Assembly: GCA_003056145.1 (NCBI GenBank)
Contig: LSNL01000003.1
Coordinates: forward strand, 73,993-137,992
Origin: Parcubacteria group bacterium M10-OD1-1
GTDB lineage: Bacteria > Patescibacteriota > Minisyncoccia > Moranbacterales > UBA2206
Direction: 5' to 3'
DNA: 64,000 nucleotides
Shown: positions 1-64,000 of the stretch, in pieces
How positions within the stretch are numbered: position 1 is the stretch's first letter
Layout: each line of letters begins with the position of its first letter
Program-made: the position numbers and the translations under genes
The notes under the pieces: generated by a model
Told to the model about the DNA's origin: nothing
The model's input: the letters and a program-made list of their open reading frames with translations, nothing else
Database searches by the model: none

Positions 1-171
1 AAACCGAGTGCTTGCCAATGTGGATTAGTTCTTCAGGGATTAGTAGAGGCTAAGCAATGTCCTCTTTTTGGTCGGAGTTGTACGCCAGATAATCCTCAAG
101 GTGCTTGTATGGTTTCAGTGGAGGGTAGCTGTAATGTAGAGTTTCGTTATGTCCAGAATAACAAATAAGTT
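1..171 (+). CDS. hypD: HypD hydrogenase maturation factor, C-terminal fragment (5' end lies outside the window)
   Basis: Frame 1 translates to ...CQCGLVLQGLVEAKQCPLFGRSCTPDNPQGACMVSVEGSCNVEFRYVQNNK*. This matches the Cys-rich HypD C-terminus (CPLFG..C..P..P.GACMVS.EG.C) and overlaps the hypE start in the usual operon arrangement. Confidence 0.7.
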
Positions 172-1177
172 AAGAAGTTTATTATTAGAAAAGATGGAAA
201 AAAATAAAACAATTGAATTAGAAGCTGGAGCTGGTGGAAAAAAATCTAATGATTTGATTTCTCAAATTAAAAAGAATTTAATGTTTCAATCGCGATGGAA
301 AAATACAGATGATGATGGAGCGACTTTTACTATTGGTAAAGAGCATTTAACTTTTACAGCAGATGCTTTTATTGTGGATCCTTTATTTTTCCCAGGTGGT
401 GATATTGGAAAAATTGCAATTTGTGGTACGATTAACGATTTATCGGTAATGGGAGCTCGTCCAATTGGAATAGCGTTGAGTTTAGTTATTGAAGAAGGTT
501 TTCCAGAAAAAGATTTGCAAAAAATTATCCAGTCTATTGGTAAAATTTCTAAAGCTACTGGAGTACCAATTGTAACAGGTGATACTAAAGTAACTGAAAA
601 AGGGAAAATTGATAAACTAGAAATTACTACTGCTGGAGTAGGGATAGCGAAGAAAATAATTCAAAATAATGGTGCGCGAGTAGGTGATGTTGTTGTTGCT
701 TCAGGTAATTTAGGTGAACATGCTGTTGCCTTGTTAGCTAAAAGATTTAATTATCAAAGTAAAATAAAAAGTGATTGTCGGCCACTCATTTTAGAGCTAC
801 AAGCAGTAGGAAAATATTTAACTTCCTGTAAAGATCCTACTAGAGGAGGGTCAGCGGCTGTTTTAAATGAAATAGCGGAGAAGTCTAAAATTAAAATTTT
901 ATTAGAAGAAGAACGATTACCTTTTGCTAAAGAAGTAGTTGCTTTATCAGAACTTTTGGGCATTGATAAATTCTCTTTTCCTTCGGAGGGGCGTTTTGTA
1001 GCAACTACTCCCCAAAAATATGCTTCTAAAGTTATTAAAATCCTTCAAAAATATAATTCAGAAGCTAAAATAATTGGAACTGTGCAAAAAGGAAAAGGTG
1101 TTTATCTCAAAACATCGTTAGGAGGAACTAAAATAATTGATGTTCCTCAAGGAAAATTAATTCCAAGAATTTGTTAA
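149..1177 (+). CDS. hypE: HypE carbamoyl dehydratase (AIR-synthase-related, PurM-like)
   Basis: Strong match to HypE core motifs: VDPLFFPGGDIGKIAICGTINDLSVMGA, VTGDTKV, ITTAGVGI. Typical length. Confidence 0.85.
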   Translation: MSRITNKLRSLLLEKMEKNKTIELEAGAGGKKSNDLISQIKKNLMFQSRWKNTDDDGATFTIGKEHLTFTADAFIVDPLFFPGGDIGKIAICGTINDLSVMGARPIGIALSLVIEEGFPEKDLQKIIQSIGKISKATGVPIVTGDTKVTEKGKIDKLEITTAGVGIAKKIIQNNGARVGDVVVASGNLGEHAVALLAKRFNYQSKIKSDCRPLILELQAVGKYLTSCKDPTRGGSAAVLNEIAEKSKIKILLEEERLPFAKEVVALSELLGIDKFSFPSEGRFVATTPQKYASKVIKILQKYNSEAKIIGTVQKGKGVYLKTSLGGTKIIDVPQGKLIPRIC

Positions 1178-1181
1178 TTTT

Positions 1182-2363
1182 TTAATTATTAAGTAGCCAA
1201 AAAATAATTTGTCCTAAGCTAATCCCAGCATCTCCGCGGGGTATTATTGAATCCAATGCTTCGGCGGTTGAATCGTTGGATTTTTTTTTGTTAAAATAGT
1301 TAGAGATTATTTTGTTATTGCTAATTCCACCTGAAAGAATAAGCTGTTGCTTATTTTTTGAATTTTTCTTTTGATGAACAGTTTTTAATGCATAATTCTT
1401 AACAATTTCTTCCAGTCCTTGTATAATATAAATTTGTGCAGTGGCAGCTAGGCGTTTAGGATCACGGGGAATGTTTCCATTTACATTTCCAGGTATATAC
1501 TTAAGTATATACTTAAGTATATACGTAGTATCTAAAATAAGCTTGGTTTTACTTTTCTTTATAATTTTTGGATGAAAGTCTTTATAGGGAATAGTGGAAT
1601 TTTTTTCTAGTAAATGTGTTGCTTCGTGCTTATAGGTTCTTTGGTTTTTTGCAAAGCCTAAGAGTACGGAAATAGCATCTAAGATTCTACCCGTGCTGGA
1701 AGTTTCAATGCAATTAAAATTCTGCTCAAGCTGATTAAATAAAAGTTCAAATTGATTTTTAGTATAATATTTTTTTACATAACTATAGATACTTTCTTTT
1801 TTTTGAAAATTACTGAGAATGCTGATAAGAATTCTGGCAGGTTCTTTAATTGCTAGTTCACCGCCAATCATTATTTGGTTTTCCAAATGTCCTATTCTCG
1901 TTGTTTGCATTTTTAAGCTTGAAATTTTAAAAACCTCTCCACCCCAAATTTTTCCATCTGTTCCATATCCAGTGCCATCAAGAGCAAGTCCATAAATAGT
2001 GTTGGGTGTCTGGATTTTATTATTTTGTATGAAATTATTTCCAATTTGGGAAAAAATATGAGCAAGGTGATGCTGAATCTGGAGATAGTCAGCTTTAAAT
2101 TTTTTAGCCAAATTTTTCCCCAAAATTGTGGTTATATAATTTGGATGAAGGTCAGTCAGTACTATGTTTGGGCGTAACTGGTTTTTTCTTAGAAAAATTT
2201 CTAAAGTAGCTTTGTATTTTTTAAAATTTTTATCATCCAAAAGATCGCCGAAATCTTCGGATAAATAGATTGCCTTATTAGAATAGACGGAAAAATTACC
2301 AGCAGATTCGGCGCCTAAGGCCAAAATAATTTTATTTTTTTGAAGGGGGATATTTAAGATCAT
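1182..2363 (-). CDS. HypF-like carbamoyltransferase, Kae1/YgjD-like domain only; no acylphosphatase, Zn-finger or YrdC domains
   Basis: HHLAH motif and a C-terminal LSGG...PRGDAGISLGQ as in the HypF Kae1-like domain. At 393 aa it is about half a canonical HypF. Convergent with hypE. Confidence 0.55.
   Translation of the reverse strand: MILNIPLQKNKIILALGAESAGNFSVYSNKAIYLSEDFGDLLDDKNFKKYKATLEIFLRKNQLRPNIVLTDLHPNYITTILGKNLAKKFKADYLQIQHHLAHIFSQIGNNFIQNNKIQTPNTIYGLALDGTGYGTDGKIWGGEVFKISSLKMQTTRIGHLENQIMIGGELAIKEPARILISILSNFQKKESIYSYVKKYYTKNQFELLFNQLEQNFNCIETSSTGRILDAISVLLGFAKNQRTYKHEATHLLEKNSTIPYKDFHPKIIKKSKTKLILDTTYILKYILKYIPGNVNGNIPRDPKRLAATAQIYIIQGLEEIVKNYALKTVHQKKNSKNKQQLILSGGISNNKIISNYFNKKKSNDSTAEALDSIIPRGDAGISLGQIIFWLLNN
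1493..1524. repeat. 12-bp tandem repeat (ttaagtatatac, about 2.7 copies) inside the HypF-like CDS, encoding (LKYI)n
   Basis: Read directly from the sequence: gtatatac ttaagtatatac ttaagtatatac. Confidence 0.7.
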
Positions 2364-2547
2364 ATCTCTAGTATAATTAAAATTAGAAGATAATCAAAAT
2401 ATTAAAACAGTTTAAAATTTATTAAAAAGCAAAATACTTATTATTTACTTTCCATAATTTAGTAAGAAATTACTCAAAGAGTGTAAGTATAATTTCAATT
2501 TTCTTGGCTCTATTCTCTTGATTAACTAAATGATATAGAATTAAAAT

Positions 2548-3270
2548 ATGGAATATAAATATCAAGGTGTTATCTTTAGTAAAATAGATGTTGGTGAAGT
2601 AGATAGAATTTATAGTATCTACACTTTAGAAGCTGGTATAATTAGAGTTTTAGCTAAGGGAGTCAGAAAACCTAATGCTAAATTAGCTGGGAATTTAGAG
2701 CCGATTACCTATTTGGAAATATTTGTAGTAAAGAATAAAGGAATGGGGAAAATTATTGGAGCAATTCCACTTAATAATTTTTCACAAATCAAAGAAAATA
2801 TTGTTTCGCTAGAAAATATTTTTTATGTTTTTAATATATTTAATCAACTAATTACTCAAGAAGAGCAAGATGCTCAAGTGTTTAATTTTTTAATCGTATT
2901 TTTAATTTCTTTGGATGAATTAACTTTGTCAGGGAAAAATGAAATTAAAATAACTATCTTTACTGTTGGGTTTTTATTTAAATTGTTAAGCGCGTTGGGT
3001 TATGAGTTGCAAATGCAAGAATGTGTAAATTGTTTGCAAAAAATCACACCGCGAGAAAATTATTTTAATTCTGCCAAAGGAGGAATTATCTGCCCTAAAT
3101 GTTCAGCTAGAGAAATAAGAAAAATTAAAATTAATGATGAAACAATAAAGTTGATTAGAATATTTTTAAATAATAAAATTGAAAATTTTGGTAAATTAAA
3201 AGTAGAGCCAAATATTTTGAATAATTTAAAAATTATTTTAAATGATTATTTGCATTGGATAAATAATTAG
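2548..3270 (+). CDS. recO: DNA repair protein RecO
   Basis: N-terminal OB-fold-like region plus a CxxC...CxxC zinc motif (ECVNCL...ICPKCS). 240 aa. Confidence 0.7.
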   Translation: MEYKYQGVIFSKIDVGEVDRIYSIYTLEAGIIRVLAKGVRKPNAKLAGNLEPITYLEIFVVKNKGMGKIIGAIPLNNFSQIKENIVSLENIFYVFNIFNQLITQEEQDAQVFNFLIVFLISLDELTLSGKNEIKITIFTVGFLFKLLSALGYELQMQECVNCLQKITPRENYFNSAKGGIICPKCSAREIRKIKINDETIKLIRIFLNNKIENFGKLKVEPNILNNLKIILNDYLHWINN

Positions 3271-3317
3271 TTGTTAAAAAAGCTAAAATTTAGTAAAATT
3301 AAAGTAAATGAAAGATC

Positions 3318-3347
3318 TTGACAACTATATTTTAATAAGAATAAAAT
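3318..3347 (+). promoter_or_regulatory. Putative sigma70-type promoter (TTGACA-N18-TAAAAT) upstream of the DUF11 gene
   Basis: Hexamers read from the sequence, about 20 bp upstream of the predicted start. Confidence 0.3.
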
Positions 3348-3364
3348 TAATCAATTATTAATCA

Positions 3365-5275
3365 TTGACGATGTCACTTTTTGATATTAAAGACAAATTA
3401 TATAAAAGAAAAGTTTCTAAGGATATATCTCAGCATCAAGTTAGTCAGTATAATCCTAAAACTGAAAAACTCAATGAGGAACCTTCAAAATTTCAAAAGG
3501 AAGATTTGTGGTTGAAAAAAAAACAAGGATTAGGAGCTACTGAAAAAAAAGTTATTAAAAAAGGGATATTAGCTTTAGGAATAATTATTGCTATCATTTT
3601 AATTAGCGCTATAACTTATGAAGTGCGTCGAGTAGTGTTTACTAAAAGTGGTGTTTTTATGTCTATTGATGGTTCAACTCAAGCACGAAGTGGAAAACTT
3701 TTAACCTACACTATTAAATATAAAAATAATAATTGGGTAGATATAAAAAATACTACTTTAGAAATTTCTTATCCAGAAGCTTTTAAGCCAACTAATAATA
3801 CTAATTTTCAAAAAGAAAGTCCAACTTCAGGAATTATAAAACTAGGAACCATCAAGAGACATAGTCAGGGTAAGGTTGTTTTTAACGGAAAAGCTTACAG
3901 CCCTAAAGGAGCTCTTATCTATTTACGAGCTAATCTAAAATATCAACCGTCTAGTTTTAGCGGACAATTTCAAACTAAATCTCAAATCGGGGTTAATATT
4001 ACATCTGCTCCTATCAGTGTAGAAATTGAAGCTCCCCAAAACATTTCTAGTGGTAATCAAATAAATTATCTTATTACTTATCGTAATAATGGATCAGAAG
4101 CTTTTGAAAATTTAAAAATAAAAATTGATTATCCGGATCAGTTTACTTTTTCTCACTCTAATCCTCGTTCGTTAGAAGGAAATAATATTTGGTATTTAGG
4201 TAATTTATCTCCTGGACAATCAGGGAAAATTATTATTACTGGAAAATTAGAAGGAGAACGAAATAAAATTAAAACTGCTAGAGTTTATATCGGGACAACT
4301 GAGCAAGATGGTTTTATGAGCTATAGCGAAGAAAGCATCGCGACAAAAATTGTGGCTTCTCCTCTGTCTATTACACAGACTGTTAATGGAGTTCAACATC
4401 TGAATGTCAACGCTGGCGAAATTCTTAATTTTAAAATAATGTTTAAGAATGATGGAAATATTGGCTTGCGAGATGTTATCGTGAAAGAAAAATTAGCTAG
4501 TTCAGTTTTAGATTATTCAACTCTCGATATGCAAGGAGGAAGCTATAACGCTGATGATAAAATTATTACTTGGAAAGCTTCTGATATTCCAAACTTCAAA
4601 AGTTTAGATCCTGGACAAGGAGGAACGATAATTTTTAGTATTCAGATTAAAAATGTTATTCAAGTCAAAAATAAAAATGATAAAAACTTTGTGATTTCTA
4701 GTGTGGCAACTATTGATAGTCCAGATATTCCTACGCCAATCACTATGAATAAAATAATTGCAGGGAACATTATGGATATGAAATTAAATTCAAAATTAAT
4801 TTTAGCTACTAAAGGATATTATGATGATCAAAAAATTTCTAATTCTGGACCTATTCCTCCAAAGGTTGGACAAGCTACGACATATACTATCCATTGGTTA
4901 ATTACTAACATCTCTAATGATTTATCAAAAGCGAAAGTGGAAGCTTTCTTGCCGACTAATGCTTTAATGACTGGAAAAACTTTTCCAACGGGAGCTAATT
5001 TAGATTATAATCAAAGAACTAATTCTATTGTTTGGAATGTAGGTAATGTGAAATCAGGAGTAGGAATCTTAACTTCACCCAAGGAAGTGGCTTTTCAAGT
5101 TCAGATAAAACCTTCTCCAGATCAAATTGGCAAAGAAGTAAAACTTCTTGGTCAGTCTATTTTAACCGCAAAGGATGATTTTACTGAAGCTAACTTAAAA
5201 CAAGTTAGTAATCAGAAAACAACTAATCTTTCAGAAGACAGTTCTTTGATATCAAAAAGTCGAGTAACGAACTAA
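3365..5275 (+). CDS. Membrane-anchored surface protein with about four DUF11-type conserved-repeat domains
   Basis: N-terminal TM helix. Repeated blocks of the G(D/N)x(I/L)xYxIxxxN.G type: LLTYTIKYKNN, INYLITYRNNG, ILNFKIMFKNDG, TTYTIHWLITN. The true start is probably the ATG at 3371. Confidence 0.5.
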   Translation: MTMSLFDIKDKLYKRKVSKDISQHQVSQYNPKTEKLNEEPSKFQKEDLWLKKKQGLGATEKKVIKKGILALGIIIAIILISAITYEVRRVVFTKSGVFMSIDGSTQARSGKLLTYTIKYKNNNWVDIKNTTLEISYPEAFKPTNNTNFQKESPTSGIIKLGTIKRHSQGKVVFNGKAYSPKGALIYLRANLKYQPSSFSGQFQTKSQIGVNITSAPISVEIEAPQNISSGNQINYLITYRNNGSEAFENLKIKIDYPDQFTFSHSNPRSLEGNNIWYLGNLSPGQSGKIIITGKLEGERNKIKTARVYIGTTEQDGFMSYSEESIATKIVASPLSITQTVNGVQHLNVNAGEILNFKIMFKNDGNIGLRDVIVKEKLASSVLDYSTLDMQGGSYNADDKIITWKASDIPNFKSLDPGQGGTIIFSIQIKNVIQVKNKNDKNFVISSVATIDSPDIPTPITMNKIIAGNIMDMKLNSKLILATKGYYDDQKISNSGPIPPKVGQATTYTIHWLITNISNDLSKAKVEAFLPTNALMTGKTFPTGANLDYNQRTNSIVWNVGNVKSGVGILTSPKEVAFQVQIKPSPDQIGKEVKLLGQSILTAKDDFTEANLKQVSNQKTTNLSEDSSLISKSRVTN

Positions 5276-5303
5276 AAAGTAAAACTAAAATTTTAGCAAC
5301 TAA

Positions 5304-6461
5304 ATGATTGAACAAATATTTAAAATACAAGCGAAAAAAAATCAAAGTCGGAAAGGAATTTTAAAAACTAAAAGAGGAGCCATTCAAACTCCTTTTTTTA
5401 TGCCTGATGCAACTAGGGGATTTGTACGATCTTTAAATAATAATGATTTGATAGATTTAGAAATGGGTCCAATGGTGGTTAATACTTTCCATCTTTATCT
5501 AAAACCAGGAATGGAATTAATAAAAAAAGTGGGTGGAATTAACAATTTTATGGACTGGAACAATCCATTACTTTCGGATTCAGGTGGTTATCAAATTTTT
5601 TCTTTAATTCATAAAAATCCGAAAATGGGAAAAATCACTGATTATGGTGTTGAATTTCGTTCTCCAATTGATGGCTCGCTTCATTATTTAACTCCTGAAA
5701 AAGCTATTGAAATTCAATTTGATTTAGGCGTGGATATGATGGTAGTTTTTGATGATCCGCCGCCTAATGGTTATACCAAAGAGAAAATTTCTCAAGCCGT
5801 GAAAAGAACTATCAGTTGGGCAAAAAGATGTAAAATTGAATATAAAAAACAAATAAAAAAAAGGAAATTATCAGAAATAGAAAAGCCACTTATTTTTGGT
5901 GTTATTCAAGGTGGTAAATATTTAGATTTAAGGGAACATTGCGCTCAAGAGCTAGTGAAAATTGGTTTTGATGGCTATGGATTTGGGGCTAGACATATTG
6001 ATGAGAAAGGTAATCTAATGGAAGAAGTGGTAAAAACTACAGCTGAATTTATTCCTCCTGAATCTTTGCGGTTTGCTTTGGGAGTGGGAACTCCCCAAGA
6101 TATTGTAAAAATGCATTCTTTAGGTTGGGATATGTTTGATTGTGTTATTCCAACTAGAGAAGGACGGCACGGAAAAATTTTTCTTTGGACAGCAGAAGCT
6201 AGAAAAATAATTCAAGCTAAAGATGAACTCGTTAAGTTACCAAAAGAATTTTATCAAATTATCAATATCAACAATGAAAAGTTCAAGGAAGATTTTACTG
6301 CAGTTGATTCTGAGTGCGATTGTGAGCTTTGTAAAAATCACACTAAGGCATATCTTCGGCATTTATTTTCTTCTAAGGAGCCATCGGGTGGACGATTAGT
6401 TTCATTACATAATTTAAAATTTTATGCTGAGTTAATGAAAAAATTAAGAGAAGAAAAATAA
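5304..6461 (+). CDS. tgt: Queuine tRNA-ribosyltransferase (tRNA-guanine transglycosylase)
   Basis: TIM-barrel Tgt motifs plus a C-terminal Zn site (CDCELC...H). Confidence 0.85.
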   Translation: MIEQIFKIQAKKNQSRKGILKTKRGAIQTPFFMPDATRGFVRSLNNNDLIDLEMGPMVVNTFHLYLKPGMELIKKVGGINNFMDWNNPLLSDSGGYQIFSLIHKNPKMGKITDYGVEFRSPIDGSLHYLTPEKAIEIQFDLGVDMMVVFDDPPPNGYTKEKISQAVKRTISWAKRCKIEYKKQIKKRKLSEIEKPLIFGVIQGGKYLDLREHCAQELVKIGFDGYGFGARHIDEKGNLMEEVVKTTAEFIPPESLRFALGVGTPQDIVKMHSLGWDMFDCVIPTREGRHGKIFLWTAEARKIIQAKDELVKLPKEFYQIININNEKFKEDFTAVDSECDCELCKNHTKAYLRHLFSSKEPSGGRLVSLHNLKFYAELMKKLREEK

Positions 6462-6481
6462 ATTTTTTTAAGTTTTTGAAG

Positions 6482-6545
6482 ATGAAAAATAATTTAGAAC
6501 TTTTAGCTCCAGCGGGGAGTTTGGAAAAAATGAAATATGCCATTC
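6482..6545 (+). repeat. Direct repeat, copy 1 (64 bp, perfect)
   Basis: Identical to 7266-7329. Confidence 0.85.
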
Positions 6546-6562
6546 TACAAAAAATGTTGTAG
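6482..6562 (+). pseudogene. Truncated duplicate of the U32 peptidase 5' end (26 codons, MKNNLELLAPAGSLEKMKYAI then diverges to a stop)
   Basis: The first 64 nt are identical to 7266-7329, the start of the intact U32 gene. Confidence 0.6.
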
Positions 6563-6642
6563 TTTAGTATATTCTTTGATATATTAAAGGAAGGAAAACA
6601 ATGGTTACAGTTCATTAAACAACAAAAAGGGAGGATAGGATA

Positions 6643-7062
6643 ATGAGAAGGTATTTTTATGGAATCGTATCGTATATTTTGCGTATAGTGACAAAAAAAA
6701 GAAAAAAAATAATTCCAATTGGAATTCCGAAGATTAGTGCTGTTAATCTTTTTGGTATCGGCATTAGCCAAAGAGCAATGGTTGTCAGTAAAAGATTTAG
6801 AGGATATAGAGGAAGCGTGAAAATAGATAAAATTCCGTCAACAGTCATAAAAGGAAATACCTCTGCTATGCGTAAAGCATGGCTAGGTATAAGAGTGAGA
6901 GGATTTTTATTTTCTCCAAACATTTTCTGTTCGGATTTTTCCGACTGTATAGAGCAGTTGGAGAAAAAAGGAGAAAAAAATTATGCGGAGTTTTTGCGAA
7001 AAATACAAGAAGATCCAGATTATCTTCTTTTTGAAAGATGTTTTTCCTGTTTTAAGAGATGA
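6643..7062 (+). CDS. Hypothetical basic 139-aa protein encoded within the 720-bp insert
   Basis: Open frame followed by a strong hairpin. No recognisable family. Could equally be non-coding. Confidence 0.25.
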   Translation: MRRYFYGIVSYILRIVTKKRKKIIPIGIPKISAVNLFGIGISQRAMVVSKRFRGYRGSVKIDKIPSTVIKGNTSAMRKAWLGIRVRGFLFSPNIFCSDFSDCIEQLEKKGEKNYAEFLRKIQEDPDYLLFERCFSCFKR

Positions 7063-7068
7063 AAATAT

Positions 7069-7095
7069 GGGGATTTGGGCAATGTCCAAATCCCC
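7069..7095 (+). terminator. Perfect 10-bp-stem hairpin (ggggatttgg-gcaatgt-ccaaatcccc) followed by a T-rich stretch
   Basis: Read from the sequence, 6 nt after the stop of the 139-aa ORF. Confidence 0.35.
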
Positions 7096-7265
7096 GTTGT
7101 GTTAGTTTAATAAGTAAAAATACATAGCTACTTATAGCATAAAAGTATCTTCTGAGTTTAATTTTGAAAATTATTATTTGTGGGAGTATGATGTTTGTGA
7201 AAGAAATGATGAATTTAGTAGAATCAATAGAGTAAGCAGTTTGAGTATTTTTAAATATAAATTTT

Positions 7266-7329
7266 ATGAAAAATAATTTAGAACTTTTAGCTCCAGCGGG
7301 GAGTTTGGAAAAAATGAAATATGCCATTA
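7266..7329 (+). repeat. Direct repeat, copy 2 (64 bp, perfect), overlapping the U32 peptidase start
   Basis: Identical to 6482-6545. Confidence 0.85.
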
Positions 7330-8516
7330 AATATGGGGCGGATGCGGTTTATGCTGGTGTGCCTGATTTTTCATTACGAGCAAGAATTAACGCTTTTACT
7401 TTTGAAACTTTAAAAAAGGGTGTGGATTATGCACATAAAAAAAGTAGAAAATTCTATATAACTTTAAATATTTACGCGCACAACCAACATTTTGAAAAAT
7501 TAGAAAAACATTTGCAAGAATTGCAAAAAATTGAGATTGATGGAATTATTGTCAGCGATCCAGGCGTGTTGGCATTAGTAAAAGAATATTTGCCAAAGGT
7601 GGAAATTCATCTTTCTACTCAAGCGAATGCAACTAATTGGCGGGCGGTGAAATTTTGGGTAGATCAGGGCGTGAAACGAGTAATCCTGGCACGAGAAGTG
7701 ACTTTGGAGGAAATTAAAGAAATTCATCGACGAGTACCAGAAGTAGAGTTAGAATATTTCGTGCACGGAGCAATGTGTATGAGTTATTCAGGGCGGTGCA
7801 TTTTGAGTAAATGGATGAGTGGGCGAAGTGCTAATTTGGGAGATTGCTCACAACCTTGTCGTTGGGGATATAAAAAAGTAGGAGATGAAAAATGCAAAGA
7901 GGAAAGCAAAGAAATGACGGTAGTTGATTATCAGGGAGAATTTGAAATGGAGTTAGAAGAAGATAATAATGGAACCTATTTTTTAAATAGTAAGGACTTA
8001 AACTTATTGACACATTTACAGGATTTAATTTCAGCTGGCGTAACATCATTCAAAATTGAAGGTCGCAATAAAAGTGTGTATTATTTGGCTACCGTAATTC
8101 GCGCTTATCGGAAAGTTTTGGATAATTTAAAAGATAAAAAAATATTGCAAACCGAGTTGGATAATTTAAATGGCTTAGTTAATCGTGGTTATACAGTTGG
8201 ATTTTTACTAGGAGAAGAACCAGAGCATAATTTTGAAAATACACATAATAAGAGTCAATATGAATTTGTGGGGGAAGTTTTAAAAAGTGATAAAGAAAAC
8301 CTAATTAAAATCAAAGTACACAACGCTATTTATACTGATGATGAAATTGAAATTATAAATACAGAAGGAAATTATCCAATAAAAGTTTTTAAAATTTACA
8401 ATGAAAAAATAGAAGAGCAAAAATCAGCCCACGGTGGGCATAAAGAGTTTTATTATTTAAAAATCAACAAAGAAAATATTGAGCTGATGTCGTTATTAAG
8501 AAAAAGAGTAAAATAA
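7266..8516 (+). CDS. Peptidase U32 family protein (collagenase-like; RlhA/TrhP-type)
   Basis: The N-terminus MKNNLELLAPAGSLEKMKYAIKYGADAVY... and length are typical of U32. Cys-rich central motif (CMSYSGRC...GDCSQPCRW). Confidence 0.85.
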   Translation: MKNNLELLAPAGSLEKMKYAIKYGADAVYAGVPDFSLRARINAFTFETLKKGVDYAHKKSRKFYITLNIYAHNQHFEKLEKHLQELQKIEIDGIIVSDPGVLALVKEYLPKVEIHLSTQANATNWRAVKFWVDQGVKRVILAREVTLEEIKEIHRRVPEVELEYFVHGAMCMSYSGRCILSKWMSGRSANLGDCSQPCRWGYKKVGDEKCKEESKEMTVVDYQGEFEMELEEDNNGTYFLNSKDLNLLTHLQDLISAGVTSFKIEGRNKSVYYLATVIRAYRKVLDNLKDKKILQTELDNLNGLVNRGYTVGFLLGEEPEHNFENTHNKSQYEFVGEVLKSDKENLIKIKVHNAIYTDDEIEIINTEGNYPIKVFKIYNEKIEEQKSAHGGHKEFYYLKINKENIELMSLLRKRVK

Positions 8517-8683
8517 TATGAAGATGACAGGATATGAAAATGATAAAAATTAATCTATAAAATTTTATTAGGAACTTTATTTTACAAACGGCAATGGTCT
8601 TGGTGGTAGCAACGGGCTGAGAGTCAATCATTATTTGTCAAAAATTCAGTAACCAAACACTTTTTTTATTGGTAATTTTTTTA

Positions 8684-8728
8684 AAAGAAAATTTAAAATC
8701 CCGCAATCTGTCAATGACAGATTGCGGG
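8684..8728 (-). terminator. Rho-independent terminator (12-bp perfect stem, 5-nt loop, then a U-tract on the minus strand)
   Basis: cccgcaatctgt-caatg-acagattgcggg, with a poly-A on the plus strand immediately 5' (poly-U on minus). Lies just downstream of the 8744..9211 minus-strand gene. Confidence 0.55.
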
Positions 8729-8743
8729 AGTCCAGGAGCTCTT

Positions 8744-9211
8744 TTAAGGAAAATTTGATAATAGGGATAAAATTTCAGCAGGAATGTCAGTATATCCGCT
8801 GACAAACCTATATCCAGAACGGAGTCCAGAAAAATTTTTATCAGTGAAACAACCGAAAGTTTTAGTGTTGGAAAAATAAAAAACTTGCAGAGCCAGCTTT
8901 TTAGCGGCATCAAGCTCATTTATTTTTCCTGTCAGATAAACTTCTGGCAGAGCGTTGAACATTTTCGTTTTAATGTGATTATGTACTGTCCAGAGGACTT
9001 TTTGTTCCTTAGACAGCTTTCCCATCACCGTCTCGTTCGATGCAACTCGATCTTCTGGTGCTGGTGCCGGATTATCGGGATCAATTTGATCCCAGTCAAC
9101 CGGTAAAAGGTCGGTCAGCTTAATCAATTCAGCAATAAAAATTTTTTTACCGAGAGACGTTCTTTTACAATGGTTTATTCGTCCACCGTACAAGCTTGTT
9201 TTTCCGTACAT
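8744..9211 (-). CDS. Hypothetical protein (155 aa), locally GC-richer orphan gene
   Basis: Strong SD (AAGGAGGAG) 8 nt upstream of the ATG and a dedicated terminator. No recognisable family. Confidence 0.45.
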   Translation of the reverse strand: MYGKTSLYGGRINHCKRTSLGKKIFIAELIKLTDLLPVDWDQIDPDNPAPAPEDRVASNETVMGKLSKEQKVLWTVHNHIKTKMFNALPEVYLTGKINELDAAKKLALQVFYFSNTKTFGCFTDKNFSGLRSGYRFVSGYTDIPAEILSLLSNFP

Positions 9212-9562
9212 AATTCTCCTCCTTGTGGATTTTGGGGAAAGGATTACCGATTCCCTTTAAGTAAAAAAAGGACCTAATCTGCAAAATTCGGTTGAATTTA
9301 CAGATTAAGTTAGTATATGCCATCATCATTATTAAGTCAAGAGCTCAGGTCCTAATCTTATTAACTAATTACAATAAATATTGCTAGTATTAACTCGGGT
9401 TTGATAAAATGCAGAATGTAAACTATACTTTGTTTGTGAGGTTAATTTTATTTTAGTATAGGTATAAAAATTTTTGGATTTACAAGAATATTATAGTTAA
9501 TTATACGGAGATTTGTTAAAAATATTTAGATGGATGAGGCATAAATACTAAAAATTAAATTT

Positions 9563-10960
9563 ATGAGTGATAAAAAAGAGAGTAATAAAATGGAAAAAAT
9601 TGTCGGTTGGGCGAAGAGAAGGGGTTTTGTTTTTCCGTCTAGTGAAATTTATGGTGGTTTCGGGGCTGTTTATGATTTTGGTCCTTACGGAGTAGAATTG
9701 GCAAAAAACATTAAGGAAAATTGGTGGAAAGTGATGGTGCAGGAAAATGAGAACATTATTGGCTTGGATAGTAGCATTTTTATGCATCCAAAGGTTTGGG
9801 AAGCTTCTGGACATGTTAGTGGTTTTAGTGATCCGTTAGCAGAATGTAAACAATGTCACAGTCGGTTAAGAGTAGATCATCTTTTGGAGGATATCGGTGT
9901 TTTTGCTGATGAAAAAATGAGTGATGAGGAAATTAATAAATTACTTGATGAAAATAGAGATGAAATTAAATGTCCAAAATGTGGAACAAAAGGTCAATTT
10001 TCTAAAGCGAAAAGTTTTAATCTCTTGGTAAAATCTAATTTGGGAAATTTTACAGAAGATTGGAATAAAGAACCAGCTTATTTGCGTGGCGAAACTTGTC
10101 AGGGAATTTATATCAATTTTAAAAATGTTTTGGATTCTACTCGACAAAAAATTCCTTTCGGAATTGCTCAAATTGGCAAAGCTTTTCGTAATGAAATCAC
10201 TGCTCGCCAATTCATTTTTCGCAAACGAGAGTTTGAACAGATGGAATTTCAGTATTTTGTTCATCCAAATGAAGCGATGAAAAGTTATGAGGAGTGGCGA
10301 GAACGGCGTTGGCAATATTATTTAGATTTAGGAATTAAAGAGGAAAATCTAAAATGGCATAAACACGAAAATTTGGTTTTTTACGCTAAGGCGGCGTGGG
10401 ACATTGATTATAATTTCCCGTTTGGTTTCAAAGAATTAGAAGGGATACATTATCGTACGGATTATGATTTAACTCAACATAGTAAATTTTCTGGTAAAGA
10501 TTTATCTTATCGTAATCCACAAACTAACGAAAAATATATTCCCCATATTCTAGAAGCATCGGTTGGCGTCGATAGAACTTTTTTAGCGGTAATTACTGAT
10601 GCCTATACGGAAGAAAAGTTGGAAGATGGAAATAAGCGAGTAATGATGAAATTTCCTAAGAAACTGGCACCAATCAAAGTGGCAATTTCCCCTTTGTTAA
10701 AAAATAAACCAGAATTAGTAACGAAGGCGCGGGAAATTTATAATAGTTTAAAATCGCAATATATGTGCGAATTTGATGACAATGGAAATATTGGAAAGCG
10801 TTATCGTCGGCAAGATGAAATTGGAACTCCATATTGTTTAACGGTTGATTTTGAGACTTTGGAAAATGATACTGTTACTATTCGTGACCGAGATACAATG
10901 GTGCAAGAAAGAGTTAAGGTTGAAAAATTGGAAGAATTTTTAAAAAATAAATTAAAATAA
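9563..10960 (+). CDS. glyQS: Glycine--tRNA ligase (alpha2 dimeric type)
   Basis: Class II aaRS motifs. N-terminus WAKRRGFVFPSSEIYGGFGAVYDFGPYG is typical of GlyQS. Confidence 0.9.
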   Translation: MSDKKESNKMEKIVGWAKRRGFVFPSSEIYGGFGAVYDFGPYGVELAKNIKENWWKVMVQENENIIGLDSSIFMHPKVWEASGHVSGFSDPLAECKQCHSRLRVDHLLEDIGVFADEKMSDEEINKLLDENRDEIKCPKCGTKGQFSKAKSFNLLVKSNLGNFTEDWNKEPAYLRGETCQGIYINFKNVLDSTRQKIPFGIAQIGKAFRNEITARQFIFRKREFEQMEFQYFVHPNEAMKSYEEWRERRWQYYLDLGIKEENLKWHKHENLVFYAKAAWDIDYNFPFGFKELEGIHYRTDYDLTQHSKFSGKDLSYRNPQTNEKYIPHILEASVGVDRTFLAVITDAYTEEKLEDGNKRVMMKFPKKLAPIKVAISPLLKNKPELVTKAREIYNSLKSQYMCEFDDNGNIGKRYRRQDEIGTPYCLTVDFETLENDTVTIRDRDTMVQERVKVEKLEEFLKNKLK

Positions 10961-10970
10961 TTTTAAATAT

Positions 10971-12368
10971 ATGAAAATCACACTTACGAATGAAAAAATA
11001 AAAGCTAAAAAATTTACCAAAATTTTATTTTCAGAAAAAAATGCGACAAATCGCTTTGTTATTAAAAATGAGCAAGAAATTTTGGAAATTAAAACTGTCA
11101 AAAAGGAAAAAATGAATAGGCGAAAATGGATTATTTTTGTGAGAGGGATTATCTTGGAAGCCAAAAAAAATAAACTTAAAAATATTGTAATTAACTGGGA
11201 AGAATTGATAAAATTTAATAATTTAGGCGAAGATTTGGAAAAACTTTTTGTAGAAAATGTGGAATTGGCAAATTATGAATTCTGTAAATACAAAAAGAAA
11301 CCGAAGGAGGGGTGGAGTAATCTTGAAGAAATAAAATTAATTATGGAGAGTGATAAGAAAAGTGTTTTCGAAAAAAAAATTCAAGAAGCTCAAATAGTTA
11401 TGGAACAGGTTAATCGTTGTCGTAATTTAGCTAACACTCCTGGTGGAGATATGACACCAGAAATTTTGGTTAAGGAGACACGAAAAATGATTGCAGGAAC
11501 GGGAATTAAAATTCAAGTATTGGACGAAAAACAAATTAAAAAAAATAGAATGGGAGGAGTTTTGGCTGTAGGAAGTGGTAGTCAATATAAGCCAAGATTT
11601 ATAATCCTAGAATACAAAAACGGGGGTAAAACTGAAAAGCCAATTGTTTTAGTTGGTAAGGGAGTAACATTTGATTCGGGTGGAATTGACACTAAGCCAC
11701 ATCCATATGCTTTAGAGATGATGATGGATATGAGTGGTGGATCGGCAGTTATTGGAACAATTGTGGCTTTGGCAAAATTAAAAGTTAAAAAAAATATCGT
11801 AGCGCTTATTCCAGCGGTGGAGAATATGCCAAGTGGAACAAGCTTTCGTCCAGGAGACATTGTAGAAATGATGGATGGCACAATGGTAGAGATTGGACAC
11901 ACTGATGCTGAAGGTCGTTTGATTTTAGCAGACGCTTTAACTTTAGCTAAAAAATATAAGCCGAGTAGGGTTATTGATGTAGCGACTTTAACTGGAGCAG
12001 CAGTAATAGCCTTAGGTGAGCGAGCCAATGCTATCTTTACTAATAATGATGAGCTAGCTAAATTAGTAGAAAGAACGGCTGAGAAAGTTGGCGATTTTGT
12101 TTGGCGATTGCCTTTATGGGAAGAATATGAAAGTGATATTAAAGGAAACTTTGGAGAAATTTCCAATATAAATACTAAGGCTAAATCAGGTTATGGAAGC
12201 CCAACTACGGCAGCAACATTTTTAAAACATTTTGCTAAAGATTATAAAAAAGAATGGATGCATATTGATATCGCTCCGAGAATGACGGCGGTTTATGACG
12301 AAAACCTTACTAAAGGAGCAACTGGAACGCCAATAAGAATGTTAGTAGAATTGTTAACTAAAATCTAA
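10971..12368 (+). CDS. pepA: Leucyl aminopeptidase (M17)
   Basis: NTPGGDMTP, VGKGVTFDSGGIDTKP and NTDAEGRL motifs. Confidence 0.85.
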   Translation: MKITLTNEKIKAKKFTKILFSEKNATNRFVIKNEQEILEIKTVKKEKMNRRKWIIFVRGIILEAKKNKLKNIVINWEELIKFNNLGEDLEKLFVENVELANYEFCKYKKKPKEGWSNLEEIKLIMESDKKSVFEKKIQEAQIVMEQVNRCRNLANTPGGDMTPEILVKETRKMIAGTGIKIQVLDEKQIKKNRMGGVLAVGSGSQYKPRFIILEYKNGGKTEKPIVLVGKGVTFDSGGIDTKPHPYALEMMMDMSGGSAVIGTIVALAKLKVKKNIVALIPAVENMPSGTSFRPGDIVEMMDGTMVEIGHTDAEGRLILADALTLAKKYKPSRVIDVATLTGAAVIALGERANAIFTNNDELAKLVERTAEKVGDFVWRLPLWEEYESDIKGNFGEISNINTKAKSGYGSPTTAATFLKHFAKDYKKEWMHIDIAPRMTAVYDENLTKGATGTPIRMLVELLTKI

Positions 12369-12448
12369 ACTTAATAAAATTAAGTTTAGATTAACAACTG
12401 AAAACTTCTAACTTTGTAATGTAACTTACGTTAAGAAAAAATATAATC

Positions 12449-13717
12449 ATGAACTATAAAAAAACTAAATTAAAAAATGGCTTGAGAGTGATAACTATTC
12501 CGATGGTGGGCACAAAAACTGTTACAGTAGTTACTATGGTCGGAGTAGGCTCTCGTTACGAAACAGAAAAAGAAGCTGGGCTTTCACATTTTATTGAGCA
12601 TATGTTATTTAAAGGAACTAAAAAACGTCCAACGGCTTTAGATATTTCTAGCGAATTAGACAATGTTGGTGGGGAATTTAATGCCTTTACTTCTAAAGAG
12701 ACTACTGGCTATTACGCTAAAGTAGATGCTAAACATATTAAAATAGCTTTAGATATTATTGCTGATATTTATCTTAATTCTAAAATAGAACCAAAAGAAA
12801 TAGAAAAAGAAAAGAGAACTATCTTACAAGAATTAAATATGTATGAAGATATGCCAATGCAAAATGTGGAAGATGTTTTTGAGAAATTACTTTATTCTGG
12901 AAATAGCCTAGGAAGAGAGATTATTGGTTACAAAAAAACCATTCAATTATTTCAGCGAAAAGATTTTTTGAAATATAAGAAGCGTTTTTATTTAGCTAAT
13001 GATACAGTAGTTTGTATAGCGGGAAAATTTGATGAAAAAAAAGTAATTACCCAGGTGAAAAAGTATTTTTCTACGATGTCAGAAGGTAGCAAGTCAGAAA
13101 TTATCTCAGTAGAAGAAAAACAAAAAATGCCTCAATCAAAAATTAAATTTAAGAAAACTGATCAAACTCATTTATCACTAGGGTTTAGATCTTACAAACA
13201 AAATCATAAAGATCAATATGTTTTATTTTTAATAGCTGTTATTTTAGGAGGGAATATGTCTAGTCGGATGTTTATAGAAGTTAGAGAGCGAAGAGGGTTA
13301 GCTTATTATATTAAAACAGGAAGAGAAAGTTTTATTGATTGTGGACATTTAACTACTAGAGCAGGAATAGAACATAAAAACTTGGAGCTAGCTATTGAAA
13401 CTATTTTAGGTGAATATCGAAAAATAGCTCAAGAAAAAATTTCTTTTAGGGAATTACAAAGAGCTAAGGATTATATCAAAGGAAAAACTATTATGGGAAT
13501 GGAAGCCTCTGATGAGGTAGCAATGTATTTCATTGAACAAGAAGTGACTAAAAAAGAAGTATTAACTATAGAAGAAAAATTTGAGCTTATTGATAAAGTT
13601 ACTCCAGATGATATACTAAGAGTAGCTCAGGATATAATCAAAAAAGAAAAGCTAAATTTAGCTATTATTGGTCCACATAAAAATAATGCAAAATTAAAAA
13701 GCCTATTAAAATTATAA
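12449..13717 (+). CDS. M16 family zinc peptidase (insulinase-like)
   Basis: HFIEHMLFKGT (inverted zincin HxxEH) near the N-terminus. Confidence 0.8.
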   Translation: MNYKKTKLKNGLRVITIPMVGTKTVTVVTMVGVGSRYETEKEAGLSHFIEHMLFKGTKKRPTALDISSELDNVGGEFNAFTSKETTGYYAKVDAKHIKIALDIIADIYLNSKIEPKEIEKEKRTILQELNMYEDMPMQNVEDVFEKLLYSGNSLGREIIGYKKTIQLFQRKDFLKYKKRFYLANDTVVCIAGKFDEKKVITQVKKYFSTMSEGSKSEIISVEEKQKMPQSKIKFKKTDQTHLSLGFRSYKQNHKDQYVLFLIAVILGGNMSSRMFIEVRERRGLAYYIKTGRESFIDCGHLTTRAGIEHKNLELAIETILGEYRKIAQEKISFRELQRAKDYIKGKTIMGMEASDEVAMYFIEQEVTKKEVLTIEEKFELIDKVTPDDILRVAQDIIKKEKLNLAIIGPHKNNAKLKSLLKL

Positions 13718-13721
13718 GCTT

Positions 13722-14750
13722 ATGGAAAAATTAAAAATAGAAATTTCAACTAAATCAATCATAAAAATCATGGCTGTTATTTTAGTCGGTTGGTTTTTAT
13801 ATCTAGTAAGAGATATTATTATTCTCTTTTTTATTGCTTTAATTATTGTTTCAGCTATTGATTCTACGGTTGATTGGTTACAAAAAAAGAAAATTCCTCG
13901 TTCGGTAGGAGTATCTATTATTTATTTGTTTTTAATTATTGTAACTAGTTTAGCGGTTTCTTTTTTAATACCTCCAATTGCTCATCAGTTTTCAGATTTT
14001 TCTCAAAACTTTCCCGCATATTATCAAAAGACTGAACATTTGCTTGGAACTACTTCTAATTTTTTTCAATCAAAACATATTAATGTTACTACGCAAAATC
14101 TTTTTGACAATATTAGCAATTGGATTTCACATATTCCACAGAATCTTTTCTCTACAACTATAGGTGTTTTTTCTGGCTTAGTCTCAGTAGTATCTGTTTT
14201 ATCAATAGCTTTTTATATGGCAGTGGAAGAAGACGGAATTAATAAATTGATAGCTTCAGTAACTCCTAGTAAGTATCAAAAATATATTGTTGATTTATCC
14301 ACTAGAATAAAATACAAAATTGGTAAATGGATGCAAGGGCAAATTTCTTTAATGCTAATAGTCTTTATCTTAGATTATATCGGCTTAAGCTTGGCTGGTA
14401 TTCCGTATGCTTTAGCGTTAGCTGTTATTGCTGGTCTTTTGGAGATTATACCTTATATTGGTCCAATTATTTCGGCTGTACCTGGAGCTATTTTAGGATT
14501 TTTAATTTCTCCGATTAAAGGTATTTTAGCAATCTTAGTTTATTTCATAGTACAACAAACTGAGAGTAATGTTTTAACTCCTTTAATTATGAAAAAGGCT
14601 GTTGGTCTAAACCCAGCAGTAGTTATTATAGTTCTTTTAATTGGGGCAAAGCTGGCAGGAATTACGGGAGCTATTTTAGCTGTACCAATTGCTACAGCGA
14701 TAGGACTTTTTATTAGAGATTTATTCTTTAAAGAAAATCAAAAAAATTAG
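13722..14750 (+). CDS. AI-2E family transporter (UPF0118/PerM-like)
   Basis: Eight predicted TM segments and a conserved IPYIGP motif near the C-terminus. Confidence 0.65.
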   Translation: MEKLKIEISTKSIIKIMAVILVGWFLYLVRDIIILFFIALIIVSAIDSTVDWLQKKKIPRSVGVSIIYLFLIIVTSLAVSFLIPPIAHQFSDFSQNFPAYYQKTEHLLGTTSNFFQSKHINVTTQNLFDNISNWISHIPQNLFSTTIGVFSGLVSVVSVLSIAFYMAVEEDGINKLIASVTPSKYQKYIVDLSTRIKYKIGKWMQGQISLMLIVFILDYIGLSLAGIPYALALAVIAGLLEIIPYIGPIISAVPGAILGFLISPIKGILAILVYFIVQQTESNVLTPLIMKKAVGLNPAVVIIVLLIGAKLAGITGAILAVPIATAIGLFIRDLFFKENQKN

Positions 14751-14768
14751 TTTGATGAATTAACTTTT

Positions 14769-15461
14769 ATGAAAGCAGGAACACTATATATAGTTGCCAC
14801 TCCGATTGGTAATTTAAAAGATATTACTTATAGAGCTGTAGAAACTTTAAAAAAGGTTGATTTAATTGTTTGTGAGGACACTAGAACATCTAAAAAGCTT
14901 TTAAATAATTATGAAATAGTCACTCCTGTCTGGTCTTTTTATCGAAATATTCATAAAGGAGGAGCTATTAAACCAGTTCCTAAGTTAAAATCAATTTTAG
15001 AGAAGCTTCAAACAGGAAAAGAAGTAGCTTTAATAACTGATGCTGGTACACCTGGAATTTCTGATCCTGGTAATCAATTAGTGGAGATAGCTATTAAAAA
15101 TGAAATAACTGTAGTTCCAATTCCAGGATCTTCAGCTTTAATTTCTTTAGCTAGTATTTCAGGAATTGATTTATCACAATTTATTTTTTTAGGGTTTCCG
15201 CCACATAAAAAAGGAAGAGAGACTTTTTTTAAGGAAGTCTTAGCTTTAAAATATCCAGTTATTTATTATGAATCTCCTCATCGCTTAATTAAAAACTTAG
15301 AGCTTTTAAAAAGGCTTCAATCAACAAAAAATATTATTTTAGGTCGGGAATTGACTAAAATGTTTGAAGAAATAGTCAGAGGAACAGTAGAAGAAATACT
15401 GATTTATTTTAATAATTTTCAAAATAAAGTAAAAGGAGAAATAGTTATTATAATTTATTAA
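14769..15461 (+). CDS. rsmI: 16S rRNA (cytidine1402-2'-O)-methyltransferase RsmI
   Basis: LYIVATPIGNLKDIT...VCEDTR tetrapyrrole-methylase-like N-terminus. Confidence 0.8.
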   Translation: MKAGTLYIVATPIGNLKDITYRAVETLKKVDLIVCEDTRTSKKLLNNYEIVTPVWSFYRNIHKGGAIKPVPKLKSILEKLQTGKEVALITDAGTPGISDPGNQLVEIAIKNEITVVPIPGSSALISLASISGIDLSQFIFLGFPPHKKGRETFFKEVLALKYPVIYYESPHRLIKNLELLKRLQSTKNIILGRELTKMFEEIVRGTVEEILIYFNNFQNKVKGEIVIIIY

Positions 15462-15472
15462 GAAACTTAAGC

Positions 15473-16903
15473 ATGCAAGAAAAATTTTACATTACTACAA
15501 CTTTACCTTATGTTAATGCAGAACCACATATTGGTTTTGCTAGTGAAATAATTATGGCGGATGCTCGGTCTCGTTTTGAAAAATCTTTAGGCAAGGAAGT
15601 AGTTTTTAACACTGGAACGGATGAACATGGTGTGAAAATTTGGCAAAAAGCTCAAACTAAAGGACAAGGAACTCAAGAATATGTTAACGAATACGCTCAA
15701 AAATTTGATCAATTAAAACAATTATTAAATCTCAGTTATACTAATTTTACTAGAACAACTAATAAACATCATGAAAAATCTGCTCAAGAAATTTGGAGGA
15801 GAGTAGAGAAAAATGGATATATCTATAAAAAGCAGTACGAAATTAAATATTGTATAGGGTGTGAGTTGGAGAAGACTGATAGTGAATTAGAAAAAGGTTG
15901 TTGTCCTTTTCATCCAGGAAAAGAATTAGAAATAATAAAAGAGGAAAATTATTTTTTTAGATTTAGCCAATTTCAAAAAAAACTTTTAAAATTATATAAA
16001 GAAAATCCTACCTTTGTAGTGCCTGAAAAAAGGTTTAATGAAATTAAATCTTTTGTAAAACGAGGTTTGGAGGATTTTTCTATTTCTCGTTTAAAAGAAA
16101 AGATGCCGTGGGGAATTGCTGTACCAGACGATGACACTCAAGTAATATATGTTTGGTTCGATGCTTTAATAAACTACATTTCTACCTTAGGCTGGCCGGA
16201 AGATGAAAAAAAATTTAGAAAATTTTGGGGAACCAAAGAAAAGCCCCAGGCTGTTCAAATTGCTGGCAAAGATAATCTTCGTCAACAATCTGCAATGTGG
16301 CAGGCGATGTTAATGGCAGCTGATTTGCCAACTAGTCAACAAATTTTTATCAATGGTTTTATTAGTGTTGACGGTCAAAAAATGAGTAAATCAATTGGAA
16401 ATGTAATTTCTCCTAAAGAAATGGTGGATAAATTTGGTAAAGATGGAACTAGGTATTTATTATTAGCTAAGGGAACCTTTGGAGAAGATAGTGATATTTC
16501 TTGGAAAAAGTTTATACTCAAATATAATGCTGATTTAGCTAATGGTCTTGGGAATTTAACAGCTAGAATCATAAAGTTAGGAGAAAATATTAAATTTAAT
16601 TTAAAAGATATCCAATATGAAGTAAGTCTTCAAACTAAAAATAATTTTGAGCTAATGAATTTAGATAAGGAGTTAGAAGATATAATTAAACGAGTTAAAG
16701 AGGCTAATCAACTTATTGAAAAAACTAAACCTTGGGAGTTAGCAAAAAACAAAGTGGTTGAATTTGAAAAAATTATGCGAGAACTTTTGACAGAATTGTT
16801 CATTATTAGCCAAAAATTAGAACCATTGATGCCTGAAACTGCAGAAAAAATAAAAGTAGCCCTAGAAACAAAAGAAAGAATTATTTTGTTTAAGAGAATA
16901 TAA
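15473..16903 (+). CDS. metG: Methionine--tRNA ligase (short form)
   Basis: Class I signature (PHIGFA, a HIGH variant), KMSKS, and the Zn knuckle CIGC...CPFH. Confidence 0.85.
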   Translation: MQEKFYITTTLPYVNAEPHIGFASEIIMADARSRFEKSLGKEVVFNTGTDEHGVKIWQKAQTKGQGTQEYVNEYAQKFDQLKQLLNLSYTNFTRTTNKHHEKSAQEIWRRVEKNGYIYKKQYEIKYCIGCELEKTDSELEKGCCPFHPGKELEIIKEENYFFRFSQFQKKLLKLYKENPTFVVPEKRFNEIKSFVKRGLEDFSISRLKEKMPWGIAVPDDDTQVIYVWFDALINYISTLGWPEDEKKFRKFWGTKEKPQAVQIAGKDNLRQQSAMWQAMLMAADLPTSQQIFINGFISVDGQKMSKSIGNVISPKEMVDKFGKDGTRYLLLAKGTFGEDSDISWKKFILKYNADLANGLGNLTARIIKLGENIKFNLKDIQYEVSLQTKNNFELMNLDKELEDIIKRVKEANQLIEKTKPWELAKNKVVEFEKIMRELLTELFIISQKLEPLMPETAEKIKVALETKERIILFKRI

Positions 16904-16944
16904 CAGTAAATTACAGTGAGCTATTATTTTGTTGTGAAAAAGCT

Positions 16945-17781
16945 ATGATAATTGATGCCCATACTCATTTAGATGATCAGCAGTTTGATAATGATCGCCC
17001 AGCTGTGATTGAGCGAGCTTTTGCTAGTGGAGTAGAAAAAATAATTAATATTGGTGCTGGAATTGGGAGCTCTGAACGATCAGTTAAATTGGCTCAAAAA
17101 TATAAAAATATTTACGCCTCGGTTGGTTTGCATCCTAGTTATTTTGACCAATATCAAGAGAAAAGCTTTAATTACTTTAGTAGATTAGAAGAACTAGCTA
17201 AAGAAGAAAAAGTAGTGGCTATCGGAGAAATTGGATTGGAATATTTTAGACATAATGAAAAACTAATAACTGAGCAAGAAAAAGTAAACCAACAAAAAGG
17301 ATTTATTGCTCAATTAGAGTTAGCTCAAAAATTAAATCTTCCAGTGATTATTCATTGTCGAGGAGCTAAAGCAGAAAGAGGTAAAAAATATAGAGAAACA
17401 AGTGAAGCTTATGAAGACATTTTAGAGATTATCAATAATTTTTCTCAGCTAAAATATGTTTTTCATGGTTTTAGTGGACGATTAAGTTTTACTAAAAAAG
17501 TTTTATTATTAAAGAATGTTAATTTTTCGTTTACTGGTAATATTACTTATGCTAAATCAGAGACAGAAATTTTAACAGTGATTAAAACTATTCCATTAGA
17601 AAGAATAATAGTAGAAACTGATTGTCCTTATTTAGCTCCAGTACCAAAAAGAGGAAAAAGAAATGAGCCCAGCTATGTTATTTATGTAGCAGAAAAAATA
17701 GCAGAGATAAAAAAAATTAGTAAATCAATCGTATTTAAAAAAACTAGAGAAAATACTAAAAATTGGTTTAATTTAGGCTAA
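16945..17781 (+). CDS. tatD: TatD family deoxyribonuclease/hydrolase
   Basis: MIIDAHTHLDD N-terminus. Confidence 0.85.
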   Translation: MIIDAHTHLDDQQFDNDRPAVIERAFASGVEKIINIGAGIGSSERSVKLAQKYKNIYASVGLHPSYFDQYQEKSFNYFSRLEELAKEEKVVAIGEIGLEYFRHNEKLITEQEKVNQQKGFIAQLELAQKLNLPVIIHCRGAKAERGKKYRETSEAYEDILEIINNFSQLKYVFHGFSGRLSFTKKVLLLKNVNFSFTGNITYAKSETEILTVIKTIPLERIIVETDCPYLAPVPKRGKRNEPSYVIYVAEKIAEIKKISKSIVFKKTRENTKNWFNLG

Positions 17782-17959
17782 AAGACAAATATTAAAAGGG
17801 AAAAAGCCAATTGATTGCTTTATTAGAAAAAATTAAATTAAAAGAAATAGAAAAATAAAAAAATAAAAAAGATTATTTTGAGATAGTTGACAGTTCTTTA
17901 ATTTTAAGCAACAATTAAGAGGGTTGTTTTTCAACACTTTTTTATTTTAAGACAGAACA

Positions 17960-18190
17960 TTGACGAAGAATGATAAAAAAAATAATATATCCTTTTCGGC
18001 TTTATCTTTAGCGTGGGAATTAGGTTATTCAATTGCTATCCCGTTAGTAGGATTGGCTTTAGGGGGAAGAATTTTGGATAAAAAATTTGGTACTTCGCCT
18101 TTTTTATTGCTAACTGGTATTCTTATTTCAATTATTGCTTCAACCTATATAGTTTACAAAAAAACTACCAATATAATGAATAAAAAATAA
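17960..18190 (+). CDS. AtpZ/AtpI-family small membrane protein preceding atpB (TTG start)
   Basis: Two TM helices with a LALGGRILDKKFGTSPF-type motif. Its stop overlaps the atpB ATG. Confidence 0.5.
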   Translation: MTKNDKKNNISFSALSLAWELGYSIAIPLVGLALGGRILDKKFGTSPFLLLTGILISIIASTYIVYKKTTNIMNKK

Positions 18191-18942
18191 TGGATATTTC
18201 ACTTACACCTGAAACAATATTTCATTTTGGGTCATTCCCAATCACAAATACATTATTGATAACTTTAATTATTAGTGCGATTATTATTGTTACTTCTCTT
18301 TTTTTGAAAAAAAATTTAAAGATTATTCCTACTGGTTTTCAAAATATTATAGAATATATTTTAGAATCATTTTTAAATTTGATAGATAGTGTTACTCATG
18401 ACCGGGAACAAACGAAAAAATTTTTCCCATTAGTAGTAACTATTTTTATTTTTATTATCCTGTCTAATTGGGTTGAGCTAGTTCCTGGTTTAGGAACGAT
18501 TGGAATAAATGTAGCTAAAAATGGGCATTCATCGTTTATTCCTTTTATTAGAAGTTCATCAGCAGATTTGAATGTTACTTTAGCAATTGCTTTGATTTCA
18601 GTTTTTTCAGCTCAATTTATGGGAATTGCGGCTATCGGAGCCGTTAAATATGCTGGTAAGTTTTTTGTTAATCCTTTTCGTAAACCATATTTTATCGGAA
18701 CTTTTGTTGGAGTATTAGAATTGATTAGTGAGGTAGCTAAAGTTATATCCTTTTCTTTTCGTCTTTTCGGAAATATTTTTGCTGGAGAAGTTCTTTTATT
18801 AGTAATGTTGGAGTTAGTTCCTTATTTTGTTCCAGTACCATTTTTGTTTTTAGAATTATTTGTTGGTTTTATTCAAGCGTTAGTATTCGCTATGTTAACC
18901 TTAGTATTTTTAAAAATAGCGGTAACAGAGACTAGTCATTAA
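18190..18942 (+). CDS. atpB: F0F1 ATP synthase subunit a
   Basis: FRLFGNIFAGE motif. Confidence 0.9.
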   Translation: MDISLTPETIFHFGSFPITNTLLITLIISAIIIVTSLFLKKNLKIIPTGFQNIIEYILESFLNLIDSVTHDREQTKKFFPLVVTIFIFIILSNWVELVPGLGTIGINVAKNGHSSFIPFIRSSSADLNVTLAIALISVFSAQFMGIAAIGAVKYAGKFFVNPFRKPYFIGTFVGVLELISEVAKVISFSFRLFGNIFAGEVLLLVMLELVPYFVPVPFLFLELFVGFIQALVFAMLTLVFLKIAVTETSH

Positions 18943-19057
18943 TTAAAAGTTTACAAATTGAGAGTATTTTATAAACAGTTAATTTCTGATTAGTAATCAG
19001 AGAAAGTTAATAATTTTTTAATATTAATTTCTAGTGACCATCGGTGAAGTGGGCTAG

Positions 19058-19303
<246 letters not shown>

Positions 19304-19363
19304 TTATTGAAATAGCTCCAAATATTTGGAGCTAGAATGAGTAACTAAGTTAAAACTAAAAAA

Positions 19364-19849
19364 ATGGAATTGTTAAATAATTTAGGAGTTAATGGAAAAT
19401 TATTGTTAGCGCAATTAGTCAATTTTGCGATTTTAATTTGGGTATTACACAAATTTGCTTATGGACCTATTTTAAAATTACTAGAAACTAGAACTAAAAA
19501 AATAGAAAAAGGATTAAAGGATGCAGAAAAATCACAAAAAAAACTAGCTGAGATTGAAGAAAAAGAAGAAAAAGTTTTAGTGAAAGCGAGAAAAAAAGCT
19601 CAAGAAATAATTAAAAAAGCGGAAGAATTAGCAGTAGAAAATGCTAACGAAATAGTGATTGTAGCGAAAGAACAAACAGAAAAAATGTTAGATATCAGTC
19701 AAAAACAAATTAAACAAGAAAAAGAAAAAATTTTAAGAGAAGTTAAATCCGAAATTGCTACCTTAGTAGTTTCGGCTTCTGAGAAAATAATTGGGGAAAA
19801 ATTAGATAGTGAAAAAGATCAAGAATTAATTAAACATAGTTTAAAATGA
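19364..19849 (+). CDS. atpF: ATP synthase subunit b
   Basis: N-terminal TM plus a charged coiled coil. Operon position. Confidence 0.8.
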   Translation: MELLNNLGVNGKLLLAQLVNFAILIWVLHKFAYGPILKLLETRTKKIEKGLKDAEKSQKKLAEIEEKEEKVLVKARKKAQEIIKKAEELAVENANEIVIVAKEQTEKMLDISQKQIKQEKEKILREVKSEIATLVVSASEKIIGEKLDSEKDQELIKHSLK

Positions 19850-20250
19850 TGAGCTTATCAGTCAGTCAATATACAAAAGCTTTATATCAAGTATCCGAGA
19901 ATAAATCTCCCAAAGAGATTGATTTTATAATTAATAATTTTTTAAAGATCTTACAGAAAAATAGACAAATGAAACTAGTTGAAAAAATCATCGCTGAGTT
20001 TAGTTTACTTTTTAATAAAAAAAATAAAATTATTGAAGCAGAAATAATTAGTCGAGATAAGCTAACTATAGAAACACAGAAAAAGATTGAAGAATTTTTA
20101 ATCAAAAAATACGAAATTGACAAAGTTATAACTAAAAATGTTATTAGTCAGAAGATTAAGGGAGGGATAATTATTAAAACTCAGAATGAAATGATAGATT
20201 TTTCTGTGGCTAATCAACTATTGAAATTAAAGAGAGCCTTAATTAAATAA
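19846..20250 (+). CDS. atpH: ATP synthase subunit delta (short)
   Basis: Position between atpF and atpA. Overlapping start. Confidence 0.6.
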   Translation: MMSLSVSQYTKALYQVSENKSPKEIDFIINNFLKILQKNRQMKLVEKIIAEFSLLFNKKNKIIEAEIISRDKLTIETQKKIEEFLIKKYEIDKVITKNVISQKIKGGIIIKTQNEMIDFSVANQLLKLKRALIK

Positions 20251-20279
20251 ATATATTAAAATAATTTAAATAAAAAATT

Positions 20280-21785
20280 ATGGATAAAGATTATATTGTT
20301 GAACAATTAAAACAACAATTAGAAAATTTTGAAGCGACTACTCAAACAGAGAAAATTGGAGTAGTAGTTGAAGTGGGTGATGGAGTAGCTAAACTTTCTG
20401 GTTTAACCGAAGCAATGTCTAGCGAAATGTTAGAATTTCCTGATGGCATTATTGGAGTAGTTTTAAATTTAGAGGATGGTCAAATTGGAGCAATGATTCT
20501 AGGTAACTATGAGAATATTAAGGAAGGTGATGTTGTAAAATCAACTGGTAAAATATTATCTATTCCAGTTGGAGAGGCAATGATGGGGAGAGTTATTAAT
20601 CCATTGGGACAGATTATTGATGGTAAGGGAGAAGTGGAGACAGAGAAATTTTATCCGTTAGAAAAAATTGCTCCAGGAGTGATTACTCGTCAATCAGTTG
20701 ATCAACCAGTTCAAACTGGAATTAAAGCAATTGATGCAATGATTCCAATTGGTAGAGGTCAACGAGAATTGATTATCGGAGATAGACAAACAGGTAAAAC
20801 AGCTATTGCTATTGATACAATTATCAATCAGAAGAGTCAAAATATGAAATGCATCTATGTCGCTATTGGACAAAAAGAATCAAAAATAGCTAGAATTGTA
20901 GCGGAACTAGAAAAGAAAGGAGCTATGGATTATACTACTATAGTAGTAGCTGGAGCTTCTGATCCAGCAGCTTTTTCATTTATTGCTCCTTATGCAGGCT
21001 GTGCTTTAGGGGAATATTTTATGGATCAAGGACAAGATGTTTTAATAATTTATGATGATTTAAGCAAACATGCTTGGGCTTATCGTCAAATTTCTTTAAT
21101 CTTAAAACGACCACCAGGGAGAGAGGCTTATCCAGGAGATGTTTTTTATTTGCATTCTAGACTATTAGAAAGAAGTGCTAGATTAGATAAAACTTTTGGA
21201 GGAGGTTCTATGACAGCTTTACCTATTATTGAAACTCAAGGAGGAGATGTTTCCGCTTATATTCCAACTAACGTAATTTCTATTACGGATGGTCAGATAT
21301 ATCTGGAGTCAGATTTATTTTATAAGGGTATTCGTCCAGCGTTAAATGTTGGTTTGTCGGTATCTCGGGTTGGTTCTGCAGCACAAACAAAAGCAATGAA
21401 AAAAGTTGCTGGAAAATTAAGATTAGATCTAGCTCAATTTAGAGAGCTAGAGGCCTTTGCTCAGTTTGGATCAGATTTAGATAAAAGTACTCGTAATCAA
21501 ATTGAAAGAGGCAGACGAACAGTAGAAGTATTAAAACAAAGTCAGTATTCTCCAATGTCTATGAAAGACCAGGTGACAATTTTATATGCCCTAACTAATG
21601 GTTTTATGGATGATGTGGCAGTAGAAGATTTGAAAAAATGGGAGGATGATTTTCACCAATACTTTAAATCAACTGCGAGTGAGGTTTTAGAATTAATTGA
21701 TAAAAGAAAAGAATTATCAGAAGAAATAGTAGAAAAATTAGAAAAAGCGATTAAAGAATTCAAGGAAGTTTATCAGAGTAATTAA
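20280..21785 (+). CDS. atpA: ATP synthase subunit alpha
   Basis: GDRQTGKT P-loop. Confidence 0.95.
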
Positions 21786-21854
21786 TCAAAATTAAATTTT
21801 GGTTTTTAGAAAATAAAAAGTAATATTTAGAAGGTAAAAGAATTAAATAAATTT

Positions 21855-22811
21855 ATGGCTTCAGGAAAAGAAATTAAAAGAAGAATAAAATCAATTCATA
21901 ATACAGGGAAAATTACTCGGGCTATGGAAATGGTTTCTGCTGCTAAAATGCGAAAAGCTGTTAACAGTGTTCTGGCTATTCGTCCTTATGCTCATAGCGC
22001 GTGGAGTATTCTGACTAATCTCAGCCGTTCCTTTGAAAATTATACCGAAGGACTATTAGAAGTGCGTGAAGTAAAAAAAGTTTTAGCTGTCGTTATTACT
22101 TCTAATAAAGGTCTTTGTGGCTCATTTAATTCTCAAATGGTTAAAAAAATTAAGGAAGAATTACAAAATCCAGCTAAATTAAAAATCAATAGAATTGGAA
22201 AAAAGAAAATTATTTCTCAAGAAAAAGATCAAGATTTAAAAATTGATTTTATTTCAATCGGAAAAAAAGGAGGGAATATTGTTAGAAGATTAAGTAAAAA
22301 TATTATTGCTTCTTTTGATGAATTAACTTACCTACCAAAAGTTGATGATGTGCGTCCAGTCGGGAAGATAGTAATTGATGATTATTTAGCTAAAAAATAT
22401 GACAAGGTAGTTATTTTTTATACTAACTATGTCTCGGCTATCAAGCAAGAAACACGGATTCGTCAAATTTTGCCGATTTCTAAAATTGATTTAGAAAAAC
22501 AAATTGCGGAAATGGATGTATTAGCTAAAGAATATGGCTTAAATGAACCAGCAATAGAGTATAAAATTGAGCCAAGTCCAGAAGTTATTTTAAACGAAAT
22601 TTTTCCTAGAATTATTGAAATGCAAATCTATCATGCTATCTTAGAATCTAATGCTTCTAAGGAATCAGCAAGGATACTTGCAATGAATAGTGCGACTGAA
22701 GCAGCTAAAGAAATGGCAGATGACTTAACTTTTGCGTATAATCAAATTAGGCAAATGAAAATCACTCAAGAAATTGCTGAAATTTCTGCTGGTCGAGCGG
22801 CGTTGGAATAA
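21855..22811 (+). CDS. atpG: ATP synthase subunit gamma
   Basis: Operon position and conserved termini. Confidence 0.85.
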   Translation: MASGKEIKRRIKSIHNTGKITRAMEMVSAAKMRKAVNSVLAIRPYAHSAWSILTNLSRSFENYTEGLLEVREVKKVLAVVITSNKGLCGSFNSQMVKKIKEELQNPAKLKINRIGKKKIISQEKDQDLKIDFISIGKKGGNIVRRLSKNIIASFDELTYLPKVDDVRPVGKIVIDDYLAKKYDKVVIFYTNYVSAIKQETRIRQILPISKIDLEKQIAEMDVLAKEYGLNEPAIEYKIEPSPEVILNEIFPRIIEMQIYHAILESNASKESARILAMNSATEAAKEMADDLTFAYNQIRQMKITQEIAEISAGRAALE

Positions 22812-22906
22812 TTTAAAATAAGGTTTGTAAAATGAGAAATAAAATCAAAGAGATTTTAAAAATAGTTAAATAAAGTAAATTAAGCCATAAGAATTAAAAA
22901 TTTTAA

Positions 22907-24322
<1,416 letters not shown>

Positions 24323-24326
24323 TTTT

Positions 24327-24761
24327 ATGTCAGTGAAAAAAATAAAATTTAAAATTGTGACTCCAGAAAAAACTGTTTTTGAGGATAAAATTGAACAAGC
24401 TACTTTGCCAGTTATGGGAGGAGAAGTAACTATCTTACCTAACCATCGTTCTTATATTGCTGGTATTAAAGCTGGTGAAATCATTTTACGCAAAGGAGAG
24501 GAGGAAATTAGCTTGGCAGTTGCTGGTGGATTTTTAGAATTTGCTAATAATAAGTTAATAGTTTTAGCGGATAGTGCAGAACGAGCTGAACTAATTGATT
24601 TAAAAGAAGCTGAGGAAGCGAGGAAAAGAGCTGAAGAGTTAAAGAAAAAGAAAATTTCTATGGACGATGCTGAATATGCACGAACAGTTGCTTTAATTGA
24701 AAAAGAAATGGTAAGAGTAAAAGTGGCTAGAAAACAATATAGAAAAAGTCATTTGAAATAG
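24327..24761 (+). CDS. atpC: ATP synthase subunit epsilon
   Basis: Operon position. Beta-sandwich followed by a helical C-terminus. Confidence 0.8.
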   Translation: MSVKKIKFKIVTPEKTVFEDKIEQATLPVMGGEVTILPNHRSYIAGIKAGEIILRKGEEEISLAVAGGFLEFANNKLIVLADSAERAELIDLKEAEEARKRAEELKKKKISMDDAEYARTVALIEKEMVRVKVARKQYRKSHLK

Positions 24762-24781
24762 CTAAAAAATAATCTAAAAAT

Positions 24782-25630
24782 ATGAGTATTGAAAAAATGT
24801 CATTAAAAAATACTTCTGAGGAAAATAAGATAGCTGAAGAAGAAAAAAGGAAAAGAGTAGAAAATATTTGGCGAGGGGATAATGAAGGATATGAAGATTC
24901 GGTTATGGATTTAGCTAAAAAAGAAGATAAAAGAAGAATGATACTAAAAAATTTATCAGTTAAATTGTCTAAAGAAGAAATTGATATGTTGGCAGATAGT
25001 TTTTCAGATGAAGTTTTAAAGGCGATAGAGATTAATAAAGAAAAATTAAAGGATTCTTTAACAGGAATTTTTAACAGATCTTTTTTCCAAGAAAATATTC
25101 CTAAGATTCTAAATATTGAAAAAAGAGAAGGTGGAAATTGTGCTCTCCTTTTTATTGATTTCGATAATTTTAAGTCTATTAATGATAACTATGGACACCA
25201 AGCTGGTGACGAAGCTTTAAAACAAATAGTAAAAACTATTCAAGGAAAAATTAGAAAATCTGATTTTTTATTTCGTTGGGGAGGAGATGAATTTGCGATG
25301 TTTACTTCAGCTTTTAAAAAAACAGAAGATATATTAAAATTAGCAGAAAAAATAGTTCAAGCGGTAGCGGATACACCTATTAAAATTACTATTAATGGGA
25401 CAGAAAAGGAAATAGTTAGAACAATTAGTGTTGGTTGCGCTGTAACAAATCAAATATCAGAGTGGAAGAAAAATGAAAATGAATTTAAAGAAGAAGAAGT
25501 TCTGAAAAAATTAGAAGCTTTTGCTGATGCAGCAGTCTATAAATCTAAAAAAAATGGCAAGGGAAAAGTATCAATGTATGACGCTAATGATGAAGAAATT
25601 AAAGAAGGGTTAAATAAAGATCTAAATTAA
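24782..25630 (+). CDS. GGDEF-domain diguanylate cyclase
   Basis: RWGGDEFAMF active-site motif. No sensor domain. Confidence 0.8.
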   Translation: MSIEKMSLKNTSEENKIAEEEKRKRVENIWRGDNEGYEDSVMDLAKKEDKRRMILKNLSVKLSKEEIDMLADSFSDEVLKAIEINKEKLKDSLTGIFNRSFFQENIPKILNIEKREGGNCALLFIDFDNFKSINDNYGHQAGDEALKQIVKTIQGKIRKSDFLFRWGGDEFAMFTSAFKKTEDILKLAEKIVQAVADTPIKITINGTEKEIVRTISVGCAVTNQISEWKKNENEFKEEEVLKKLEAFADAAVYKSKKNGKGKVSMYDANDEEIKEGLNKDLN

Positions 25631-25636
25631 AATAAT

Positions 25637-26278
25637 ATGGAAAATAACTTAGAAAATAACTTAGAAAATCCAACTCTAAAATTAGCAGATGATAATTTTA
25701 AAAGTTGGAACGAAGCCTTAGAAAAAGGAGAAGCTAAAGAAGTAGCTAAAAAATATTTAGAAGAGGGAGAGCTTTTTGGAACGGTTTCAGCTAAAATTAG
25801 AAAAGGACAAAAAGAAATAGAAGGTTATTTCGACCATTTTTTAGAAATAGATCCTTCAGGTGAAGTTATAGAAAGAAAAACAATTAACATTTCTACAAAA
25901 GCTTTTTTAGACAGTGGTTTATATAATTTTCAAGTTACTAGAGATGGTAAAAAACAGACAATAGAAGCAATGTTTACTTATATTTGGCAGAAAGATGAAA
26001 ATGGAGAATGGAAGATTAAACATCATCATTCGGCAGTGAAAGATGAAAATAATGAAAAATTATCCAGCCAAAAAGAAGTCTTAGATTTAAGAAGTGATAA
26101 TATTAAATGGGGAACTGATAAAGAAATTAGTAAAGGAATATTTTTACGAACTGGATTTTTAAAACAAAATAATAATTTGACATCAAGATTTACTTATCTA
26201 GTCAAAAATAGCGATAATGAAGCTGAAGAAACAATTTATCAACAAATATCAGTGTGTCCAGAGGATCAAGGCGTGTAA
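25637..26278 (+). CDS. Hypothetical protein (possibly NTF2/SnoaL-like N-terminal half)
   Basis: ORF only. Weak fold-level resemblance. Confidence 0.3.
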   Translation: MENNLENNLENPTLKLADDNFKSWNEALEKGEAKEVAKKYLEEGELFGTVSAKIRKGQKEIEGYFDHFLEIDPSGEVIERKTINISTKAFLDSGLYNFQVTRDGKKQTIEAMFTYIWQKDENGEWKIKHHHSAVKDENNEKLSSQKEVLDLRSDNIKWGTDKEISKGIFLRTGFLKQNNNLTSRFTYLVKNSDNEAEETIYQQISVCPEDQGV

Positions 26279-26337
26279 TCTAGGTTTAATTTATTTGAAA
26301 AAAATAAAAAATATAGTAGAAATAATAAAAATTAATT

Positions 26338-29259
26338 ATGAAAGATTATAATTTTGGACAAATAGAAAGAAAATGGCAGGATAAATGGAGTAAAGATAGT
26401 TTGTATCAAACGCAAGACTCCGAAGATAAACCGAAATATTACATTTTAGATATGTTTCCTTATCCATCAGGAGCAGGGCTTCATGTTGGGCATCCTAAGG
26501 GTTATATTGCAACAGATATTGTAGCTAGGATGAAAATGTTGCAAGGTTATAATGTGCTTCATCCAATGGGATGGGACGCTTTTGGTTTGCCGGCAGAAAA
26601 TTTTGCGATTAAAAATAAAGTTCATCCACGAGAAATGAATGAGCGAAATATAGCTACCTTTAAAAGTCAATTAGAAAAAATAGGATTTAGTTACGATTGG
26701 AATAGAGAAATAAATACTACAGATCCAGAATTTTATAAGTGGACACAGTGGATATTTTTACAAATGTTTAAAAAAGGATTAGCTTATGAATCTTACGAGC
26801 CGATAAATTGGTGTCCTTCTTGCCAGACTGGTTTAGCTAATGAGGATTTAGAAGATGGGCGATGTGAAAGATGTGATAGTGAAATTGAACAAAAGCCAAT
26901 GCGACAATGGGTTTTAAAAATTACAGACTACGCTGAAAGAATGTTAAATGATCTAGAGAAATTACCAGAATGGGACAATTCAATTAAAGAAATGCAAAAA
27001 AATTGGATAGGAAAATCAGAAGGAGCTTTGGTGAAATTTGAAGTAAGAATTTCGAATTTTGATTCAAATTCTAATGATTTAATTTCAGAGAATAAAAATT
27101 TAAAATTAAATATTGAGGTGTTTACTACAAGGATTGATACAATTTTTTCGGCGGCTTTTGTGGTGGTAGCACCAGAACATCGATTAATTGAGAAATTAAA
27201 AGAGCAAATTGAAAATTATGATGAAGTTATTGATTATGTAAAAAAAGCGAAAAATAAAACTGACTTACAGAGAACAGATTTAGAGAAAGATAAGACTGGT
27301 GTAGAATTAAAAGGAATTAAAGCTATAAATCCAGCTAATAACAAAGAAATTCCTGTTTGGATTGCTGATTTCGTATTAGGATATTATGGAACAGGAGCTG
27401 TTTTTGCTGATGCTCACGATGAACGAGATTTTGAGTTTGCAAAAAAATATAATATTCCTTTAACTGAATCGATTGCGCCGTTATTTACAGGAACATGCAA
27501 TGATAAACCAAGAAAAGATAAAAAAACTGTTAAAAGAAGAAATATTGAAGCTATTATCAAACATTGGGAAAAAGATGAATATTTTTGTTTAAATTGGAAA
27601 TTCAATAATTGGAAATCTTTTATTATAGGTGGTATTGAAAAAGATGAAAGCATAGAAGATGCTGCAATCAGAGAAATCAAGGAGGAATCTGGTTATCAAA
27701 ATATGAAAGTTATTAAAAATATTGGTTATGAGATGCATAGCGAATTTTTTGCACCACATAAAGATATAAATAGGTATGCTCAGAGAAATTGTGTGTATAT
27801 TGAATTATTAGATGGTGAATATAAAAAACCTAGATTAGAAGATATTAAAAATCATAATGGAAGTTGGATTAAAAAAGAAGAAGTTGATAAATTTTTGACT
27901 ATTAAAGAATCAAAAATATCTTGGGATATTTTACAAAATGGCGAAAAACCCTTTACGAAAAAAGGTATATTGATAAATTCGGAACAATTCAATGGAATGA
28001 CTTCGGATGAAGCAATGCCAAAAATTATTGAATGGTTGAGGAAAAAAGGCTTGGCGGAAAAAGAGGTTAATTATAAATTGAAAGACTGGGTATTTTCTCG
28101 ACAAAGATATTGGGGTGAACCGATTCCAATTATTCATTGTGAAAAATGTGGAGTAGTTCCCGTACCAGAAAAAGATTTGCCAGTTGTTTTACCAGAAGTT
28201 GAAAGTTATGAACCAACTGGAACAGGGGAGTCGCCTTTGGCTAATATTAAAGATTGGGTGAATACTAAATGTCCAAAATGCGACGGTAAAGCTAAACGAG
28301 AAACTAACACTATGCCACAATGGGCGGGATCAAGCTGGTATTATTTACGATATATTGATCCGCATAATGACAAGGCTCTAGTAGATAAAGACAAAGAAAA
28401 ATATTGGTCACCAGTTGATTTTTATGTGGGTGGAGCAGAGCATGCTACGAGGCATTTAATTTATGCGCGTTTTTGGCATAAATTTCTATTTGATATTGGT
28501 ATGGTTAATTATGAAGAACCGTTTATTAAATTACAACATGTCGGCTTGATTATGGCTGAGGATGGACGAAAAATGAGTAAGCGTTGGGGAAATGTAATCA
28601 ATCCAGATGATATTGTGGAAGAGTTCGGTGCTGATGCTATGCGAGTTTATGAAATGTTTATGGGTCCATTTGCTCAAAGTTGTGATTGGAGCACGAAAGG
28701 ATTAATTGGTGCTAAAAGATTTCTTGAAAAAGTCTGGCGATTGTTTCAAGAAAAAGAATTGATTAGTTGTGAGGGCAAATGCGCTGAGATATCAAAAACA
28801 ATTCCTCCTTTATTTCATAAAACAATTAAAAAAGTCGGCGAAGATATTGAAAGTATGAATTTTAATACAGCCATTTCACAAATGATGATTTTTGTAAACG
28901 AGTGTTCTTGCCATAAGCTTTTACCGAAATCGGCAATGGAAAATTTTTTAATATTGCTATCGCCGTTTGCTCCCCATATTGCAGAAGAAATTTGGACTAA
29001 TTTAGGACACGAAAAATCTATTTTTTTAGAAAAATGGCCAGAATTTAATCCTAATATGATTAAAAATAAAATAATTGAAATGGTAATTCAAGTTAATGGA
29101 AAAGTACGGGATAAAATTCAAGTGTCAGCAGATATTTCCGAAACTGAAATTAAAAAGAAAGCTTTAGCTAGTGAGAAAATACAAAAGTATATTAGTAATC
29201 AAGAAATTAAAAAAGTTATTTTTGTCCCAGGAAAAATATTTAATTTAGTAGTAGAATAA
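26338..29259 (+). CDS. leuS: Leucine--tRNA ligase, CP1-editing-domain-less, with an inserted Nudix-box domain
   Basis: HVGH (HIGH variant), KMSKRWGN (KMSKS variant). Only about 70 aa between TTRIDT and YGTGAV. The insert at about 27470-27960 contains GGIEKDESIEDAAIREIKEESGY. Confidence 0.9.
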   Translation: MKDYNFGQIERKWQDKWSKDSLYQTQDSEDKPKYYILDMFPYPSGAGLHVGHPKGYIATDIVARMKMLQGYNVLHPMGWDAFGLPAENFAIKNKVHPREMNERNIATFKSQLEKIGFSYDWNREINTTDPEFYKWTQWIFLQMFKKGLAYESYEPINWCPSCQTGLANEDLEDGRCERCDSEIEQKPMRQWVLKITDYAERMLNDLEKLPEWDNSIKEMQKNWIGKSEGALVKFEVRISNFDSNSNDLISENKNLKLNIEVFTTRIDTIFSAAFVVVAPEHRLIEKLKEQIENYDEVIDYVKKAKNKTDLQRTDLEKDKTGVELKGIKAINPANNKEIPVWIADFVLGYYGTGAVFADAHDERDFEFAKKYNIPLTESIAPLFTGTCNDKPRKDKKTVKRRNIEAIIKHWEKDEYFCLNWKFNNWKSFIIGGIEKDESIEDAAIREIKEESGYQNMKVIKNIGYEMHSEFFAPHKDINRYAQRNCVYIELLDGEYKKPRLEDIKNHNGSWIKKEEVDKFLTIKESKISWDILQNGEKPFTKKGILINSEQFNGMTSDEAMPKIIEWLRKKGLAEKEVNYKLKDWVFSRQRYWGEPIPIIHCEKCGVVPVPEKDLPVVLPEVESYEPTGTGESPLANIKDWVNTKCPKCDGKAKRETNTMPQWAGSSWYYLRYIDPHNDKALVDKDKEKYWSPVDFYVGGAEHATRHLIYARFWHKFLFDIGMVNYEEPFIKLQHVGLIMAEDGRKMSKRWGNVINPDDIVEEFGADAMRVYEMFMGPFAQSCDWSTKGLIGAKRFLEKVWRLFQEKELISCEGKCAEISKTIPPLFHKTIKKVGEDIESMNFNTAISQMMIFVNECSCHKLLPKSAMENFLILLSPFAPHIAEEIWTNLGHEKSIFLEKWPEFNPNMIKNKIIEMVIQVNGKVRDKIQVSADISETEIKKKALASEKIQKYISNQEIKKVIFVPGKIFNLVVE

Positions 29260-29327
29260 TTTTTATTAAAAATAAAAATTGTAAGTTAGTGGGTCTACAA
29301 GTATAATTATTTAATCACTTACAATTT

Positions 29328-30008
29328 ATGCAAGTAGTTATATTAGCTGCTGGACGAGGAAAACGAATGAAAAACCTTACTCGTGCTACCGCTAAATCAA
29401 TGCTAAAAATAAAGGGCAAGCCGATTCTAGCTCATAAAATTGATGCCTTGCCTAAAAGTATAAAAGAAATAATTTTTGTTGTTGGTTATCATAGTATGCA
29501 TATAATTTCTTATTTTAAGAGATATTATCAAGGAAGAAGAATTATTTATGTTTTTCAAACTAATTTGAATGGTACTGGCGGAGCCTTGCATTTAACTAAA
29601 AGTATTTTGAAGAATAAATTTTTAGTAATGATGGGTGATGATTTATATTGTCGAAAGAATATTTCTCAGATGATTAAATTAGATTTAGCTATTTTGGGAC
29701 ATCAAGTAGAGGAGGTAAGCCAGTTTGGAATTATTAAAACTAATCGTCAGGGATATATGATTGATGTAATTGAAAAGCCAAAAAAATCTAAATGTAAACT
29801 TGCTAATACAGGAATGTATCTTTTAAATAAAAAGTTTTTTGATTATGAATTAGTGTCTATTAGTAAAGGTAATTTTGGTTTGCCTCAAACTTTAGCTAAA
29901 ATGGCTAAAAAACATAAAATAAAAGTTGTAGAAGCTAACAATTGGTTGCCGATTGAAGAAGTAAAAGATTTAGAAAAAGCCAAAAAATATTTGACAAAAT
30001 TTTTATAA
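29328..30008 (+). CDS. Sugar-phosphate nucleotidyltransferase (NTP_transferase family)
   Basis: MQVVILAAGRGKRM N-terminal G-rich loop. Confidence 0.7.
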   Translation: MQVVILAAGRGKRMKNLTRATAKSMLKIKGKPILAHKIDALPKSIKEIIFVVGYHSMHIISYFKRYYQGRRIIYVFQTNLNGTGGALHLTKSILKNKFLVMMGDDLYCRKNISQMIKLDLAILGHQVEEVSQFGIIKTNRQGYMIDVIEKPKKSKCKLANTGMYLLNKKFFDYELVSISKGNFGLPQTLAKMAKKHKIKVVEANNWLPIEEVKDLEKAKKYLTKFL

Positions 30009-30149
30009 AAGCTATTTCTTGTGCGAGAGGTTGTCTCTAGTAAAAAAAGAAAGGTTTTTGGATATTTAGCTTAAAGATAGCTTTAAAGAATATTTTTTAA
30101 AACTTAAGTTTATTCCTCGTAGGTTATATTTTTTTAAAAGAATTTTCAG

Positions 30150-30205
30150 GGTAGCCTTTTTTATAAAACAAAAAAGGCTACCAATCAAAGATTTGACTGG
30201 TAGCC
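30150..30205 (-). terminator. Two hairpins sharing the ggtagcc/ggctacc arm: an 11-13 bp stem, then an 8 bp stem followed by a U-tract on the minus strand
   Basis: ggtagcctttt...aaaaggctacc and ggctacca...tggtagcc. Acts as a minus-strand intrinsic terminator and likely also stops plus-strand transcription. Confidence 0.45.
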
Positions 30206-30210
30206 TAACA

Positions 30211-30378
30211 TTATATTTTGAGTGATAACATAAGCACAATCAATGTGCCAATGACCACCCTTCCCCAAAGAGGAAGATAATCTTCCTCTTCTCTCCAAAC
30301 TTCCTTTAGTGGGCGAATTCTCTTATAGATTTTTTGATAACGAGGGAAATAACCCTCGCTATATTTACTGATGAGCAT
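30211..30378 (-). CDS. Small protein (55 aa) with a C-terminal TM helix, not in the ORF track
   Basis: Very strong SD (GGAGGAGGAG) 5 nt upstream of the ATG. Terminator downstream. Locally GC-richer. Confidence 0.35.
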   Translation of the reverse strand: MLISKYSEGYFPRYQKIYKRIRPLKEVWREEEDYLPLWGRVVIGTLIVLMLSLKI

Positions 30379-30521
30379 TGTTTCTCCTCCTCCTCCGTTG
30401 GATTTTAAAAAACTATAATAAACAAGTATAACTTAAATAACAATATTTGTCAATAGCCCTGAATTAAAAGTTAATTACTAATAGAAAGATCATAACTGAG
30501 AAATTTAATTAAAAGTGAAAA

Positions 30522-31793
30522 TTAATGTTTATGTTTCTTGTGTCGACTGGTCTTGTTGAGGATAGGAGTGGAACCAGGATGAGGGTATTTGCTAGGAGAA
30601 GCGTAATTACTATTAAAAATGTCTTCTCGGATTAGCTTTTTATTTCTATCAAAAACTTCTTGTGTAAAAGTAGTCTTTAGGGAGCCGTCTGGCTTTTTTT
30701 CAATCACCGTAGGTCCAATTATTTTAACTTTTCTACCATCGTTAGTTCCATAAAAATCAAAAATTAATTCTGTTCTTTTAACTTTTACTTCTATTAAAAT
30801 ATAACCAGGTGTATTATTAATAAATTTTAAATCAGGACGAGGTATGTAAACAGTGGCGTCCATCCCTTGAGGATTGTAGTAACTAACTGGATAAGCATGA
30901 TTTTTCCTAGCGGTTATTTCTAGGCCAGAATTTATGGCCGCCCTAAAAGCGGTTGTAGATAATTGGCAAATTCCTCCTCCAAAATCTGGTTCAGTTTTAT
31001 TTTTTTTAATGACTAACTCAGGTAGATATCCGTGATCGGCATCTACTGCTCCTAAAGTTTTAATAAAAGAAAATTCTTCCTTCGGTTTTATTAAAACTCC
31101 ATTAAATCTTTTATTAGCTACTTTAATATTATAGACTCTATTGTGAGGAGAGCCAATAAAATTTGAACGACCCTCTCCGATTAAACTGGTAATACCTAAA
31201 TTATTGACTGAACTAGTAGCTATAACAGGAGGAATTTCCCTAAAAGGAAGAATGACTGGATTGGTATAGTTTAGTTTTTTAAGATAGTTGACAATAGTCG
31301 CAATACTATTATTTTCTTCTAACTGTAAACCAGAGGCACTTAAAGTGAAAACAATCACCTTGCCATTATCTATTTTTAATTTAGCATTTTCTGGATCTTT
31401 ATTGGCTTTTCTGGCAATATCTTTAACCGAACTACCAATAGCTTGAGGATTAACAGTCAAGGCGAAGGTTCTTTTTAGATGATTAGATTTTTTATTTGAA
31501 AAAGTTAATTGGCAAATGAAAGACTTTTTATAGATACAATAATTAGTATTTTCAATTTCCGAAGTGTAGTGAGGAGTATAAGTTAATTGACTATTTTCTT
31601 TCAACCAATGACTAATCTCTAATTTAGGCAACGAGTAGGTATTTTTATTGACTGTTAAATTTATTTCTGATGGAAGTTGATTTAAAAAAAAGGTTTTAGA
31701 AAAATTTCCTAAAATAACATTTTGAGCTTGAGCAATAGAATTGCTAGCTAAAAATAAAGTTAGAATTATAAATAAATAAATAGTAAATTTCAT
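30522..31793 (-). CDS. VanW-domain secreted protein
   Basis: Signal peptide. GGGICQLSTTAFRAA matches the VanW G-G-G-x-C-Q-x-S-T-T motif. Confidence 0.75.
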   Translation of the reverse strand: MKFTIYLFIILTLFLASNSIAQAQNVILGNFSKTFFLNQLPSEINLTVNKNTYSLPKLEISHWLKENSQLTYTPHYTSEIENTNYCIYKKSFICQLTFSNKKSNHLKRTFALTVNPQAIGSSVKDIARKANKDPENAKLKIDNGKVIVFTLSASGLQLEENNSIATIVNYLKKLNYTNPVILPFREIPPVIATSSVNNLGITSLIGEGRSNFIGSPHNRVYNIKVANKRFNGVLIKPKEEFSFIKTLGAVDADHGYLPELVIKKNKTEPDFGGGICQLSTTAFRAAINSGLEITARKNHAYPVSYYNPQGMDATVYIPRPDLKFINNTPGYILIEVKVKRTELIFDFYGTNDGRKVKIIGPTVIEKKPDGSLKTTFTQEVFDRNKKLIREDIFNSNYASPSKYPHPGSTPILNKTSRHKKHKH

Positions 31794-31917
31794 AATTTAA
31801 GAATATATTAAAAAATGAAGGAAATCAAATTTAAATTTAGCTCTAAGAGCTATAATAAAACACAGAATAACTGTGTTTTATTAAAATTTTTTCAATAAAT
31901 TGGAAATTATTAGCTAG

Positions 31918-32448
31918 CTAAAAACCTCTAACTTGAATTTTTTTCGTCTTAGTGTTATCAGCTTTCGGAAGTTTAATAGTTAAGATTCCATTTTTCATAG
32001 AAGCTTCTGTTTTATCAGTTAAAACATCAACAGGCAAAATTACTGATCTAGAAAAACCTCCCCAATAGCATTCCTGATAATAATAATTATCTTCGGATAC
32101 TTCTTCCTCTTGCTTTCTTTCTCCACGAATCGTAATCATATCATTATTGATACTTACATCTAAATCTTCAGGCTTAACACCAGCGATAGTTGATTTGATA
32201 ACAATATCACTATCAGTCTGATAAACATCAATAGTTAACTGTCCTTCTCCATCTTCTTGAGGTATTTGAGCAAAAGAATTATTTTCTTGTAAACTAGAAT
32301 TATTAGAAGGACTAATCGTCATTTCCTCCTCCGTTTCTTCGTAGATGTTGCTAATTGGGTTCATTTTTTCAGTTCGAGAAAATTCTTCTTCTTCAATATT
32401 TTTGGAACCAGTTAATTTTTCAAAAAAGGATTTCTTTATTTTAGTCAT
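31918..32448 (-). CDS. Hsp20/alpha-crystallin family small heat-shock protein
   Basis: Alpha-crystallin domain with a C-terminal GILTIKLPK. Confidence 0.8.
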   Translation of the reverse strand: MTKIKKSFFEKLTGSKNIEEEEFSRTEKMNPISNIYEETEEEMTISPSNNSSLQENNSFAQIPQEDGEGQLTIDVYQTDSDIVIKSTIAGVKPEDLDVSINNDMITIRGERKQEEEVSEDNYYYQECYWGGFSRSVILPVDVLTDKTEASMKNGILTIKLPKADNTKTKKIQVRGF

Positions 32449-32488
32449 AGCAATTTTTTTATTTTAGTTAGCTTAGTTAAATTATAAT

Positions 32489-33064
32489 TTAATTATTGTG
32501 AGTTGGCAAGAAGAAAAAAAAATGATTTATCAAGGCTTTTTTAAAAAGAGATAACAAGATAATTGATAAAACGATAAAAATCAATAGATAATTGATTTGA
32601 TAAAAAATAGCTAGATTAAAAAGGAGATGCAATAAAAAAATTGCAAGAAAAATTAAGAAATCAAAGATTAAAATTGGGTGTGATTTTGAGGAAAAATAAT
32701 AACCTAAAATACCTAAGGTAACGGTGTGGATCAATAAAAGCCCCAGATATGGAATAATCAGGGTAAGGGCTAAAGTTAATTGGCTAAAACTATTAAAAAT
32801 TATTTCTACTATTGAAAAACCTAGTCCCATTAGAAGTGTAGTTGAAAAAATATTTTTTGAAAATTGATTATGTCGAGAAATTTTTTTGACAACAATATAT
32901 TTAGAAAATTCTTCAATAAAAACAATAATTAATAAAGAATAAGTTAAGTGATTGATTAAATCAACAGAAATGAGAGAGGGGTCAATAATAGAAAAAATAA
33001 ATTCTAAAATTAAAGCTCCCAAGGCTGTCATAATTCCTAAAAATAAAGCTTTTATTTTTTGCAT
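32489..33064 (-). CDS. Polytopic membrane protein, possibly a PrsW-like protease
   Basis: EEFSKY (EExxK) and HLLFN (HxxxN) motifs in TM helices. Confidence 0.3.
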   Translation of the reverse strand: MQKIKALFLGIMTALGALILEFIFSIIDPSLISVDLINHLTYSLLIIVFIEEFSKYIVVKKISRHNQFSKNIFSTTLLMGLGFSIVEIIFNSFSQLTLALTLIIPYLGLLLIHTVTLGILGYYFSSKSHPILIFDFLIFLAIFLLHLLFNLAIFYQINYLLIFIVLSIILLSLFKKALINHFFFFLPTHNN

Positions 33065-33068
33065 AATC

Positions 33069-34154
33069 TTAATTTTTTAATCTAGCGTTAGCTTTGGTTT
33101 GGAGAGTTTTCCAATTAATTTGAGACTGCTCTTTTTGTTGATTAGTCATATTTTTCCAGCGAAAATAGGAAGCCACTCCAATCATAGTAGCATTATCTCC
33201 GCAATATTGGATAGGAGGAGCTATAAAATGAAGAGTGGAATTTTTTTCTTTTAAGACAGTAGCTAATTGTTTTTGAAGTTCTTGATTGGCTGCTACTCCA
33301 CCGGCCAGTAAAACAGTTTGAGGGCGATATTTTTCAATGGCACGAAGAGTTTTAAAAATCAAAACATCAATAGTAGCTTGTTGAAATTCATTGCATAATT
33401 CATTAATATAATCTTTATTTTTAAGTAAAGTTTTATTTTTTTTTGTTTCATAAAGGACAGCGGTTTTCAACCCAGAAAAAGAAAAGTTCAAATTATCTGA
33501 TCTAATCATCGGTCGAGGGAGAGGAACTTTTAAAAATTGATAATGAGCTGTTGGCTGTGATTTGAAGAGGCGAGCTTTTTCAGCAATTAATGGTCCTCCA
33601 GGATAGCCTAAGCTTAGAATTCTAGCTACTTTATCAAAAGCTTCACCAACAGCGTCATCTAATGTTTCTCCAATAATCTGATAATCTAAATGTTTTTTCA
33701 TAAAAACCAATTGAGTATGCCCGCCAGAAACTACTAAACTAAGGAGAGGAAAGTTTATTTTTTGAGAATTTAAATTTAGATCTATAAAATTAGCATAAAT
33801 ATGACCTTCAAGATGATGAATACCAATAAGTGGTTTTTGCCACAAATAAGCTAATGTTTTAGCAACACTAGTTCCAATTAACAAAGCTGGTATTAATCCT
33901 GGTTGGTTAGTAACTGAAAGAAAATTAATTTCTTTTGGTTGAACTTTAGCTTCTTGAAGAGCTTGTTTAATAACGGGCAAGATATTTTTTAAGTGTTCTC
34001 TGGCTGCGAGATTGGGGACAACACCACCCCATTTAGCATGAATTTTAACTTGAGAAGAAACTATATTAGATAATATCGAAAAAGAACCATTCTCATATTT
34101 TAGAACGGCACAAGCAGTTTCATCACAAGATGTTTCAAGGCTAAATATAATCAT
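33069..34154 (-). CDS. tsaD: tRNA N6-adenosine threonylcarbamoyltransferase TsaD
   Basis: SCDETA and HHLEGH motifs. Confidence 0.9.
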   Translation of the reverse strand: MIIFSLETSCDETACAVLKYENGSFSILSNIVSSQVKIHAKWGGVVPNLAAREHLKNILPVIKQALQEAKVQPKEINFLSVTNQPGLIPALLIGTSVAKTLAYLWQKPLIGIHHLEGHIYANFIDLNLNSQKINFPLLSLVVSGGHTQLVFMKKHLDYQIIGETLDDAVGEAFDKVARILSLGYPGGPLIAEKARLFKSQPTAHYQFLKVPLPRPMIRSDNLNFSFSGLKTAVLYETKKNKTLLKNKDYINELCNEFQQATIDVLIFKTLRAIEKYRPQTVLLAGGVAANQELQKQLATVLKEKNSTLHFIAPPIQYCGDNATMIGVASYFRWKNMTNQQKEQSQINWKTLQTKANARLKN

Positions 34155-34418
34155 TGAATTTGCAATTTCTTTTTTTAAATATAGCTCAATGTGGTATAAT
34201 TTGCAAAAAATAATTTAATAGTTGATAACGAAGTTTTTTATATGAAAATATTTATTAGTTCTGTATTTTTAGATAATAAATTTAATTATCTATACTATTA
34301 TAAAAATGCTATATATTACTATTAGCCATTGACTTTTTTGTAGTTTTGGTATAATCTGACGAGAAGTGTTTTTTAACAATTCAGAAAAATACATAAATTT
34401 AGTGAGGGAGGACAATGA

Positions 34419-35052
34419 TATGAAAAACATTTTATGCTGGTCAATTTTCGGTATTGTTTTTTTGGTACTCTCAGTTAGCGCGATAGGAGGGGAAATTCCT
34501 AACGGTTTTTATTTATACAAAATAAAAAAAGGTGATCTCTTAGGCAATCTTGCCCTTCCAAGAAATTGGGATGAAATTATGAGGATTAATCGAGTTGATT
34601 CACGACATTTGAGGATTGGGGAAATGATTTTGCTTCCAGTTAATCCGAACCGTATTCCCTATTTTTGCCCAGTGCCGAAAAATATTAAAACAGCTAAAAA
34701 AATATCACAAACAATCTATATATTTTTAGATATCCAATATTTCGGAGCATACAAATATGGGAAACTGTTATTCTGGGGGCCTATTTCTTCTGGGAAGGGC
34801 GGTATTCACCAAACACCAACGGGGCTGTTTTATATCCGATGGAAAGCAAAAAAATATTTTTCTCATAGTCAAGAGTGTTATGGAGCTCCTATGCCATACG
34901 CACTAAATTTATCAAATACAGGCTATTTTTTGCATGAACAAGTTATGCCTGGAAAACCAGCTTCACATGGGTGCATAAGATTGTTACGAATAGATGCAAA
35001 AAAATTATTCTTTTGGTCCAAGATAAGTGACCTGGTGGCTATTGTAAAATGA
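34419..35052 (+). CDS. LysM-domain L,D-transpeptidase (YkuD family)
   Basis: Signal peptide. LysM-like YKIKKGDLLGNLA...LLP. Catalytic HGCIRL. Start chosen at the ATG preceded by a GGGAGG RBS; the ORF track's 34366 start lacks an RBS. Confidence 0.75.
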
Positions 35053-35219
35053 TTGACGGGAATTATCCTTTTAGGATAATTCCCACTTTTTTTTATTGCT
35101 TTTAATTGAAGAAAAGATTATATCGGCAAATTAAAAATTAATGTTGTGATTATTATTTGTCAAAATATTTAAATGGAATACTCACTTAAAATATAAAAGT
35201 ATTACTTATAAGTAAGCCA

Positions 35220-35820
35220 ATGTCAGGGGAACATAATAATTTAAGCAATAAAAAAGAACTTTCAGATAATGAGCTGATTATTCTTATCCTTGGAGGAGAT
35301 TCTCGGGGATTTGGCGAGATTATTGAAGGTATCAAGGGAGATTATTCACATGTTTATATCGGTTTATAATGTCTTGTGAAGAAACTGAGGATTTACTTCA
35401 GGATGTGTTTATGGAAGCCTATAAAAACATTCACAGCTATGATATGCAAAAGAAATTCTCATCATGGATTTATAGGATTGCTCACAATGAAGCAGCTAAT
35501 TGCATAAAAAGAAAATCACTTAAAAAATTTATACCTTGGGAAAACATCATCATTTCAAAAGATAAATTAAAAACGTCTAGCGCGGATGAGAAGATGGAAG
35601 ATTCTTAGGAGAAAAGGGAAATTGGCGAGAAGATTGATGTAGCTATTAAAAAACTCTCCCTTAAATATAGGCAAGTTTTAATTTTGAAGTATTATGCAGA
35701 TAAATCTTATGGTGAAATAAGTGAAATAATAAATCGTCTGATAAATACAGTAGGAACCTTAATTAGTAGGGCTAAGAAAAAAATATCAATTAAAATAGAA
35801 AAATTGAAGAAGTCATAAAG
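35220..35820 (+). pseudogene. ECF (sigma-70 family) sigma factor disrupted by a stop and two frameshifts
   Basis: Region 2 N-terminus (LIILILGGDSRGF...YSHVY) at 35220-35369 in frame 3 ends in TAA. Region 2 continues (DLLQDVFMEAYKNIHSYD...WIYRIAHNEAANCI) at 35369-35608 in frame 2. Region 4 (YRQVLILKYYADKSYGEISEII) at 35610-35820 is back in frame 3. Confidence 0.6.
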
Positions 35821-36066
35821 TCAACCATTTGTTAAGTGATTAAGATGAATGGTGATAATTTAAGTATGAGGAAGAGGGTGATAAAATTTTAATGATAAAG
35901 AGATTAAGATAAATGAAAAAATTTTTCGTATTAGTTGGATCAATTGTTGCAGTGGCTGTTGATTTTTTTAGGAGAGTGTGTTAGAATTTTTTTGAAGATT
36001 TAGAAAAGATGTCTTTCCTAGGCACCTTATTTGTTTTAAAAATAAATTCAAGTCTTGTTTATTTAT

Positions 36067-36142
36067 GCCGCGTTCGTCTAGTCTGGTCCAGGACGCCAGG
36101 TTTTCATCCTGGAAATCAGGGGTTCGAATCCCCTACGCGGTA
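36067..36142 (+). tRNA. tRNA-Glu (anticodon UUC); CCA not encoded
   Basis: Cloverleaf by hand: acceptor GCCGCGT/ACGCGGT, anticodon stem CCAGG/CCTGG with loop TTTTCAT, T arm AGGGGTTCGAATCCCCT. Close to E. coli tRNA-Glu. Confidence 0.85.
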
Positions 36143-36149
36143 CTAAAAG

Positions 36150-36176
36150 TTAAAAAATCCTCCTCCTGGGAGGTTT
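36150..36176 (+). terminator. Intrinsic terminator after tRNA-Glu (cctcc-tcctg-ggagg + T6)
   Basis: Read from the sequence. Confidence 0.45.
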
Positions 36177-36345
36177 TTTGATTGCTTAAATTAGCTATTA
36201 GTTAAGGAAGCTAATGAATAATTTTCTTAAGAATATATATTCATTACATCAAAATTAGGTAAAAACTTTATAAAGCCTTTAGAATACCAAAAATTTCACA
36301 ATATAGTTTTTGTAATTTATTTTTCTTTGTATTACAATTATAATC

Positions 36346-36948
36346 ATGGAACAAACAGGGCATTATATTTTTGAATTTATGAAACATTACGGATATTTTG
36401 TAATGCTTCCACTTATGATTATTGAAGGTCCAGTAGCGACTATTATCGCTGCGACTTTAGCGGCACTTGGAGCTTTTAATGTATTCATCGTGCTTATTTT
36501 TTCGATTTTTGGCGATGTTGTGGGCGATGTAGCTTTATATAGTCTAGGATATAAATGGGGAATGGGCTTTGTGCGACGGGTTGGAAAATATATAGGCATA
36601 ACAGAAAAGTTGGTTTTAAAGATGGAAAAATATTTTGAAAATCATGGAGGAAAAACTATTTTTGCTGTTAAATCAACAACTGGTCTTTGCTGGGCGGCTT
36701 TTAGTGCAGCGGGAATTGTGAAGATGAATTTTAGAAAATTTATAGCATATTCTATTTTAGGCGGGGTTGTTTGGAGTAGTTTTTTAGTAGCGATGGGATA
36801 TTTTTATGGATACTTATGGAAAGAAATAAGTCAATATATAAATTGGATCGGGTGGGTAATCGGAGGTGTTACAGCAGCTTCTTATATGCTTATAATATTA
36901 TTCAAGAAGAAAAAATTAAAAAACATCTTAATCAATAATGAAAAGTAG
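36346..36948 (+). CDS. DedA/TVP38 family membrane protein
   Basis: Characteristic N-terminus: YGYFVMLPLMIIEGPV...G. Confidence 0.7.
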   Translation: MEQTGHYIFEFMKHYGYFVMLPLMIIEGPVATIIAATLAALGAFNVFIVLIFSIFGDVVGDVALYSLGYKWGMGFVRRVGKYIGITEKLVLKMEKYFENHGGKTIFAVKSTTGLCWAAFSAAGIVKMNFRKFIAYSILGGVVWSSFLVAMGYFYGYLWKEISQYINWIGWVIGGVTAASYMLIILFKKKKLKNILINNEK

Positions 36949-37108
36949 AAGTTACAAACTTGGAGCAGAGTCGAATAGTTTATTCTATAAATGTGAATAG
37001 AAATAATATTAGATAGGGTGTATTTTTTAGAGTGGAGAGCTTTTTTGCGTCTAATAATAAGGCAAGATTTTTCTTGCTCAAAAACTGAAAAAAGCATAGA
37101 ATTGGGTT

Positions 37109-37951
37109 ATGGTAAATAGAATAAAAAAACTAATAAATGGGACGAGAAACGCTATTTTTACTAATCCTTATGAACTATATAAAAAGGATAAAAAAATTCT
37201 TGATCAACCTTTTTATTTTAAGGGTGATAATCAAAAAGCTATTCTTTTAATTCATGGATGGACATCGGTTCCTTATGAACTTTATCGTTTGGGAATTTAT
37301 TTAAAAGAGAATGGCTATGCAGTTTCAGCACCTCTATTGCCTGGACATGGAACAACACCAAAAAATTTAGAGAATATAAAGTGGTCAGAATGGTTAGTTG
37401 AAATAGAAAAAACCTATTTTGATTTAAAAAAGAGCTACTCAGAAGTTTATGTAATTGGAACTTCTATTGGTTCTAGTTTAGCTTTAATTTTAGCTCAAAA
37501 AAATTCAGATTTAAAAGGCTTAGTCCTTTTGGCTACTCCTTATGAATTTCATTGGGAAGGAATAATAAAGAAGATAATGAAGCTGTTTATTTTATTAGGC
37601 TTTCCCAGCTATGGTCGGAAATGTTATCTTTTTACCAGAAAAAGCATTAGTAAGGTCACTAGGAGAATTGCTTATCAATCTTATCCGATGAAAAGTTTAG
37701 TGGAAGTTTTTTCTTTAGTAGAAGAAAGTCGCAATGTTTTAGCAGACATAAAATGCCCAGTTTTAGTTATGCAATCTATACAAGATTATGTTATTAAAAC
37801 TGATAGTCTTGAAAAAATATATAATTTAATTGGATCGTCACAAAAAGAAAAAAAATATATTCAAAAAGCTTATCATACTTTTATTTCTGATATTGAAAAT
37901 GAAGACGTTTTTAGTGGCATTTTAAAATTTTTAACTAAAATAGAAAAGTAA
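37109..37951 (+). CDS. Alpha/beta-hydrolase esterase/lipase
   Basis: HGWTS oxyanion region and GTSIGS (GxSxG) nucleophile elbow. Confidence 0.7.
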   Translation: MVNRIKKLINGTRNAIFTNPYELYKKDKKILDQPFYFKGDNQKAILLIHGWTSVPYELYRLGIYLKENGYAVSAPLLPGHGTTPKNLENIKWSEWLVEIEKTYFDLKKSYSEVYVIGTSIGSSLALILAQKNSDLKGLVLLATPYEFHWEGIIKKIMKLFILLGFPSYGRKCYLFTRKSISKVTRRIAYQSYPMKSLVEVFSLVEESRNVLADIKCPVLVMQSIQDYVIKTDSLEKIYNLIGSSQKEKKYIQKAYHTFISDIENEDVFSGILKFLTKIEK

Positions 37952-37960
37952 TTACTAATT

Positions 37961-38869
37961 ATGCCTAAAGAAAATACTCATCTTAATTTTGCTTCAGATT
38001 TAGCGGAAAATAATTTTTCGGGAGAGATAAATAAAATTTTAAAAAAATATAAAAAAGAATTTTTATTAGGAAGTGTCTTCCCAGATATTTTTTTCTACGC
38101 TTCTAATTTAAAAATACAAGCTAAGGCAGATTTAATTCATGGTAAAGATGGTAATGAAACTAACCAATGGATTTTCTTTTTATTAGATTTAGCTAAAAAA
38201 AATTCAGATAAAAAAATATTAGCTTTTACCTTTGGAGCCTTGACCCATTTTTCTTTAGATATAAATTTTCATCCAATAATCTATTATTTAGCAGGAAATT
38301 ATTATGACAAAAATAAAAAGAAAAAAGAACAGGCAATTTATCGACATGTTCAATTAGAGACTTTTTTGGATGCCAAAACTAACCAATTCTTTTTAGCTAA
38401 AAAGAATTTAATGAGTCAAAGTTTTCTGAGAGAAGAAAAGGATTTTTTAGCCCAATTAGGAATCTCCTACTTTCAATTAAAAGTAATTTATTCTAAAATG
38501 TTGTGGCTCAATAGAATTCTCTTTAAAAGTAACTTTTTTTATCAGCTGTTTTATTTTTTAGAAAAAATGGGCTTAGTCAAAAAGAGAAATATAGGTTTAT
38601 TTTATAAGAATTTAAAAAGAGATAAAACTATTATTCCTCAAATAGTTAAGTATAAAGATTTAATTTCAGGAGAAGATAGAGTAACTAAGTTAACTGAAAT
38701 TTTTACTCAAGCTCAAATTGAAGCTCAAGAGAAAATAAAAGTAGCTCAGCAATATTTTTTAAATAATCTTTCAAAAAGAGAAGCAAAAGAAATAATTATC
38801 GGTCAGAGTTTAGATACAGGTAAGCTTGGTAAATCGGTTCAAGAGATAAGATTTATCAAAGAAGGTTAA
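37961..38869 (+). CDS. Hypothetical protein with a zinc-dependent phospholipase C-like motif pattern
   Basis: THLNF..., GSVFPD and HFSLDINFHP resemble the PLC Zn ligand blocks. Low certainty. Confidence 0.35.
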   Translation: MPKENTHLNFASDLAENNFSGEINKILKKYKKEFLLGSVFPDIFFYASNLKIQAKADLIHGKDGNETNQWIFFLLDLAKKNSDKKILAFTFGALTHFSLDINFHPIIYYLAGNYYDKNKKKKEQAIYRHVQLETFLDAKTNQFFLAKKNLMSQSFLREEKDFLAQLGISYFQLKVIYSKMLWLNRILFKSNFFYQLFYFLEKMGLVKKRNIGLFYKNLKRDKTIIPQIVKYKDLISGEDRVTKLTEIFTQAQIEAQEKIKVAQQYFLNNLSKREAKEIIIGQSLDTGKLGKSVQEIRFIKEG

Positions 38870-38907
38870 AGATTCTAAAATAAAATTTAAATTTAATTAT
38901 TTTTAAA

Positions 38908-39753
38908 ATGAATATTTGGAAAAAAATTGGTAGAAAATATTTTGTTGATGTAGAAGAAATTAAAAAAAGTTCTAAAGTTTTTAAGAAAATTAAAAAAGAT
39001 GAACATTTATTTAAAGAACCGTTCTATTTCAAAGGTAATAATGGAAAAGCTATCCTGCTTGTACATGGATGGTCATCAGCACCATATTCTATTCGAAAAT
39101 TGGGAGAATATTTAAATAAAAATGGCTATACAGTTTTTGGACCCACCTTAACTGGGCATGGAACTAAGCCAGATGATCTAAAAAATGTTAAAGGAGAAGA
39201 ATGGATTAAGGATGTTAAGTTGGCATATACTAAATTAGCCAAAGAATACGAGAAAGTTTTTATTATTGGTGTCTCAATGGGTGGAAGTTTGGCACTTATC
39301 TTGGCGGAAAATAATCTTCAAATTTCAGGTTTAGTTTTATTAGCAACTCCTTACCGAATGAAATCAGAAAGGCGAATGAAAATAATTTTAATAATTATGA
39401 GCTGGTTTAAGGATTTTTATAAAAAATATTATCCTAAAGAAATTACAAAAATTGGAACTGCTATTACACCGTTTATTTCTTATCAGAGATATTCTGTAAA
39501 AAATATGCAAGAACTTTTAAAGATTGTACAACAAGCAAGAAAAAAAATTTCATTTATCCAACAGCCTTGTTTTATTTTACAAGCCGATAATGATCACTTA
39601 ATTGGAAGGAAAAGTATGAAAAATATTTATCAAAAAATAAATTCTCAAAGTAAACAAATGAAATATGTTTATAACTCTTACCATTCTTTCATTTCTGATT
39701 TAAACAAAACAGAAATTTTTGTTGACATACTAAATTTTATTAATAGTCACTAA
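38908..39753 (+). CDS. Alpha/beta-hydrolase esterase/lipase, paralog of 37109..37951
   Basis: HGWSS and GVSMGGS (GxSxG). Same architecture as the upstream paralog. Confidence 0.7.
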   Translation: MNIWKKIGRKYFVDVEEIKKSSKVFKKIKKDEHLFKEPFYFKGNNGKAILLVHGWSSAPYSIRKLGEYLNKNGYTVFGPTLTGHGTKPDDLKNVKGEEWIKDVKLAYTKLAKEYEKVFIIGVSMGGSLALILAENNLQISGLVLLATPYRMKSERRMKIILIIMSWFKDFYKKYYPKEITKIGTAITPFISYQRYSVKNMQELLKIVQQARKKISFIQQPCFILQADNDHLIGRKSMKNIYQKINSQSKQMKYVYNSYHSFISDLNKTEIFVDILNFINSH

Positions 39754-39761
39754 GTTATTTT

Positions 39762-40931
39762 ATGCGTATTGGAATTTTTACTAATAATTATTTGCCTAAT
39801 CCTTATGGAGTAACTAGCTCGATAGAAAGTTTTAGAGAGGAATTTGAAAAAATGGGACATCAAGTTTATATTTTTGCTCCCAAATGGAAAGGGTATCAAG
39901 ATAAGAATTCCAATATTTTTCGTTATCCCTCGATTGATATTAAAATAAAAATTCGTTTTCCTTTGGCAATTCCCTATTCACGAAAAATGGATAAAATTTT
40001 GAAAAATTTAGATTTAGATATTATCCATGCTCAACATCCTAATTTATTAGGAACAGTTGCAAAAAAATGGGCACACAAAAAAAATATCCCTTTAGTGTTT
40101 ACTTGGCATACATTATATGATAGGTATACTAACTATGTTCCATTCATTCCTAAAAAAATAGTGTCTGCTTGGATTATAAAAAAAGCTAGTCAATACGCTA
40201 ATCAAGCAGATGGGATTGTTGCTCCAACAGATTCTATAGTCCCGATTTTGCGAAAATGGGGAGTAGAAAGTGAGATAAGAGCTATTCCGACTGGAGTAAC
40301 GGAAAAATTTTTTCAAAATCCTCAATCCCAATTAGTAAAAGGAAAATTGGGGATTAAAGAAGATGAATTAGTTCTTTGTTTAGTCTCTAGATTGACGGAA
40401 GAAAAAAATATTGATTTCATTTTTCAAGCAATTATTCCGATTCTCAAAAAAAATAGTAAAATAAAATTTTTAATTGCGGGTAATGGTTATTTGCTTCCTA
40501 AATTAAAACAATATGGCGTGAAAGAAAAGCTTGAAAAACAAATTATTTTTTCTGGAGTGGTGGCAAAAAAAGATTTAAAAAATTATTATCAAGCAGGAGA
40601 TATTTTTCTTTGTGCTTCTCAAACAGAAACTCAAGGGATGATAATCAGTGAGGCGATGTATATGGGATTGCCAATTGTGGCGGTAAAATCAACGGGGATA
40701 AATAGCCTAGTTTTAAATCAGGGGAATGGGTTGCTAGTTCAAGAAAATCAGGGAGAATTCCAACGAGCAGTTGAGAAATTGATTAAAGATAGCGAACTAA
40801 GAAGAAAATTTTCTCAGGTTTCTCGGCAGATTGCGATGGAACATTTTACTGGGCAAGAAAGTGCCTTAAAGATGTTCCAATTTTATAAAGAATTAATCCA
40901 GCATAAGAAGAAACTAAATAAGAATAAATGA
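39762..40931 (+). CDS. GT4-family glycosyltransferase
   Basis: MRIGIFTNNYLP... N-terminus and the C-terminal E-x7-E region typical of GT4. Confidence 0.8.
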   Translation: MRIGIFTNNYLPNPYGVTSSIESFREEFEKMGHQVYIFAPKWKGYQDKNSNIFRYPSIDIKIKIRFPLAIPYSRKMDKILKNLDLDIIHAQHPNLLGTVAKKWAHKKNIPLVFTWHTLYDRYTNYVPFIPKKIVSAWIIKKASQYANQADGIVAPTDSIVPILRKWGVESEIRAIPTGVTEKFFQNPQSQLVKGKLGIKEDELVLCLVSRLTEEKNIDFIFQAIIPILKKNSKIKFLIAGNGYLLPKLKQYGVKEKLEKQIIFSGVVAKKDLKNYYQAGDIFLCASQTETQGMIISEAMYMGLPIVAVKSTGINSLVLNQGNGLLVQENQGEFQRAVEKLIKDSELRRKFSQVSRQIAMEHFTGQESALKMFQFYKELIQHKKKLNKNK

Positions 40932-40961
40932 TTAGAAATTAAAAGTAAACTTTTTAGCTAA

Positions 40962-43043
40962 TTATTCTAGATGAATATTTTCAGAAAATTTTTGAAGAGA
41001 ATCTTTTAAAGCTAAATGTTTTTTCAAAAAAGGATCGTGTTTTAAAATAGCAGTAGCTTCTAGTTGAGCAAATTTAATCAGTTTAATATTAGTTAAATTT
41101 TCCATTGTGATATCAGGAATTCCTGATTGAATTGTGCCAAAGAATTGTCCGGGACCACGTAATTTGAGATCTTGCTCGGCGATTTTAAATCCGTCGTTGG
41201 TTTTTTCTAAAGCTTTTAGTCTTAAGGAATTAATTTTGGAAAAGAGAAAACAATAAGATTGACATATCCCTCTACCGACTCTTCCTCGGAACTGATGAAG
41301 TTGAGCTAATCCAAAGCGTTCAGCATTTTCTATAATCATAACAGTAGCGTTAGGAATATCAATACCAACTTCAATTACAGAAGTGGAAACTAGAATCTGA
41401 AGTTGATTATTTTTAAAATTTTGCATTATTTTTTCTTTTTCTTTGGGCTTAAGTTTTCCATGTAAAAGTCCTAGTGTGAATTCAGGAAAAACTTCAGTCG
41501 CTAGGCGTTGATGCTCCTCTATGACTGCTTTGACATTAGTTAAAGATTGGGACTCTTTAACTAATGGAAGAATAATAAAAGCTTGATGTCCTAAATTAAT
41601 TTCTTGGCGAATAAAATTATAAACTGCTAAGCGTTTATTGGGTGAAATAATCTTTGTTTTGACGGGTTTTCTATTTTTTGGTAATTCATCCAAAACAGAA
41701 AGATTTAAACTACCAAAAAGAGCAATTGTTAAAGTTCGAGGAATGGGCGTGGCTGTCATTGTTAAAAGATGAGGAATAGTTTGAGGAGTTTTATTTTTTA
41801 GCTGTAAAGTTTTTTCTTGCAATTCAGCTCTTTGCGCTACTCCAAAACGATGCTGTTCATCAATAACAACAAAAGCTAAATTTTTGAATTGGACATCTTT
41901 TTGAATAAGGGCATGAGTTCCAACTATTAAATCTATTTTTCCTAATCCAATTTTTTTTAATAAATCATCTCTTTTTTGAATGGTTTTTTGAGAATTAAGA
42001 ATTTTGTTGGAGCCTGTTAATAAAGCAATTTTAAAATTATAGTTTTTAAATGATTGACAGAAATTTTCGAAATGTTGATAAGCTAGAATTTCCGTGGGAG
42101 CCATAATAGCCACTTGATAACCAGCGGAAATTATCTGTAGAGAAGCGATAATAGCCAAGACAGTCTTTCCAGCTCCAACATCGCCGTTTAAAAGACGATT
42201 CATTGGTTGAGTTTTTTCTAAATCTTTAAGAATCTCAATATTAGCTTTCTTTTGAGCTGCAGTTAAAGTGAAGGGTAAATCCTTAATAAAAGTGTTTATT
42301 AAATCTAGAGGAGTTTTAAGAGGAAAGGACTTTTGATTTTTCCATTCTTTTTTTATTTGAAGTGCTCGTAATTGGACTAAAAGCATCTCTTCGAAAGCCA
42401 ATCTTTTTTGAGCAATTTTTAATTTTTCTTCTGAACTAGGAAAATGAATTTGTAAAATAGCTCGTTTAAGATGGTAGAGTTTATATTTTTTGAGTAATTT
42501 TTTAGGTAAAGGATCGATTAGTTGTTCTACATAAGGGAGAAGAAGTTTTATTTGCCAGCGAATCCATTTAGAAGTTATTCCAGTGGTTTCTCGGTAAATT
42601 GGAACCAAACATCCAGTATTAGTTTTTTCTCGAGTAACTTTTTCAAAAGAGGGATTAGCCATAGTAAAAATTTTTCCATCTAAATCTAATTTTCCAGAAA
42701 GTCTAATGGCGGTATTAACTTTGAAAGATTCTAAAATAAAAGGTTGATTAAACCAAACAGCTTTTAAAGGTGTGTCATTTTCATCAACTAATCTAATTTC
42801 TGTAAGAGTCAGGCGTTTTTTAAAAATTCGGCGATTAGTAGTTTTGATAATTTTTCCTTCTATAGTAATATTTTGATTTAAATAGTCCGATGATAAGGAA
42901 ACAATTTTTGAAAAGTCATCATAACGAGTTGGAAAATAGAATAAAAAATCGGCAACTGTTACTAATCCTAATTTTTTTAAAGCTTTTTGATATTTCGGTT
43001 GAATCCGAGTAATATTTTTTAGGGGAGAATAAATAGTAGTCAT
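40962..43043 (-). CDS. recG: ATP-dependent DNA helicase RecG
   Basis: Wedge domain N-terminus, DVGAGKT (Walker A), DEQHRFG (DEAH box). Confidence 0.9.
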   Translation of the reverse strand: MTTIYSPLKNITRIQPKYQKALKKLGLVTVADFLFYFPTRYDDFSKIVSLSSDYLNQNITIEGKIIKTTNRRIFKKRLTLTEIRLVDENDTPLKAVWFNQPFILESFKVNTAIRLSGKLDLDGKIFTMANPSFEKVTREKTNTGCLVPIYRETTGITSKWIRWQIKLLLPYVEQLIDPLPKKLLKKYKLYHLKRAILQIHFPSSEEKLKIAQKRLAFEEMLLVQLRALQIKKEWKNQKSFPLKTPLDLINTFIKDLPFTLTAAQKKANIEILKDLEKTQPMNRLLNGDVGAGKTVLAIIASLQIISAGYQVAIMAPTEILAYQHFENFCQSFKNYNFKIALLTGSNKILNSQKTIQKRDDLLKKIGLGKIDLIVGTHALIQKDVQFKNLAFVVIDEQHRFGVAQRAELQEKTLQLKNKTPQTIPHLLTMTATPIPRTLTIALFGSLNLSVLDELPKNRKPVKTKIISPNKRLAVYNFIRQEINLGHQAFIILPLVKESQSLTNVKAVIEEHQRLATEVFPEFTLGLLHGKLKPKEKEKIMQNFKNNQLQILVSTSVIEVGIDIPNATVMIIENAERFGLAQLHQFRGRVGRGICQSYCFLFSKINSLRLKALEKTNDGFKIAEQDLKLRGPGQFFGTIQSGIPDITMENLTNIKLIKFAQLEATAILKHDPFLKKHLALKDSLQKFSENIHLE

Positions 43044-43137
43044 ATAGATAGTATAATATATCTAGAGAAATGCACAAAATGTACGAATGTGCTAAAATTA
43101 TTGTAAGGATTAAATTAAATTTAATAAAATTTAAACT

Positions 43138-44034
43138 ATGACTGAAATGAAGAAGGCTGACATTAAAGTAGGATTTTTATGTAATAATAATTGCTTTTTT
43201 TGTGTCCAGGGACATAAAAAAATTTTTGGTAATAAAACAACTAGAGAAATTAAAGCTTCTATAAAGGAAGCTAGAAAAGATTGTGAAATAGTCGTTTTTA
43301 CTGGAGGAGAGCCAACTATTAGAGAGGATATTTTAGAATTGGTGAGTTTTGCTAAAAATTTAAAATTTAAAATTATTCAAATTCAATCAAATGGTAGAAT
43401 GTTTGCTTATAAAGATTTCTGCCAAAAAATAGTTAACGCTGGAGCTAACGAGTTCGCTTTAGCTTTACATGGACATAAAGCTGATTTACATAATTATTTG
43501 ACCCAACAAAATAGTTTCCTTCAAGTGGTTAAAGGAATTAATAATCTTAAAAAAATGAATCAATCAGTGATAATGAATACTGTGATTGTAAAGTCTAATT
43601 ACAGATATCTTCCAGAAATTACAAAACTTCTTATCGGACTTAATGTGGATCAGATTCAATTTGCTTTTGTCCATGCTCTTGGTGCAGCGAAAGATAATTT
43701 TGACAAAGTAATCCCTAGAATTAGCCTGGTTATTCCTTTCCTTGTAAAATCTTTAAAATTAGGTACTCGTTTTAATAAGAAAATAATGGTGGAGGCTATT
43801 CCCCCTTGTTTTTTAAAAGATTTTCAAGAACATATTTCTGAAAATAGTATGCCAGAAATGAAAATTTTTGATTTGGATAATATTGTAGATAATTTTAAAG
43901 AAGCTAGAATAGTAGAAGGAAAAATGAAAAATACAAAATGTAAAAAATGTACTTTATTTTCAGTGTGTGAAGGTCCATGGAAAGAATATCCAGAAAGATT
44001 TGGTTGGGACGAATTTAAGCCAGTAATAAAATAA
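43138..44034 (+). CDS. Radical SAM protein (CNNNCxFC / GGEPT paralog group), C-terminal Cys cluster
   Basis: FLCNNNCFFCVQG (CxxxCxxC), TGGEPT, C-terminal CKKCTLFSVCEG. Confidence 0.8.
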   Translation: MTEMKKADIKVGFLCNNNCFFCVQGHKKIFGNKTTREIKASIKEARKDCEIVVFTGGEPTIREDILELVSFAKNLKFKIIQIQSNGRMFAYKDFCQKIVNAGANEFALALHGHKADLHNYLTQQNSFLQVVKGINNLKKMNQSVIMNTVIVKSNYRYLPEITKLLIGLNVDQIQFAFVHALGAAKDNFDKVIPRISLVIPFLVKSLKLGTRFNKKIMVEAIPPCFLKDFQEHISENSMPEMKIFDLDNIVDNFKEARIVEGKMKNTKCKKCTLFSVCEGPWKEYPERFGWDEFKPVIK

Positions 44035-44036
44035 AA

Positions 44037-45170
44037 ATGAAAAAGGAGAAGTTAAAATTAAAAGACACTATTGCTAAAGAAAAACGTCATTGGGTGAGAA
44101 TTACTAACTCTTGCAATAATAATTGTCTTTTTTGCTTAGACAAGGAAAATCAAGATGGAACTTTTGTTTCTTTTCAAGAAATTGTAAAAGAGTTTAAGAA
44201 AGGACTATCGCTGGGTGCAAAGCGGGTTATTATTTCTGGGGGAGATCCAACGATTCATCCTGATATTTTTAAAATTATCAAAAAAGCTAATTCAATAGGT
44301 TATAGTCATGTACAGATGATAAGTAATGGGAGAATGTTAGCTTATGGTGATTTTGCAAAAAAACTGAAAGAAGCAGGTTTAGATGAAATTACTATATCAA
44401 TGCATAGCCATATTAAAGAAAAGTTAGAGAAAATGACTCAAATAAAAGGGAGTTATGATCAAGCAATGAGGGGGCTTATAAATGCTTTGAAATATAAATT
44501 TATTGTGAGTGTGGATATTGTTATAAATAAAATAAATTATAAAACATTAGGAGACTCATTGAAATTCTTTATAAAATTAGGTGTTTCTGAATTTGATTTA
44601 TTATATGTAATCCCTTTTGGGAGTGCTTGGAAAAATAGAAAAAAACTTTTTTTTTCACCAGAAAAAGCCAAGGACTATCTAGATAAAGCATTTGAGTTAT
44701 CAGATAATCCAGATTTATTTATTTGGACCAATAGATTACCAGCTATTTTTTTAGAGGGCTACGAACATTTAATTCAAAACCCCATTAAGCTTAAAGATGA
44801 AGTTAATGGAACGCAAAAAGAATTTGAAGCATATATATTTAATAATAAAGAAAGGAATTGCAAAGGAGAGAGATGCAAATATTGTTTTATGAAAGATTTC
44901 TGTAGTGATTTGGAAGCTATTAAAAAAGAAGGCAAGTTAACTTCAAAAACTGAACCTATTTGTATATCAAAAAAAAAGGTAAAAAAATATACATTCAAAC
45001 TGGATAAAAAGTTTGATGTATATAATTTTCTAGATTTTTATATTCAGCATCGATATTTTGTAAAAAGTTTAAGATGTACTAATTGTCGTTATAATAATAA
45101 TTGTTCTGGTGCTCACATTGAAAAAATTAGAAAGGAAGGATTTAAAATTTTAAAACCAATTAAAGAATAA
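44037..45170 (+). CDS. Radical SAM protein (same paralog group), extended Cys-rich C-terminus
   Basis: SCNNNCLFCLD, SGGDPT, C-terminal CKGERCKYCFMKDFC...CTNCRYNNNCSGAH. Confidence 0.8.
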   Translation: MKKEKLKLKDTIAKEKRHWVRITNSCNNNCLFCLDKENQDGTFVSFQEIVKEFKKGLSLGAKRVIISGGDPTIHPDIFKIIKKANSIGYSHVQMISNGRMLAYGDFAKKLKEAGLDEITISMHSHIKEKLEKMTQIKGSYDQAMRGLINALKYKFIVSVDIVINKINYKTLGDSLKFFIKLGVSEFDLLYVIPFGSAWKNRKKLFFSPEKAKDYLDKAFELSDNPDLFIWTNRLPAIFLEGYEHLIQNPIKLKDEVNGTQKEFEAYIFNNKERNCKGERCKYCFMKDFCSDLEAIKKEGKLTSKTEPICISKKKVKKYTFKLDKKFDVYNFLDFYIQHRYFVKSLRCTNCRYNNNCSGAHIEKIRKEGFKILKPIKE

Positions 45171-45274
45171 TTGCGGAATAAGAAATCAATACTAAATTCA
45201 GAGTTAGTTAATTATATAAAGTATGCTAAAAAGTTAAAATACAAAAATATTATTAATTTTCTTGATTATTATAT

Positions 45275-47068
45275 ATGAAAATAAAAAATTGTCATAAGGA
45301 TGAGAAAACATTTAAGTGTGAAAATCCTAAGATTACGCTAAGCAAGCTAGAAAAAGCGTTTGATGAATTAGGATTAGATGTTGAATATACAGGGAGAGTT
45401 TTTTGTAAGGACACTTTATATTCCGGGTCTCTTATAATTCCTTCATTAAATTATATTGTTAATGGAAAGGGTATCTCTTATGAACTTGCTAAGGCTAGTG
45501 CCTATTCAGAAATGGCCGAGAGAATTTCTTGTGGATTTTTTAATTTTTTTCCAGTAAAAAATCAGAGTAAAAAAAACTTAATTGATAAGAAAAAACTATT
45601 TGATTTTTACTACTTTTCTTATCAAAAAGGTTATAGACATGGGCGGCAAAGCTTATTTGAGAATTCTCTAAAGATTGAAAATATATTTAAAAAACAAGGG
45701 TTATCCAAAAAAGAAGTAGAAAAAATAAAAAAAAGTGAAGTGGCTCAGCATTGGGTAAATGGATATTCTCTATCTAGACAGAAAAATATAAAGGTCCCGT
45801 TGAGATTGATTCATCGAATTTCTGGGACCAATGGTTTAGCGTCTGGTAACACACTTGAAGAAGCTATTGTTCATGGAGCTAATGAAGTTTTTGAGAGATT
45901 TATTTTATTTAAAGTCGTAAAGGAAAAAAAGATTTTACCTACGATCAGAATTTCTTCAATAAAAGATGGTTTTATTCTGAAAATAATAAAATACTTTAAG
46001 AAAAATAATATTGATATAATAATCAAGGATTGCTCTTCAGATGGACATATTCCGTGTATAGGAATTTTATTTATTAATAATAATATTAGGAATAGCAAAA
46101 ATTCAGTAGAAAAAAAGACAAAGTATTTAAGGTGGTATACGGAGGTATCGTTTAATTATAAAGAAGCAATTATCAGATGCTTCACCTCATATACGCAAGG
46201 AATATCAAAAGTGACTGATTTAAAAAAATCAAAAAGTATGGAAGTTCTTTGGAAAGAATGGTTCAGTGAGTTTCCTTTAAAGTCTAATGACAATAAAAAA
46301 TACAGCTATTTATCTAAAAAAAATTTTTATGAAGGTGATTTAGGATTTCTTAAAAAAGGTGGAAAAGTTAGTATAAAAAATATCCAGGAAGGTAAAGAGA
46401 CTAACGATTGCGTTGAAGAAATTAATAAAATAAAATCAATTTGTAAATTTTTAGGTACGGAATTAATTGTTATTGACCAGACTCATCCAGTTTTGAATTT
46501 TCCTGCAGTTAGAATTATTATTCCAGGGGTATCTGATGAAATGAATGCTGAGTATAAAGATAAATTTGATATTGAGAGAATAACTTTGCCGATAGAAAAA
46601 TATTGGACAAAAGAATTTTATGATTTTATTATAAGTAGTAAATGGACAAAAACAAATCAAGGAATAAAAAGTTTGATTGTAGAGATAGAAAAATATATAG
46701 TCACTTTTCCTTTTAATTTTGTTATACAAACATCAGGAGTAGGTAACAGAACTATTAATTTATTTGAATTACTTTTGTCGCTCTATATTAAAATAGGAGG
46801 AGATATTAAATTGGTAAACTGTTTAAATGTTTTGTCAGGATTATATCCGGACGAAGAAAAATTATATAAAACTTTACGTACTTTGGCTACTTCTAATAAG
46901 ATAAAAGAAATGAAAGAAGTTTTGAAACAAACAAGAGGTTGTTACCGGTTTATGCTTAGCCAAGGAAATAATAATCCTTTTATTAATTGGTGCGATAAAT
47001 CATGTGAAAATAGGTGTGTTAGAAATTTTGAAATTAATCTTAAAAAACTTCTTAAAAGTTTTTATTAA
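45275..47068 (+). CDS. YcaO-domain protein (E. coli YcaO-like, stand-alone type)
   Basis: NGKGISYELAKASAYSEMAERIS and NGLASGNTLEEAIVHGANEVFERF match the two YcaO ATP-binding signature blocks. The N-terminus aligns with E. coli YcaO. 597 aa. Confidence 0.8.
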   Translation: MKIKNCHKDEKTFKCENPKITLSKLEKAFDELGLDVEYTGRVFCKDTLYSGSLIIPSLNYIVNGKGISYELAKASAYSEMAERISCGFFNFFPVKNQSKKNLIDKKKLFDFYYFSYQKGYRHGRQSLFENSLKIENIFKKQGLSKKEVEKIKKSEVAQHWVNGYSLSRQKNIKVPLRLIHRISGTNGLASGNTLEEAIVHGANEVFERFILFKVVKEKKILPTIRISSIKDGFILKIIKYFKKNNIDIIIKDCSSDGHIPCIGILFINNNIRNSKNSVEKKTKYLRWYTEVSFNYKEAIIRCFTSYTQGISKVTDLKKSKSMEVLWKEWFSEFPLKSNDNKKYSYLSKKNFYEGDLGFLKKGGKVSIKNIQEGKETNDCVEEINKIKSICKFLGTELIVIDQTHPVLNFPAVRIIIPGVSDEMNAEYKDKFDIERITLPIEKYWTKEFYDFIISSKWTKTNQGIKSLIVEIEKYIVTFPFNFVIQTSGVGNRTINLFELLLSLYIKIGGDIKLVNCLNVLSGLYPDEEKLYKTLRTLATSNKIKEMKEVLKQTRGCYRFMLSQGNNNPFINWCDKSCENRCVRNFEINLKKLLKSFY

Positions 47069-47082
47069 AAATAAAAAATAAT

Positions 47083-48018
47083 ATGGCAAAAATAGGATAT
47101 ATCCAAGTAACTCGTACTTGTAATCAAAAATGTATAATTTGTTCTAATCCTCCTAATGAAAAAGTGTTAAGTCTACAAACAGCCAAACTGGAAATAGATA
47201 AATTAAAAAATAATGGTTGCACAGGAGTTATTCTTACAGGAGGAGAACCAACTCTTTATGAGAAATTACCAGAGCTAATTAGATATAGCTTTAAGAAAAA
47301 TATTTTTCCTAGAATTATTACTAATGGGCAAAAAATAGCTAAGCTAAGATATTTAAAAACTCTTCAACGAGCTGGATTAAAACATATACATCTTTCTATT
47401 TTTTCTTATCAAAGTAAAATTCAAGCTAAAATTTCTCAGAATAATCATTCACTTTATAATATAAAAAGGGCTTTAGACAACTTAAACAAAGTAGAAGGCA
47501 TAACCGTTGATGTTAATACGGCTATTAGTAAATATAATGCTAATCATTTATCTAAAACGGTTCAATGGATTGTAAAAAATTATCCTTTTATAAATCATTT
47601 TGTATTTAATAATCTAGATCCTTATATGAATAGAGCCATGAAGAATCCTCAGATAATTCCCACTCTTAATGATTTTGAATTAGAGCTACACAGAGCTTTA
47701 AGTTTTTTAGAAAAAAATAAAAAAACTTTTCGAGTTGAGAAAGTCCCGTTGTGTTATTTGACGGACTATGAGCATGTTTCTACAGAAACTCGAAAAATTG
47801 TTAAGAAAGAGAGCAGAACAGTGTATTTTTTAGATGAGAAGAAGAGAGTAACTCAAAAAAGCTGGTTTTCTAGAAAAACAGATGACTGTCAACAATGTTC
47901 TTTGAAAAATATTTGTTCAGGATTGTATGCTATTGGGGGTTTTTATAAAGAGACAGAATTATATGCTGTCTTTGAAGATCCGAAAAAAATAATTAAAAAA
48001 ATTAGACAAAACCAATGA
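47083..48018 (+). CDS. Radical SAM protein (same paralog group)
   Basis: TRTCNQKCIICSN, TGGEPT, C-terminal CQQCSLKNICSG. Confidence 0.8.
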   Translation: MAKIGYIQVTRTCNQKCIICSNPPNEKVLSLQTAKLEIDKLKNNGCTGVILTGGEPTLYEKLPELIRYSFKKNIFPRIITNGQKIAKLRYLKTLQRAGLKHIHLSIFSYQSKIQAKISQNNHSLYNIKRALDNLNKVEGITVDVNTAISKYNANHLSKTVQWIVKNYPFINHFVFNNLDPYMNRAMKNPQIIPTLNDFELELHRALSFLEKNKKTFRVEKVPLCYLTDYEHVSTETRKIVKKESRTVYFLDEKKRVTQKSWFSRKTDDCQQCSLKNICSGLYAIGGFYKETELYAVFEDPKKIIKKIRQNQ

Positions 48019-48965
48019 TTTTTAATTATTTATTTCTGGGAGTAATTTTATTAGTTAGTTTGGTAATTTGTTGGGAAGACATTCAGCATAAAAAAATTAG
48101 AAACAAATTAATTCTAATTGGTTTGCTCTTAGGCGCTATTTTATTCGGAGGCTCATATTTTTTAGGATGGATTAATAATTATTATTTAAAAGTTGTTTTC
48201 TTTAACACTGTAATTGCGATAGTAGTTAGTTTTTTAATTTGGAAAATGGGATTTTGGCCAGCTGGAGATAGCAAATATTTTATATTGATAGCTTTTCTTT
48301 TACCAATACATTATTATAATAAGTCATACTTGGAATATTTTCCTTCTTTTATCTTATTAGTGAATATATTTATTTTATTCGTAGGAATTATTTTAGTTAA
48401 AGTAATATATTTTAACTCAAGAAGTTTTATAATCTTTTCAGCCAAAACAAACAGAGGAGAGCTTAAGCAAAAATTTTTTCAAGTAGTGAATACTCTTATA
48501 GTCAATATGCAAAATGTAAGTAACTGGAAAAAATGGGGGAAGGGGATGCTATTAGGGGGAATGATGTATTTTATTCTAAGTTTTTTTATTTATAAACGGA
48601 GTATTGATTTAGTGCCTTTCTTTATATATTCAACGGCCTTTGGCTTATTTGATGTTATTTTTAATTTTTACAATCAATCATTTGCTAAAAAATCTATAGA
48701 CATTATTAATTTACAGCCAAAAATGAATTTAGCTGATGAGTTTCCAAGCGATTTAAAAAAAGATAAAGAAAGAATAGAGAAAATTGGGAAATTAAGGCCA
48801 GACGGATTAGATAAACAACAGGTAAGAGTTATTAAAGAATACTATATCAGTAAAGACTTGAAGCAGATTTATATTTATAAAACAATTCCTTTTTCAATCT
48901 GGATATTTATTGGTACGGTAATAACAATAATTTTTCAAAGAAATATTATCCAGATTATTTTATAA
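48015..48965 (+). CDS. Polytopic membrane protein with an N-terminal A24-like (prepilin-peptidase/TadV-type) aspartic peptidase signature
   Basis: WEDIQHK... (first Asp) and WPAGDSKYFILIAF (GxGD-type second Asp) about 65 aa apart, then about 190 aa of extra TM region. Confidence 0.4.
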   Translation: MIFNYLFLGVILLVSLVICWEDIQHKKIRNKLILIGLLLGAILFGGSYFLGWINNYYLKVVFFNTVIAIVVSFLIWKMGFWPAGDSKYFILIAFLLPIHYYNKSYLEYFPSFILLVNIFILFVGIILVKVIYFNSRSFIIFSAKTNRGELKQKFFQVVNTLIVNMQNVSNWKKWGKGMLLGGMMYFILSFFIYKRSIDLVPFFIYSTAFGLFDVIFNFYNQSFAKKSIDIINLQPKMNLADEFPSDLKKDKERIEKIGKLRPDGLDKQQVRVIKEYYISKDLKQIYIYKTIPFSIWIFIGTVITIIFQRNIIQIIL

Positions 48966-48980
48966 TATTTTCAAAAAAAG

Positions 48981-50576
48981 ATGAAATATTTTCAAGATTT
49001 TTTTTGGTTTAAAATGGGAATAGCTATTTTAACATCCTTTTTATACTTCTTTTCTTTTCCTGGCAATTTTAATGCGGGTTTGTTGTCATTTATCGCGTTA
49101 ATACCTTTCTTTTGGTCAATTACAAAAATTAAAAAATATTGGCAAGGAGCATTGTTGTCTTTCGTAGTTTTTTTTCTAGCTTTTTTATTAATTACTAATT
49201 GTTTCATAAAAATTAATATTATAATCTGGATAGTTGTAAGCTTAATATATTCTTTAATATATTATATCCCCTTAGGTTTAGCATTAGTTTATTTTAACAG
49301 AAAATATCAGGCTTATAATATTATAAATTATCCAGCTGTGTTCATTCTAATAGAATGGTCTAGGAGTTTTGGTATATTAGCTTTGCCCTTTGGAAATATT
49401 TCTAGTTCACTTTATCGGTACCCTTACCTCATTCAAATAGCTGCATTTCTCGGTGAATATTCGGTAAGTTTCTTGATTGTTATAGTCAATGTATCTTTAA
49501 TGGTAGTATTAAAATTTCTGCTAACACATAAAAAATTACTTAAAATAGAAAAAATTTTATTAACATTAGCTATAAGTATATTCATTCTTAATTTATTTAT
49601 TGGTATTTTTGAAATTAAGAAAAATCATCCTGAAATTGAAAGGAAAAGTATTAATGTGCTAGTCATAAATCCAAAAATAAAAAGTGATATTGGATCTGGT
49701 ATGAATAAAAAAGAGCTCGCAGATTATTCAGATGCACGTCTTAACTCAGTTATTAAATTGACCAATGATGCTATGAATAAGATTAGTTCTAATGTTGACT
49801 TAGTTATTTGGGGAGAGGCGACTATTATGAATGATGTTTTTTGGAAATATAAAAATGAGGGAGTTAACTATTATCCATCAAATAATGCAATAAAACTTAA
49901 ACAGTTTATTGCTCGGAAAGGGGTACCAGTTTTGCTAGGGGGCTATGTGTTCGAACTTAAACATGGTAAGATGATTTTTTTAAACAGCTCGGTACTTATA
50001 AATTCTAGCGGAGTGATTAAGCAGACTTACGAGAAAAATAAACTTATTATTTTTGGGGAGTATATTCCTAGTTATTTAAGATTTTTAATTCCTTATGCTA
50101 AGAAAATGGATCTTAAATCTAGACTGATATCTAAGAGTAGAACTGTCTTTAATATTGATGGTTTTAAGATAGTAACTCCCATATGTTTTGAAAATGGTTT
50201 TAACTCTTATCTGCGGGATTTATTGCGATCTGGAGATGTGGATTTAATCGCTAATATATCTGATGATAGTGTTTTTCGTAGCCAGTTTGAAGCTAGACAG
50301 CATTTTGCTGCTAATGTTTTCAGAGCAATAGAAAATCGAACAAATGTAGTGGAAGTTTCTAATTTTGGTATTAATGGAAAAATATCTAAGTATGGAATTA
50401 TCAGTAAAGACACTTCTTCTCAAGAAGGATATCTCTTGATAAATTTTAAAAAAAAAGAAGGAAAAATATTTACAACATTCTCAAAGTATGGTAATCTAAT
50501 AGTAGGAATTATAATTGTTAGTTATGTAATAGTTTTATTGATGATGTTTATTAACTTTTTTATTTCTAATAAATAA
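48981..50576 (+). CDS. Apolipoprotein N-acyltransferase-like protein (N-terminal polytopic domain plus C-terminal CN-hydrolase domain)
   Basis: VIWGEAT (Glu), PICFEN (catalytic Cys) in nitrilase-superfamily spacing. Six to eight N-terminal TM helices. Confidence 0.6.
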   Translation: MKYFQDFFWFKMGIAILTSFLYFFSFPGNFNAGLLSFIALIPFFWSITKIKKYWQGALLSFVVFFLAFLLITNCFIKINIIIWIVVSLIYSLIYYIPLGLALVYFNRKYQAYNIINYPAVFILIEWSRSFGILALPFGNISSSLYRYPYLIQIAAFLGEYSVSFLIVIVNVSLMVVLKFLLTHKKLLKIEKILLTLAISIFILNLFIGIFEIKKNHPEIERKSINVLVINPKIKSDIGSGMNKKELADYSDARLNSVIKLTNDAMNKISSNVDLVIWGEATIMNDVFWKYKNEGVNYYPSNNAIKLKQFIARKGVPVLLGGYVFELKHGKMIFLNSSVLINSSGVIKQTYEKNKLIIFGEYIPSYLRFLIPYAKKMDLKSRLISKSRTVFNIDGFKIVTPICFENGFNSYLRDLLRSGDVDLIANISDDSVFRSQFEARQHFAANVFRAIENRTNVVEVSNFGINGKISKYGIISKDTSSQEGYLLINFKKKEGKIFTTFSKYGNLIVGIIIVSYVIVLLMMFINFFISNK

Positions 50577-50598
50577 TTATTTTTTTTGATCTAAACTA

Positions 50599-51279
50599 AT
50601 GAATAAATTTATTCCTAGGGCAGTCATTTATTTAGGTTTATTTTGTCTGTTAATTGGGATTAGTTTTTTCCCTAATGTTGCGTTGGGTATTGGACCACCA
50701 CCACCACCACCACCAGTAACTCATACTGATAGATTTGTATGTGCTCCTGACGGTCAGACACCTGTTGTTATATTAAAATCATACGAAAGTGGGGTTGATT
50801 ATAATTTGTCGGTATGTGCTCCGGGTCCATTTTTAAATGCTACTGCATGTTACAATCAAGATGACCATGTGTATACTTGTGCGCTATCTTCATCAGATTA
50901 TGATAGCCAAGACAATGAATGCAAATCGGTTGATTTTGATTATACTCCTGTCGTAGCTTCAAGTTGCTCTGGAATCGATAAGTTTACTTGTAATGCTGGA
51001 TATACATATAGTAGCGGTACCTGTTGGTCAGCTTGGACCCCTTTGGCTAGTACAGTATGCTTGGGAGTTTCTTTTACTCAAACAAGAACGGATGGTTACG
51101 GAGATATACAAACACAAACTGCCGTTGGTACTAAAACTAGTTCAATTTGGACACCACCTGAAGATACCGTTTGCAATGGACGTATTTTTCAACAGGTAGG
51201 TGACTGCGGGGACCTAAAAGTAACAAAATCAGTAGGTACTAGAAGTTGTGGCTGGAGAGAAGTGAATCCATCTTTCTAA
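50599..51279 (+). CDS. Secreted Cys/Ser/Thr-rich protein with a polyproline linker
   Basis: Signal peptide, PPPPPPP, then 16 Cys in a region that is locally GC-richer. Confidence 0.5.
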   Translation: MNKFIPRAVIYLGLFCLLIGISFFPNVALGIGPPPPPPPVTHTDRFVCAPDGQTPVVILKSYESGVDYNLSVCAPGPFLNATACYNQDDHVYTCALSSSDYDSQDNECKSVDFDYTPVVASSCSGIDKFTCNAGYTYSSGTCWSAWTPLASTVCLGVSFTQTRTDGYGDIQTQTAVGTKTSSIWTPPEDTVCNGRIFQQVGDCGDLKVTKSVGTRSCGWREVNPSF

Positions 51280-51358
51280 TTAAAGCTCTCATTCGTAAAA
51301 GCAGAATAGCTACTCAATATCTGAATTAGTTACAAAATTATTTTTATTCTTTATTTAT

Positions 51359-51862
51359 ATGAAAAATCATCAAAGTATCAAAACTAAAAAAAATCTTAAA
51401 AAAAATGAAATTAGCTTTTTATTGAAGACTGATATTTATCCAAAATATATTATCTATAAAGCTTGTTATACTTTTATTGATCGGGTGTATATTTATTTGG
51501 ATAAACATACTAAAGAAGATATAAAAGTTACTTTAAAGGGTAAAAATAAATTAAAAGATAAGGATATAGATTCATTAAAAGGATTATTCCTTAACGAATT
51601 ATTAAATGTAATTTTAAGAGAAAATATTACCAAAAGGAATAAAAAGATATTAGAGTATATTGTTGGTGGAGCTATTAATGCTTCTTTGGAAAATAATAAA
51701 TTAGTAGAGTTGGAGAATAAAAGTAAAGACCAGCTAGATAAGAAAGAATCAGAAGAAGATATTAATGTTGAAAAAGAGATAGCAATTTTAAAAAAAGAAT
51801 TGGAGAAAATGGAAGAAGAAGATTTTGAAAATGATTCTCTTGGAATTAAAGAAGTCTGTTAG
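51359..51862 (+). CDS. Hypothetical Lys-rich protein with a coiled-coil C-terminus
   Basis: ORF only. Confidence 0.35.
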   Translation: MKNHQSIKTKKNLKKNEISFLLKTDIYPKYIIYKACYTFIDRVYIYLDKHTKEDIKVTLKGKNKLKDKDIDSLKGLFLNELLNVILRENITKRNKKILEYIVGGAINASLENNKLVELENKSKDQLDKKESEEDINVEKEIAILKKELEKMEEEDFENDSLGIKEVC

Positions 51863-51888
51863 TTTTTAAGTAGATAAAAAAGATAAGG

Positions 51889-52119
51889 ATGAAAAAAAGA
51901 TTAACGAAAAAAATGAAATTTAGTTGCAGTTTATATAGCCAGCAAAGCGTTGAAAAGACCATTGATAATTTTAGAGATGGTAACCAAGATATTGAATTTA
52001 AATTTAAGAGAATTAAAGGATATGTAGAAATAGTAATTAATTATTCAAATTCAAAATTAGTTAACGAAGAATTTATAAATGAATTTTCTAATTATTTATT
52101 ATTTCTTAATATTAAATAA
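51889..52119 (+). CDS. Small hypothetical protein (76 aa) immediately upstream of an rSAM/SPASM gene
   Basis: ORF abutting the 52122 start by 2 nt. Candidate partner or precursor. Confidence 0.3.
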   Translation: MKKRLTKKMKFSCSLYSQQSVEKTIDNFRDGNQDIEFKFKRIKGYVEIVINYSNSKLVNEEFINEFSNYLLFLNIK

Positions 52120-52121
52120 AA

Positions 52122-53600
52122 ATGAAAACTAAAAATAAAGAGATGAAAGTTTCTAAGATAGGTAATTTTAGATTCAAAGAATTTAAAAATAAAGTTCTTA
52201 TTACAAATGATGGAGGAGATTGGATGTGGCTTAGCTCAGATAATTTTAGTAAGTTATCAACAGGAGAAATTAAAAAAGATAATCGGATATATCAAGAACT
52301 AGTCAAGAAAAATTTTGTAGATGTTGATAAAAAAAAAGTAATAAAGTTGGCCAGAAAATATTTGCGATTAAATCAAACAGTTTTTCAAGGTACTTCTTTA
52401 TTTATTATCGTTTTAACGTTGCGATGTAATCACCGTTGTCTTTATTGTCAGGCTATACCAGAACATCCTAGCAAAAAAGGGTTTGATATGGATAAGGAGC
52501 AAGCAAGAAAAGTAGTAGATTTAATTTTTTGTACGCCTTCTCATTATGTTAATATTGAATTTCAAGGAGGAGAACCTCTTTTGAATTGGGAAATCTTAAA
52601 ATATATAACTAAATATGCTAAAAAAGTTAATAAAGAAAAGAAAAAGGATTTAGGAATTAGTTTAGTGTCTAATCTAACTTTATTAAACGATGAAAAATTA
52701 AAGTATTTATTAGACAACAATATAAGTATTAGTTGTTCTTTTGATGGACCTTCATATGTTCATAATAAAAATAGGCTTTATTTAGAGGATAATAATGGTC
52801 ATAAGGCAGTTGTAGCTAAAATAATCAAAGTTCAAAAAGCGATTAAAGCTAAGAAGAAAATAAATAAAAATAAATTCGTTGATCAACTTAATGCCGTTTT
52901 AACCGTTAGTCGTTTCGCACTTCCTTATCCTAAAAAAATTGTTGATGAGTATTTAAAAAGAGGATTTGGAAATATTTTTATTAGACCCTTAAGTCCTTTC
53001 GGGTTAGAAAGGAAAACTTTAGATATAATCGGTTATAAGGCGGAAGATTTTATCAAGTTCTATATAAAGATGATGGACTATATTCTAAAAATTAATTTAG
53101 AAAAAAAAATGTTCATAGAGAGGACTACTTTCTATGCTTTGAAGAAAATTATACAACAAGAAGATCCTGGATATTATGAAATGAGATCTCCCTGTGGAGC
53201 TGGTATTGGACAGATGGCGTTTGATTATGATGGTAGGATATTCACTTGTGATGAAGGAAGAATGGCAGCTAGAATGGGTTATGATAATTTTATGCTAGGT
53301 GATGTTAATGAAAATGATAATAGGGAAGGTTATAATAAATTGATTGATAATGAAGTTACTAAAACTATGTGTCTAGCTTCATCATTAGATAATTATACTG
53401 AATGTCAAAATTGTCCGTACAAACCATATTGTGGAACTTGTCCTCTAGCAAATTTTATTGAATTCGGAACAATTATGCCTCAAATTTCTAATACTGATCG
53501 TTGTAAAATAAATAAGGCGATGTTTGATTATATCTTTTTAAAAATGAAAAATGAAAAATACCGAGCTATTTTTAACAGTTGGTTGGAAAATTCAAAGTAG
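52122..53600 (+). CDS. Radical SAM/SPASM peptide-modifying enzyme with an about 90-aa N-terminal extension
   Basis: LRCNHRCLYCQ, QGGEPLL, C-terminal CGAGIGQ...CDEG...CQNCPYKPYCGTCP (SPASM auxiliary-cluster Cys). Confidence 0.85.
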   Translation: MKTKNKEMKVSKIGNFRFKEFKNKVLITNDGGDWMWLSSDNFSKLSTGEIKKDNRIYQELVKKNFVDVDKKKVIKLARKYLRLNQTVFQGTSLFIIVLTLRCNHRCLYCQAIPEHPSKKGFDMDKEQARKVVDLIFCTPSHYVNIEFQGGEPLLNWEILKYITKYAKKVNKEKKKDLGISLVSNLTLLNDEKLKYLLDNNISISCSFDGPSYVHNKNRLYLEDNNGHKAVVAKIIKVQKAIKAKKKINKNKFVDQLNAVLTVSRFALPYPKKIVDEYLKRGFGNIFIRPLSPFGLERKTLDIIGYKAEDFIKFYIKMMDYILKINLEKKMFIERTTFYALKKIIQQEDPGYYEMRSPCGAGIGQMAFDYDGRIFTCDEGRMAARMGYDNFMLGDVNENDNREGYNKLIDNEVTKTMCLASSLDNYTECQNCPYKPYCGTCPLANFIEFGTIMPQISNTDRCKINKAMFDYIFLKMKNEKYRAIFNSWLENSK

Positions 53601-53603
53601 TTT

Positions 53604-54764
53604 ATGAAATCAAAAAGTCAAATCAGTAGAAAGAATGATATACCTGAAAGCCTAAATTTATTTTTTACTGACAGATGTAATTTGGACTGTCAATATTGTT
53701 TTGTTAATAAAAATGGACATAAAGAAAATACTTTAGAGGAAGATTCTTTAAAGAAAAGTGTTGATTTGTTATTGGAATATCCTCAAGCAGAGAAAATGAT
53801 TAGTTTCAGTGGAGGGGAACCAATATTAGAATTTTCATTATTAAAGAATATTTGTGACTATGCTAAAAAAAAAGCGTTGCAAAAAAGAAAAAAGTTGCAT
53901 ATGTTTGTTGCTACTAATGGGACACTTCTAAATCAAAAGATAGTAGATTATTTTTCGAAAAATAATATTGCTATTAAAATTAGTCTTGATGGTAGTAAGG
54001 AAACCCATGATAAAAACCGTTCCTTTAAAAATCAATCTCATCTGTCTAGTTTTAAGCAAATAATGGACAATTTAGCTAGTATTGATACTAGTCGATTAAA
54101 TGTTTCAATTTCTATGGTTTTTACTCCCGAAACAATAGATAATCTTTTAGATAATATTAAATTTTTAAATAAAAAATCATTTACTGCTATTAATTTTTAT
54201 CCAGATTTATATGCAAATTGGAAAAAAAATGACTTAATTAAATTTAAACAAACATTTAATAAATTCGCAATTTATTATGTCAATCTCTTTGACCAAAATA
54301 AAGTAAATAATATTTTTAAAAATTATTTTTTGGATTCTATCTTTAACAAAGTGAATAGCAATAAGATGAGTAATTGTGATAAACTAAACTTAAGTTCGTC
54401 AGGTCAATTTTATGTTTGTGATAAAGTTCTTTCTATTAAGGACGTTAAACGAAAAAATTATATCATTGGAAATGTTAAACAAGGTGTTAATAATCAGAAA
54501 AGGATAGAATCTTTAAGAAAAATCAGGGATGATTTTTTGAAAACTAGTAAGCTGAATTGTGAGAAGTGTCAGTATTATGAATATTGTTTCTGTCCAATAG
54601 GACATTATATTTATTTCTCGAATAGTATAGAGAAAAATAAAAATGATTATTGGAAAAATTTTTGTTTTATATCCCGAAACTATAGTAAGATTTTTCTAGC
54701 TATAAATAAATCATTAGAAGATAACAAAAAATATATCAAAATATATAAACAAAATAAGTTGTAG
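53604..54764 (+). CDS. Radical SAM/SPASM peptide-modifying enzyme
   Basis: TDRCNLDCQYCF, SGGEPIL, C-terminal CEKCQYYEYCFCPIGH. Confidence 0.85.
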   Translation: MKSKSQISRKNDIPESLNLFFTDRCNLDCQYCFVNKNGHKENTLEEDSLKKSVDLLLEYPQAEKMISFSGGEPILEFSLLKNICDYAKKKALQKRKKLHMFVATNGTLLNQKIVDYFSKNNIAIKISLDGSKETHDKNRSFKNQSHLSSFKQIMDNLASIDTSRLNVSISMVFTPETIDNLLDNIKFLNKKSFTAINFYPDLYANWKKNDLIKFKQTFNKFAIYYVNLFDQNKVNNIFKNYFLDSIFNKVNSNKMSNCDKLNLSSSGQFYVCDKVLSIKDVKRKNYIIGNVKQGVNNQKRIESLRKIRDDFLKTSKLNCEKCQYYEYCFCPIGHYIYFSNSIEKNKNDYWKNFCFISRNYSKIFLAINKSLEDNKKYIKIYKQNKL

Positions 54765-54799
54765 TATTTTTTAAAAGTGGTATAATAAAAAAGTAATAG

Positions 54800-55090
54800 T
54801 TGTTATATAATCCTATGAAAAGAATAAATAATAAGTTTCCAAAAATAAAAAAAGAATTAAAGACTTTTTTATTAAGCGAAGAGGGAAAAATTGTTGAGAA
54901 AGATGCTATTAAATTAGGAATCGCATTAATTGCAGTCGCTGGAATTTTAAGCGGAGTAATGAAAATTAAGGATGTTCACGCAGGAACTTGTGCTCACGTA
55001 TCTCATGGTTCTCATGGTTCTCATGGTTCTCATGGCTCTCATGGCTCTCATGGCTCTCATGGTTCTCATTCTCAAGGTGGTTGGTGTTAA
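54800..55090 (+). CDS. His-Xaa-Ser repeat peptide, a candidate RiPP precursor: leader with a hydrophobic helix plus CAHV-(SHG)7-SHSQGGWC
   Basis: Seven perfect SHG triplets flanked by Cys at the extreme C-terminus. Located between two rSAM/SPASM pairs. Confidence 0.7.
   Translation: MLYNPMKRINNKFPKIKKELKTFLLSEEGKIVEKDAIKLGIALIAVAGILSGVMKIKDVHAGTCAHVSHGSHGSHGSHGSHGSHGSHGSHSQGGWC
55001..55069. repeat. 9-bp tandem repeat (tctcatggy x7) encoding (SHG)7
   Basis: Read from the sequence. The third position of Gly alternates t/c. Confidence 0.85.
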
Positions 55091-55120
55091 TCTGGCTATT
55101 TAATTTTTAAAATAATTAAA

Positions 55121-56026
55121 ATGAAAAGAAAAATAATTATTGGAGCAATTGTCATTTTATTGCTAGTGATTTTAAGTGCATTGGGACTATTTTTTCTTCG
55201 AGACAATAATCAGACAAGTAATTCTATAAATAATCCTAAAGAACAAACAAGCAATAATATTAAAGCAGGTAACCAAATAAATAATAGTATTAATTTTAAT
55301 AACCAAAAAAACAATAATATCAAAACAGGAAAAATTTTTAAAAGGAGTAACTTACAAGATTGTCAACAAAATTTATTAAAGGATAATTATACTCAGAATG
55401 ATTTTAGTTTAGAATATTATTATGTAGTCAAATCATTTTTAAACAAGAATCAAAAATTTTGTAAATTACTCAGAAATAAAGATTCGGTAGATAATTGTAA
55501 TAATATATATAGTTTGTATGTATCCTTAGCTAATAATAACTGCCAAAGCATTAAAAATAATAAAACTGCTTATTCGTTTTGTTTAGCAAATTCAAAGCAC
55601 AATATTAATCTCTGTCCAACAGAAAATAAAGATTCTCAGCAGATTTGTCAAGCAATTACGAAAGGAGATGAAACAATGTGTCAAGGGCTAAAAGATACAA
55701 AGACTGATCACACTTTAAATCGATGTCGGAATGAAGTTTATTTAGCTAAGGCAGTTGAAAATAAAAATGTTTCTTTATGTCAAAAAATTAAAGCAATCAA
55801 TCCACAGGGATCTGCCGAAAAGTTTATTTGCGATGTTTTCACTGGAGATAGTCAATCTAGTTTAACGAAGGCGCTCAATTCTTTTAAAGAAAATATTTGT
55901 TACGAGCGATACGGAAATGTTACTGCTAAAGAAAAAAATAATAAATCTATTTGTGAAAAAATTCCTTGGAAAAGTGACTTTAGTAAGATAGGATATCAAG
56001 AATGTATTAATCAGTTTAATCAGTAA
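55121..56026 (+). CDS. Membrane-anchored Asn-rich protein with 14 periodically spaced Cys
   Basis: N-terminal TM, then repeated x(10-20)-C-(Q/x) units. Confidence 0.5.
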   Translation: MKRKIIIGAIVILLLVILSALGLFFLRDNNQTSNSINNPKEQTSNNIKAGNQINNSINFNNQKNNNIKTGKIFKRSNLQDCQQNLLKDNYTQNDFSLEYYYVVKSFLNKNQKFCKLLRNKDSVDNCNNIYSLYVSLANNNCQSIKNNKTAYSFCLANSKHNINLCPTENKDSQQICQAITKGDETMCQGLKDTKTDHTLNRCRNEVYLAKAVENKNVSLCQKIKAINPQGSAEKFICDVFTGDSQSSLTKALNSFKENICYERYGNVTAKEKNNKSICEKIPWKSDFSKIGYQECINQFNQ

Positions 56027-56036
56027 TTATAATTTT

Positions 56037-56954
56037 TTGAGAAATAAATATTTAGCTGAAAATGTTTTAAACCTAGCTGATAATTTAGAAGTCTCTCCCT
56101 TAACAATAAAAAAAACCACTTCTTTCTTAAACAAATTAATCAAATTAGATTCTAAAAAGATAACTCAATTTGAGTTATCTTTTAAGGCTAAGAGGCAGCT
56201 TAAAGAAAAAAGAAAAATTCGGATTTTAAATATTGATTCTAAAGCGTATTCTTATTTTAGCCAAAAATTATACACGAAGAGAATAAATGATTATTATTCA
56301 TTAATTCAAGATAATAATAATCCGTGGTTAGCAAGGTTATTCCGTAGTTTATTATCTATTGCAGATAATCCGTTGGATGTTTATATGGGGGCTGATGTAG
56401 AGAACAATTATTGTCTTTATGCATTCTGGCTAATATTTGGAGGTGCTCAAAAAGACGGAAAAATAAGCTTTGTTAAAAACAGCAATGAGCTAATTAACAA
56501 AATATTTAAAACTCTAAAAATAAAACCAGAATTTCCAGTCAGCAAGGACATACTTAATTTAGGATTTGATATTGATAATAGCTCTTTTTTTTATAAAATT
56601 TATTATTTTTTAAATAAAAATAATTATAATACAATTAGTCAAGAAAGCAGGTCGGTAGTACATACTATTATTAAATTTTTGAAAAATAACCATAAGTATT
56701 GGTTTTTTGTCAGCGAAAGATTTGAAGTAGGGAAAAAAAATATCAATAGAAAAAAAATATACCTAGAGTTCTTAGATGATTTAAAAATAAATCAAGAAGA
56801 AACCTATAAATTACTTGACCATCTATTAAAAATAATTGGATGTGATTATAAAATTAAAAAAATAAAATCCCTGCTGAAAAACATCAAAGGAAAAATTGTT
56901 ATTTTGGCGTTTGAGGATGATGGGACAACAACATTTTATATAAGGCTAGATTGA
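56037..56954 (+). CDS. Hypothetical protein (305 aa, TTG start) inside the rSAM cluster
   Basis: ORF only. Its stop (TGA at 56952-56954) abuts the ATG of the next rSAM gene at 56955. Confidence 0.4.
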   Translation: MRNKYLAENVLNLADNLEVSPLTIKKTTSFLNKLIKLDSKKITQFELSFKAKRQLKEKRKIRILNIDSKAYSYFSQKLYTKRINDYYSLIQDNNNPWLARLFRSLLSIADNPLDVYMGADVENNYCLYAFWLIFGGAQKDGKISFVKNSNELINKIFKTLKIKPEFPVSKDILNLGFDIDNSSFFYKIYYFLNKNNYNTISQESRSVVHTIIKFLKNNHKYWFFVSERFEVGKKNINRKKIYLEFLDDLKINQEETYKLLDHLLKIIGCDYKIKKIKSLLKNIKGKIVILAFEDDGTTTFYIRLD

Positions 56955-58046
56955 ATGATGAAGATTAATAAAAAAATTAGTAAAATTAAGTTAACATTAA
57001 CTACTAATTGCAATTTGGCTTGCAATTATTGTTTTGTTAAAAAAACTAACGAAAGGACGTCTTTTGATGTGGCTAAAAAAAGTATTGATTTGCTTTTAAA
57101 CTCTCCTGGCAATGAGAAACTACTTTCTTTATACGGAGGAGAACCTCTTCTAATGTTTAGTTTGATTAAACAAATTGTTGCTTATTCTCAGAAGCTAGCT
57201 AGCAAGAACAAAAAAAAACTCACTATTTCCATTTGCACTAATTTAACTTTTATTAATGAAGAAATTAAAAAGTTTATCAAAGAAAATAGCTTAAAGATTA
57301 CAATTAGTGTCGTCGGTATAGCAAAAGATCATAATAAATTCAGAAGCTTTATTAATGGAGTTGGGTCACATCAGAAAGTTATTGAAAATATTAAAGAAAT
57401 TTTCAAAATTTTACCAGCAGAAAATATCGGCATTTCTTTTGTTGTCCTTCCGGAATTAAGTTCACGGTTATTAGATAATATTCAATATATTAATAATCTA
57501 GAGATAAGTAATAAAAATATTAATTTTGAAATAATTCAAGACTATAAGGAATGGGATAAAAATAGCATAGAGAATTTTAAAAATAGTTATAAAAAAATTA
57601 GTCAAAAACTTTTAAGAAGTATTTCACAAAAGAAAAAAACAACATATTTTAATATAATCAATTGGGAATTAGAGAAAAAGGCAATTAGCCAAAAATTAGG
57701 AAATAGTTGTCCGTTTGAGTATTTATTAGAAATCTATCCTTCTGGAGATATTGCGTTCTCTCCATTTTTGTTAAATAAAAAAAATAAAAAGGATTTTATC
57801 ATTGGCAATGTTAAAGAATTAAAATTAAAAAGATATAATAACTGTCAATATATTAAAAATGATAAAAAATGCCAAAAATGTCAACAAATTTATTTTCAAA
57901 AAAATAAAAGTTTTGATAATGCTAATAAAGTAAAAATGTATTATGATATAATAAGTTTAGCCACTGCTAGAATAATTCAAGAAAAAGGAAAATCAGAGAA
58001 ATCATTTAAAAACTATATTACTGAAGCTAAAAAGCGATGTTTTTAA
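56955..58046 (+). CDS. Radical SAM/SPASM peptide-modifying enzyme
   Basis: TTNCNLACNYCF, YGGEPLL, C-terminal CQKCQQ. Confidence 0.85.
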   Translation: MMKINKKISKIKLTLTTNCNLACNYCFVKKTNERTSFDVAKKSIDLLLNSPGNEKLLSLYGGEPLLMFSLIKQIVAYSQKLASKNKKKLTISICTNLTFINEEIKKFIKENSLKITISVVGIAKDHNKFRSFINGVGSHQKVIENIKEIFKILPAENIGISFVVLPELSSRLLDNIQYINNLEISNKNINFEIIQDYKEWDKNSIENFKNSYKKISQKLLRSISQKKKTTYFNIINWELEKKAISQKLGNSCPFEYLLEIYPSGDIAFSPFLLNKKNKKDFIIGNVKELKLKRYNNCQYIKNDKKCQKCQQIYFQKNKSFDNANKVKMYYDIISLATARIIQEKGKSEKSFKNYITEAKKRCF

Positions 58047-58127
58047 ATTTAATTAGTTAAAAATTTGAAGTGAAATAAATTTTGTAATCGGTGTCTCTAC
58101 AGAGTGGGTTTAAATTAATTTAATAGA

Positions 58128-59237
58128 ATGAATAAATCAATTAATAGTAAAGGAGTTTCTTTTTACCCAAGGCAAATAGATATTTGTTTTAGTGAAAAAT
58201 GCAATTTAGATTGTGATTATTGTTTTGTTAATAAGACAAGCGATAAGGTTTTAGATATTAAAAAAATCAAATCAGCTATAGATATTTTTCTGGATTTTCC
58301 AGGAAAAAATAAAACAATTACTTTCACTACCAGCGAACCATTTATTAATCCGAGGCTTTTTAGAGATTCAATAAAATATATTTTTCAAGAGGTTAAGAAA
58401 AAAAATATCAATATTTTGGTTATTGCAACTACCAATGGAATTCTTTTTAATAGAGAAATGCAGGAGTTTATTAAACGGTTAGATGATAGATTTATACTTA
58501 ATTTTAGTCTAGACGGGAAAGAAGATAGTCATAATGCACACAGAAAAATTAAAAATTCCCAAAGCAATTATTTTGAATTAGCAATTAAAAATTTTAGCAA
58601 TTTTTCTAGAAAAAATGGATATGTTAGAATTATTTCTACTATTGCTTCAGACCAAGTAAATTTTTTGCTGACTAATACTGAATTTATTATTAAACAAGGG
58701 TTCTCATATATTGATTTATTTCCTCAACTGTTTAAAATATGGAGTAAAAAAGAAAGAGATGTTTTAGAGAGCAGTTTAAATTCTATAGTTGATAAAATTA
58801 ATAAAAAAGAGGTAAAATTAGATTTAAGGATTCTAAATAGATTATGGGTAAGCACAGATTATGCAAAAATTATGTTGGGAGCAGATGGAAAATTTTATTT
58901 ATTTGAATGGGTGTTACCATTAAAAGAAAAGCATAGAAAGTTATTCCAAATAGGGGATTATCGGCATATTAATTTAGCCAAAAGAAAAAAATTGTTCGAG
59001 CTATTATTTAATCAGATATCAAAAGTAAATAAATCAAAATGTAGTACTTGTGAATATAATGCTTTTTGTTCAGATCCATTACCACTATATTTGTGGAGTC
59101 TATATAATAAATATGATTTTTTAACCTATTTTAAAAACTTTTGTCAAATTTCTAAAATCATGATCAGGATAAGCAATAGAATTAAAATTAAAAATAGAAC
59201 CGATAAAAGTAAATGGGAAGAAGTTATTAAAAAATAA
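58128..59237 (+). CDS. Radical SAM protein with a degenerate SAM-binding (GGE) motif
   Basis: SEKCNLDCDYCF is present, but the GGEP position reads TTSEPFI. C-terminal CSTCEYNAFC. Confidence 0.7.
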   Translation: MNKSINSKGVSFYPRQIDICFSEKCNLDCDYCFVNKTSDKVLDIKKIKSAIDIFLDFPGKNKTITFTTSEPFINPRLFRDSIKYIFQEVKKKNINILVIATTNGILFNREMQEFIKRLDDRFILNFSLDGKEDSHNAHRKIKNSQSNYFELAIKNFSNFSRKNGYVRIISTIASDQVNFLLTNTEFIIKQGFSYIDLFPQLFKIWSKKERDVLESSLNSIVDKINKKEVKLDLRILNRLWVSTDYAKIMLGADGKFYLFEWVLPLKEKHRKLFQIGDYRHINLAKRKKLFELLFNQISKVNKSKCSTCEYNAFCSDPLPLYLWSLYNKYDFLTYFKNFCQISKIMIRISNRIKIKNRTDKSKWEEVIKK

Positions 59238-59239
59238 AT

Positions 59240-59941
59240 ATGAAAAAAATTAAAGTAGCTTGCGTAATTAGTGGAGGGAAGGATGGAATTTTTGGATATT
59301 ATCAATCTGTTAAAAAATATAATGTTGCAGTTTTACTGAATTTAAATGACAACAATAAAGATGTGAGTTTTCATCATTATCAAAAAGAATTAGTCGCATT
59401 GCAAGCCAAAGCGATTGGATTGCCATTAATACAAAAGACAGTAGTTGCTCAATATAGAAATCAAAATCTTTTTGAAGAGCAAATTTTTGATATTTTCTCT
59501 AAACTTAAAAAAGATGGGATTAGAGGTGTAATTCTTGGCTATGTTTTAACAGGTGATTATCAGCATGATTTATTAAAAAGAATTTGTAGTGAATTAGAGA
59601 TAAAACTTATTTTACCAAACTATAAAAGAAATTCGAAAATTGTCTTAACGGAAATCATTGAATCAAATATTGTAGCTATTATTACTTCTGTTATGAAAGG
59701 TAAGATTGCTAGGGAGTGGTTAGGGAAGCCAATTGATAAAAAATTCTTAAAGTATTTAATGAATAAAAAAAATATAGATTTTTGTGGTGACAAAGGAGAA
59801 TTTCACACTTTTGTTGTAGACGCCCCATTTTTTAAAAAGAAAATTTATTTTAATGAAATAGAAAAAAATAAAATACCTCTCAAAGATGATTTTTATGAAT
59901 ATTGTTTGAAAATTAAAAAATATTCTTTTCAGGATAGATAA
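59240..59941 (+). CDS. PP-loop ATP pyrophosphatase of the DUF71/MJ0570 (Dph6-related) family
   Basis: VACVISGGKDG (SGGxD PP-loop) at the N-terminus, about 230 aa. Confidence 0.55.
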   Translation: MKKIKVACVISGGKDGIFGYYQSVKKYNVAVLLNLNDNNKDVSFHHYQKELVALQAKAIGLPLIQKTVVAQYRNQNLFEEQIFDIFSKLKKDGIRGVILGYVLTGDYQHDLLKRICSELEIKLILPNYKRNSKIVLTEIIESNIVAIITSVMKGKIAREWLGKPIDKKFLKYLMNKKNIDFCGDKGEFHTFVVDAPFFKKKIYFNEIEKNKIPLKDDFYEYCLKIKKYSFQDR

Positions 59942-59952
59942 TTTTTAAAAAT

Positions 59953-60675
59953 ATGGAGAATAATAATATTTATATTTTAAATTTAGACTCTTGCAATCAA
60001 AGATGTTTATTCTGTATGAAAGTAGATGATTTGAATAATAATAACCATATTAAAGAATTAGCTGATGTAAAAAAAGAAATATTTAAGGCCAAAGAAAATG
60101 GCTATCAACTAATTGATTTTTTTGGAGGAGAGCCAACTGTTTTTTCTTTTCTTTCTAAATCCATTTCTTTAGCACAGAAGAATGGAATGTTAGTGATGTT
60201 AGCCACTAATGGGGTAAAATTTTCTTCGAAAGAATATGCAACCAATTTTTTTAAAGAAATAGATTCACAAAAGATAACTTTTAGAGTATCAATGCATAGT
60301 CAAAATCACGGAGTACATGATTACATAACTCAATTAAAGGGAAGTCACAAAAGAACAGAAACTGGAATCTTAAACATATTAAATTATGTTGAGAAATTAA
60401 CAGCTAATATTGTGATAACATCTTTAAATTTTAAAGAGTTGAGTAAAATAGTTCAATATTTACATGGTTTAGGAGTGAAAGGTGTAAAGTTCTCTGCTTT
60501 GCAATTGCAAGGGGAGATTCTAAAGAATAAACGATTAATTGTTGATTATAAAGAATTTAGGAAATACCTTTTAGAGGCGGTACTATTGTCAAAAAAATTA
60601 AAATTTAAAAGCATTGAAATTGAGAAAATTAATAAAAGTGAATTGAATAAATTAAATTTTGTAAAGTTTCTATAA
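59953..60675 (+). CDS. Small radical SAM protein (CNNNC-type paralog group, 240 aa, no SPASM)
   Basis: DSCNQRCLFCM, FGGEPT. Confidence 0.8.
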   Translation: MENNNIYILNLDSCNQRCLFCMKVDDLNNNNHIKELADVKKEIFKAKENGYQLIDFFGGEPTVFSFLSKSISLAQKNGMLVMLATNGVKFSSKEYATNFFKEIDSQKITFRVSMHSQNHGVHDYITQLKGSHKRTETGILNILNYVEKLTANIVITSLNFKELSKIVQYLHGLGVKGVKFSALQLQGEILKNKRLIVDYKEFRKYLLEAVLLSKKLKFKSIEIEKINKSELNKLNFVKFL

Positions 60676-60698
60676 CTATTTAAGTCTATAATGAGATT

Positions 60699-61529
60699 AT
60701 GCGACAATACGGATATTTTAACGGTAAAATTATTACTAATGATAAAATTAAAATTAGCCCTTACGATATAGGTTTACTACGTGGTTACGGGGTTTTTGAT
60801 GTAATGCGAACACGGAATGGAAAACCATTTCTTCTGGCTAAACACTGGGAAAGATTACAAAATTCTGCTCAAGAATTAAACTTAAAAATTCCAATTTTAG
60901 AAAAAGAATTTGCTAAAATTATTAGAAAATTATTAGAAAAAAATAAATTTCAGGAGTCAACTATTAGAACGGTTCTAACGGGAGGAGAAAGTTCTAATGG
61001 ATTTTCTTTAGAAGGAAAATTTACCTTTTTTATTTTAATTGAACAGTTTAATTCTCTGCCAAAAAAATATTTAAGAGAGGGTGTAAAAGTGATAACTACT
61101 AATTTTCATCGAAATTTTCCTCAAGCTAAAATAACCAATCATTTATTGGCAATTAAAATGCAAAAAGAAAGAATTAGAAAGAAAGCCTATGAAATTATCT
61201 ATACTTATAAAAACTTGGCTTTGGAAGCGACTACAAGTAATTTATTCATTGTAAGAAATGATAAAATTATTACTGCTAAAGAAGGAATTTTACCTGGAAT
61301 TACTAGGGGGCTCGTGTTAGATTTGGCTAAGAGAGAAGGATTATTAGTAATTGAAAAAAATATTTCAGTCAGAAATTTGTTTTCTGCTCAAGAAGTATTT
61401 TTAACAGCCTCTAGTAAGGATATTCTTCCTGTAAGAGAGATAGATGGTAAAAAGGTGGGCGATGGTCAACCTGGAGAAAAAACCAAAATATTGATAGAAA
61501 CTTTTCAAAAGTTTGTCAAAAATTATTGA
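60699..61529 (+). CDS. Class IV aminotransferase (D-amino-acid / branched-chain / ADC-lyase fold)
   Basis: YGYFNGK...SPYD.GLLRGYGVFD.MR N-terminus typical of fold-type IV PLP enzymes. Confidence 0.7.
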   Translation: MRQYGYFNGKIITNDKIKISPYDIGLLRGYGVFDVMRTRNGKPFLLAKHWERLQNSAQELNLKIPILEKEFAKIIRKLLEKNKFQESTIRTVLTGGESSNGFSLEGKFTFFILIEQFNSLPKKYLREGVKVITTNFHRNFPQAKITNHLLAIKMQKERIRKKAYEIIYTYKNLALEATTSNLFIVRNDKIITAKEGILPGITRGLVLDLAKREGLLVIEKNISVRNLFSAQEVFLTASSKDILPVREIDGKKVGDGQPGEKTKILIETFQKFVKNY

Positions 61530-61576
61530 TTGAATTAAACTAGAAGTTGAGATAGCTAGTAGAAATTAAAATTTAA

Positions 61577-61649
61577 GTCCTCGTAGCTCAGTGGATAGAG
61601 CGTCTGGTTGCGGTCCAGAAGGTCGGAGGTTCGATTCTTCCCGAGGACA
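61577..61649 (+). tRNA. tRNA-Arg, anticodon read as GCG; CCA not encoded
   Basis: Acceptor GTCCTCG/CGAGGAC, D arm GCTCAGTGGATAGAGC, anticodon stem TCTGG/CCAGA with loop TTGCGGT, T arm GGAGGTTCGATTCTTCC. Resembles E. coli tRNA-Arg. Confidence 0.75.
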
Positions 61650-61876
61650 CTAAAAGAGCCTCTATTTAAATAGGGATTTTATATTGGAAAAGAGAAAGTA
61701 GAATTTCCATAAAAACTTTTTTTAAACAAAATCCTGAATAAATCGGTGTGTTTCCGCTTGCTTCTGTTTCGCTTTGGCGAAATCAAAACAGAAAATTTTA
61801 CTTTCCCTCTTAAAAGAAAAAGTCAAAAAAGTTTCTTTGTTTTCTGCTTGGGTAAATGCTTCAATAACTTAATTTG

Positions 61877-62253
61877 AAAAAGAAAAAACGGGAATTACCC
61901 AAGCAGAAAGCTCTTTCGCCCAAAAAACGCAAGATGAGCTTGTAAAAATAGAAACAAAGCTTGACCGTTTGCTTGATTTGCAATTAGAGGGCAATGTGTC
62001 GCAAACGGAATATGCCGTTAAAAAGCAAAGGCTAATTCTTACAAAAAAGGATTTGGAAGAAAAAATTTCCGTTTTTGGGCGAAAGAGCAATAATCGGTTC
62101 GAACTCGCCATTGCCTTTCTAAAAGACGCCAACCAAGCCGAAAAATATGCTCAACAAAAAAATCCCGAAAGGATTCGGGATTTTCTAAAAAAGATTGGTT
62201 CAAACCTTCACATTGTCAATCGCACGCTGGCATACGACCTTAAAAAACCTTGA
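61877..62253 (+). pseudogene. Start-less remnant resembling the C-terminal coiled-coil region of a large serine recombinase or integrase
   Basis: KLDRLLDLQLEGNVSQTEYAVKKQRL...EEKI resembles the recombinase (R)LxDLYxDGxIS..EY pattern. No start codon. Region is GC-richer than its surroundings. Confidence 0.35.
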
Positions 62254-62328
62254 ATTATAACGGAAAAATACCATACCGAGACGCAACGCGCCGAGGCAAC
62301 CTCTTACGATTTTACAAAAATTCAAATT

Positions 62329-62418
62329 TGGCGGAGAGGCAGGGATTCGAACCCTGGAACCCGATTAAAGGTTAACACGTTAGCAGTGTGCCGCTTTCGA
62401 CCACTCAGCCACCTCTCC
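62329..62418 (-). tRNA. tRNA-Ser (anticodon GCU), type II with a long variable arm; CCA encoded
   Basis: Acceptor GGAGAGG/CCTCTCC, D arm GCTGAGTGGTCGAAAGC, loop CTGCTAA, variable-arm stem AACC/GGTT, T arm CAGGGTTCGAATCCCTG. Confidence 0.85.
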
Positions 62419-62574
62419 ATTTTATTAGGAAAACAAGTGTAATTTTCCTTTCTAAATATATCTATTAAGATTAAATTACGATTTTAAAATCGTAACTATT
62501 TAAGTTTAACAGGTTTTTTAAAAAAATCAATAAAACTTTATTTTTTAAAGGATAATTTTGTCGGAAACAAAAAA

Positions 62575-63291
62575 TTAATTTTTAGTTTGCTCTTTTTTGG
62601 CTTTTTTAATTTCAGCTATGACCGCTGCAGTTTCTTTCTTAATTGTTTCCATAGCTATTTTTCTTTTAATATATAGATGCATCAATGAGAAAACTATCAT
62701 ACTAGCAAAGATAATTCCTACTATATTTAGCAAGAATAGAACAAAAGAATTACTAATAATAGCCCAATTAAAATGGGCGATTCCTATTCCCATTAACGCG
62801 AGAGGAGGAATAATAGCTACTGAAATGGCAACTCCTGGTAAGGTTTCGCTTAAATGAGGCTTAATTAAAGCAAAAGAAGCTGCGAAACCAGCTACAATAG
62901 CAATAGCTCCATAAATTAAAGAGGGTTGAATATGAGATATAATTTGAGTGTTAGCCTTAAAATCTGAGGTGAAAAATAAAGTTACTAAAGCTGAAGAAGC
63001 TACACCAAAGGCCATTGATTTTACGATTGTATAGAAAGATCGAGAAATAACTTTGCTATCAGCGATAACTATTCCTAAGGAAAGGCTTAAAATGGGATAA
63101 AGCATCGGAGCAATTAGCATACTACCAATAATAACAGCTGAATTATTAATCAAAAAACCAAAAGTTGCCATTAAAATAGAGAGAACAATCATTAAAAAAA
63201 AGTCTTGACGAGGAGTACTTTCACGAATTAAATTTTCAATAGCATGAGACTTATCTTTCTCGGTTAGATTATTAAATAATACTAAAGTCAT
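62575..63291 (-). CDS. DUF389-family polytopic membrane protein
   Basis: Conserved IIGSMLIAPMLYPIL block typical of DUF389. Confidence 0.55.
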   Translation of the reverse strand: MTLVLFNNLTEKDKSHAIENLIRESTPRQDFFLMIVLSILMATFGFLINNSAVIIGSMLIAPMLYPILSLSLGIVIADSKVISRSFYTIVKSMAFGVASSALVTLFFTSDFKANTQIISHIQPSLIYGAIAIVAGFAASFALIKPHLSETLPGVAISVAIIPPLALMGIGIAHFNWAIISNSFVLFLLNIVGIIFASMIVFSLMHLYIKRKIAMETIKKETAAVIAEIKKAKKEQTKN

Positions 63292-63577
63292 AATTTTTTT
63301 ATAAGATTTAATATTTTCATTATAAAACAGTTATTTTTTTAAAGCAACAAAAGAGGTCATTTAGTAGTTAAATAGATTAACAGGAAATTAAAACTATCAC
63401 TTCAATTGGTCTGATTAAGCTTACTTTGATAGGTGATTTTGTTTTAATTAGTTTAAATTAAAATTTTAAAAATCAGTATAAATAGTTAAGCCTAAAGTAG
63501 CATTTTTAAAAATTTGACAAGTATTCTTTGTCTTGATAGTATATCAATATAATTAGATATAGTTAATACTAATTAAT

Positions 63578-63886
63578 ATGAGTTATGATTGTTGTAGTCG
63601 TTCTAGCCTTAGAGAACTTTCTCAAGTTTCTCTGTTTTTAAAAGCAGTCGCTGATGAAAATCGATTAAAGATTATTTGTTTTCTAAGAAAGCAAGAACGG
63701 TGTGTTTGTGAAATTGTAGAATTTTTGAACTTGCCTCAAAATCTAGTCTCCCATCATTTAGGGGTTCTTAGAGAACGAGAGATAGTTTCTACTAAAAAAG
63801 ATGGGTTAAAGGTACTATACTCTTTAAATGATAAAAATATTTCAAAAACTCTTAAATTTCTTAATTTTTTAATCTCAAAATTATAA
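63578..63886 (+). CDS. ArsR/SmtB-family transcriptional regulator
   Basis: Winged HTH with the CVCEI...LNLPQNLVSHHL recognition helix. Confidence 0.8.
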   Translation: MSYDCCSRSSLRELSQVSLFLKAVADENRLKIICFLRKQERCVCEIVEFLNLPQNLVSHHLGVLREREIVSTKKDGLKVLYSLNDKNISKTLKFLNFLISKL

Positions 63887-64000
63887 TGGAAAAAATAAAT
63901 ATTCAAGTTTTTGGTTCAGGTTGTCCGACTTGTAAAATTCTTTACGAAAAAGTTTCTCAAGTAGCACAACAAATTGATTCGTCGTTAACAGTAGAGTACG
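63886..64000 (+). CDS. Small thioredoxin-fold protein (redox-active disulfide protein 2 type), 3'-truncated by the window edge
   Basis: MEKINIQVFGSGCPTCK... CxxC right after the first beta-strand. Start overlaps the arsR stop (TAATG). Confidence 0.55.
   Translation, partial: MEKINIQVFGSGCPTCKILYEKVSQVAQQIDSSLTVEY

What the first reader, a model, noticed from the sequence alone, without database searches (positions are those of the whole stretch)
43138..61529. 18-kb co-directional block with eight radical-SAM enzymes, a YcaO, a PP-loop ATPase and Cys/His-repeat peptides: a candidate novel RiPP-like maturation system
Between recG and tRNA-Arg every gene runs on the plus strand, with near-zero or overlapping spacers. 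The block contains:
- Eight proteins with CxxxCxxC radical-SAM cores. Four are of a CNNNCxFC/GGEPT type; four are SPASM-type in two adjacent pairs.
- An E. coli-type YcaO.
- An A24-like aspartic-peptidase membrane protein and an Lnt-like CN-hydrolase.
- A DUF71/Dph6-like PP-loop ATPase and a fold-type-IV aminotransferase.
- Two Cys-rich exported proteins.
- A (SHG)7 repeat peptide.

This density of post-translational-modification chemistry around small or repeat-rich substrates is characteristic of RiPP clusters. The exact combination (Hxs-like peptide + multiple SPASM rSAMs + YcaO + Dph6-like ATPase + CN-hydrolase) is not one I recognise as described.
Basis: partly seen in the sequence, partly recalled or inferred. 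Interest (0 to 1): 0.9.

Follow-up and report, generated by a model that had tools for sequence, protein, structure and literature searches.

The report
Expanded His-Xaa-Ser peptide maturation locus
This 18-kb block in a tiny-genome (Patescibacteria/CPR) bacterium is an enlarged version of the His-Xaa-Ser (Hxs) system, which uses radical-SAM enzymes to modify a small exported histidine-repeat peptide and was shown in 2026 to block phage DNA entry in E. coli; the extra enzymes found here have not been described in any paper I could search.

Summary
Nineteen co-directional genes lie between recG and tRNA-Arg, with spacers of 104 nt or less. They include eight radical-SAM (rSAM) enzymes, a YcaO, an A24 peptidase, Lnt, a Dph6-like ligase, a class-IV aminotransferase, two Cys-rich exported proteins and an (SHG)7 peptide.

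It is not an unclassifiable RiPP cluster. Its core is a His-Xaa-Ser system: HxsD and HxsB pass NCBIfam cut-offs, the peptide is HxsA3-like, and four rSAMs are HxsC-like paralogues.

Comparative genomics shows that 17 of the 19 genes recur together in other Parcubacteria, in permuted module order. Lnt and the aminotransferase do not recur.

New findings:
- A FlaK-like A24 peptidase accompanies HxsB in 13 of 26 long CPR, DPANN and unassigned metagenomic loci.
- A specific Dph6-like clade was found only inside Hxs loci, in every case examined.
- The Cys-rich proteins encoded after the peptidase share a C-terminal W[RK]EV motif.

Most likely the block is a multi-step maturation and export pathway for a modified surface peptide. 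Its function is inferred only by analogy to E. coli HXS. I rate it a new variant of a known kind, of moderately high interest.

The parts
43138..44034 (+). rSAM1, an HxsC-like radical-SAM enzyme (closest NCBIfam model is HxsC4)
   Evidence: Pfam Radical_SAM 75 bits. NF038332 HxsC4 scores 162.7 bits (cut-off 500) and TIGR03977 HxsC scores 104 bits (cut-off 268). Motifs CNNNCFFC, GGEPT and a C-terminal CxxCx5C. Orthologues of 50-67% identity lie in Hxs loci L002, L005, L007, L021, L081, L083 and L085-L087.
44037..45170 (+). rSAM2, an HxsC-like radical-SAM enzyme with two C-terminal CxxCx5C motifs
   Evidence: Orthologues of 54-65% identity always sit next to rSAM1.
45275..47068 (+). Stand-alone YcaO (597 aa), a sporadic accessory enzyme
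   Evidence: Pfam YcaO 150 bits. It is below every NCBIfam equivalog cut-off. Its closest homologues (54% and 49% identity) lie in Hxs loci L075/L086 and L076. The 40% homologue from Omnitrophica does not.
47083..48018 (+). rSAM3, an HxsC-like radical-SAM enzyme
   Evidence: TIGR03977 is the top hit at 93.8 bits. The order rSAM1-rSAM2-rSAM3-A24 is conserved in L007, L021, L081, L083, L086 and L087.
48015..48965 (+). FlaK-like A24 (GxGD-type aspartic) membrane peptidase, the candidate leader peptidase for HxsA3
   Evidence: PF01478 scores 33.4 bits against a cut-off of 26.5. In a 14-sequence alignment of Hxs-linked homologues, D22, N30 and G84-D85-x-K87 are invariant. The only PDB hit is FlaK 3S0X, E=2.5e-5. 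12 of 14 hit PF01478 and 4 of 14 hit Arc_PepC. Present in 13 of 26 long Hxs loci.
48981..50576 (+). Lnt-type apolipoprotein N-acyltransferase. Its membership of the system is doubtful.
   Evidence: TIGR00546 scores 216.5 bits against a cut-off of 132.9. Found in 0 of 26 related loci.
50599..51279 (+). Exported Cys-rich protein (13 Cys, poly-Pro linker) ending in ...CGWREVNPSF
   Evidence: No Pfam or NCBIfam hit. A shared C-terminal W[RK]EV motif occurs in Cys-rich exported proteins that follow the A24 gene in L081, L083 (two copies) and L086, and precede an HxsA copy in L012. Only 6 of about 4800 ORFs carry it.
51359..51862 (+). HxsD
   Evidence: TIGR03976 scores 58.7 bits against a cut-off of 50. 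Logan annotation gives PF27806 HxsD. It sits upstream of HxsB in 22 of 26 loci.
51889..52119 (+). HxsD-related small protein (76 aa)
   Evidence: NF038315 HxsD_rel scores 34.4 bits against a cut-off of 41. An ORF of 66-101 aa occupies the same position between HxsD and HxsB in most loci.
52122..53600 (+). HxsB, the rSAM/SPASM maturase
   Evidence: TIGR03978 scores 479.1 bits against a cut-off of 370. It was the anchor for all comparative loci.
53604..54764 (+). SPASM1, a CteB/PapB-like thioether-type rSAM/SPASM enzyme sitting where canonical HxsC would be
   Evidence: NF047865 PapB scores 181.8 bits against a cut-off of 340. The closest solved structure is CteB 5WGG, E=8e-24 over the full length. 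It co-occurs with HxsA peptides that end in GGWC.
54815..55090 (+). HxsA3-type precursor: K-rich leader with FLxSEEGKI, a hydrophobic segment, then C-(SHG)7-SHSQGGWC
   Evidence: NF038309 HxsA3 scores 61.0 bits (cut-off 65) and HxsA4 scores 49 bits (cut-off 55). In a 22-sequence leader alignment E22 and G24 are invariant, and P9, K13, F18, L19 and E23 are at least 90% conserved. The family is listed.
55001..55069 (+). 9-bp tandem repeat (TCTCATGGT, 7.7 copies) encoding (SHG)n
   Evidence: TRF score 117, 96% matches.
55121..56026 (+). Membrane-anchored Cys-rich protein (14 Cys)
   Evidence: N-terminal hydrophobic segment. Weak homologues of 24-28% identity sit directly after HxsA3 (after a second HxsD in L081 and L087) in L002, L005, L075, L081 and L085-L087.
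56037..56954 (+). p305, a protein with an ABBA (PT-barrel) prenyltransferase fold from a small unannotated family; every homologue that carries a source name is from Parcubacteria
56955..58046 (+). SPASM2, a PapB-like rSAM
   Evidence: NF047865 scores 150.6 bits against a cut-off of 340. Orthologues of 37-52% identity occur in 10 of 26 loci.
58128..59237 (+). SPASM3, a PapB/HxsB-like rSAM
   Evidence: Orthologues of 46-56% identity occur in L075, L081, L083 and L085-L087, always beside SPASM2.
59240..59941 (+). Dph6-like PP-loop ATP pyrophosphatase, predicted to be an amidating or adenylating ligase
   Evidence: PF01902 scores 142.6 bits. TIGR03679 Dph6 scores 125.7 bits against a cut-off of 197. 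A tight clade of 52-59% identity is followed by a drop to 42% or less. Every clade member examined lies inside an Hxs locus.
59953..60675 (+). rSAM4, a short HxsC-like rSAM lacking the C-terminal Cys motif
   Evidence: TIGR03977 is the top hit at 89.8 bits. A 44%-identical orthologue follows the Dph6-like gene in L086.
60699..61529 (+). Class-IV (BCAT/DAAT-like) aminotransferase. Its membership of the system is doubtful.
   Evidence: PF01063 scores 169.8 bits, but it is below all NCBIfam cut-offs. Found in 0 of 26 related loci. In L005 an HxsC-like rSAM is fused to a class I/II aminotransferase domain.

Best explanation
The block is a chromosomal, Parcubacteria-type, greatly expanded His-Xaa-Ser (Hxs) system. 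It is a multi-enzyme pathway that matures and exports one small precursor, HxsA3.

Proposed steps (all inferred unless marked otherwise):
1. HxsA3 (91 aa) is made with three parts: a Lys-rich cytoplasmic leader carrying the conserved FLxSEEGKI motif, one hydrophobic segment, and a core of sequence C-(SHG)7-SHSQGGWC.
2. In the cytoplasm, HxsB, HxsD, the small HxsD-related protein and the HxsC-like rSAM paralogues (rSAM1-4) modify the His-Xaa-Ser repeats. This is by analogy with E. coli, where HxsB, HxsC and HxsD are all required for HxsA cleavage and a +8 Da change is found on an HxS repeat.
3. Tailoring follows:
   - CteB/PapB-like SPASM enzymes cross-link the flanking Cys residues as thioethers.
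   - The YcaO activates backbone amides, for example at Gly-Ser.
   - The ABBA-fold protein p305 prenylates the C-terminal GGWC region or a His.
   - The Dph6-like ligase adenylates or amidates a carboxylate.
4. The FlaK-like A24 peptidase removes the leader at the membrane. The modified His-rich tail is left outside the cell, together with the co-encoded Cys-rich exported proteins.
5. Function: an envelope-level effector. The most likely role is a barrier to phage genome entry, as shown for E. coli HXS.

Shown by the tools: the family assignments, the p305 fold, and the conserved co-location of the genes. Not shown: every chemical step, the cleavage and the biological role.
For: - Core identity. 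HxsB scores 479 bits (cut-off 370) and HxsD 58.7 (cut-off 50). HxsA3 scores 61.0, just under its cut-off of 65. Four rSAMs have HxsC or HxsC4 as top or joint-top hit.
- Gene order. D-D'-B-x-A mirrors the canonical D-B-C-A order (PMC13128918).
- Conservation as a unit. L086 (Ca. Parcubacteria) carries YcaO, HxsD, a 70-aa ORF, HxsB, SPASM1, HxsA3, CysRich2, p305, SPASM2, SPASM3, Dph6-like, rSAM4, rSAM1-3 and A24 in one co-directional run. L075, L081, L083, L085 and L087 carry the same modules in permuted order.
- Matrix of 26 loci of at least 9 kb: HxsD 22, any HxsC-like 22, A24 13, SPASM1 15.
- A24 peptidase. Both catalytic Asp motifs are invariant, and FlaK is the only PDB hit.
- Leader. The motif is conserved across 22 precursors from CPR, DPANN and unassigned loci. 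Gly precedes the hydrophobic stretch in at least 70% of them.
- p305. It has an ABBA prenyltransferase fold. Other isoprenoid genes occur in sister loci: UbiA in L075 and L086, and a polyprenyl synthase in L021.
- SPASM1. It is closest to the thioether-forming CteB and co-occurs with GGWC termini.
- Experimental precedent. rSAM-dependent maturation, non-canonical N-terminal cleavage, export and antiphage function are described in PMC13128918.
Against: - No HxsC-like paralogue reaches the HxsC equivalog cut-off (at most 104 bits against 268).
- HxsA3 has no peptidoglycan-binding domain, and its repeats contain no Lys or Arg. The electrostatic DNA-binding model proposed for E. coli HxsA therefore does not transfer directly.
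- A Cys-flanked poly-His tail also looks like a metal ligand.
- The locus sits among housekeeping genes (aaRS, ATP synthase, recG), not in an obvious defence island. PADLOC gives only generic viperin cross-hits.
- No Pfam pilin or Flp model matches the leader. An AxA-Cys site after the hydrophobic segment could instead be cut by ordinary signal peptidase.
- The A24 gene is missing from about half of the long loci. Several of those are truncated.
- Fold does not prove activity: PatF, one of the best structural matches to p305, is catalytically inactive (my own knowledge).
- YcaO is present in only 4 of 26 loci.
Confidence: 0.6

Rival explanations
1. Same enzymology, different purpose. The locus makes a secreted or surface RiPP natural product, such as a His/Cys-rich metallophore, a signal or an antimicrobial. 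The episymbiotic CPR cell would use it on its host or its competitors, rather than as an antiphage barrier.
For: - The core peptide has 10 His and 2 Cys and no basic residues.
- The tailoring set (thioether rSAMs, YcaO, prenyltransferase fold, amidating ligase) is typical of RiPP natural products.
- The genomic context is core chromosomal.
- The system is widespread and elaborated in Parcubacteria.
Against: - The only experimentally studied Hxs system is an antiphage effector (PMC13128918).
- No exporter or ABC/C39 transporter gene lies in the block.
- The precursor keeps a hydrophobic segment, and a membrane peptidase is co-encoded. This suggests retention at the envelope rather than release.
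Confidence: 0.3
2. The block is a chance juxtaposition of several unrelated operons: an Hxs core, a separate YcaO/rSAM cluster, a separate SPASM/Dph6 cluster, and housekeeping Lnt and aminotransferase genes. The strongly strand-biased small genome would make them look like one unit.
For: - Most genes of the window are on the + strand anyway.
- Lnt and the aminotransferase have no counterpart in related loci.
- Promoter and terminator scans cannot define transcription units.
Against: - The modules are found together in at least six other Parcubacteria contigs, with different flanking genes and permuted order.
- The p305 family (27 clusters) and the Dph6-like clade were found only inside Hxs loci in every case examined.
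- The closest YcaO homologues are also in Hxs loci.
Confidence: 0.04
3. The rSAM enzymes are housekeeping cofactor-biosynthesis enzymes (MoaA, heme or NirJ-type, PqqE-like) and the small ORFs are not real genes.
For: MoaA, AhbD and NirJ models appear among the hits for rSAM1-3.
Against: - Those scores are 40-105 bits against cut-offs of 231-650, and HxsC/HxsC4 models score as high or higher.
- The small ORFs (HxsA3, HxsD-rel) are conserved in sequence and position across dozens of loci.
Confidence: 0.02

Closest known systems
HXS antiphage system of E. coli and Klebsiella (HxsD-HxsB-HxsC-HxsA; Li et al. 2026, PMC13128918; first defined in silico by Haft and Basu 2011)
   Same: - HxsB and HxsD orthologues pass the curated cut-offs.
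- The precursor carries tandem His-Xaa-Ser repeats and an N-terminal export-type hydrophobic segment.
- The precursor gene lies downstream of the rSAM pair.
- HxsC-family rSAMs are present.
   Different: - No single HxsC orthologue. There are four diverged paralogues encoded elsewhere in the block, and a CteB/PapB-like SPASM enzyme sits in the 'C' position.
- The precursor is 91 aa with no peptidoglycan-binding domain. Its repeats are SHG with no basic residues and are flanked by Cys.
- About ten extra conserved genes are present: A24 peptidase, three SPASM rSAMs, an ABBA prenyltransferase-fold protein, a Dph6-like ligase, YcaO and Cys-rich exported proteins.
- The host is a CPR bacterium. The paper places 99.7% of HXS systems in Pseudomonadota.
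NCBIfam variant families HxsA3 (NF038309), HxsA4 (NF038313), HxsC4 (NF038332) and HxsD_rel (NF038315)
   Same: These are the best-scoring models for the peptide, rSAM1 and the 76-aa ORF. Curators have therefore already catalogued this branch of the Hxs family.
   Different: All four scores fall below the curated cut-offs: 61 against 65, 49 against 55, 163 against 500, and 34 against 41. I found no published description of the accessory genes.
SCIFF and ranthipeptide thioether maturases (CteB, PDB 5WGG; PapB, NF047865)
   Same: SPASM1-3 are closest to these. SPASM1 aligns to CteB over its full length (E=8e-24). The precursor has Cys residues flanking the repeat.
   Different: Scores are 100-182 bits against a cut-off of 340. 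The substrate is neither a SCIFF peptide nor a CxxxD-type peptide.
ABBA (PT-barrel) prenyltransferases, including RiPP enzymes PagF, PatF, KgpF, LimF and DciF, and indole prenyltransferases CymD and MpnD
   Different: Sequence identity is 8-13%, and there is no Pfam or NCBIfam hit. Only 27 clusters are known, and those with a source name are from Parcubacteria. The context is rSAM/Hxs, not cyanobactin. Activity and donor are unknown.
Archaeal preflagellin and class-III signal peptidases (FlaK, PDB 3S0X; A24B)
   Same: Both catalytic Asp motifs (DxxxxxI/xN and GDxK) are present. FlaK is the only PDB hit. Some members carry the Arc_PepC domain.
   Different: These proteins are 300-390 aa with a different inserted region. 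They are encoded in Hxs loci, not next to pilin or archaellin genes. The proposed substrate has a 24-35-residue leader and matches no pilin model.
Diphthine-ammonia ligase Dph6 (DUF71; PH1257, PDB 2D13 and 3RJZ)
   Same: PP-loop ATP pyrophosphatase fold. Pfam PF01902 scores 143 bits.
   Different: It scores 125.7 bits against the Dph6 cut-off of 197. It is bacterial, where there is no diphthamide pathway. It belongs to a separate clade found only in Hxs loci.

Membership tests
His-Xaa-Ser (Hxs/HXS) system | HxsB rSAM/SPASM maturase (TIGR03978, cut-off 370 bits) | tested here: met
   479.1 bits, aligned over 15-488 of 492 aa.
His-Xaa-Ser (Hxs/HXS) system | HxsD small protein (TIGR03976, cut-off 50 bits; LLNDYxLRE-type motif) | tested here: met
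   58.7 bits. The sequence contains FLNELLNVILRE.
His-Xaa-Ser (Hxs/HXS) system | HxsC rSAM (TIGR03977, cut-off 267.9 bits) adjacent to HxsB | tested here: not met
   The four paralogues score 89.8-104.1 bits. None is adjacent to HxsB. The adjacent gene is PapB/CteB-like.
His-Xaa-Ser (Hxs/HXS) system | Precursor with tandem His-Xaa-Ser repeats | tested here: met
   H-G-S repeated seven times. HxsA3 and HxsA4 are the best models, but the scores are just below their cut-offs (61.0 against 65; 49 against 55). The canonical HxsA model gave no hit.
His-Xaa-Ser (Hxs/HXS) system | Peptidoglycan-binding domain in HxsA (E. coli type) | tested here: not met
   The protein is 91 aa, and no domain was found even at E=10.
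His-Xaa-Ser (Hxs/HXS) system | rSAM-dependent cleavage and +8 Da modification of HxsA; antiphage activity | not testable with these tools
   Needs expression, mass spectrometry and phage assays.
Ranthipeptide / SCIFF maturases (PapB NF047865, ScfB TIGR03974) | Score above the equivalog cut-off (340 and 425 bits) | tested here: not met
   181.8, 150.6 and 100.3 bits for PapB; at most 109 bits for SCIFF.
Azoline-forming (TOMM) YcaO | SagD-type cyclodehydratase (TIGR03604, cut-off 219 bits) with an E1-like/Ocin-ThiF partner and a dehydrogenase | tested here: not met
   59.2 bits. No partner or FMN dehydrogenase is present among the block's Pfam hits.
Thioamide-forming YcaO | McrA-type YcaO (TIGR03266, cut-off 365 bits), usually with TfuA | tested here: not met
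   85.1 bits. No TfuA is present in the block.
E. coli-type YcaO (RimO accessory factor, NF040716) | Cut-off 700 bits | tested here: not met
   83.4 bits. The E. coli YcaO structure 4Q84 matches only at E=2.4e-9 over about 100 residues.
Peptidase family A24 (prepilin/preflagellin peptidases) | Pfam PF01478 above its gathering score and two catalytic Asp motifs | tested here: met
   33.4 bits against 26.5. D22 and G84-D85-x-K87 are invariant in 14 homologues. FlaK 3S0X is hit at E=2.5e-5.
ABBA aromatic/peptide prenyltransferases | PT-barrel fold of five alpha-alpha-beta-beta repeats | tested here: met
ABBA aromatic/peptide prenyltransferases | Prenyl-diphosphate binding and transfer activity | not testable with these tools
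   Only conserved K/R/Y residues on the strands were seen.
Diphthine-ammonia ligase Dph6 (TIGR03679) | Cut-off 197.3 bits; diphthamide pathway context | tested here: not met
   125.7 bits. The context is an Hxs locus in a bacterium.
Apolipoprotein N-acyltransferase Lnt (TIGR00546) | Cut-off 132.9 bits | tested here: met
   216.5 bits. It is a true Lnt-family protein, but it does not recur with Hxs genes.

The most novel reading that the evidence does not exclude
In CPR bacteria and DPANN archaea the Hxs precursor is handled like a class-III (prepilin or archaellin-type) signal-peptide substrate.

1. A dedicated FlaK-like peptidase cuts it at the conserved Gly. This would supply the 'missing' protease step that is unexplained in E. 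coli HXS.
2. The rSAM-modified His-rich tail is additionally prenylated by a new ABBA prenyltransferase family.
3. The tail is also C-terminally amidated by a Dph6-like ligase.

The product would be a lipidated, cross-linked, pilin-like surface peptide. That would be a previously unseen class of RiPP-derived envelope component, possibly a broad antiviral barrier in ultra-small symbionts.
Probability: 0.2. Interest if true: 0.85.

Novelty: new variant of a known kind. Interest (0 to 1): 0.65.

Why it matters
- The Hxs system acquired a function only in 2026. Its chemistry (a +8 Da change) and its non-canonical cleavage are unsolved, and it was reported as almost exclusive to Pseudomonadota.
- This locus shows a deep, elaborated branch in Patescibacteria. 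Relatives occur in a DPANN (Woesearchaeota) archaeon and in metagenomic contigs of unassigned taxonomy.
- That branch brings a co-encoded candidate processing peptidase.
- It also brings a defined set of tailoring enzymes, including a new prenyltransferase-fold family and a dedicated Dph6-like clade.
- Together these give comparative handles on which steps are core (HxsB, HxsD, an HxsC-like enzyme and the repeat peptide) and which are add-ons.
- CPR organisms were until recently thought to lack RiPP pathways (PMC8939145). This locus points to post-translationally modified surface peptides in them.

Tried and rejected
- Flp or type IV pilin identity of the HxsA3 leader. The resemblance I recalled was not backed by any Pfam hit, even at E=10. 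It is kept only as a layout analogy.
- PADLOC defence models. Only weak generic rSAM-to-viperin cross-hits. The library predates HXS.
- Promoter and terminator scans. Counts were no higher than in shuffled sequence, so no operon boundaries can be drawn.
- Rfam. Only the three tRNAs.
- p305 against DUF5838 (L021, L085) and the 262-aa ORF of L002. No BLAST or profile similarity. These may be non-homologous analogues or unrelated.
- Organism name. Exact-sequence look-ups gave assembly GCA_003056095.1 and Logan run SRR32234002, but no taxon name. Taxonomy is inferred from relatives: Moraniibacteriota, Parcubacteria, Berkelbacteria and 'Patescibacteria group'.
- BLAST for CysRich1 homologues. None at 1e-5. 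A C-terminal motif search then recovered positional analogues.
- Housekeeping readings of the rSAMs (MoaA, NirJ, AhbD, PqqE). Rejected on score.
- Haft and Basu 2011 (PMC3133131). Not held. It is cited through the reference lists of PMC9062424 and PMC8939145.

Full report
**1. Observation**

The region 43138-61529 holds 19 long ORFs, all on the + strand. Spacers run from a 4-nt overlap to 104 nt. The block is bounded by recG (40962-43043, minus strand) and tRNA-Arg (61577-61650). GC content is 25-30%, like the rest of the window.

- eight Radical_SAM proteins, each with one CxxxCxxC motif;
- a YcaO;
- a Peptidase_A24 membrane protein;
- an Lnt that passes its equivalog cut-off;
- a Diphthami_syn_2 PP-loop protein;
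- a class-IV aminotransferase;
- two Cys-rich proteins with N-terminal hydrophobic segments;
- a peptide with (SHG)7, encoded by a 9-bp, 7.7-copy tandem repeat at 55001-55069.

The rSAM density is not a background property. Eight of the nine CxxxCxxC-bearing ORFs of at least 150 aa in the 64-kb window are in the block, and the ninth is an antisense ORF at 6373-6837. The rest of the window is housekeeping: aminoacyl-tRNA synthetases, ATP synthase and TsaD.

**2. What the core is**

NCBIfam gives these assignments:

| Coordinates | Best model | Bits | Cut-off |
|---|---|---|---|
| 52122-53600 | HxsB (TIGR03978) | 479 | 370 |
| 51359-51862 | HxsD (TIGR03976) | 58.7 | 50 |
| 51889-52119 | HxsD_rel | 34 | 41 |
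| repeat peptide | HxsA3 | 61.0 | 65 |

The four CNNNC-type rSAMs have HxsC or HxsC4 as top or joint-top hit. They score 90-163 bits, far below the cut-offs of 268 and 500. Housekeeping models (MoaA, NirJ, AhbD, PqqE) score no better and are also far below their cut-offs.

The centre of the block is therefore a His-Xaa-Ser system. That system was defined in silico by Haft and Basu in 2011 (cited in PMC9062424). It was characterised in 2026 as the HXS antiphage system of E. coli (PMC13128918). In E. coli:
- HxsB, HxsC and HxsD are all needed for a non-canonical N-terminal cleavage of HxsA;
- a +8 Da modification is found on an HxS repeat;
- the matured protein acts in the periplasm against phage DNA entry.

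That paper reports 99.7% of systems in Pseudomonadota, with the gene order D-B-C-A.

**3. Is the 18-kb block one unit?**

I anchored searches on HxsB.
- The genome collection gave a Ca. Moraniibacteriota contig (L002, 65% identity) and a Ca. Woesearchaeota contig (L003, 40% identity).
- The metagenome scan gave 71 loci.
- Further loci came from the neighbourhoods of the closest YcaO, Dph6-like and p305 homologues.

BLAST of the 19 window proteins against all ORFs of these loci gives 26 loci of at least 9 kb whose HxsB is at least 34% identical. Counts among those 26 are:

| Gene | Loci |
|---|---|
| HxsD | 22 |
| any HxsC-like rSAM | 22 |
| SPASM1 | 15 |
| A24-like peptidase | 13 |
| SPASM2 | 10 |
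| CysRich2 | 7 |
| p305 | 6 |
| SPASM3 | 6 |
| Dph6-like | 6 |
| YcaO | 4 |
| rSAM4 | 1 |
| Lnt | 0 |
| aminotransferase | 0 |

Six of these loci were fetched through YcaO, Dph6-like or p305. For them the independent observation is that an Hxs core is present.

The most complete relative is L086 (Ca. Parcubacteria, GCA_018902835.1). In one co-directional run it has YcaO, UbiA, HxsD, a 70-aa ORF, HxsB, SPASM1, HxsA3, CysRich2, p305, SPASM2, SPASM3, Dph6-like, rSAM4, rSAM1, rSAM2, rSAM3 and A24. L081/L087, L083 and L085 carry the same three modules in other orders and with different flanking genes.

The modules are:
- rSAM1-2-3 plus A24;
- HxsD-D'-B-SPASM1-A3;
- CysRich2-p305-SPASM2-SPASM3-Dph6-like.

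Permuted but persistent co-location is strong evidence of functional linkage.

BLAST found no CysRich1 homologue. However, the ORF after the A24 gene in L081, L083 (two copies) and L086, and an ORF just upstream of an HxsA copy in L012, is also an exported Cys-rich protein. All of them end in the same W[RK]EV motif. Only these 6 of about 4800 ORFs have it.

So 17 of the 19 genes recur. Lnt and the aminotransferase do not, and I treat them as probable neighbours or lineage-specific additions.

**4. New annotations**

*(a) The A24 protein.* A 14-sequence alignment of Hxs-linked homologues keeps both catalytic Asp motifs invariant (D22; G84-D85-x-K87). Its profile hits only FlaK (3S0X) in the PDB. 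12 of the 14 match PF01478 and 4 of the 14 match Arc_PepC. The gene occurs next to Hxs genes in Parcubacteria, in the Woesearchaeota contig, and in loci whose HxsA repeats resemble the E. coli type (HRSHSS). In that last group the order is D-D'-A24-C-B-A.

*(c) The Dph6-like protein.* It belongs to a tight clade of 52-59% identity, after which identity drops to 42% or less. Every member examined lies inside an Hxs locus.

*(d) SPASM1.* It aligns over its full length to the thioether-forming CteB (E=8e-24). It is present wherever the precursor ends in GGWC, and absent where the precursor ends in S-Y or S-W. This is a small sample.

**5. The precursor family**

More than 20 HxsA-type peptides were collected. 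They share the following layout:
- a Lys-rich leader with P-x-h-K-K-x-h-K-x-F-L-x-x-E-E-G-K-I, where E22 and G24 are invariant and five further positions are at least 90% conserved;
- a hydrophobic stretch of about 17 residues, preceded by Gly in at least 70% of sequences;
- a short polar segment that often ends A-x-A;
- a Cys;
- the (SH[GAS])n repeats;
- an aromatic C-terminus (GGWC, S-W or S-Y).

A charged N-region, a Gly and a hydrophobic helix, together with a co-encoded FlaK-like peptidase, are what a class-III signal would look like. However, no pilin or Flp profile matches, and an ordinary signal peptidase I cut after A-x-A is equally possible. This step is inference only.

**6. Mechanism and function**

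The proposed order of events is:
1. cytoplasmic modification of the repeats by HxsB, HxsD, HxsD-rel and the HxsC-like paralogues;
2. thioether formation by the CteB/PapB-like enzymes;
3. optional YcaO chemistry;
4. prenylation by p305 and carboxylate activation or amidation by the Dph6-like ligase;
5. leader removal by the A24 peptidase;
6. display at the cell surface alongside the Cys-rich exported proteins.

Only the family and fold assignments and the synteny are shown. The chemistry and the cleavage are inferred.

The function is taken from the single experimental precedent, antiphage action. There are real reservations:
- HxsA3 lacks a peptidoglycan-binding domain and has no basic residues;
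- a Cys-flanked poly-His tail could bind metals;
- the locus sits in core chromosomal context.

I therefore put about 0.6 on the overall statement. Identity as an expanded Hxs system deserves about 0.9, and the antiphage role much less. I put about 0.3 on a secreted or surface natural-product role.

**7. Novelty and score**

The kind is known: the Hxs system, with NCBIfam already holding HxsA3, HxsC4 and HxsD_rel models. The architecture here differs substantially:
- no orthologous HxsC, but four paralogues;
- a short Cys-flanked precursor;
- about ten conserved accessory genes.

Full-text searches found no description of Hxs loci in CPR or DPANN, nor of these accessory genes. [quoted passage not shown]

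Verdict: a new variant of a known kind, interest 0.65. It remains well above ordinary because of the peptidase lead, the new prenyltransferase-fold family and the breadth across CPR and DPANN.

Noticed in passing
window 26338-29259 (+): The leucyl-tRNA synthetase (973 aa) carries a NUDIX domain hit (E=4e-10) at residues 422-518, just after the editing domain. This is an unusual insertion for LeuRS.
   Followed up: no
window 48981-50576 (+): A bona fide Lnt-family N-acyltransferase (216 bits against a cut-off of 133) in a CPR bacterium, wedged between the A24 peptidase and a Cys-rich exported protein. It is absent from all related Hxs loci. In L075 and L086 a UbiA membrane prenyltransferase lies within the same co-directional run, between YcaO and HxsD. 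Whether either enzyme lipidates the Hxs product is unknown.
   Followed up: partly
window 50599-51279; L081 18863-19408; L083 15942-16895 and 16916-17845; L086 18565-19875; L012 3235-4407: Exported Cys-rich proteins (12-45 Cys; 10 in the L012 copy) in Hxs loci share a C-terminal W[RK]EV(x)P-type ending with no transmembrane segment after it. The meaning of the motif is unknown. Only 6 of about 4800 ORFs carry it.
   Followed up: partly
L003 12355-14673 (-) and 16416-18638 (-); L012 8143-9981; L018 6349-8271 (-); L005 14615-16450: In DPANN and other loci the HxsC-like rSAMs occur as double-rSAM fusions of 612-772 aa. In L005 one is fused to a class I/II aminotransferase domain.
   Followed up: partly
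P0057: A 690-aa protein fuses a YcaO domain to a Radical_SAM/Fer4_12 domain. This hints at a direct functional link between these YcaOs and rSAM enzymes.
   Followed up: no
L076 1431-1706, 9959-10312 and 10367-10765; L012 4435-4713 and 7846-8121: Some loci encode two or three different HxS-repeat precursors. In L076 the one ending in GGWC sits beside a SPASM1-like enzyme and the YcaO, while those ending in S-Y sit beside HxsB.
   Followed up: partly
L001 (Logan SRR32234002 contig) end at 12906, equivalent to window ~55025: An independent assembly of the same organism breaks inside the 9-bp SHG repeat. This suggests repeat-number heterogeneity or an assembly difficulty there.
   Followed up: no
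L021 9992-10792 and 10857-11450: HxsB is split into two ORFs in this metagenomic locus. This is either a frameshift or pseudogene, or a sequencing error.
   Followed up: no
L085 10364-11281 and 11283-12701; L021 13614-14456; L002 5503-8009: Other Hxs loci carry further accessory genes that are absent from the window: DUF5838, a B12-binding rSAM, a HemN-like rSAM and a MiaB-like (UPF0004 plus rSAM) enzyme.
   Followed up: partly
window 54800 versus 54815: The mechanical ORF for the precursor starts at a TTG (96 aa). The identical NCBI contig calls a 91-aa product starting at the ATG at 54815.
   Followed up: yes

What the first reader, a model, noticed from the sequence alone, without database searches (positions are those of the whole stretch)
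43138..48018. Three tandem CNNNCxFC/GGEPT-type radical-SAM paralogs interrupted by an E. coli-type YcaO
43138, 44037 and 47083 (plus the 240-aa 59953 at the far end) form a second, distinct rSAM family. They share an N-terminal CNNNC(L/F)FC motif, G-G-(E/D)-P-T, and varied C-terminal Cys clusters; 44037 has eight or more extra Cys.

The embedded YcaO aligns along its whole N-terminus with stand-alone E. coli YcaO (the type implicated in RimO-dependent S12 methylthiolation) rather than azoline-forming TOMM cyclodehydratases. However, no RimO-like methylthiotransferase (MTTase N-domain plus TRAM) is present. A YcaO co-clustered with non-MTTase rSAMs suggests ATP-dependent backbone activation (for example thioamide or amidine formation) coupled to radical chemistry on the same substrate.
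Basis: partly seen in the sequence, partly recalled or inferred. Interest (0 to 1): 0.65.

Follow-up and report, generated by a model that had tools for sequence, protein, structure and literature searches.

The report
YcaO inside a Patescibacterial His-Xaa-Ser cluster
The three radical-SAM genes are HxsC-like paralogs of an enlarged His-Xaa-Ser peptide-maturation cluster of a candidate-phyla-radiation bacterium. The YcaO between them is a rare add-on enzyme with the E. coli YcaO architecture, and it probably modifies the backbone of the same His-Ser-Gly repeat peptide.

Summary
The ORFs and their paralogy are real. The four small rSAMs (43138, 44037, 47083, 59953) form one family (BLASTP E 9e-33 to 2e-12). 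Their best curated matches are HxsC/HxsC4 of the His-Xaa-Ser (HXS) system, all below the cut-offs.

They sit in a ~17.5-kb co-oriented cluster with HxsB and HxsD (both pass cut-offs). It also holds an HxsA3-type precursor with eight HxS repeats, three PapB-like SPASM rSAMs, an A24-like peptidase, a Dph6-like ATPase and an unannotated ABBA-fold prenyltransferase.

The block rC1-rC2-rC3-A24 is conserved and uninterrupted in other loci. Only in this lineage does the YcaO sit inside it.

The YcaO has E. coli YcaO architecture (Foldseek E 1e-19 over full length; hhalign E 1e-27) and keeps its ATP/Mg motifs. It is not an ortholog (83 vs 700 bits; pI 9.45 vs 4.4), and it lacks PxPxP, TfuA and E1-like partners.

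Its closest relatives (43-54% identity) lie in HXS-type clusters in at least four lineages, at different positions. None of 80 HxsB-anchored metagenome loci carries a YcaO, so it is a rare accessory.

TfuA-independent thioamidation of HxsA3 is the most likely chemistry. This is inferred, not shown. Verdict: a new variant of a known kind.

The parts
43138..44034 (+). rC1: HxsC-like radical SAM (298 aa; CNNNCFFC, GGEPT; auxiliary Cys set C224 + C268xxC271x5C277)
   Evidence: Pfam Radical_SAM 75 bits. Best NCBIfam hits are HxsC4 at 162.7 bits (cut-off 500) and HxsC at 104 bits (cut-off 268). Orthologs at 55-65% identity in L090, L092, L094 and L173.
44037..45170 (+). rC2: HxsC-like radical SAM (377 aa; CNNNCLFC, GGDPT; eight extra Cys, enough for two auxiliary clusters)
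   Evidence: NCBIfam: archaeal MoaA 105, HxsC4 102, HxsC 100 bits, all below their cut-offs. Cys positions. Orthologs at 55-63% identity in L092, L094, L172 and L173.
45275..47068 (+). YcaO (597 aa): E. coli-type architecture with an N-terminal segment, a YcaO ATP-grasp-like domain and a C-terminal helical domain that carries an NPFxxWCDxxCxxxC motif
   Evidence: Pfam YcaO 150 bits. AF2 model pLDDT 87.6. Foldseek best hit EcYcaO, E 1e-19, full length. hhalign E 1.4e-27. Invariant E79, E82, R83, E195, E196, E204, E207, R208 in the 20-member family alignment. No PxPxP motif.
47083..48018 (+). rC3: HxsC-like radical SAM (311 aa; CNQKCIIC, GGEPT; C224 + CxxCx5C)
   Evidence: Best NCBIfam hit is HxsC at 93.8 bits, covering model positions 29-290 of 292. 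Orthologs at 53-63% identity in L092, L094, L103 and L173, and 91% in L087.
48015..48965 (+). A24 (prepilin-peptidase-like) polytopic membrane protein; overlaps rC3 by 4 nt
   Evidence: Pfam Peptidase_A24 33.4 bits, above the 26.5 cut-off. WEDIQHKKIRN and AGDSKYF read directly from the sequence; that these are the two catalytic-Asp motifs of A24 peptidases is my recollection, not a tool result. It follows rC3 in L092, L094 and L173, and lies among the rC genes in about 12 other loci.
48981..50576 (+). Apolipoprotein N-acyltransferase (Lnt); membership of the system is uncertain
   Evidence: NCBIfam TIGR00546 216.5 bits, above the 132.9 cut-off. Co-oriented. Conserved here only in the near-identical L087; a weak Lnt-like hit lies upstream of HxsD in L092.
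50599..51279 (+). Cys-rich protein (226 aa) with an N-terminal hydrophobic segment and a poly-Pro linker; membership uncertain
   Evidence: No family hit. Found only in L087.
51359..51862 (+). HxsD
   Evidence: TIGR03976 58.7 bits, above the cut-off of 50.
51889..52119 (+). HxsD-like small protein (76 aa)
   Evidence: NF038315 34.4 bits, below the cut-off of 41. A gene of about 70 aa occupies the same position in L001, L002, L173 and L178.
52122..53600 (+). HxsB: radical SAM/SPASM maturase
   Evidence: TIGR03978 479.1 bits, above the cut-off of 370, covering model positions 3-466 of 466.
53604..54764 (+). SPASM1: PapB-like rSAM/SPASM enzyme in the position that HxsC holds in canonical systems
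   Evidence: NF047865 181.8 bits (cut-off 340) and HxsB 135.7 bits.
54800..55090 (+). HxsA3-type precursor (96 aa): basic leader with FLLSEEGK, a hydrophobic helix, and the core CAHV(SHG)8SHSQGGWC
   Evidence: NF038309 61 bits (cut-off 65). Eight HxS repeats. About 45 homologous precursors next to HxsB in metagenome loci.
55121..56026 (+). p301: Cys/Asn-rich protein with an N-terminal hydrophobic segment, function unknown
   Evidence: No family hit. Weak homologs in the same position in L002, L090 and L173.
56037..56954 (+). p305: unannotated protein with an ABBA (PT-barrel) prenyltransferase fold
   Evidence: AF2 pLDDT 94.1. Foldseek hits MpnD, 6-DMATS, PagF, CymD, KgpF, LimF and others, E 8e-7 to 2e-3, TM up to 0.67. 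No Pfam or NCBIfam hit reaching a curated cut-off (one sub-threshold Pfam hit, PF25729, E 0.003).
56955..58046 (+). SPASM2: PapB-like rSAM/SPASM enzyme
   Evidence: NF047865 150.6 bits.
58128..59237 (+). SPASM3: PapB/HxsB-like rSAM enzyme
   Evidence: NF047865 100.3 bits.
59240..59941 (+). Dph6-like PP-loop ATP pyrophosphatase (diphthine-ammonia-ligase family)
   Evidence: Pfam PF01902 142.6 bits. TIGR03679 125.7 bits, below the cut-off of 197. Conserved in L002, L173 and L178.
59953..60675 (+). rC4: short HxsC-like radical SAM (240 aa; CNQRCLFC, GGEPT; no auxiliary Cys)
   Evidence: Best NCBIfam hit is HxsC at 89.8 bits. The ortholog (45% identity) directly precedes rC1 in L173.

Best explanation
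Identity of the genes. Region 43138-48018 is one end of a ~17.5-kb, 18-gene, single-strand cluster (43138-60675). The cluster is an enlarged Patescibacteria-type version of the His-Xaa-Ser (HXS) peptide-maturation system. The three tandem rSAMs and the fourth copy at 59953 are ancient HxsC-like paralogs. rC1-rC2-rC3 plus an A24-like membrane peptidase form a module that is conserved as a block in related clusters.

Inferred pathway. HxsB, HxsD, three further SPASM enzymes, an ABBA-fold prenyltransferase and a Dph6-like ATPase are presumed to act with this module on the 96-aa HxsA3 precursor. That precursor has a basic leader, a hydrophobic helix and a Cys-flanked (Ser-His-Gly)8 core ending GGWC.

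The YcaO. It is a catalytically competent enzyme with E. coli YcaO architecture, from an otherwise mostly stand-alone clade. A subset of these clusters recruited it, and in this lineage it has moved in between rC2 and rC3.

Shown: gene identities, paralogy, the conserved module, the YcaO fold and ligand motifs, and recurrent YcaO-cluster linkage at different positions.

Inferred: the YcaO uses ATP to activate a backbone amide of HxsA3. Most probably it installs thioamide(s) without TfuA, as the two best-matching solved relatives are reported to do (EcYcaO on uL16; the M. jannaschii enzyme on McrA). This would work alongside the radical chemistry of the rSAMs. The biological role of the product (phage-DNA gatekeeping as in E. 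coli HXS, metal binding, or something else) is unknown.
For: Cluster identity.
- HxsB scores 479 bits against a cut-off of 370, HxsD 58.7 against 50, and HxsA3 61 against 65 with eight HxS repeats.
- HxsC or HxsC4 is the best or co-best curated match for all four small rSAMs.
- The four are mutually similar at E 9e-33 to 2e-12 and distinct from the SPASM class.
- Intergenic gaps range from -4 to 104 nt.

Conserved module. rC1-rC2-rC3-A24 is contiguous in L092 and L173; L094 keeps the same order with a ~1-kb unassigned gap after rC1. rC1-rC2-rC3 is contiguous in L103 and L178.

Whole-cluster orthology. L173 (Ca. Parcubacteria, GCA_018902835.1) has orthologs of 15 cluster genes at 26-62% identity. 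These include the YcaO at 53%.

YcaO competence and type.
- Invariant ATP/Mg motif residues.
- AF2 model with pLDDT 87.6.
- EcYcaO is the best fold match over the full length.
- The family profile ranks EcYcaO (118 bits) and MjYcaO (112 bits) above MusD, TruD and LynD (90-78 bits).
- NCBIfam gives 85 bits for McrA-thioamidation and 83 for YcaO_for_S12, against 59 for TOMM.
- No PxPxP motif.

Linkage.
- The closest YcaO relatives (43-54% identity to each other) sit in or beside HXS-type genes in the window, L001, L002/L171/L173 and L172. Their immediate neighbours differ in each lineage.
- L087 is 86% nt-identical to the window and begins with the last 16 nt of the YcaO ORF.
- In P0057 a related YcaO domain is fused to a SPASM-class rSAM.
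- P0007's YcaO lies among four B12-rSAMs.

Literature. HXS maturation by HxsB/C/D is described in PMC13128918. EcYcaO as a TfuA-independent thioamidase, with non-acidic relatives found in RiPP clusters, is described in PMC13063428.
Against: - No chemistry was observed. The substrate and the reaction of the YcaO are inferred only from neighbourhood and nearest relatives, which share just 15-23% identity.
- None of 80 HxsB-anchored metagenome loci (788 kb) carries a YcaO. L178/L179 have p305, Dph6 and the rC triad but show no YcaO in 21 kb. The system therefore works without it.
- More distant members of the same YcaO clade (41% identity or less) are solitary or in unrelated contexts.
- HxsA3 peptides of loci with and without a YcaO show no distinguishing feature.
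- None of the rC proteins reaches the HxsC cut-off.
- The gene order is D-D'-B-SPASM-A, not the canonical D-B-C-A.
- EcYcaO recognises a folded protein, not a linear peptide (PMC13063428).
Confidence: 0.62

Rival explanations
1. The YcaO is a housekeeping protein-backbone thioamidase, acting on a ribosomal or other cellular protein as EcYcaO does on uL16. It merely lies next to the HXS-type cluster.
For: - It has E. coli-type full-length architecture.
- EcYcaO modifies a folded ribosomal protein and has no precursor gene nearby (PMC13063428).
- Most members of this YcaO clade are solitary, in unrelated contexts.
- None of 80 HXS-type loci has a YcaO.
Against: - In at least four diverged lineages the closest relatives are inside or abutting HXS-type clusters, in different positions. 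That pattern is not expected from inherited chance synteny.
- The gap is 14 nt to rC3 here and 11 nt to rC2 in L172.
- NF040716 scores 83 bits against a cut-off of 700.
- The pI is 9.45 against the acidic 4.4 that marks uL16 thioamidases. This is weakened by the fact that all cluster proteins here are basic.
- Non-acidic EcYcaO-like enzymes were reported to sit in RiPP clusters (PMC13063428).
Confidence: 0.13
2. The YcaO is a cyclodehydratase. It converts Ser (or the flanking Cys) of the (Ser-His-Gly)n core into oxazolines or thiazolines.
For: - The core is extremely Ser-rich, with Cys on both sides.
- Azoline formation is the commonest YcaO chemistry in RiPP clusters (my own knowledge).
- ATP/Mg residues are intact.
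Against: - No PxPxP motif in any of the 20 family members. The motif is associated with azoline-forming YcaOs (PMC12338566).
- TIGR03604 scores 59 bits against a cut-off of 219.
- No E1-like/Ocin-ThiF partner and no FMN dehydrogenase among the cluster ORFs.
- LynD, TruD and McbD rank below EcYcaO and MjYcaO in both profile and fold searches.
Confidence: 0.15
3. The YcaO is a non-catalytic or chaperone-like accessory factor. It helps an rSAM act on its substrate, as the first reader's 'RimO-partner' analogy suggests.
For: - It lies next to rC2 in two lineages, the window and L172.
- An rSAM-YcaO fusion exists.
- The historical annotation of EcYcaO is 'S12 methylthiotransferase accessory factor'.
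Against: - The RimO-accessory role of EcYcaO rested on a minor effect (99% to 84% modification) and is superseded by direct uL16 thioamidation (PMC13063428).
- Every ATP/Mg ligand motif is invariant across the family. That argues for catalysis.
Confidence: 0.05
4. The small rSAMs are MoaA-like or viperin-like small-molecule enzymes, not peptide maturases. Their resemblance to HxsC is superficial.
For: - rC2's top NCBIfam hit is archaeal MoaA at 105 bits.
- PADLOC gives pVip hits of 39-71 bits.
- All HxsC scores are far below the cut-off.
Against: - The MoaA and pVip scores are also far below any threshold and cover only the generic rSAM core.
- HxsC or HxsC4 is the best hit for rC1, rC3 and rC4, and rC3 aligns to the end of the HxsC model.
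- The genes co-occur with HxsB, HxsD and HxsA3 in dozens of loci.
- HxsC binds HxsD in the characterised system (PMC13128918), and two HxsD-type genes are present here.
Confidence: 0.05

Closest known systems
His-Xaa-Ser (HXS) system: HxsA/B/C/D (TIGR03976-03979). Haft & Basu 2011 is cited from my own knowledge and via PMC9062424. It was shown to be an anti-phage system in E. coli in PMC13128918.
   Same: - An HxsB equivalog and HxsD are present above their cut-offs.
- There is a precursor with tandem His-Xaa-Ser repeats.
- Non-SPASM rSAMs whose best family match is HxsC are present.
- HxsD-type small proteins are available as HxsC partners.
   Different: - There are four HxsC-like paralogs, all below the HxsC cut-off.
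- A SPASM enzyme occupies the canonical HxsC position.
- The precursor is a 96-aa HxsA3-type peptide with a hydrophobic helix, not a ~214-aa protein with a peptidoglycan-binding domain.
- Extra enzymes are present: three PapB-like SPASM rSAMs, a YcaO, an ABBA prenyltransferase, a Dph6-like ATPase and an A24-like peptidase.
- The host is probably Patescibacteria rather than Pseudomonadota. Homologs are labelled Patescibacteria, Berkelbacteria and Parcubacteria.
- An anti-phage role is untested here.
E. coli YcaO (PDB 4Q84-86): TfuA-independent thioamidase of ribosomal protein uL16 Met82 (PMC13063428)
   Same: - It has the same full-length architecture, with a co-linear N-terminus, YcaO domain and C-terminal helical domain.
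- ATP/Mg motifs are conserved.
- No TfuA or E1-like partner gene lies nearby.
   Different: - Identity is only 15-23%.
- NF040716 scores 83 bits against a cut-off of 700.
- The pI is 9.45 against 4.4.
- It is embedded in a RiPP-like cluster.
- It has a C-terminal WCDxxCxxxC motif that E. coli YcaO lacks in the aligned region.
Archaeal McrA-glycine thioamidation YcaO (M. jannaschii MJ1094, PDB 6PE3/6PEU; TIGR03266)
   Same: It is the second-best profile and fold match (112 bits; Foldseek E 8e-15). It is also the top NCBIfam hit by a hair (85 bits).
   Different: It is far below the cut-off (85 against 365 bits). The archaeal enzymes are about 380-400 aa and lack the C-terminal domain. Their substrate is a folded enzyme subunit.
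RiPP clusters that combine YcaO and radical SAM enzymes (bottromycin, thiopeptides; my own knowledge)
   Same: ATP-dependent backbone chemistry and radical SAM chemistry act on one ribosomal peptide.
   Different: Those YcaOs are azoline- or amidine-forming types, and their rSAMs are B12-dependent methyltransferases or NosL/NosN types. None involves HxsB/HxsC-type enzymes or an E. coli-architecture YcaO.
ABBA peptide prenyltransferases (PagF, KgpF, LimF)
   Same: p305 has the PT-barrel fold and sits in a RiPP-like cluster whose core peptide is rich in His and has a Trp.
   Different: There is no detectable sequence-family membership (no Pfam hit). The substrate and the prenyl donor are unknown.

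Membership tests
His-Xaa-Ser (HXS) system | HxsB equivalog (TIGR03978, cut-off 370 bits) | tested here: met
   The 52122-53600 product scores 479.1 bits over the full-length model.
His-Xaa-Ser (HXS) system | HxsD (TIGR03976, cut-off 50 bits) | tested here: met
   The 51359-51862 product scores 58.7 bits. A second HxsD-like gene scores 34.4 bits against a cut-off of 41.
His-Xaa-Ser (HXS) system | Precursor with tandem His-Xaa-Ser repeats (HxsA family models) | tested here: inconclusive
   The 54800-55090 product has eight HxS repeats. However, NF038309 (HxsA3) scores 61 bits against a cut-off of 65, and NF038313 (HxsA4) 49 against 55. The repeats are met; the curated cut-off is narrowly missed.
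His-Xaa-Ser (HXS) system | HxsC equivalog (TIGR03977, cut-off 267.9 bits; or HxsC4 NF038332, cut-off 500) | tested here: not met
   rC1 scores 104/163, rC2 100/102, rC3 94/61 and rC4 90/72 bits (HxsC/HxsC4). This is the best family resemblance for each, but none is a member by the curated threshold.
His-Xaa-Ser (HXS) system | Four-gene organisation HxsD-HxsB-HxsC-HxsA (99.6% of described systems; PMC13128918) | tested here: not met
   The order here is rC1-rC2-YcaO-rC3-A24-...-HxsD-HxsD'-HxsB-SPASM1-HxsA3-...-rC4.
His-Xaa-Ser (HXS) system | Anti-phage activity by blocking DNA entry | not testable with these tools
   Shown only for the E. coli system (PMC13128918). PADLOC 2.0 has no HXS model, and only generic pVip hits were returned.
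E. coli-type YcaO (uL16 thioamidase; NF040716) | Equivalog score of at least 700 bits | tested here: not met
   83.4 bits, covering residues 21-270.
E. coli-type YcaO (uL16 thioamidase; NF040716) | Full-length architecture: YcaO domain plus C-terminal helical domain | tested here: met
   Foldseek against 4Q84-86 gives E 1e-19, TM 0.61-0.64 over about 650 columns. hhalign gives E 1.4e-27, residues 13-544 against 8-517.
E. coli-type YcaO (uL16 thioamidase; NF040716) | Strongly acidic pI, complementary to basic uL16 (PMC13063428) | tested here: not met
   The pI is 9.45 against 4.38 for EcYcaO. Caveat: all cluster proteins are basic, with pI 8.3-9.9 except the acidic Cys-rich 226-aa protein (4.6).
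YcaO superfamily (catalytically active) | Conserved ATP/Mg2+-binding acidic and basic residues | tested here: met
   E79, E82, R83, E195, E196, E204, E207 and R208 are invariant in the 20-sequence family alignment. They align with the E. coli GEYFERLS and EARVQGLSEVFER segments.
Azoline-forming TOMM YcaO (TIGR03604) | Model cut-off of 219 bits, the PxPxP motif, and an E1-like/Ocin-ThiF partner | tested here: not met
   59.2 bits. No PxPxP in any of the 20 family members. No E1/ThiF-like Pfam hit among the cluster ORFs.
TfuA-associated / McrA-type thioamide YcaO (TIGR03266) | Model cut-off of 365 bits and an adjacent TfuA | tested here: not met
   85.1 bits. No TfuA Pfam hit in any cluster ORF, nor in the precomputed Pfam hits of L001, L002 and L173. 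The rest of the genome was not testable.
RimO/MiaB methylthiotransferases | UPF0004 N-domain, rSAM core and TRAM domain | tested here: not met
   The rSAMs show only Radical_SAM/Fer4_12 domains. No CX3CX2C protein occurs elsewhere in the window.

The most novel reading that the evidence does not exclude
Some Patescibacteria may run a hyper-elaborate HXS-type pathway with eight radical SAM enzymes, an E. coli-architecture YcaO, a cryptic ABBA prenyltransferase, a Dph6-like amidating ATPase and a prepilin-peptidase-like protease. The product would be a membrane-associated, cross-linked, prenylated and thioamidated (Ser-His-Gly)n peptide. The YcaO would then be the first E. coli-type, TfuA-independent thioamidase shown to act on a RiPP together with HxsC-type radical chemistry. 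The product could be the CPR counterpart of the E. coli HxsA phage-DNA gatekeeper, or a metal-binding surface peptide.
Probability: 0.25. Interest if true: 0.7.

Novelty: new variant of a known kind. Interest (0 to 1): 0.5.

Why it matters
HXS systems were only recently shown to be an anti-phage defence in E. coli. The chemistry installed by HxsB/HxsC (a +8 Da change) is still undefined (PMC13128918). That survey found 99.7% of systems in Pseudomonadota.

The locus here, and about 80 related metagenomic loci, show a large and much more elaborate HXS-type family. Its labelled homologs are from candidate-phyla-radiation (Patescibacteria) bacteria. It has short hydrophobic-helix precursors and arrays of HxsC paralogs.

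A subset adds an E. coli-architecture YcaO. This offers a natural with/without comparison for testing what this orphan YcaO clade does. It could also extend the newly assigned TfuA-independent thioamidation chemistry from ribosomal protein uL16 to ribosomal peptides.

The cluster further reveals an unannotated prenyltransferase-fold family.

Tried and rejected
- Promoter and terminator scan of 42900-52200: the counts equal those of shuffled sequence, so it says nothing about operon structure.
- Rfam scan of the window: only three tRNAs.
- PADLOC: only generic viperin-like rSAM hits and nothing for the YcaO, HxsD or HxsA3.
- Single-sequence PDB search: it could not discriminate YcaO clades, with all hits near 40 bits. 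Profile and fold searches were needed.
- GTDB genome scan with the YcaO profile. The best 80 loci were Desulfobacterota, Thermoplasmatales, Verrucomicrobiota and methanogen stand-alone YcaOs, and none carried HXS genes. This scan therefore under-samples the relevant lineage.
- L034 is labelled Patescibacteria, but it is GC-rich and carries the P0007-type YcaO. It is not an HXS context.
- pI as a discriminator is weakened because nearly all cluster proteins are basic.
- I looked for peptide features specific to loci with a YcaO (GGWC end, flanking Cys). The same features occur in loci without one.
- I tested whether p305 or p301 are homologous to the unknown proteins downstream of the YcaO in L001. 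There is no significant similarity.
- p305/Dph6/SPASM3 are not strictly coupled to the YcaO, because L178 has them without a visible YcaO.
- A literature search for YcaO + Patescibacteria + radical SAM returned nothing. The YcaO/SPASM search was unproductive.
Curated-model scores, profile-versus-PDB ranking and fold ranking served as proxies.

Full report
**What is at the coordinates**

The window is AT-rich (about 29% GC). All genes from 43138 to 60675 lie on the + strand, with intergenic gaps of -4 to 104 nt.

- The products of 43138, 44037, 47083 and 59953 (rC1 to rC4 in this report) hit Pfam Radical_SAM.
- They are mutually similar (BLASTP E 9e-33 to 2e-12, 24-30% identity).
- They are barely related to the five SPASM-type rSAMs of the same cluster.
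- GG(E/D)PT is present in all four.
- CNNNC(L/F)FC occurs only in rC1 and rC2. rC3 has CNQKCIIC and rC4 has CNQRCLFC.
- rC2 has exactly eight additional Cys.
- rC1 and rC3 each have C224 plus CxxCx5C. rC4 has none.

**What the rSAMs are**

Against NCBIfam, HxsC (TIGR03977) or HxsC4 (NF038332) of the His-Xaa-Ser system is the best match for rC1, rC3 and rC4 and a co-best match for rC2. The scores are 90-163 bits, well below the curated cut-offs of 268 and 500.

The neighbourhood settles the context.

| Product | Assignment | Score vs cut-off |
|---|---|---|
| 52122 | HxsB | 479 vs 370 |
| 51359 | HxsD | 58.7 vs 50 |
| 51889 | HxsD-like | 34 vs 41 |
| 54800 | HxsA3-type precursor, 96 aa | 61 vs 65 |

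The precursor ends CAHV(SHG)8SHSQGGWC. The cluster also holds:

- three PapB-like SPASM rSAMs (53604, 56955, 58128);
- an A24 prepilin-peptidase-like membrane protein (48015);
- Lnt (48981);
- a Dph6-like PP-loop ATPase (59240).

The HXS system was defined in silico; Haft & Basu are cited via PMC9062424. It was recently shown to be an anti-phage system in E. coli. There HxsB, HxsC and HxsD mature HxsA, HxsC binds HxsD, and a +8 Da modification lies in an SHRSS motif. In that survey 99.7% of systems were in Pseudomonadota, with gene order D-B-C-A (PMC13128918).

The locus here is a much-enlarged variant, probably from outside Pseudomonadota. Homologs are labelled Patescibacteria, Berkelbacteria and Parcubacteria.

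**The rC block is a conserved module**

I anchored a metagenome scan on HxsB, which gave 80 loci totalling 788 kb. I then mapped all cluster proteins onto them. Arrays of HxsC-like paralogs and an A24-like gene are common.

- rC1-rC2-rC3-A24 is contiguous, with orthologs at 57-65% identity, in L092. L094 has the same order, but with a ~1-kb unassigned gap between rC1 and rC2.
- The triad is also contiguous in L103, L173 and L178.
- In L092 the DNA just upstream of rC3 aligns to window position 47063, and rC2 aligns up to 44911. The YcaO gene therefore occupies an otherwise uninterrupted junction.
- About 45 HxsA3-type precursors were recovered. They share a leader (PxIKKxLKxFLxSEEGK), a hydrophobic helix and (SH[GAS])n cores ending GGWC, SY or SW.

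**The YcaO**

*Family scores.* Pfam YcaO scores 150 bits. No curated subfamily claims the protein.

| NCBIfam model | Score vs cut-off |
|---|---|
| McrA-thioamidation | 85 vs 365 |
| YcaO_for_S12 | 83 vs 700 |
| TOMM SagD | 59 vs 219 |

*Relatives.* A database search found about 56 relatives with E < 1e-59. They fall into a ~600-aa class and a ~436-aa class.

*Catalytic residues.* In a 20-member alignment the ATP/Mg motif residues E79, E82, R83, E195, E196, E204, E207 and R208 are invariant. The closest ten or so members share a C-terminal NPFxxWCDxxCxxxC motif. None has the PxPxP motif associated with azoline-forming YcaOs (PMC12338566).

*Fold.* The AF2 model is confident (pLDDT 87.6, pTM 0.90).

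- Foldseek ranks E. coli YcaO first over the full length (E 1e-19, TM 0.61-0.64).
- It is followed by M. jannaschii YcaO (YcaO domain only), then LynD, MusD, M. kandleri YcaO, TruD and McbD.
- The family profile gives EcYcaO 118 bits, MjYcaO 112, MusD 90, TruD 87 and LynD 78.
- hhalign against EcYcaO is co-linear from residue 13 to residue 544 (E 1.4e-27).

*Updated premise.* EcYcaO is now assigned as the TfuA-independent thioamidase of ribosomal protein uL16 Met82. Its hallmark is an acidic pI of 4.4. Non-acidic members of its group were noted to lie in RiPP clusters (PMC13063428). The window YcaO has pI 9.45, although all cluster proteins are basic. It is not an EcYcaO ortholog.

**Is the YcaO really part of the system?**

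*For linkage.* The closest relatives are all associated with HXS-type genes, in different arrangements.

| Locus | Arrangement |
|---|---|
| L001 (YcaO 49% identical) | YcaO between two SPASM rSAMs, just downstream of an HxsA3-like gene |
| L002 / L171 / L173 (53-54%) | U32-MTase-YcaO-UbiA-HxsD-HxsD'-HxsB-SPASM1-HxsA3-p301-p305-SPASM2-SPASM3-Dph6-rC4-rC1-rC2-rC3-A24 |
| L172, Ca. Berkelbacteria (51%) | YcaO 11 nt upstream of an rC2 ortholog (63% identity) |
| L087 (86% nt identity to the window) | starts with the last 16 nt of the YcaO ORF |

In the second lineage 15 window genes have orthologs, and the YcaO sits at the opposite end of the cluster from the rC triad.

A more distant relative (31% identity) is fused to a SPASM-class rSAM, next to Cys-rich repeat peptides. 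Another lies among four B12-rSAMs.

*Against a core role.*

- None of the 80 HxsB-anchored loci has any YcaO, even with a profile HMM at E <= 10. The positive controls were found.
- L178/L179 have p305, SPASM3, Dph6 and the rC triad but show no YcaO in 21 kb.
- Relatives at 41% identity or less are solitary or in unrelated contexts.

I conclude that the YcaO is a genuine but rare accessory of one cluster subtype, and that it has been relocated within the cluster during evolution.

**Mechanism**

*Shown:* the enzyme retains its catalytic residues and the E. coli-type fold. It lacks the azoline hallmark and has no E1-like or TfuA partner among the cluster ORFs.

*Inferred:* it activates a backbone amide of HxsA3 with ATP. 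The two best-matching solved relatives (EcYcaO and the M. jannaschii enzyme) are reported to form thioamides (PMC13063428 for EcYcaO and for methanogenic YcaOs in general). TfuA-independent thioamidation is therefore the best single guess, at roughly 0.4. Ser/Cys cyclodehydration and a housekeeping protein substrate are the main alternatives.

The rC enzymes presumably carry out HxsC-type radical chemistry, possibly as complexes with the two HxsD proteins. The A24-like peptidase (both catalytic-Asp motifs appear to be present) is a candidate for leader removal at the membrane. These steps are inference.

**An extra finding in the same cluster**

p305 (56037-56954) has no Pfam or NCBIfam hit that reaches a curated cut-off. 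Its family of about 26 hypothetical proteins gives a very confident model (pLDDT 94.1) with an ABBA/PT-barrel fold. Matches include MpnD, DMATS, CymD and the RiPP prenyltransferases PagF, KgpF, PirF and LimF. In the L173 lineage a UbiA-type membrane prenyltransferase follows the YcaO. Prenylation of the His/Trp-containing core is therefore likely to be part of the pathway.

**Verdict**

- The locus is a new variant of a known kind: an HXS-type cluster of the HxsA3 class with an accessory E. coli-architecture YcaO.
- It is moderately interesting, mainly as a testable entry point into both HXS chemistry and the function of an orphan YcaO clade.

Noticed in passing
window 56037-56954: A 305-aa protein with no Pfam or NCBIfam hit that reaches a curated cut-off is predicted with very high confidence (pLDDT 94.1) to have an ABBA/PT-barrel prenyltransferase fold. 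Matches include MpnD, DMATS, PagF, KgpF and LimF. Its family of about 26 members is entirely 'hypothetical', with labels such as Ca. Parcubacteria.
   Followed up: yes
window 54800-55090; about 45 homologs in L001, L002 and L089-L163: HxsA3-type precursors form a large family. They share the leader PxIKKxLKxFLxSEEGK, a hydrophobic helix and 4 to 29 Ser-His-(Gly/Ala/Ser) repeats, ending GGWC, SY or SW. Some loci (L001, L118, L121) carry two or three precursor genes.
   Followed up: partly
window 48015-48965: An A24 prepilin-peptidase-like membrane protein overlaps rC3 by 4 nt and contains WEDIQHKKIRN and AGDSKYF, which resemble the two catalytic-Asp motifs of A24 peptidases (my recollection of the motifs). 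It recurs next to HxsC-like genes in about 15 loci. It could be the leader peptidase for the prepilin-like HxsA3.
   Followed up: partly
window 59240-59941: A Dph6-like (diphthine-ammonia ligase family) PP-loop ATPase is conserved in the cluster in L002, L173 and L178. This suggests an ATP-dependent amidation step.
   Followed up: no
L168 3194-5266 (also L169): A 690-aa fusion joins a SPASM-class radical SAM domain to a YcaO domain that is 31% identical to the window YcaO. It is flanked by another SPASM rSAM and by two Cys-rich small proteins, one with many closely spaced C-x-C-(N/V)-(G/A)-R-(T/S)-type repeats. PhoH and a 190-aa ORF that looked tail-fibre-like to me by eye (no family hit) lie nearby, so the context may be a phage or mobile element.
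   Followed up: partly
L004 1041-15846: A YcaO 39% identical to the window's lies among four B12-binding radical SAM enzymes, two methyltransferases and a GT2. A 40-aa ORF sits upstream. This may be another RiPP-like cluster.
   Followed up: no
window 46973-47023 (YcaO residues 567-583): The C-terminal motif NPFxxWCDxxCxxxC, with three Cys, is conserved in the closest ten or so family members and lost in more distant ones. It may be a metal site. The motif region itself lies outside the hhalign alignment with E. coli YcaO.
   Followed up: no
window 50599-51279 and 48981-50576: Inside the cluster, between the A24-like gene and HxsD, lie a full-length Lnt and a 226-aa Cys-rich protein with an N-terminal hydrophobic segment and a poly-Pro linker. 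They are conserved only in the near-identical L087. Their relation to the system is unclear.
   Followed up: no
L173 1-5260 (also L002, L171): In the Parcubacteria ortholog cluster the YcaO is preceded by a U32 peptidase and a 458-aa methyltransferase, and is followed by a 506-aa UbiA-family membrane prenyltransferase. None of these is present in the window.
   Followed up: partly
L034: This contig is labelled 'Patescibacteria group bacterium' but looks GC-rich, judging by its dense overlapping ORFs on both strands. Its YcaO N-terminus is identical to that of P0007 (the B12-rSAM context). It may be a mis-binned contig.
   Followed up: no

What the first reader, a model, noticed from the sequence alone, without database searches (positions are those of the whole stretch)
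48015..51279. A24-like aspartic-peptidase membrane protein, Lnt-like CN-hydrolase and a polyPro/Cys-rich secreted protein embedded in the rSAM block
48015..48965 has both catalytic Asp contexts of TadV/FlaK-type prepilin peptidases (WEDIQH...WPAGDSKYF) in its first approximately 120 aa, then an approximately 190-aa polytopic extension; this fusion is unusual. Its start overlaps the stop of rSAM 47083.

The next gene has the Lnt architecture (polytopic N-domain plus nitrilase-fold with E...K...C in PICFEN).

The gene after that is an exported protein with a PPPPPPP linker and 16 Cys, and is noticeably GC-richer than its neighbours.

These could provide leader-peptide cleavage, N-acylation or hydrolysis, and a Cys-rich substrate for the maturation machinery, or they could form an independent lipoprotein or pilin-processing unit.
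Basis: partly seen in the sequence, partly recalled or inferred. Interest (0 to 1): 0.55.

Follow-up and report, generated by a model that had tools for sequence, protein, structure and literature searches.

The report
Membrane protease module of expanded HXS cluster
The three genes are the end module of a large radical-SAM "His-Xaa-Ser" peptide-maturation cluster in an ultra-small (Patescibacteria-type) bacterium, and the first gene is an unrecognised family of prepilin-peptidase-like membrane proteases that travels with such clusters across bacteria and archaea and probably trims the cluster's pilin-like precursor peptide.

Summary
The ORFs and motifs are real. Two corrections: the secreted protein has 13 Cys, not 16, and its higher GC reflects amino-acid composition (GC3 equals the neighbours').

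The "rSAM block" is an expanded His-Xaa-Ser (HXS) system: HxsB, HxsD, an HxsA3-type precursor, about 8 further rSAMs and a YcaO.

- **A24-like protein (48015-48965).** It is not a chance fusion. It is a conserved, unannotated family (NCBI labels homologues "FUSC family protein"). Both Asp residues and the C-terminal helix are invariant. It lies inside Hxs/rSAM clusters in 79 of 84 loci from Patescibacteria, Omnitrophota, Elusimicrobiota and DPANN archaea, usually directly after an rSAM gene.
- **Precursors.** All 24 HxS-repeat precursors found share a basic leader with FLxSEEG(K) followed by a hydrophobic helix. This resembles the Flp prepilin leader FLKDESG|A. I infer this is the protease's substrate.
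- **Cys-rich protein (50599-51279).** It belongs to a fast-evolving family of secreted Cys-rich proteins ending in ...W[RK]E[VI]xP. These follow the A24-like gene in about 14 of 20 informative Patescibacteria-type loci.
- **Lnt.** It has an intact E-K-C triad. It is a patchy accessory, adjacent in 4 loci; its sister lineage is lgt-linked.

No pilin, Tad, lgt or lspA genes occur in the window. I classify this as a new variant of a known kind; the biochemistry is inferred.

The parts
43138..44034 (+). HxsC4-like radical SAM enzyme (298 aa), first gene of the conserved rSAM298-rSAM377-rSAM311-A24 module
   Evidence: Pfam Radical_SAM. NCBIfam HxsC4 gives 163 bits, below its cut-off of 500. Orthologues at 54-67% identity hold the same position in L001, L005, L006, L091 and L096.
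44037..45170 (+). HxsC-like radical SAM enzyme (377 aa)
   Evidence: syntenic orthologues at 52-63% identity.
45275..47068 (+). YcaO-domain protein (597 aa), a variable insert in the module
   Evidence: Pfam YcaO 150 bits. Present in L005/L008/L017 and absent in L001/L006/L096.
47083..48018 (+). HxsC-like radical SAM enzyme (311 aa); its stop overlaps the A24-like start (ATGA)
   Evidence: An orthologue lies immediately upstream of the A24-like gene in 28 loci.
48015..48965 (+). A24/GxGD-type aspartic membrane protease-like protein (316 aa), family-defining long form; catalytic candidates D22 and D85
   Evidence: Pfam PF01478 33.4 bits against GA 26.5. D22, WPAGDxK, N117, F293 and G300 are invariant. 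AF2 pLDDT 78.7; the only meaningful PDB fold hit is FlaK 3s0x (prob 0.91, E 0.12). Embedded in Hxs/rSAM clusters in four phyla.
48981..50576 (+). Lnt-family acyltransferase (531 aa), triad E279/K352/C402; patchy accessory of the module
   Evidence: The same adjacency occurs in L007 (80% identity), L091 (39%) and, in a different order, L019 (25%). The sister lineage L092 overlaps lgt.
50599..51279 (+). Sec-signal, Cys-rich (13 Cys) exoprotein with PPPPPPP linker, TSP1-like WSxW..C.G..F.Q.R repeats and a C-terminal GWREVNPSF tail
   Evidence: Proteins with the same tail follow the A24-like gene in L003, L007, L009, L012, L015-L020, L023 and L096.
51359..51862 (+). HxsD
   Evidence: NCBIfam TIGR03976 58.7 bits against cut-off 50.
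51889..52119 (+). HxsD-like small protein (76 aa)
   Evidence: NCBIfam NF038315 34.4 bits against cut-off 41; conserved in L001 and L007.
52122..53600 (+). HxsB radical SAM/SPASM maturase
   Evidence: NCBIfam TIGR03978 479 bits against cut-off 370.
53604..54764 (+). Radical SAM/SPASM maturase in the HxsC position (PapB-like)
54800..55090 (+). HxsA3-type precursor: basic leader with FLLSEEGK, hydrophobic helix, VHA|G (AXA-like) site, 8 consecutive HxS repeats, GGWC end. The probable real start is the ATG at 54815.
   Evidence: NCBIfam HxsA3 61 bits against cut-off 65. Sequence. The leader is conserved in all 24 HxS-repeat precursors from other loci.
55121..56026 (+). N-terminally anchored Cys-rich protein (301 aa, 14 Cys), conserved next to the precursor
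   Evidence: Homologues follow HxsA3 in L009, L017, L020 and L096.
56037..56954 (+). Conserved protein with no family match (305 aa)
   Evidence: No family hit. Orthologues in L001, L014, L018 and L096.
56955..59237 (+). Two radical SAM/SPASM maturases (56955-58046 and 58128-59237)
   Evidence: syntenic in L001, L006 and L096.
59240..60675 (+). Dph6-like ATP pyrophosphatase (59240-59941) and HxsC-like rSAM (59953-60675)
   Evidence: syntenic in L001, L006 and L096.

Best explanation
Genes 48015-51279 are the terminal module of an expanded, HxsA3-type His-Xaa-Ser (HXS) radical-SAM maturation cluster (43138-60675) in a Patescibacteria-type bacterium.

**A24-like protein (step inferred).** It is a dedicated GxGD-type intramembrane aspartic protease, with D22 and D85 as catalytic candidates. 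It is translationally coupled to an HxsC-like rSAM enzyme. I propose that it removes the conserved basic leader of the HxsA3 precursor at or near the invariant-region Gly (FLxSEEG|K), on the cytoplasmic face just before the hydrophobic helix. This would mirror how TadV/CpaA and FlaK/PibD process Flp and class III signal peptides. Cleavage would occur after the cytoplasmic rSAM enzymes have modified the C-terminal HxS repeats. The product would be a membrane-inserted or exported modified HxS-repeat peptide. By analogy with the E. coli HXS system, it would act at the cell envelope, possibly against phage DNA entry.

**Cys-rich protein (role unknown).** It is one member of a rapidly evolving family of secreted proteins with a conserved C-terminal W[RK]E[VI]xP tail. 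The family is the usual downstream partner of the protease gene in Patescibacteria.

**Lnt (role inferred only).** It is an active-looking acyltransferase recruited to this module in a few lineages. It may N-acylate an exported product to tether it to the membrane.

**Shown:** family membership, residue conservation and gene linkage. **Inferred:** protease activity, the substrate and cleavage site, and the roles of Lnt and the Cys-rich protein.
For: **Identity of the cluster**
- HxsB scores 479 bits (cut-off 370) and HxsD 58.7 (cut-off 50). An HxsA3-like precursor carries 8 HxS repeats.

**A24-like family**
- The Pfam A24 match is above the gathering score.
- D22 is conserved in 73 of 73 aligned members, and this is independent of the WPAGD pattern used to fetch them. 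DxxxKKIxN resembles the TFPP first-Asp motif.
- FlaK is the only credible fold match.

**Linkage**
- 84 loci from Moraniibacteriota, Omnitrophota, Elusimicrobiota, Iainarchaeum and Aenigmatarchaeota carry a homologue.
- In 69 of them a rSAM/HxsB gene ends within 400 bp upstream. The median is 5 rSAM-like ORFs per locus, and only 5 loci have none.
- Start/stop overlaps are seen in the window, L001 and L005-L007.

**Substrate**
- All 24 HxS-repeat precursors found in these loci share K18, F23 and E27 (invariant) and L24 and G29 (at least 90%) in FLxSEEGK. Archaeal versions read F[VL][LI]EE[RK]G. A helix of about 18 aa follows.
- Real annotated Flp pilins read FLKDESG|ATAIEYGLI.
- hhalign superimposes the two leaders with P = 0.0018.
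- The four-gene proteobacterial HXS has an ordinary signal peptide, no such protease, and N-terminal cleavage by an unidentified route (PMC13128918).

**Cys-rich partner**
- The tail regex hits 14 of 2317 ORFs of at least 120 aa. Thirteen of these are Cys-rich signal-peptide proteins one or two genes after the A24-like gene; L096 adds another and L004 a partial one.

**Lnt**
- The triad is intact.
- Adjacency recurs in L007, L091 (GC 47%, Lnt 39% identity) and L019.
Against: - No biochemical data exist for this family. The Pfam score is marginal. No NCBIfam model matches, and a family profile finds nothing in PDB sequences, not even FlaK.
- The motif is PAGD rather than GxGD.
- The precursors do not hit Pfam Flp_Fap. 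They lack the Flp EY motif. About nine partly charged residues (KIVEKDAIK) separate the conserved Gly from the helix, unlike class III signals. The hhalign probability is only 15%.
- Nearly all precursors also carry an AXA-like site 5-9 residues after the helix (VHA|G, SFA|S, ALA|R, AQA|Q, VAA|T). Signal peptidase I could therefore be the releasing enzyme.
- Lnt's known active site faces outward and acts on lipobox Cys. No lipobox substrate is visible.
- Lnt is absent from most loci. Its nearest outgroup is lgt-linked, so it may simply be the organism's housekeeping lnt.
- L091's A24 homologue carries an in-frame TAG.
Confidence: 0.55

Rival explanations
1. The hydrophobic helix of HxsA3 is the h-region of a long Sec-type signal peptide. 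Signal peptidase I releases the HxS-repeat peptide at the conserved AXA-like site. The FLxSEEG motif is a RiPP-style recognition sequence for HxsB/HxsD. The A24-like protein then acts like a signal-peptide peptidase, clearing or trimming the leader remnant in the membrane, or it processes another cluster protein.
For: - AXA-like motifs lie 5-9 residues after the helix in nearly all precursors from bacteria and archaea.
- The stretch between G29 and the helix is charged, which is atypical for class III signals.
- E. coli HxsA uses a signal peptide plus a separate HxsBCD-dependent cleavage (PMC13128918).
- GxGD proteases include signal-peptide peptidases (established knowledge).
Against: - The most conserved leader residues (F23, L24, E27, G29) align with the Flp cleavage-site motif.
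- Archaeal versions read EERG/EEKG, the (K/R)G pattern of FlaK/PibD substrates (motif from established knowledge).
- A dedicated, translationally coupled protease is a large investment for remnant clearance alone.
Confidence: 0.22
2. Lnt is an independent unit: it is the organism's ordinary housekeeping lnt and lies next to the HXS cluster only by inherited synteny. The neighbouring Cys-rich protein may or may not belong with it.
For: - Lnt passes the lnt equivalog cut-off with an intact triad.
- Lnt is absent from 80 of 84 A24-containing loci.
- In an NJ tree the window/L007/L091 Lnts are sister to an lgt-overlapping Lnt at similar distance, 0.61 vs 0.67.
- The metagenome scan found no further A24-linked Lnt.
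Against: - The adjacency recurs in lineages as divergent as 39% (L091, GC 47% vs 29%) and 25% identity (L019, different gene order). This is unlikely by chance for a single-copy gene.
- Intergenic gaps are 15 and 22 bp with no terminator.
- The Cys-rich protein is clearly not independent. Its family follows the A24-like gene in about 14 of 20 informative loci.
- No lgt, lspA or lipobox ORF is present in the window.
Confidence: 0.3
3. The A24-like protein is the cell's general prepilin peptidase for type IV or Tad pilins, and its position in the cluster is coincidental.
For: - Pfam assigns it to Peptidase_A24, and JGI named one homologue CpaA.
- In L006 three G|F[TS]xIE pilin-like genes lie 1.6-2.8 kb downstream. 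L012 has one.
Against: - Linkage to rSAM/Hxs genes holds in 79 of 84 loci across four phyla and two domains, often with overlapping stop/start codons.
- Pilin motifs are near only 2 of 87 loci.
- There are no pilus genes or pilin-like ORFs in the 64-kb window.
- The family is far from canonical PilD/TadV/FlaK in sequence.
Confidence: 0.05

Closest known systems
HXS (His-Xaa-Ser) system HxsA/B/C/D: NCBIfam TIGR03976-TIGR03979 and the HxsA3/A4/C4 models; antiphage function shown in E. coli (Li et al., Nat Commun 2026, PMC13128918)
   Same: - HxsB and HxsD orthologues pass their cut-offs, and the precursor carries tandem HxS repeats.
- Maturation by paired rSAM enzymes, N-terminal processing and an envelope destination are expected by analogy.
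   Different: - This cluster spans about 17.5 kb. It has 8 rSAM genes in addition to HxsB, a YcaO, a Dph6-like ATP pyrophosphatase, two Cys-rich envelope proteins, an A24-like protease and an Lnt.
- The precursor has a Flp-like leader and a membrane helix instead of a Sec signal plus peptidoglycan-binding domain.
- HxsC-like proteins all score far below the HxsC cut-off.
- The hosts are Patescibacteria, Omnitrophota, Elusimicrobiota and DPANN archaea. The published survey found 99.7% in Pseudomonadota.
- Function here is untested.
Type IV prepilin-like peptidases, MEROPS A24 / GxGD proteases: FlaK (PDB 3S0X), PibD, TadV/CpaA, PilD
   Same: - Two conserved Asp about 63 residues apart (D22/D85; FlaK D18/D79 from established knowledge).
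- A DxxxKKIxN first motif and an (A)GDxK second motif.
- A Pfam A24 match, and FlaK as the sole credible fold hit.
   Different: - PAGD replaces GxGD.
- The proteins are 316-400 aa, with extra helices, a small alpha/beta domain and an invariant last helix (PF[AS]xW..G).
- No NCBIfam or PDB-sequence match.
- The genetic partners are rSAM maturases rather than pilus or archaellum genes.
Flp/Tad prepilins (Flp family type IVb pilin)
   Same: A short basic leader ends in F-L-x-[DS]-E-[SE]-G and is followed by an Ala/Ile/Leu/Val-rich helix.
   Different: - No Pfam Flp_Fap match and no EY motif.
- A nine-residue charged spacer separates the Gly from the helix.
- The C-terminal part is an rSAM-modified HxS repeat.
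- No Tad secretion genes are nearby.
Apolipoprotein N-acyltransferase Lnt (E. coli b0657; TIGR00546)
   Same: An eight-helix N-domain plus nitrilase fold. E267/K335/C387, E343 and E389 are all conserved.
   Different: - Only 23% identical to E. coli Lnt.
- The only full-length close relative is the L007 orthologue (80%); the next are 37-38% identical, among 11,328 representatives with E <= 0.001.
- It is embedded between a protease and a non-lipobox exoprotein instead of an lgt/lspA context.

Membership tests
Peptidase A24 / GxGD aspartic membrane proteases | Match to the family profile above the curated threshold | tested here: met
   PF01478 33.4 bits against gathering score 26.5, residues 10-124. 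The margin is small and no NCBIfam model matches.
Peptidase A24 / GxGD aspartic membrane proteases | Two conserved catalytic Asp, the second in a GxGD motif | tested here: inconclusive
   D22 (73 of 73 aligned) and D85 are invariant. The second motif is W-P-A-G-D-x-K, i.e. xAGD rather than GxGD.
Peptidase A24 / GxGD aspartic membrane proteases | Fold like FlaK | tested here: inconclusive
Peptidase A24 / GxGD aspartic membrane proteases | Cleaves a class III / prepilin signal peptide after Gly | not testable with these tools
   The candidate substrate is only inferred from the conserved FLxSEEG leader.
Apolipoprotein N-acyltransferase (Lnt) | Equivalog profile score, LNT_N plus CN_hydrolase architecture | tested here: met
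   TIGR00546 216.5 bits against cut-off 132.9; PF20154 plus PF00795.
Apolipoprotein N-acyltransferase (Lnt) | Catalytic triad Glu-Lys-Cys | tested here: met
   E279/K352/C402 align with E. coli E267/K335/C387.
Apolipoprotein N-acyltransferase (Lnt) | Acts in the lgt/lspA lipoprotein pathway on lipobox proteins | tested here: not met
   No lgt, lspA or lipobox ORF in the 64-kb window. Neither Cys226 nor HxsA3 has a canonical lipobox. The rest of the genome could not be examined.
HXS (His-Xaa-Ser) system | HxsB and HxsD equivalogs | tested here: met
   479 against 370 bits and 58.7 against 50 bits.
HXS (His-Xaa-Ser) system | HxsC equivalog | tested here: not met
   The best HxsC score of any cluster rSAM is 104 bits against cut-off 268. 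HxsC4 scores 163 against 500. The HxsC position is held by a PapB-like rSAM/SPASM.
HXS (His-Xaa-Ser) system | Precursor with tandem His-Xaa-Ser repeats | tested here: met
   Eight consecutive HxS repeats. HxsA3 model scores 61 against cut-off 65, just below.
HXS (His-Xaa-Ser) system | Antiphage activity | not testable with these tools
   Shown only for the four-gene E. coli system (PMC13128918). PADLOC v2 has no model.
Flp/Tad pilin | Flp_Fap profile match and G|xxxxEY motif | tested here: not met
   No Pfam hit at E <= 10 and no EY motif. Only the leader is similar (hhalign P = 0.0018, prob 15%).

The most novel reading that the evidence does not exclude
The long A24-like protein would be a combined leader peptidase and export device. 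It would dock the cytoplasmic rSAM maturases (translational coupling with the HxsC-like enzyme). It would cut the Flp-like leader and hand the cross-linked HxS-repeat peptide across the membrane, as peptidase-containing ABC exporters do for other modified peptides. The result would be a pilin-like or lipid-tethered surface layer. In some lineages this layer would be N-acylated by the recruited Lnt on a non-lipobox N-terminus, and it would be partnered by the W[RK]E[VI]xP-tailed Cys-rich proteins. It would guard outer-membrane-less ultra-small CPR and DPANN cells against phage DNA entry. This would be the first GxGD protease serving as a RiPP/protein-maturation leader peptidase, and a non-canonical use of Lnt.
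Probability: 0.15. Interest if true: 0.85.

Novelty: new variant of a known kind. Interest (0 to 1): 0.62.

Why it matters
- **A candidate for an open question.** The 2026 work that established HXS as a phage-DNA-entry barrier left the N-terminal processing route of HxsA unexplained. It also found the system almost only in Proteobacteria. Here a much larger HXS variant carries its own candidate processing protease and a precursor with a prepilin-like leader. This gives a directly testable protease-substrate pair.
- **Wider host range.** The variant is conserved across Patescibacteria, Omnitrophota, Elusimicrobiota and DPANN archaea.
- **A new protease family.** The work defines a family of GxGD-type membrane proteases that NCBI currently labels 'FUSC family protein'.
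- **A new secreted-protein family.** It also defines a family of secreted Cys-rich proteins with a conserved C-terminal tail.
- **Lnt in a new context.** It shows an lnt gene recruited outside the lipoprotein pathway context.
- **Cost to the cell.** An organism of this kind commits about 17.5 kb to the cluster, so the product is likely important for its envelope biology.

Tried and rejected
- **First-pass conclusion overturned.** BLASTP at E <= 1e-5 suggested Lnt and the Cys-rich gene were a one-lineage insertion. This was reversed by the exhaustive representative search and context look-ups for Lnt, by inspection of genes downstream of A24 homologues, and by a C-terminal motif scan.
- **Pfam on precursors at E <= 10.** No Flp_Fap hit.
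- **PADLOC.** Only generic viperin-like rSAM similarity.
- **AF2 of the Cys-rich protein.** With 4 sequences the model had pLDDT 37 and was unusable, so no fold search was done.
- **Family profile against PDB sequences.** Nothing found.
- **Promoter/terminator scan.** Counts equalled the shuffled background in this AT-rich DNA, and there were no intergenic terminators.
- **Metagenome scan with an Lnt alignment.** Only the known L007 contig and distant Lnts at 23-34% identity, one next to lgt and none A24-linked.
- **Cluster look-ups for organism names.** No name for the window's own proteins. Taxonomy rests on relatives: Moraniibacteriota / Patescibacteria group.
- **Foreign origin of the Cys-rich gene.** Rejected, because GC3 equals the neighbours'.
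- **Lipoprotein status of the Cys-rich protein or HxsA3.** Rejected for lack of a canonical lipobox. Some precursors do read [LF]A[SQ]C.

Full report
**1. What is there**

The window is AT-rich (29.4% GC) with almost all genes on the + strand. The three ORFs are as described.

- *48015-48965 (316 aa).* It matches Pfam Peptidase_A24 just above the gathering score, over residues 10-124 only (33.4 vs 26.5 bits). No NCBIfam model matches. Its ATG overlaps the stop of the preceding rSAM gene (ATGA).
- *48981-50576 (531 aa).* It has LNT_N plus CN_hydrolase domains and passes the lnt equivalog cut-off (216.5 vs 132.9 bits). Aligned with E. coli Lnt fetched from MG1655, E279/K352/C402 match E267/K335/C387. 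E360 and E404 match E343 and E389.
- *50599-51279 (226 aa).* It has one N-terminal hydrophobic segment, an ALG|IG site, seven prolines and 13 Cys, not 16. Its GC is 39.5% but its GC3 is 22%, like its neighbours, so the GC excess is compositional.

**2. The surrounding block is an expanded His-Xaa-Ser system**

NCBIfam identifies HxsD (51359-51862), an HxsD-like protein (51889-52119) and HxsB (52122-53600, 479 vs 370 bits). It also identifies an HxsA3-type precursor (54800-55090, 61 vs 65 bits) with 8 consecutive HxS repeats ending in GGWC. Around them lie:

- five HxsC-like or HxsC4-like rSAM genes and three more rSAM/SPASM genes;
- a YcaO and a Dph6-like ATP pyrophosphatase;
- an anchored Cys-rich protein (55121-56026) and a conserved protein with no family match (56037-56954).

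The rest of the window is housekeeping: aminoacyl-tRNA synthetases, F-type ATP synthase, TsaD, TGT and RecG. It contains no pilus, Tad, lgt or lspA genes, and no ORF with a prepilin or lipobox motif.

The four-gene HXS system was shown in 2026 to block phage DNA entry in E. coli. There, HxsA is N-terminally cleaved by an unidentified, HxsBCD-dependent route, and 99.7% of systems were found in Pseudomonadota (PMC13128918).

**3. The A24-like protein is a conserved cluster component**

- *Rarity.* A search of 5.8 billion proteins found only about 15 full-length homologues.
- *Conservation.* Among them D22, W81-P-A-G-D85, K87, N117, F293 and G300 are invariant.
- *Close relatives.* Contexts of six homologues at 33-78% identity all showed the gene directly after a rSAM of about 300-316 aa (an rSAM311 orthologue in five of the six) inside a multi-rSAM cluster, often with overlapping codons.
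- *Wider distribution.* A scan of GTDB species genomes with WPAGD[SA]K[LYF]F found 136 relatives. They come from Moraniibacteriota, Omnitrophota, Elusimicrobiota and DPANN archaea (Iainarchaeum, Aenigmatarchaeota, Nanoanaerosalina).
- *Linkage statistics.* I compared window proteins with all ORFs of the fetched loci. Of 84 loci with a homologue, 69 have a rSAM/HxsB gene ending within 400 bp upstream. The median is 5 rSAM-like ORFs per locus, and only 5 loci have none.
- *Independent residues.* In an alignment of 83 members, D22 (not part of the fetch pattern) is present in all 73 that cover it. So are I28 and N30 of DxxxKKIxN in 71 of 73. The last-helix residues F293 and G300 are universal.
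- *Architecture.* The long form is therefore family-defining, not a fusion.
- *Structure.* The AF2 model has pLDDT 78.7. FlaK (3s0x) is its only credible PDB fold match, at prob 0.91, E 0.12 and TM 0.36/0.48. A sequence profile finds nothing in the PDB.
- *Annotation.* NCBI labels homologues 'FUSC family protein', and JGI labels one 'CpaA'.

**4. The likely substrate**

All 24 HxS-repeat peptides recovered from these loci share the same N-terminus. It consists of a basic stretch, then P-K-[IV]-K-K-x-[LI]-x-x-F-L-x-S-E-E-G-K, then about nine partly charged residues, then an 18-residue hydrophobic helix. Archaeal versions read F[VL][LI]EE[RK]G[SG]. K18, F23 and E27 are invariant, and L24 and G29 are at least 90% conserved.

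Annotated Flp pilins fetched from Phyllobacterium plasmids read M-T-K-L-F-T-R-F-L-K-D-E-S-G|A-T-A-I-E-Y-G-L-I. hhalign places FLxSEEG on FLKDESG with P = 0.0018 but probability 15%. Pfam Flp_Fap is not matched.

The resemblance is therefore limited to the leader. It is suggestive, not proof.

The proteobacterial HxsA has an ordinary signal peptide, and the system has no such protease. The protease and the Flp-like leader thus appear together.

*A complication.* Nearly all precursors also carry an AXA-like motif 5-9 residues after the helix. Signal peptidase I may therefore release the repeat peptide. This is the main rival reading.

**5. The Cys-rich protein**

BLAST and a 5.8-billion-protein search made it look like an orphan. 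They found only itself, the L007 orthologue, and two partial hits to its WSxW..C.G..F.Q.R (TSP1-like) repeats.

Inspection of the genes after A24 homologues showed otherwise. In L003, L009, L012, L015-L020, L023 and L096 the next gene encodes a signal-peptide protein with 15-37 Cys. Their sequences are barely alignable but all end in C...[NG]W[RKT]E[VI]xP. L004 has a partial one with a textbook TSP1 motif.

The regex [WF].E[VIT].P.{0,3}$ hits 14 of 2317 ORFs of at least 120 aa. About 0.2 would be expected from residue frequencies (my estimate). Thirteen are these proteins, and the fourteenth is an rSAM298 orthologue.

About 14 of 20 informative Patescibacteria-type loci have such a gene. L096 shows the full order in one operon: rSAM386, HxsA3, Cys301, unk305, rSAM363, rSAM369, Dph6, rSAM240, rSAM298, rSAM377, rSAM311, A24, Cys-rich. 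The window is a circular permutation of this order, with the rSAM298...Cys-rich block placed first.

**6. Lnt**

- Outside L007 (80% identity), the exhaustive search of 1.84 billion representatives gave nearest relatives at 37-38% identity.
- One of these (L091; GC 47%; rSAMs 63-66%, A24 35%, Lnt 39% identical) has the same order: rSAM301, rSAM377, rSAM312, A24-like, Lnt, then a signal-peptide protein at the contig end.
- L019 has the A24-like gene, a Cys-rich gene and a very divergent Lnt-like gene.
- A 33%-identical relative (L092) overlaps lgt.
- In an NJ tree the window, L007 and L091 Lnts form a clade. That clade is sister to one containing the lgt-linked Lnt (L092/P0177) together with P0027, a homologue whose genomic context is unknown, at similar distance.
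- Lnt is thus a recurrent but minority neighbour, seen in 4 loci and about 3 independent lineages. It may be either the cell's only lnt or a recruited copy.
- In the three loci with the close Lnt clade, the Cys-rich protein has a Pro/Gly linker right after its signal site (IGPPPPPPP, IGTGGGGVPPPP, GGPGPDP). None of eight proteins from loci lacking Lnt does. This is only two independent observations, but it fits an N-terminal tether.

**7. Mechanism**

*Best-supported reading (confidence 0.55).* Cytoplasmic rSAM enzymes modify the HxS repeats. The A24-like GxGD protease is coupled to the HxsC-like enzyme. It removes the Flp-like leader at the inner membrane face, and the helix-anchored or released peptide acts at the envelope.

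*Shown:* family assignments, conserved residues and gene linkage. *Inferred:* catalysis, substrate, cleavage site, topology, and any role of Lnt or the Cys-rich proteins.

*Rivals:*
- signal-peptidase release, with the A24-like enzyme acting in a signal-peptide-peptidase-like way (0.22);
- Lnt as housekeeping (0.30 for that sub-question);
- a general prepilin peptidase (0.05).

**8. Novelty**

HXS systems, A24 proteases and Lnt are each known. NCBIfam already models HxsA3, HxsA4 and HxsC4. Three things appear new:

- a dedicated, unannotated A24-like family as a hallmark of the expanded HXS variant across CPR, DPANN, Elusimicrobiota and Omnitrophota;
- its pairing with Flp-like precursor leaders;
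- the tail-tagged Cys-rich partner family, with occasional Lnt recruitment.

Full-text searches found no paper linking prepilin peptidases to rSAM precursors or to HxsA. No paper mentioned Lnt in Patescibacteria.

Noticed in passing
window 43138-44034 (C-terminus) and orthologues in L001, L006, L009, L091: The rSAM298 family ends in FGW[DE]EFKP[VI]... This resembles the GW[RK]E[VI]xP tail of the secreted Cys-rich proteins encoded in the same module. It could be a shared docking epitope or a coincidence.
   Followed up: partly
window 54800-55090 and 24 precursors in L001-L085: An AXA-like motif (VHA|G, SFA|S, ALA|R, AQA|Q, VAA|T) lies 5-9 residues after the hydrophobic helix. Many precursors have a Cys just after it and a C-terminal GGWC. 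Some read [LF]A[SQ]C, which is lipobox-like.
   Followed up: partly
L091 5042-5990: The A24-like homologue next to Lnt carries an in-frame TAG. After it, the conserved last helix (VYKTIPFAAWILVG) continues in the same frame. This could be a pseudogene, a sequencing error or read-through.
   Followed up: partly
window 26338-29259: The leucyl-tRNA synthetase (973 aa) carries a NUDIX domain match (residues 422-518) inserted after the editing domain.
   Followed up: no
window 48981-50576: NCBI's annotation of this gene is a 412-aa product starting at residue 120. That start would delete most of the LNT_N domain (Pfam match 20-171). The 531-aa ORF is the better model, and the L007 orthologue is annotated at 531 aa.
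   Followed up: partly
L006 12539-14329: Three type IV pilin-like genes (G|FTIIE, G|ISIIE, G|FTLIE) lie 1.6-2.8 kb downstream of the A24-like gene, after a 384-aa protein with GYAWSxNFGW repeats. Only L012 has another such motif.
   Followed up: partly
window 45275-47068; L005/L008 6658-7920; L017 3788-5131: A YcaO gene is inserted in the rSAM298-rSAM377-rSAM311 module in some lineages and absent in others (L001, L006, L096). The L005 YcaO is only 24% identical to the window's.
   Followed up: no
P0023/P0024; L004 11134-11991: TSP1-like repeats occur in several otherwise unrelated Cys-rich proteins of these organisms. They read WSxWSPxxSTxCxGxxFQQxR, and in L004 WSGWGSCTASCGGGTQYRYC. P0023 sits among very large proteins with no Pfam matches (1192, 701 and 413 aa).
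   Followed up: no
window 3365-5275 and 1182-2363: A 636-aa DUF11/DUF7619-repeat surface protein, and a stand-alone HypF C-terminal (Kae1-like) carbamoyltransferase domain protein on the minus strand.
   Followed up: no
window 43138-60675: About 17.5 kb is devoted to this one cluster, and the gene order is broadly conserved across relatives. This pattern is unlike the patchy distribution expected of a mobile defence island.
   Followed up: no
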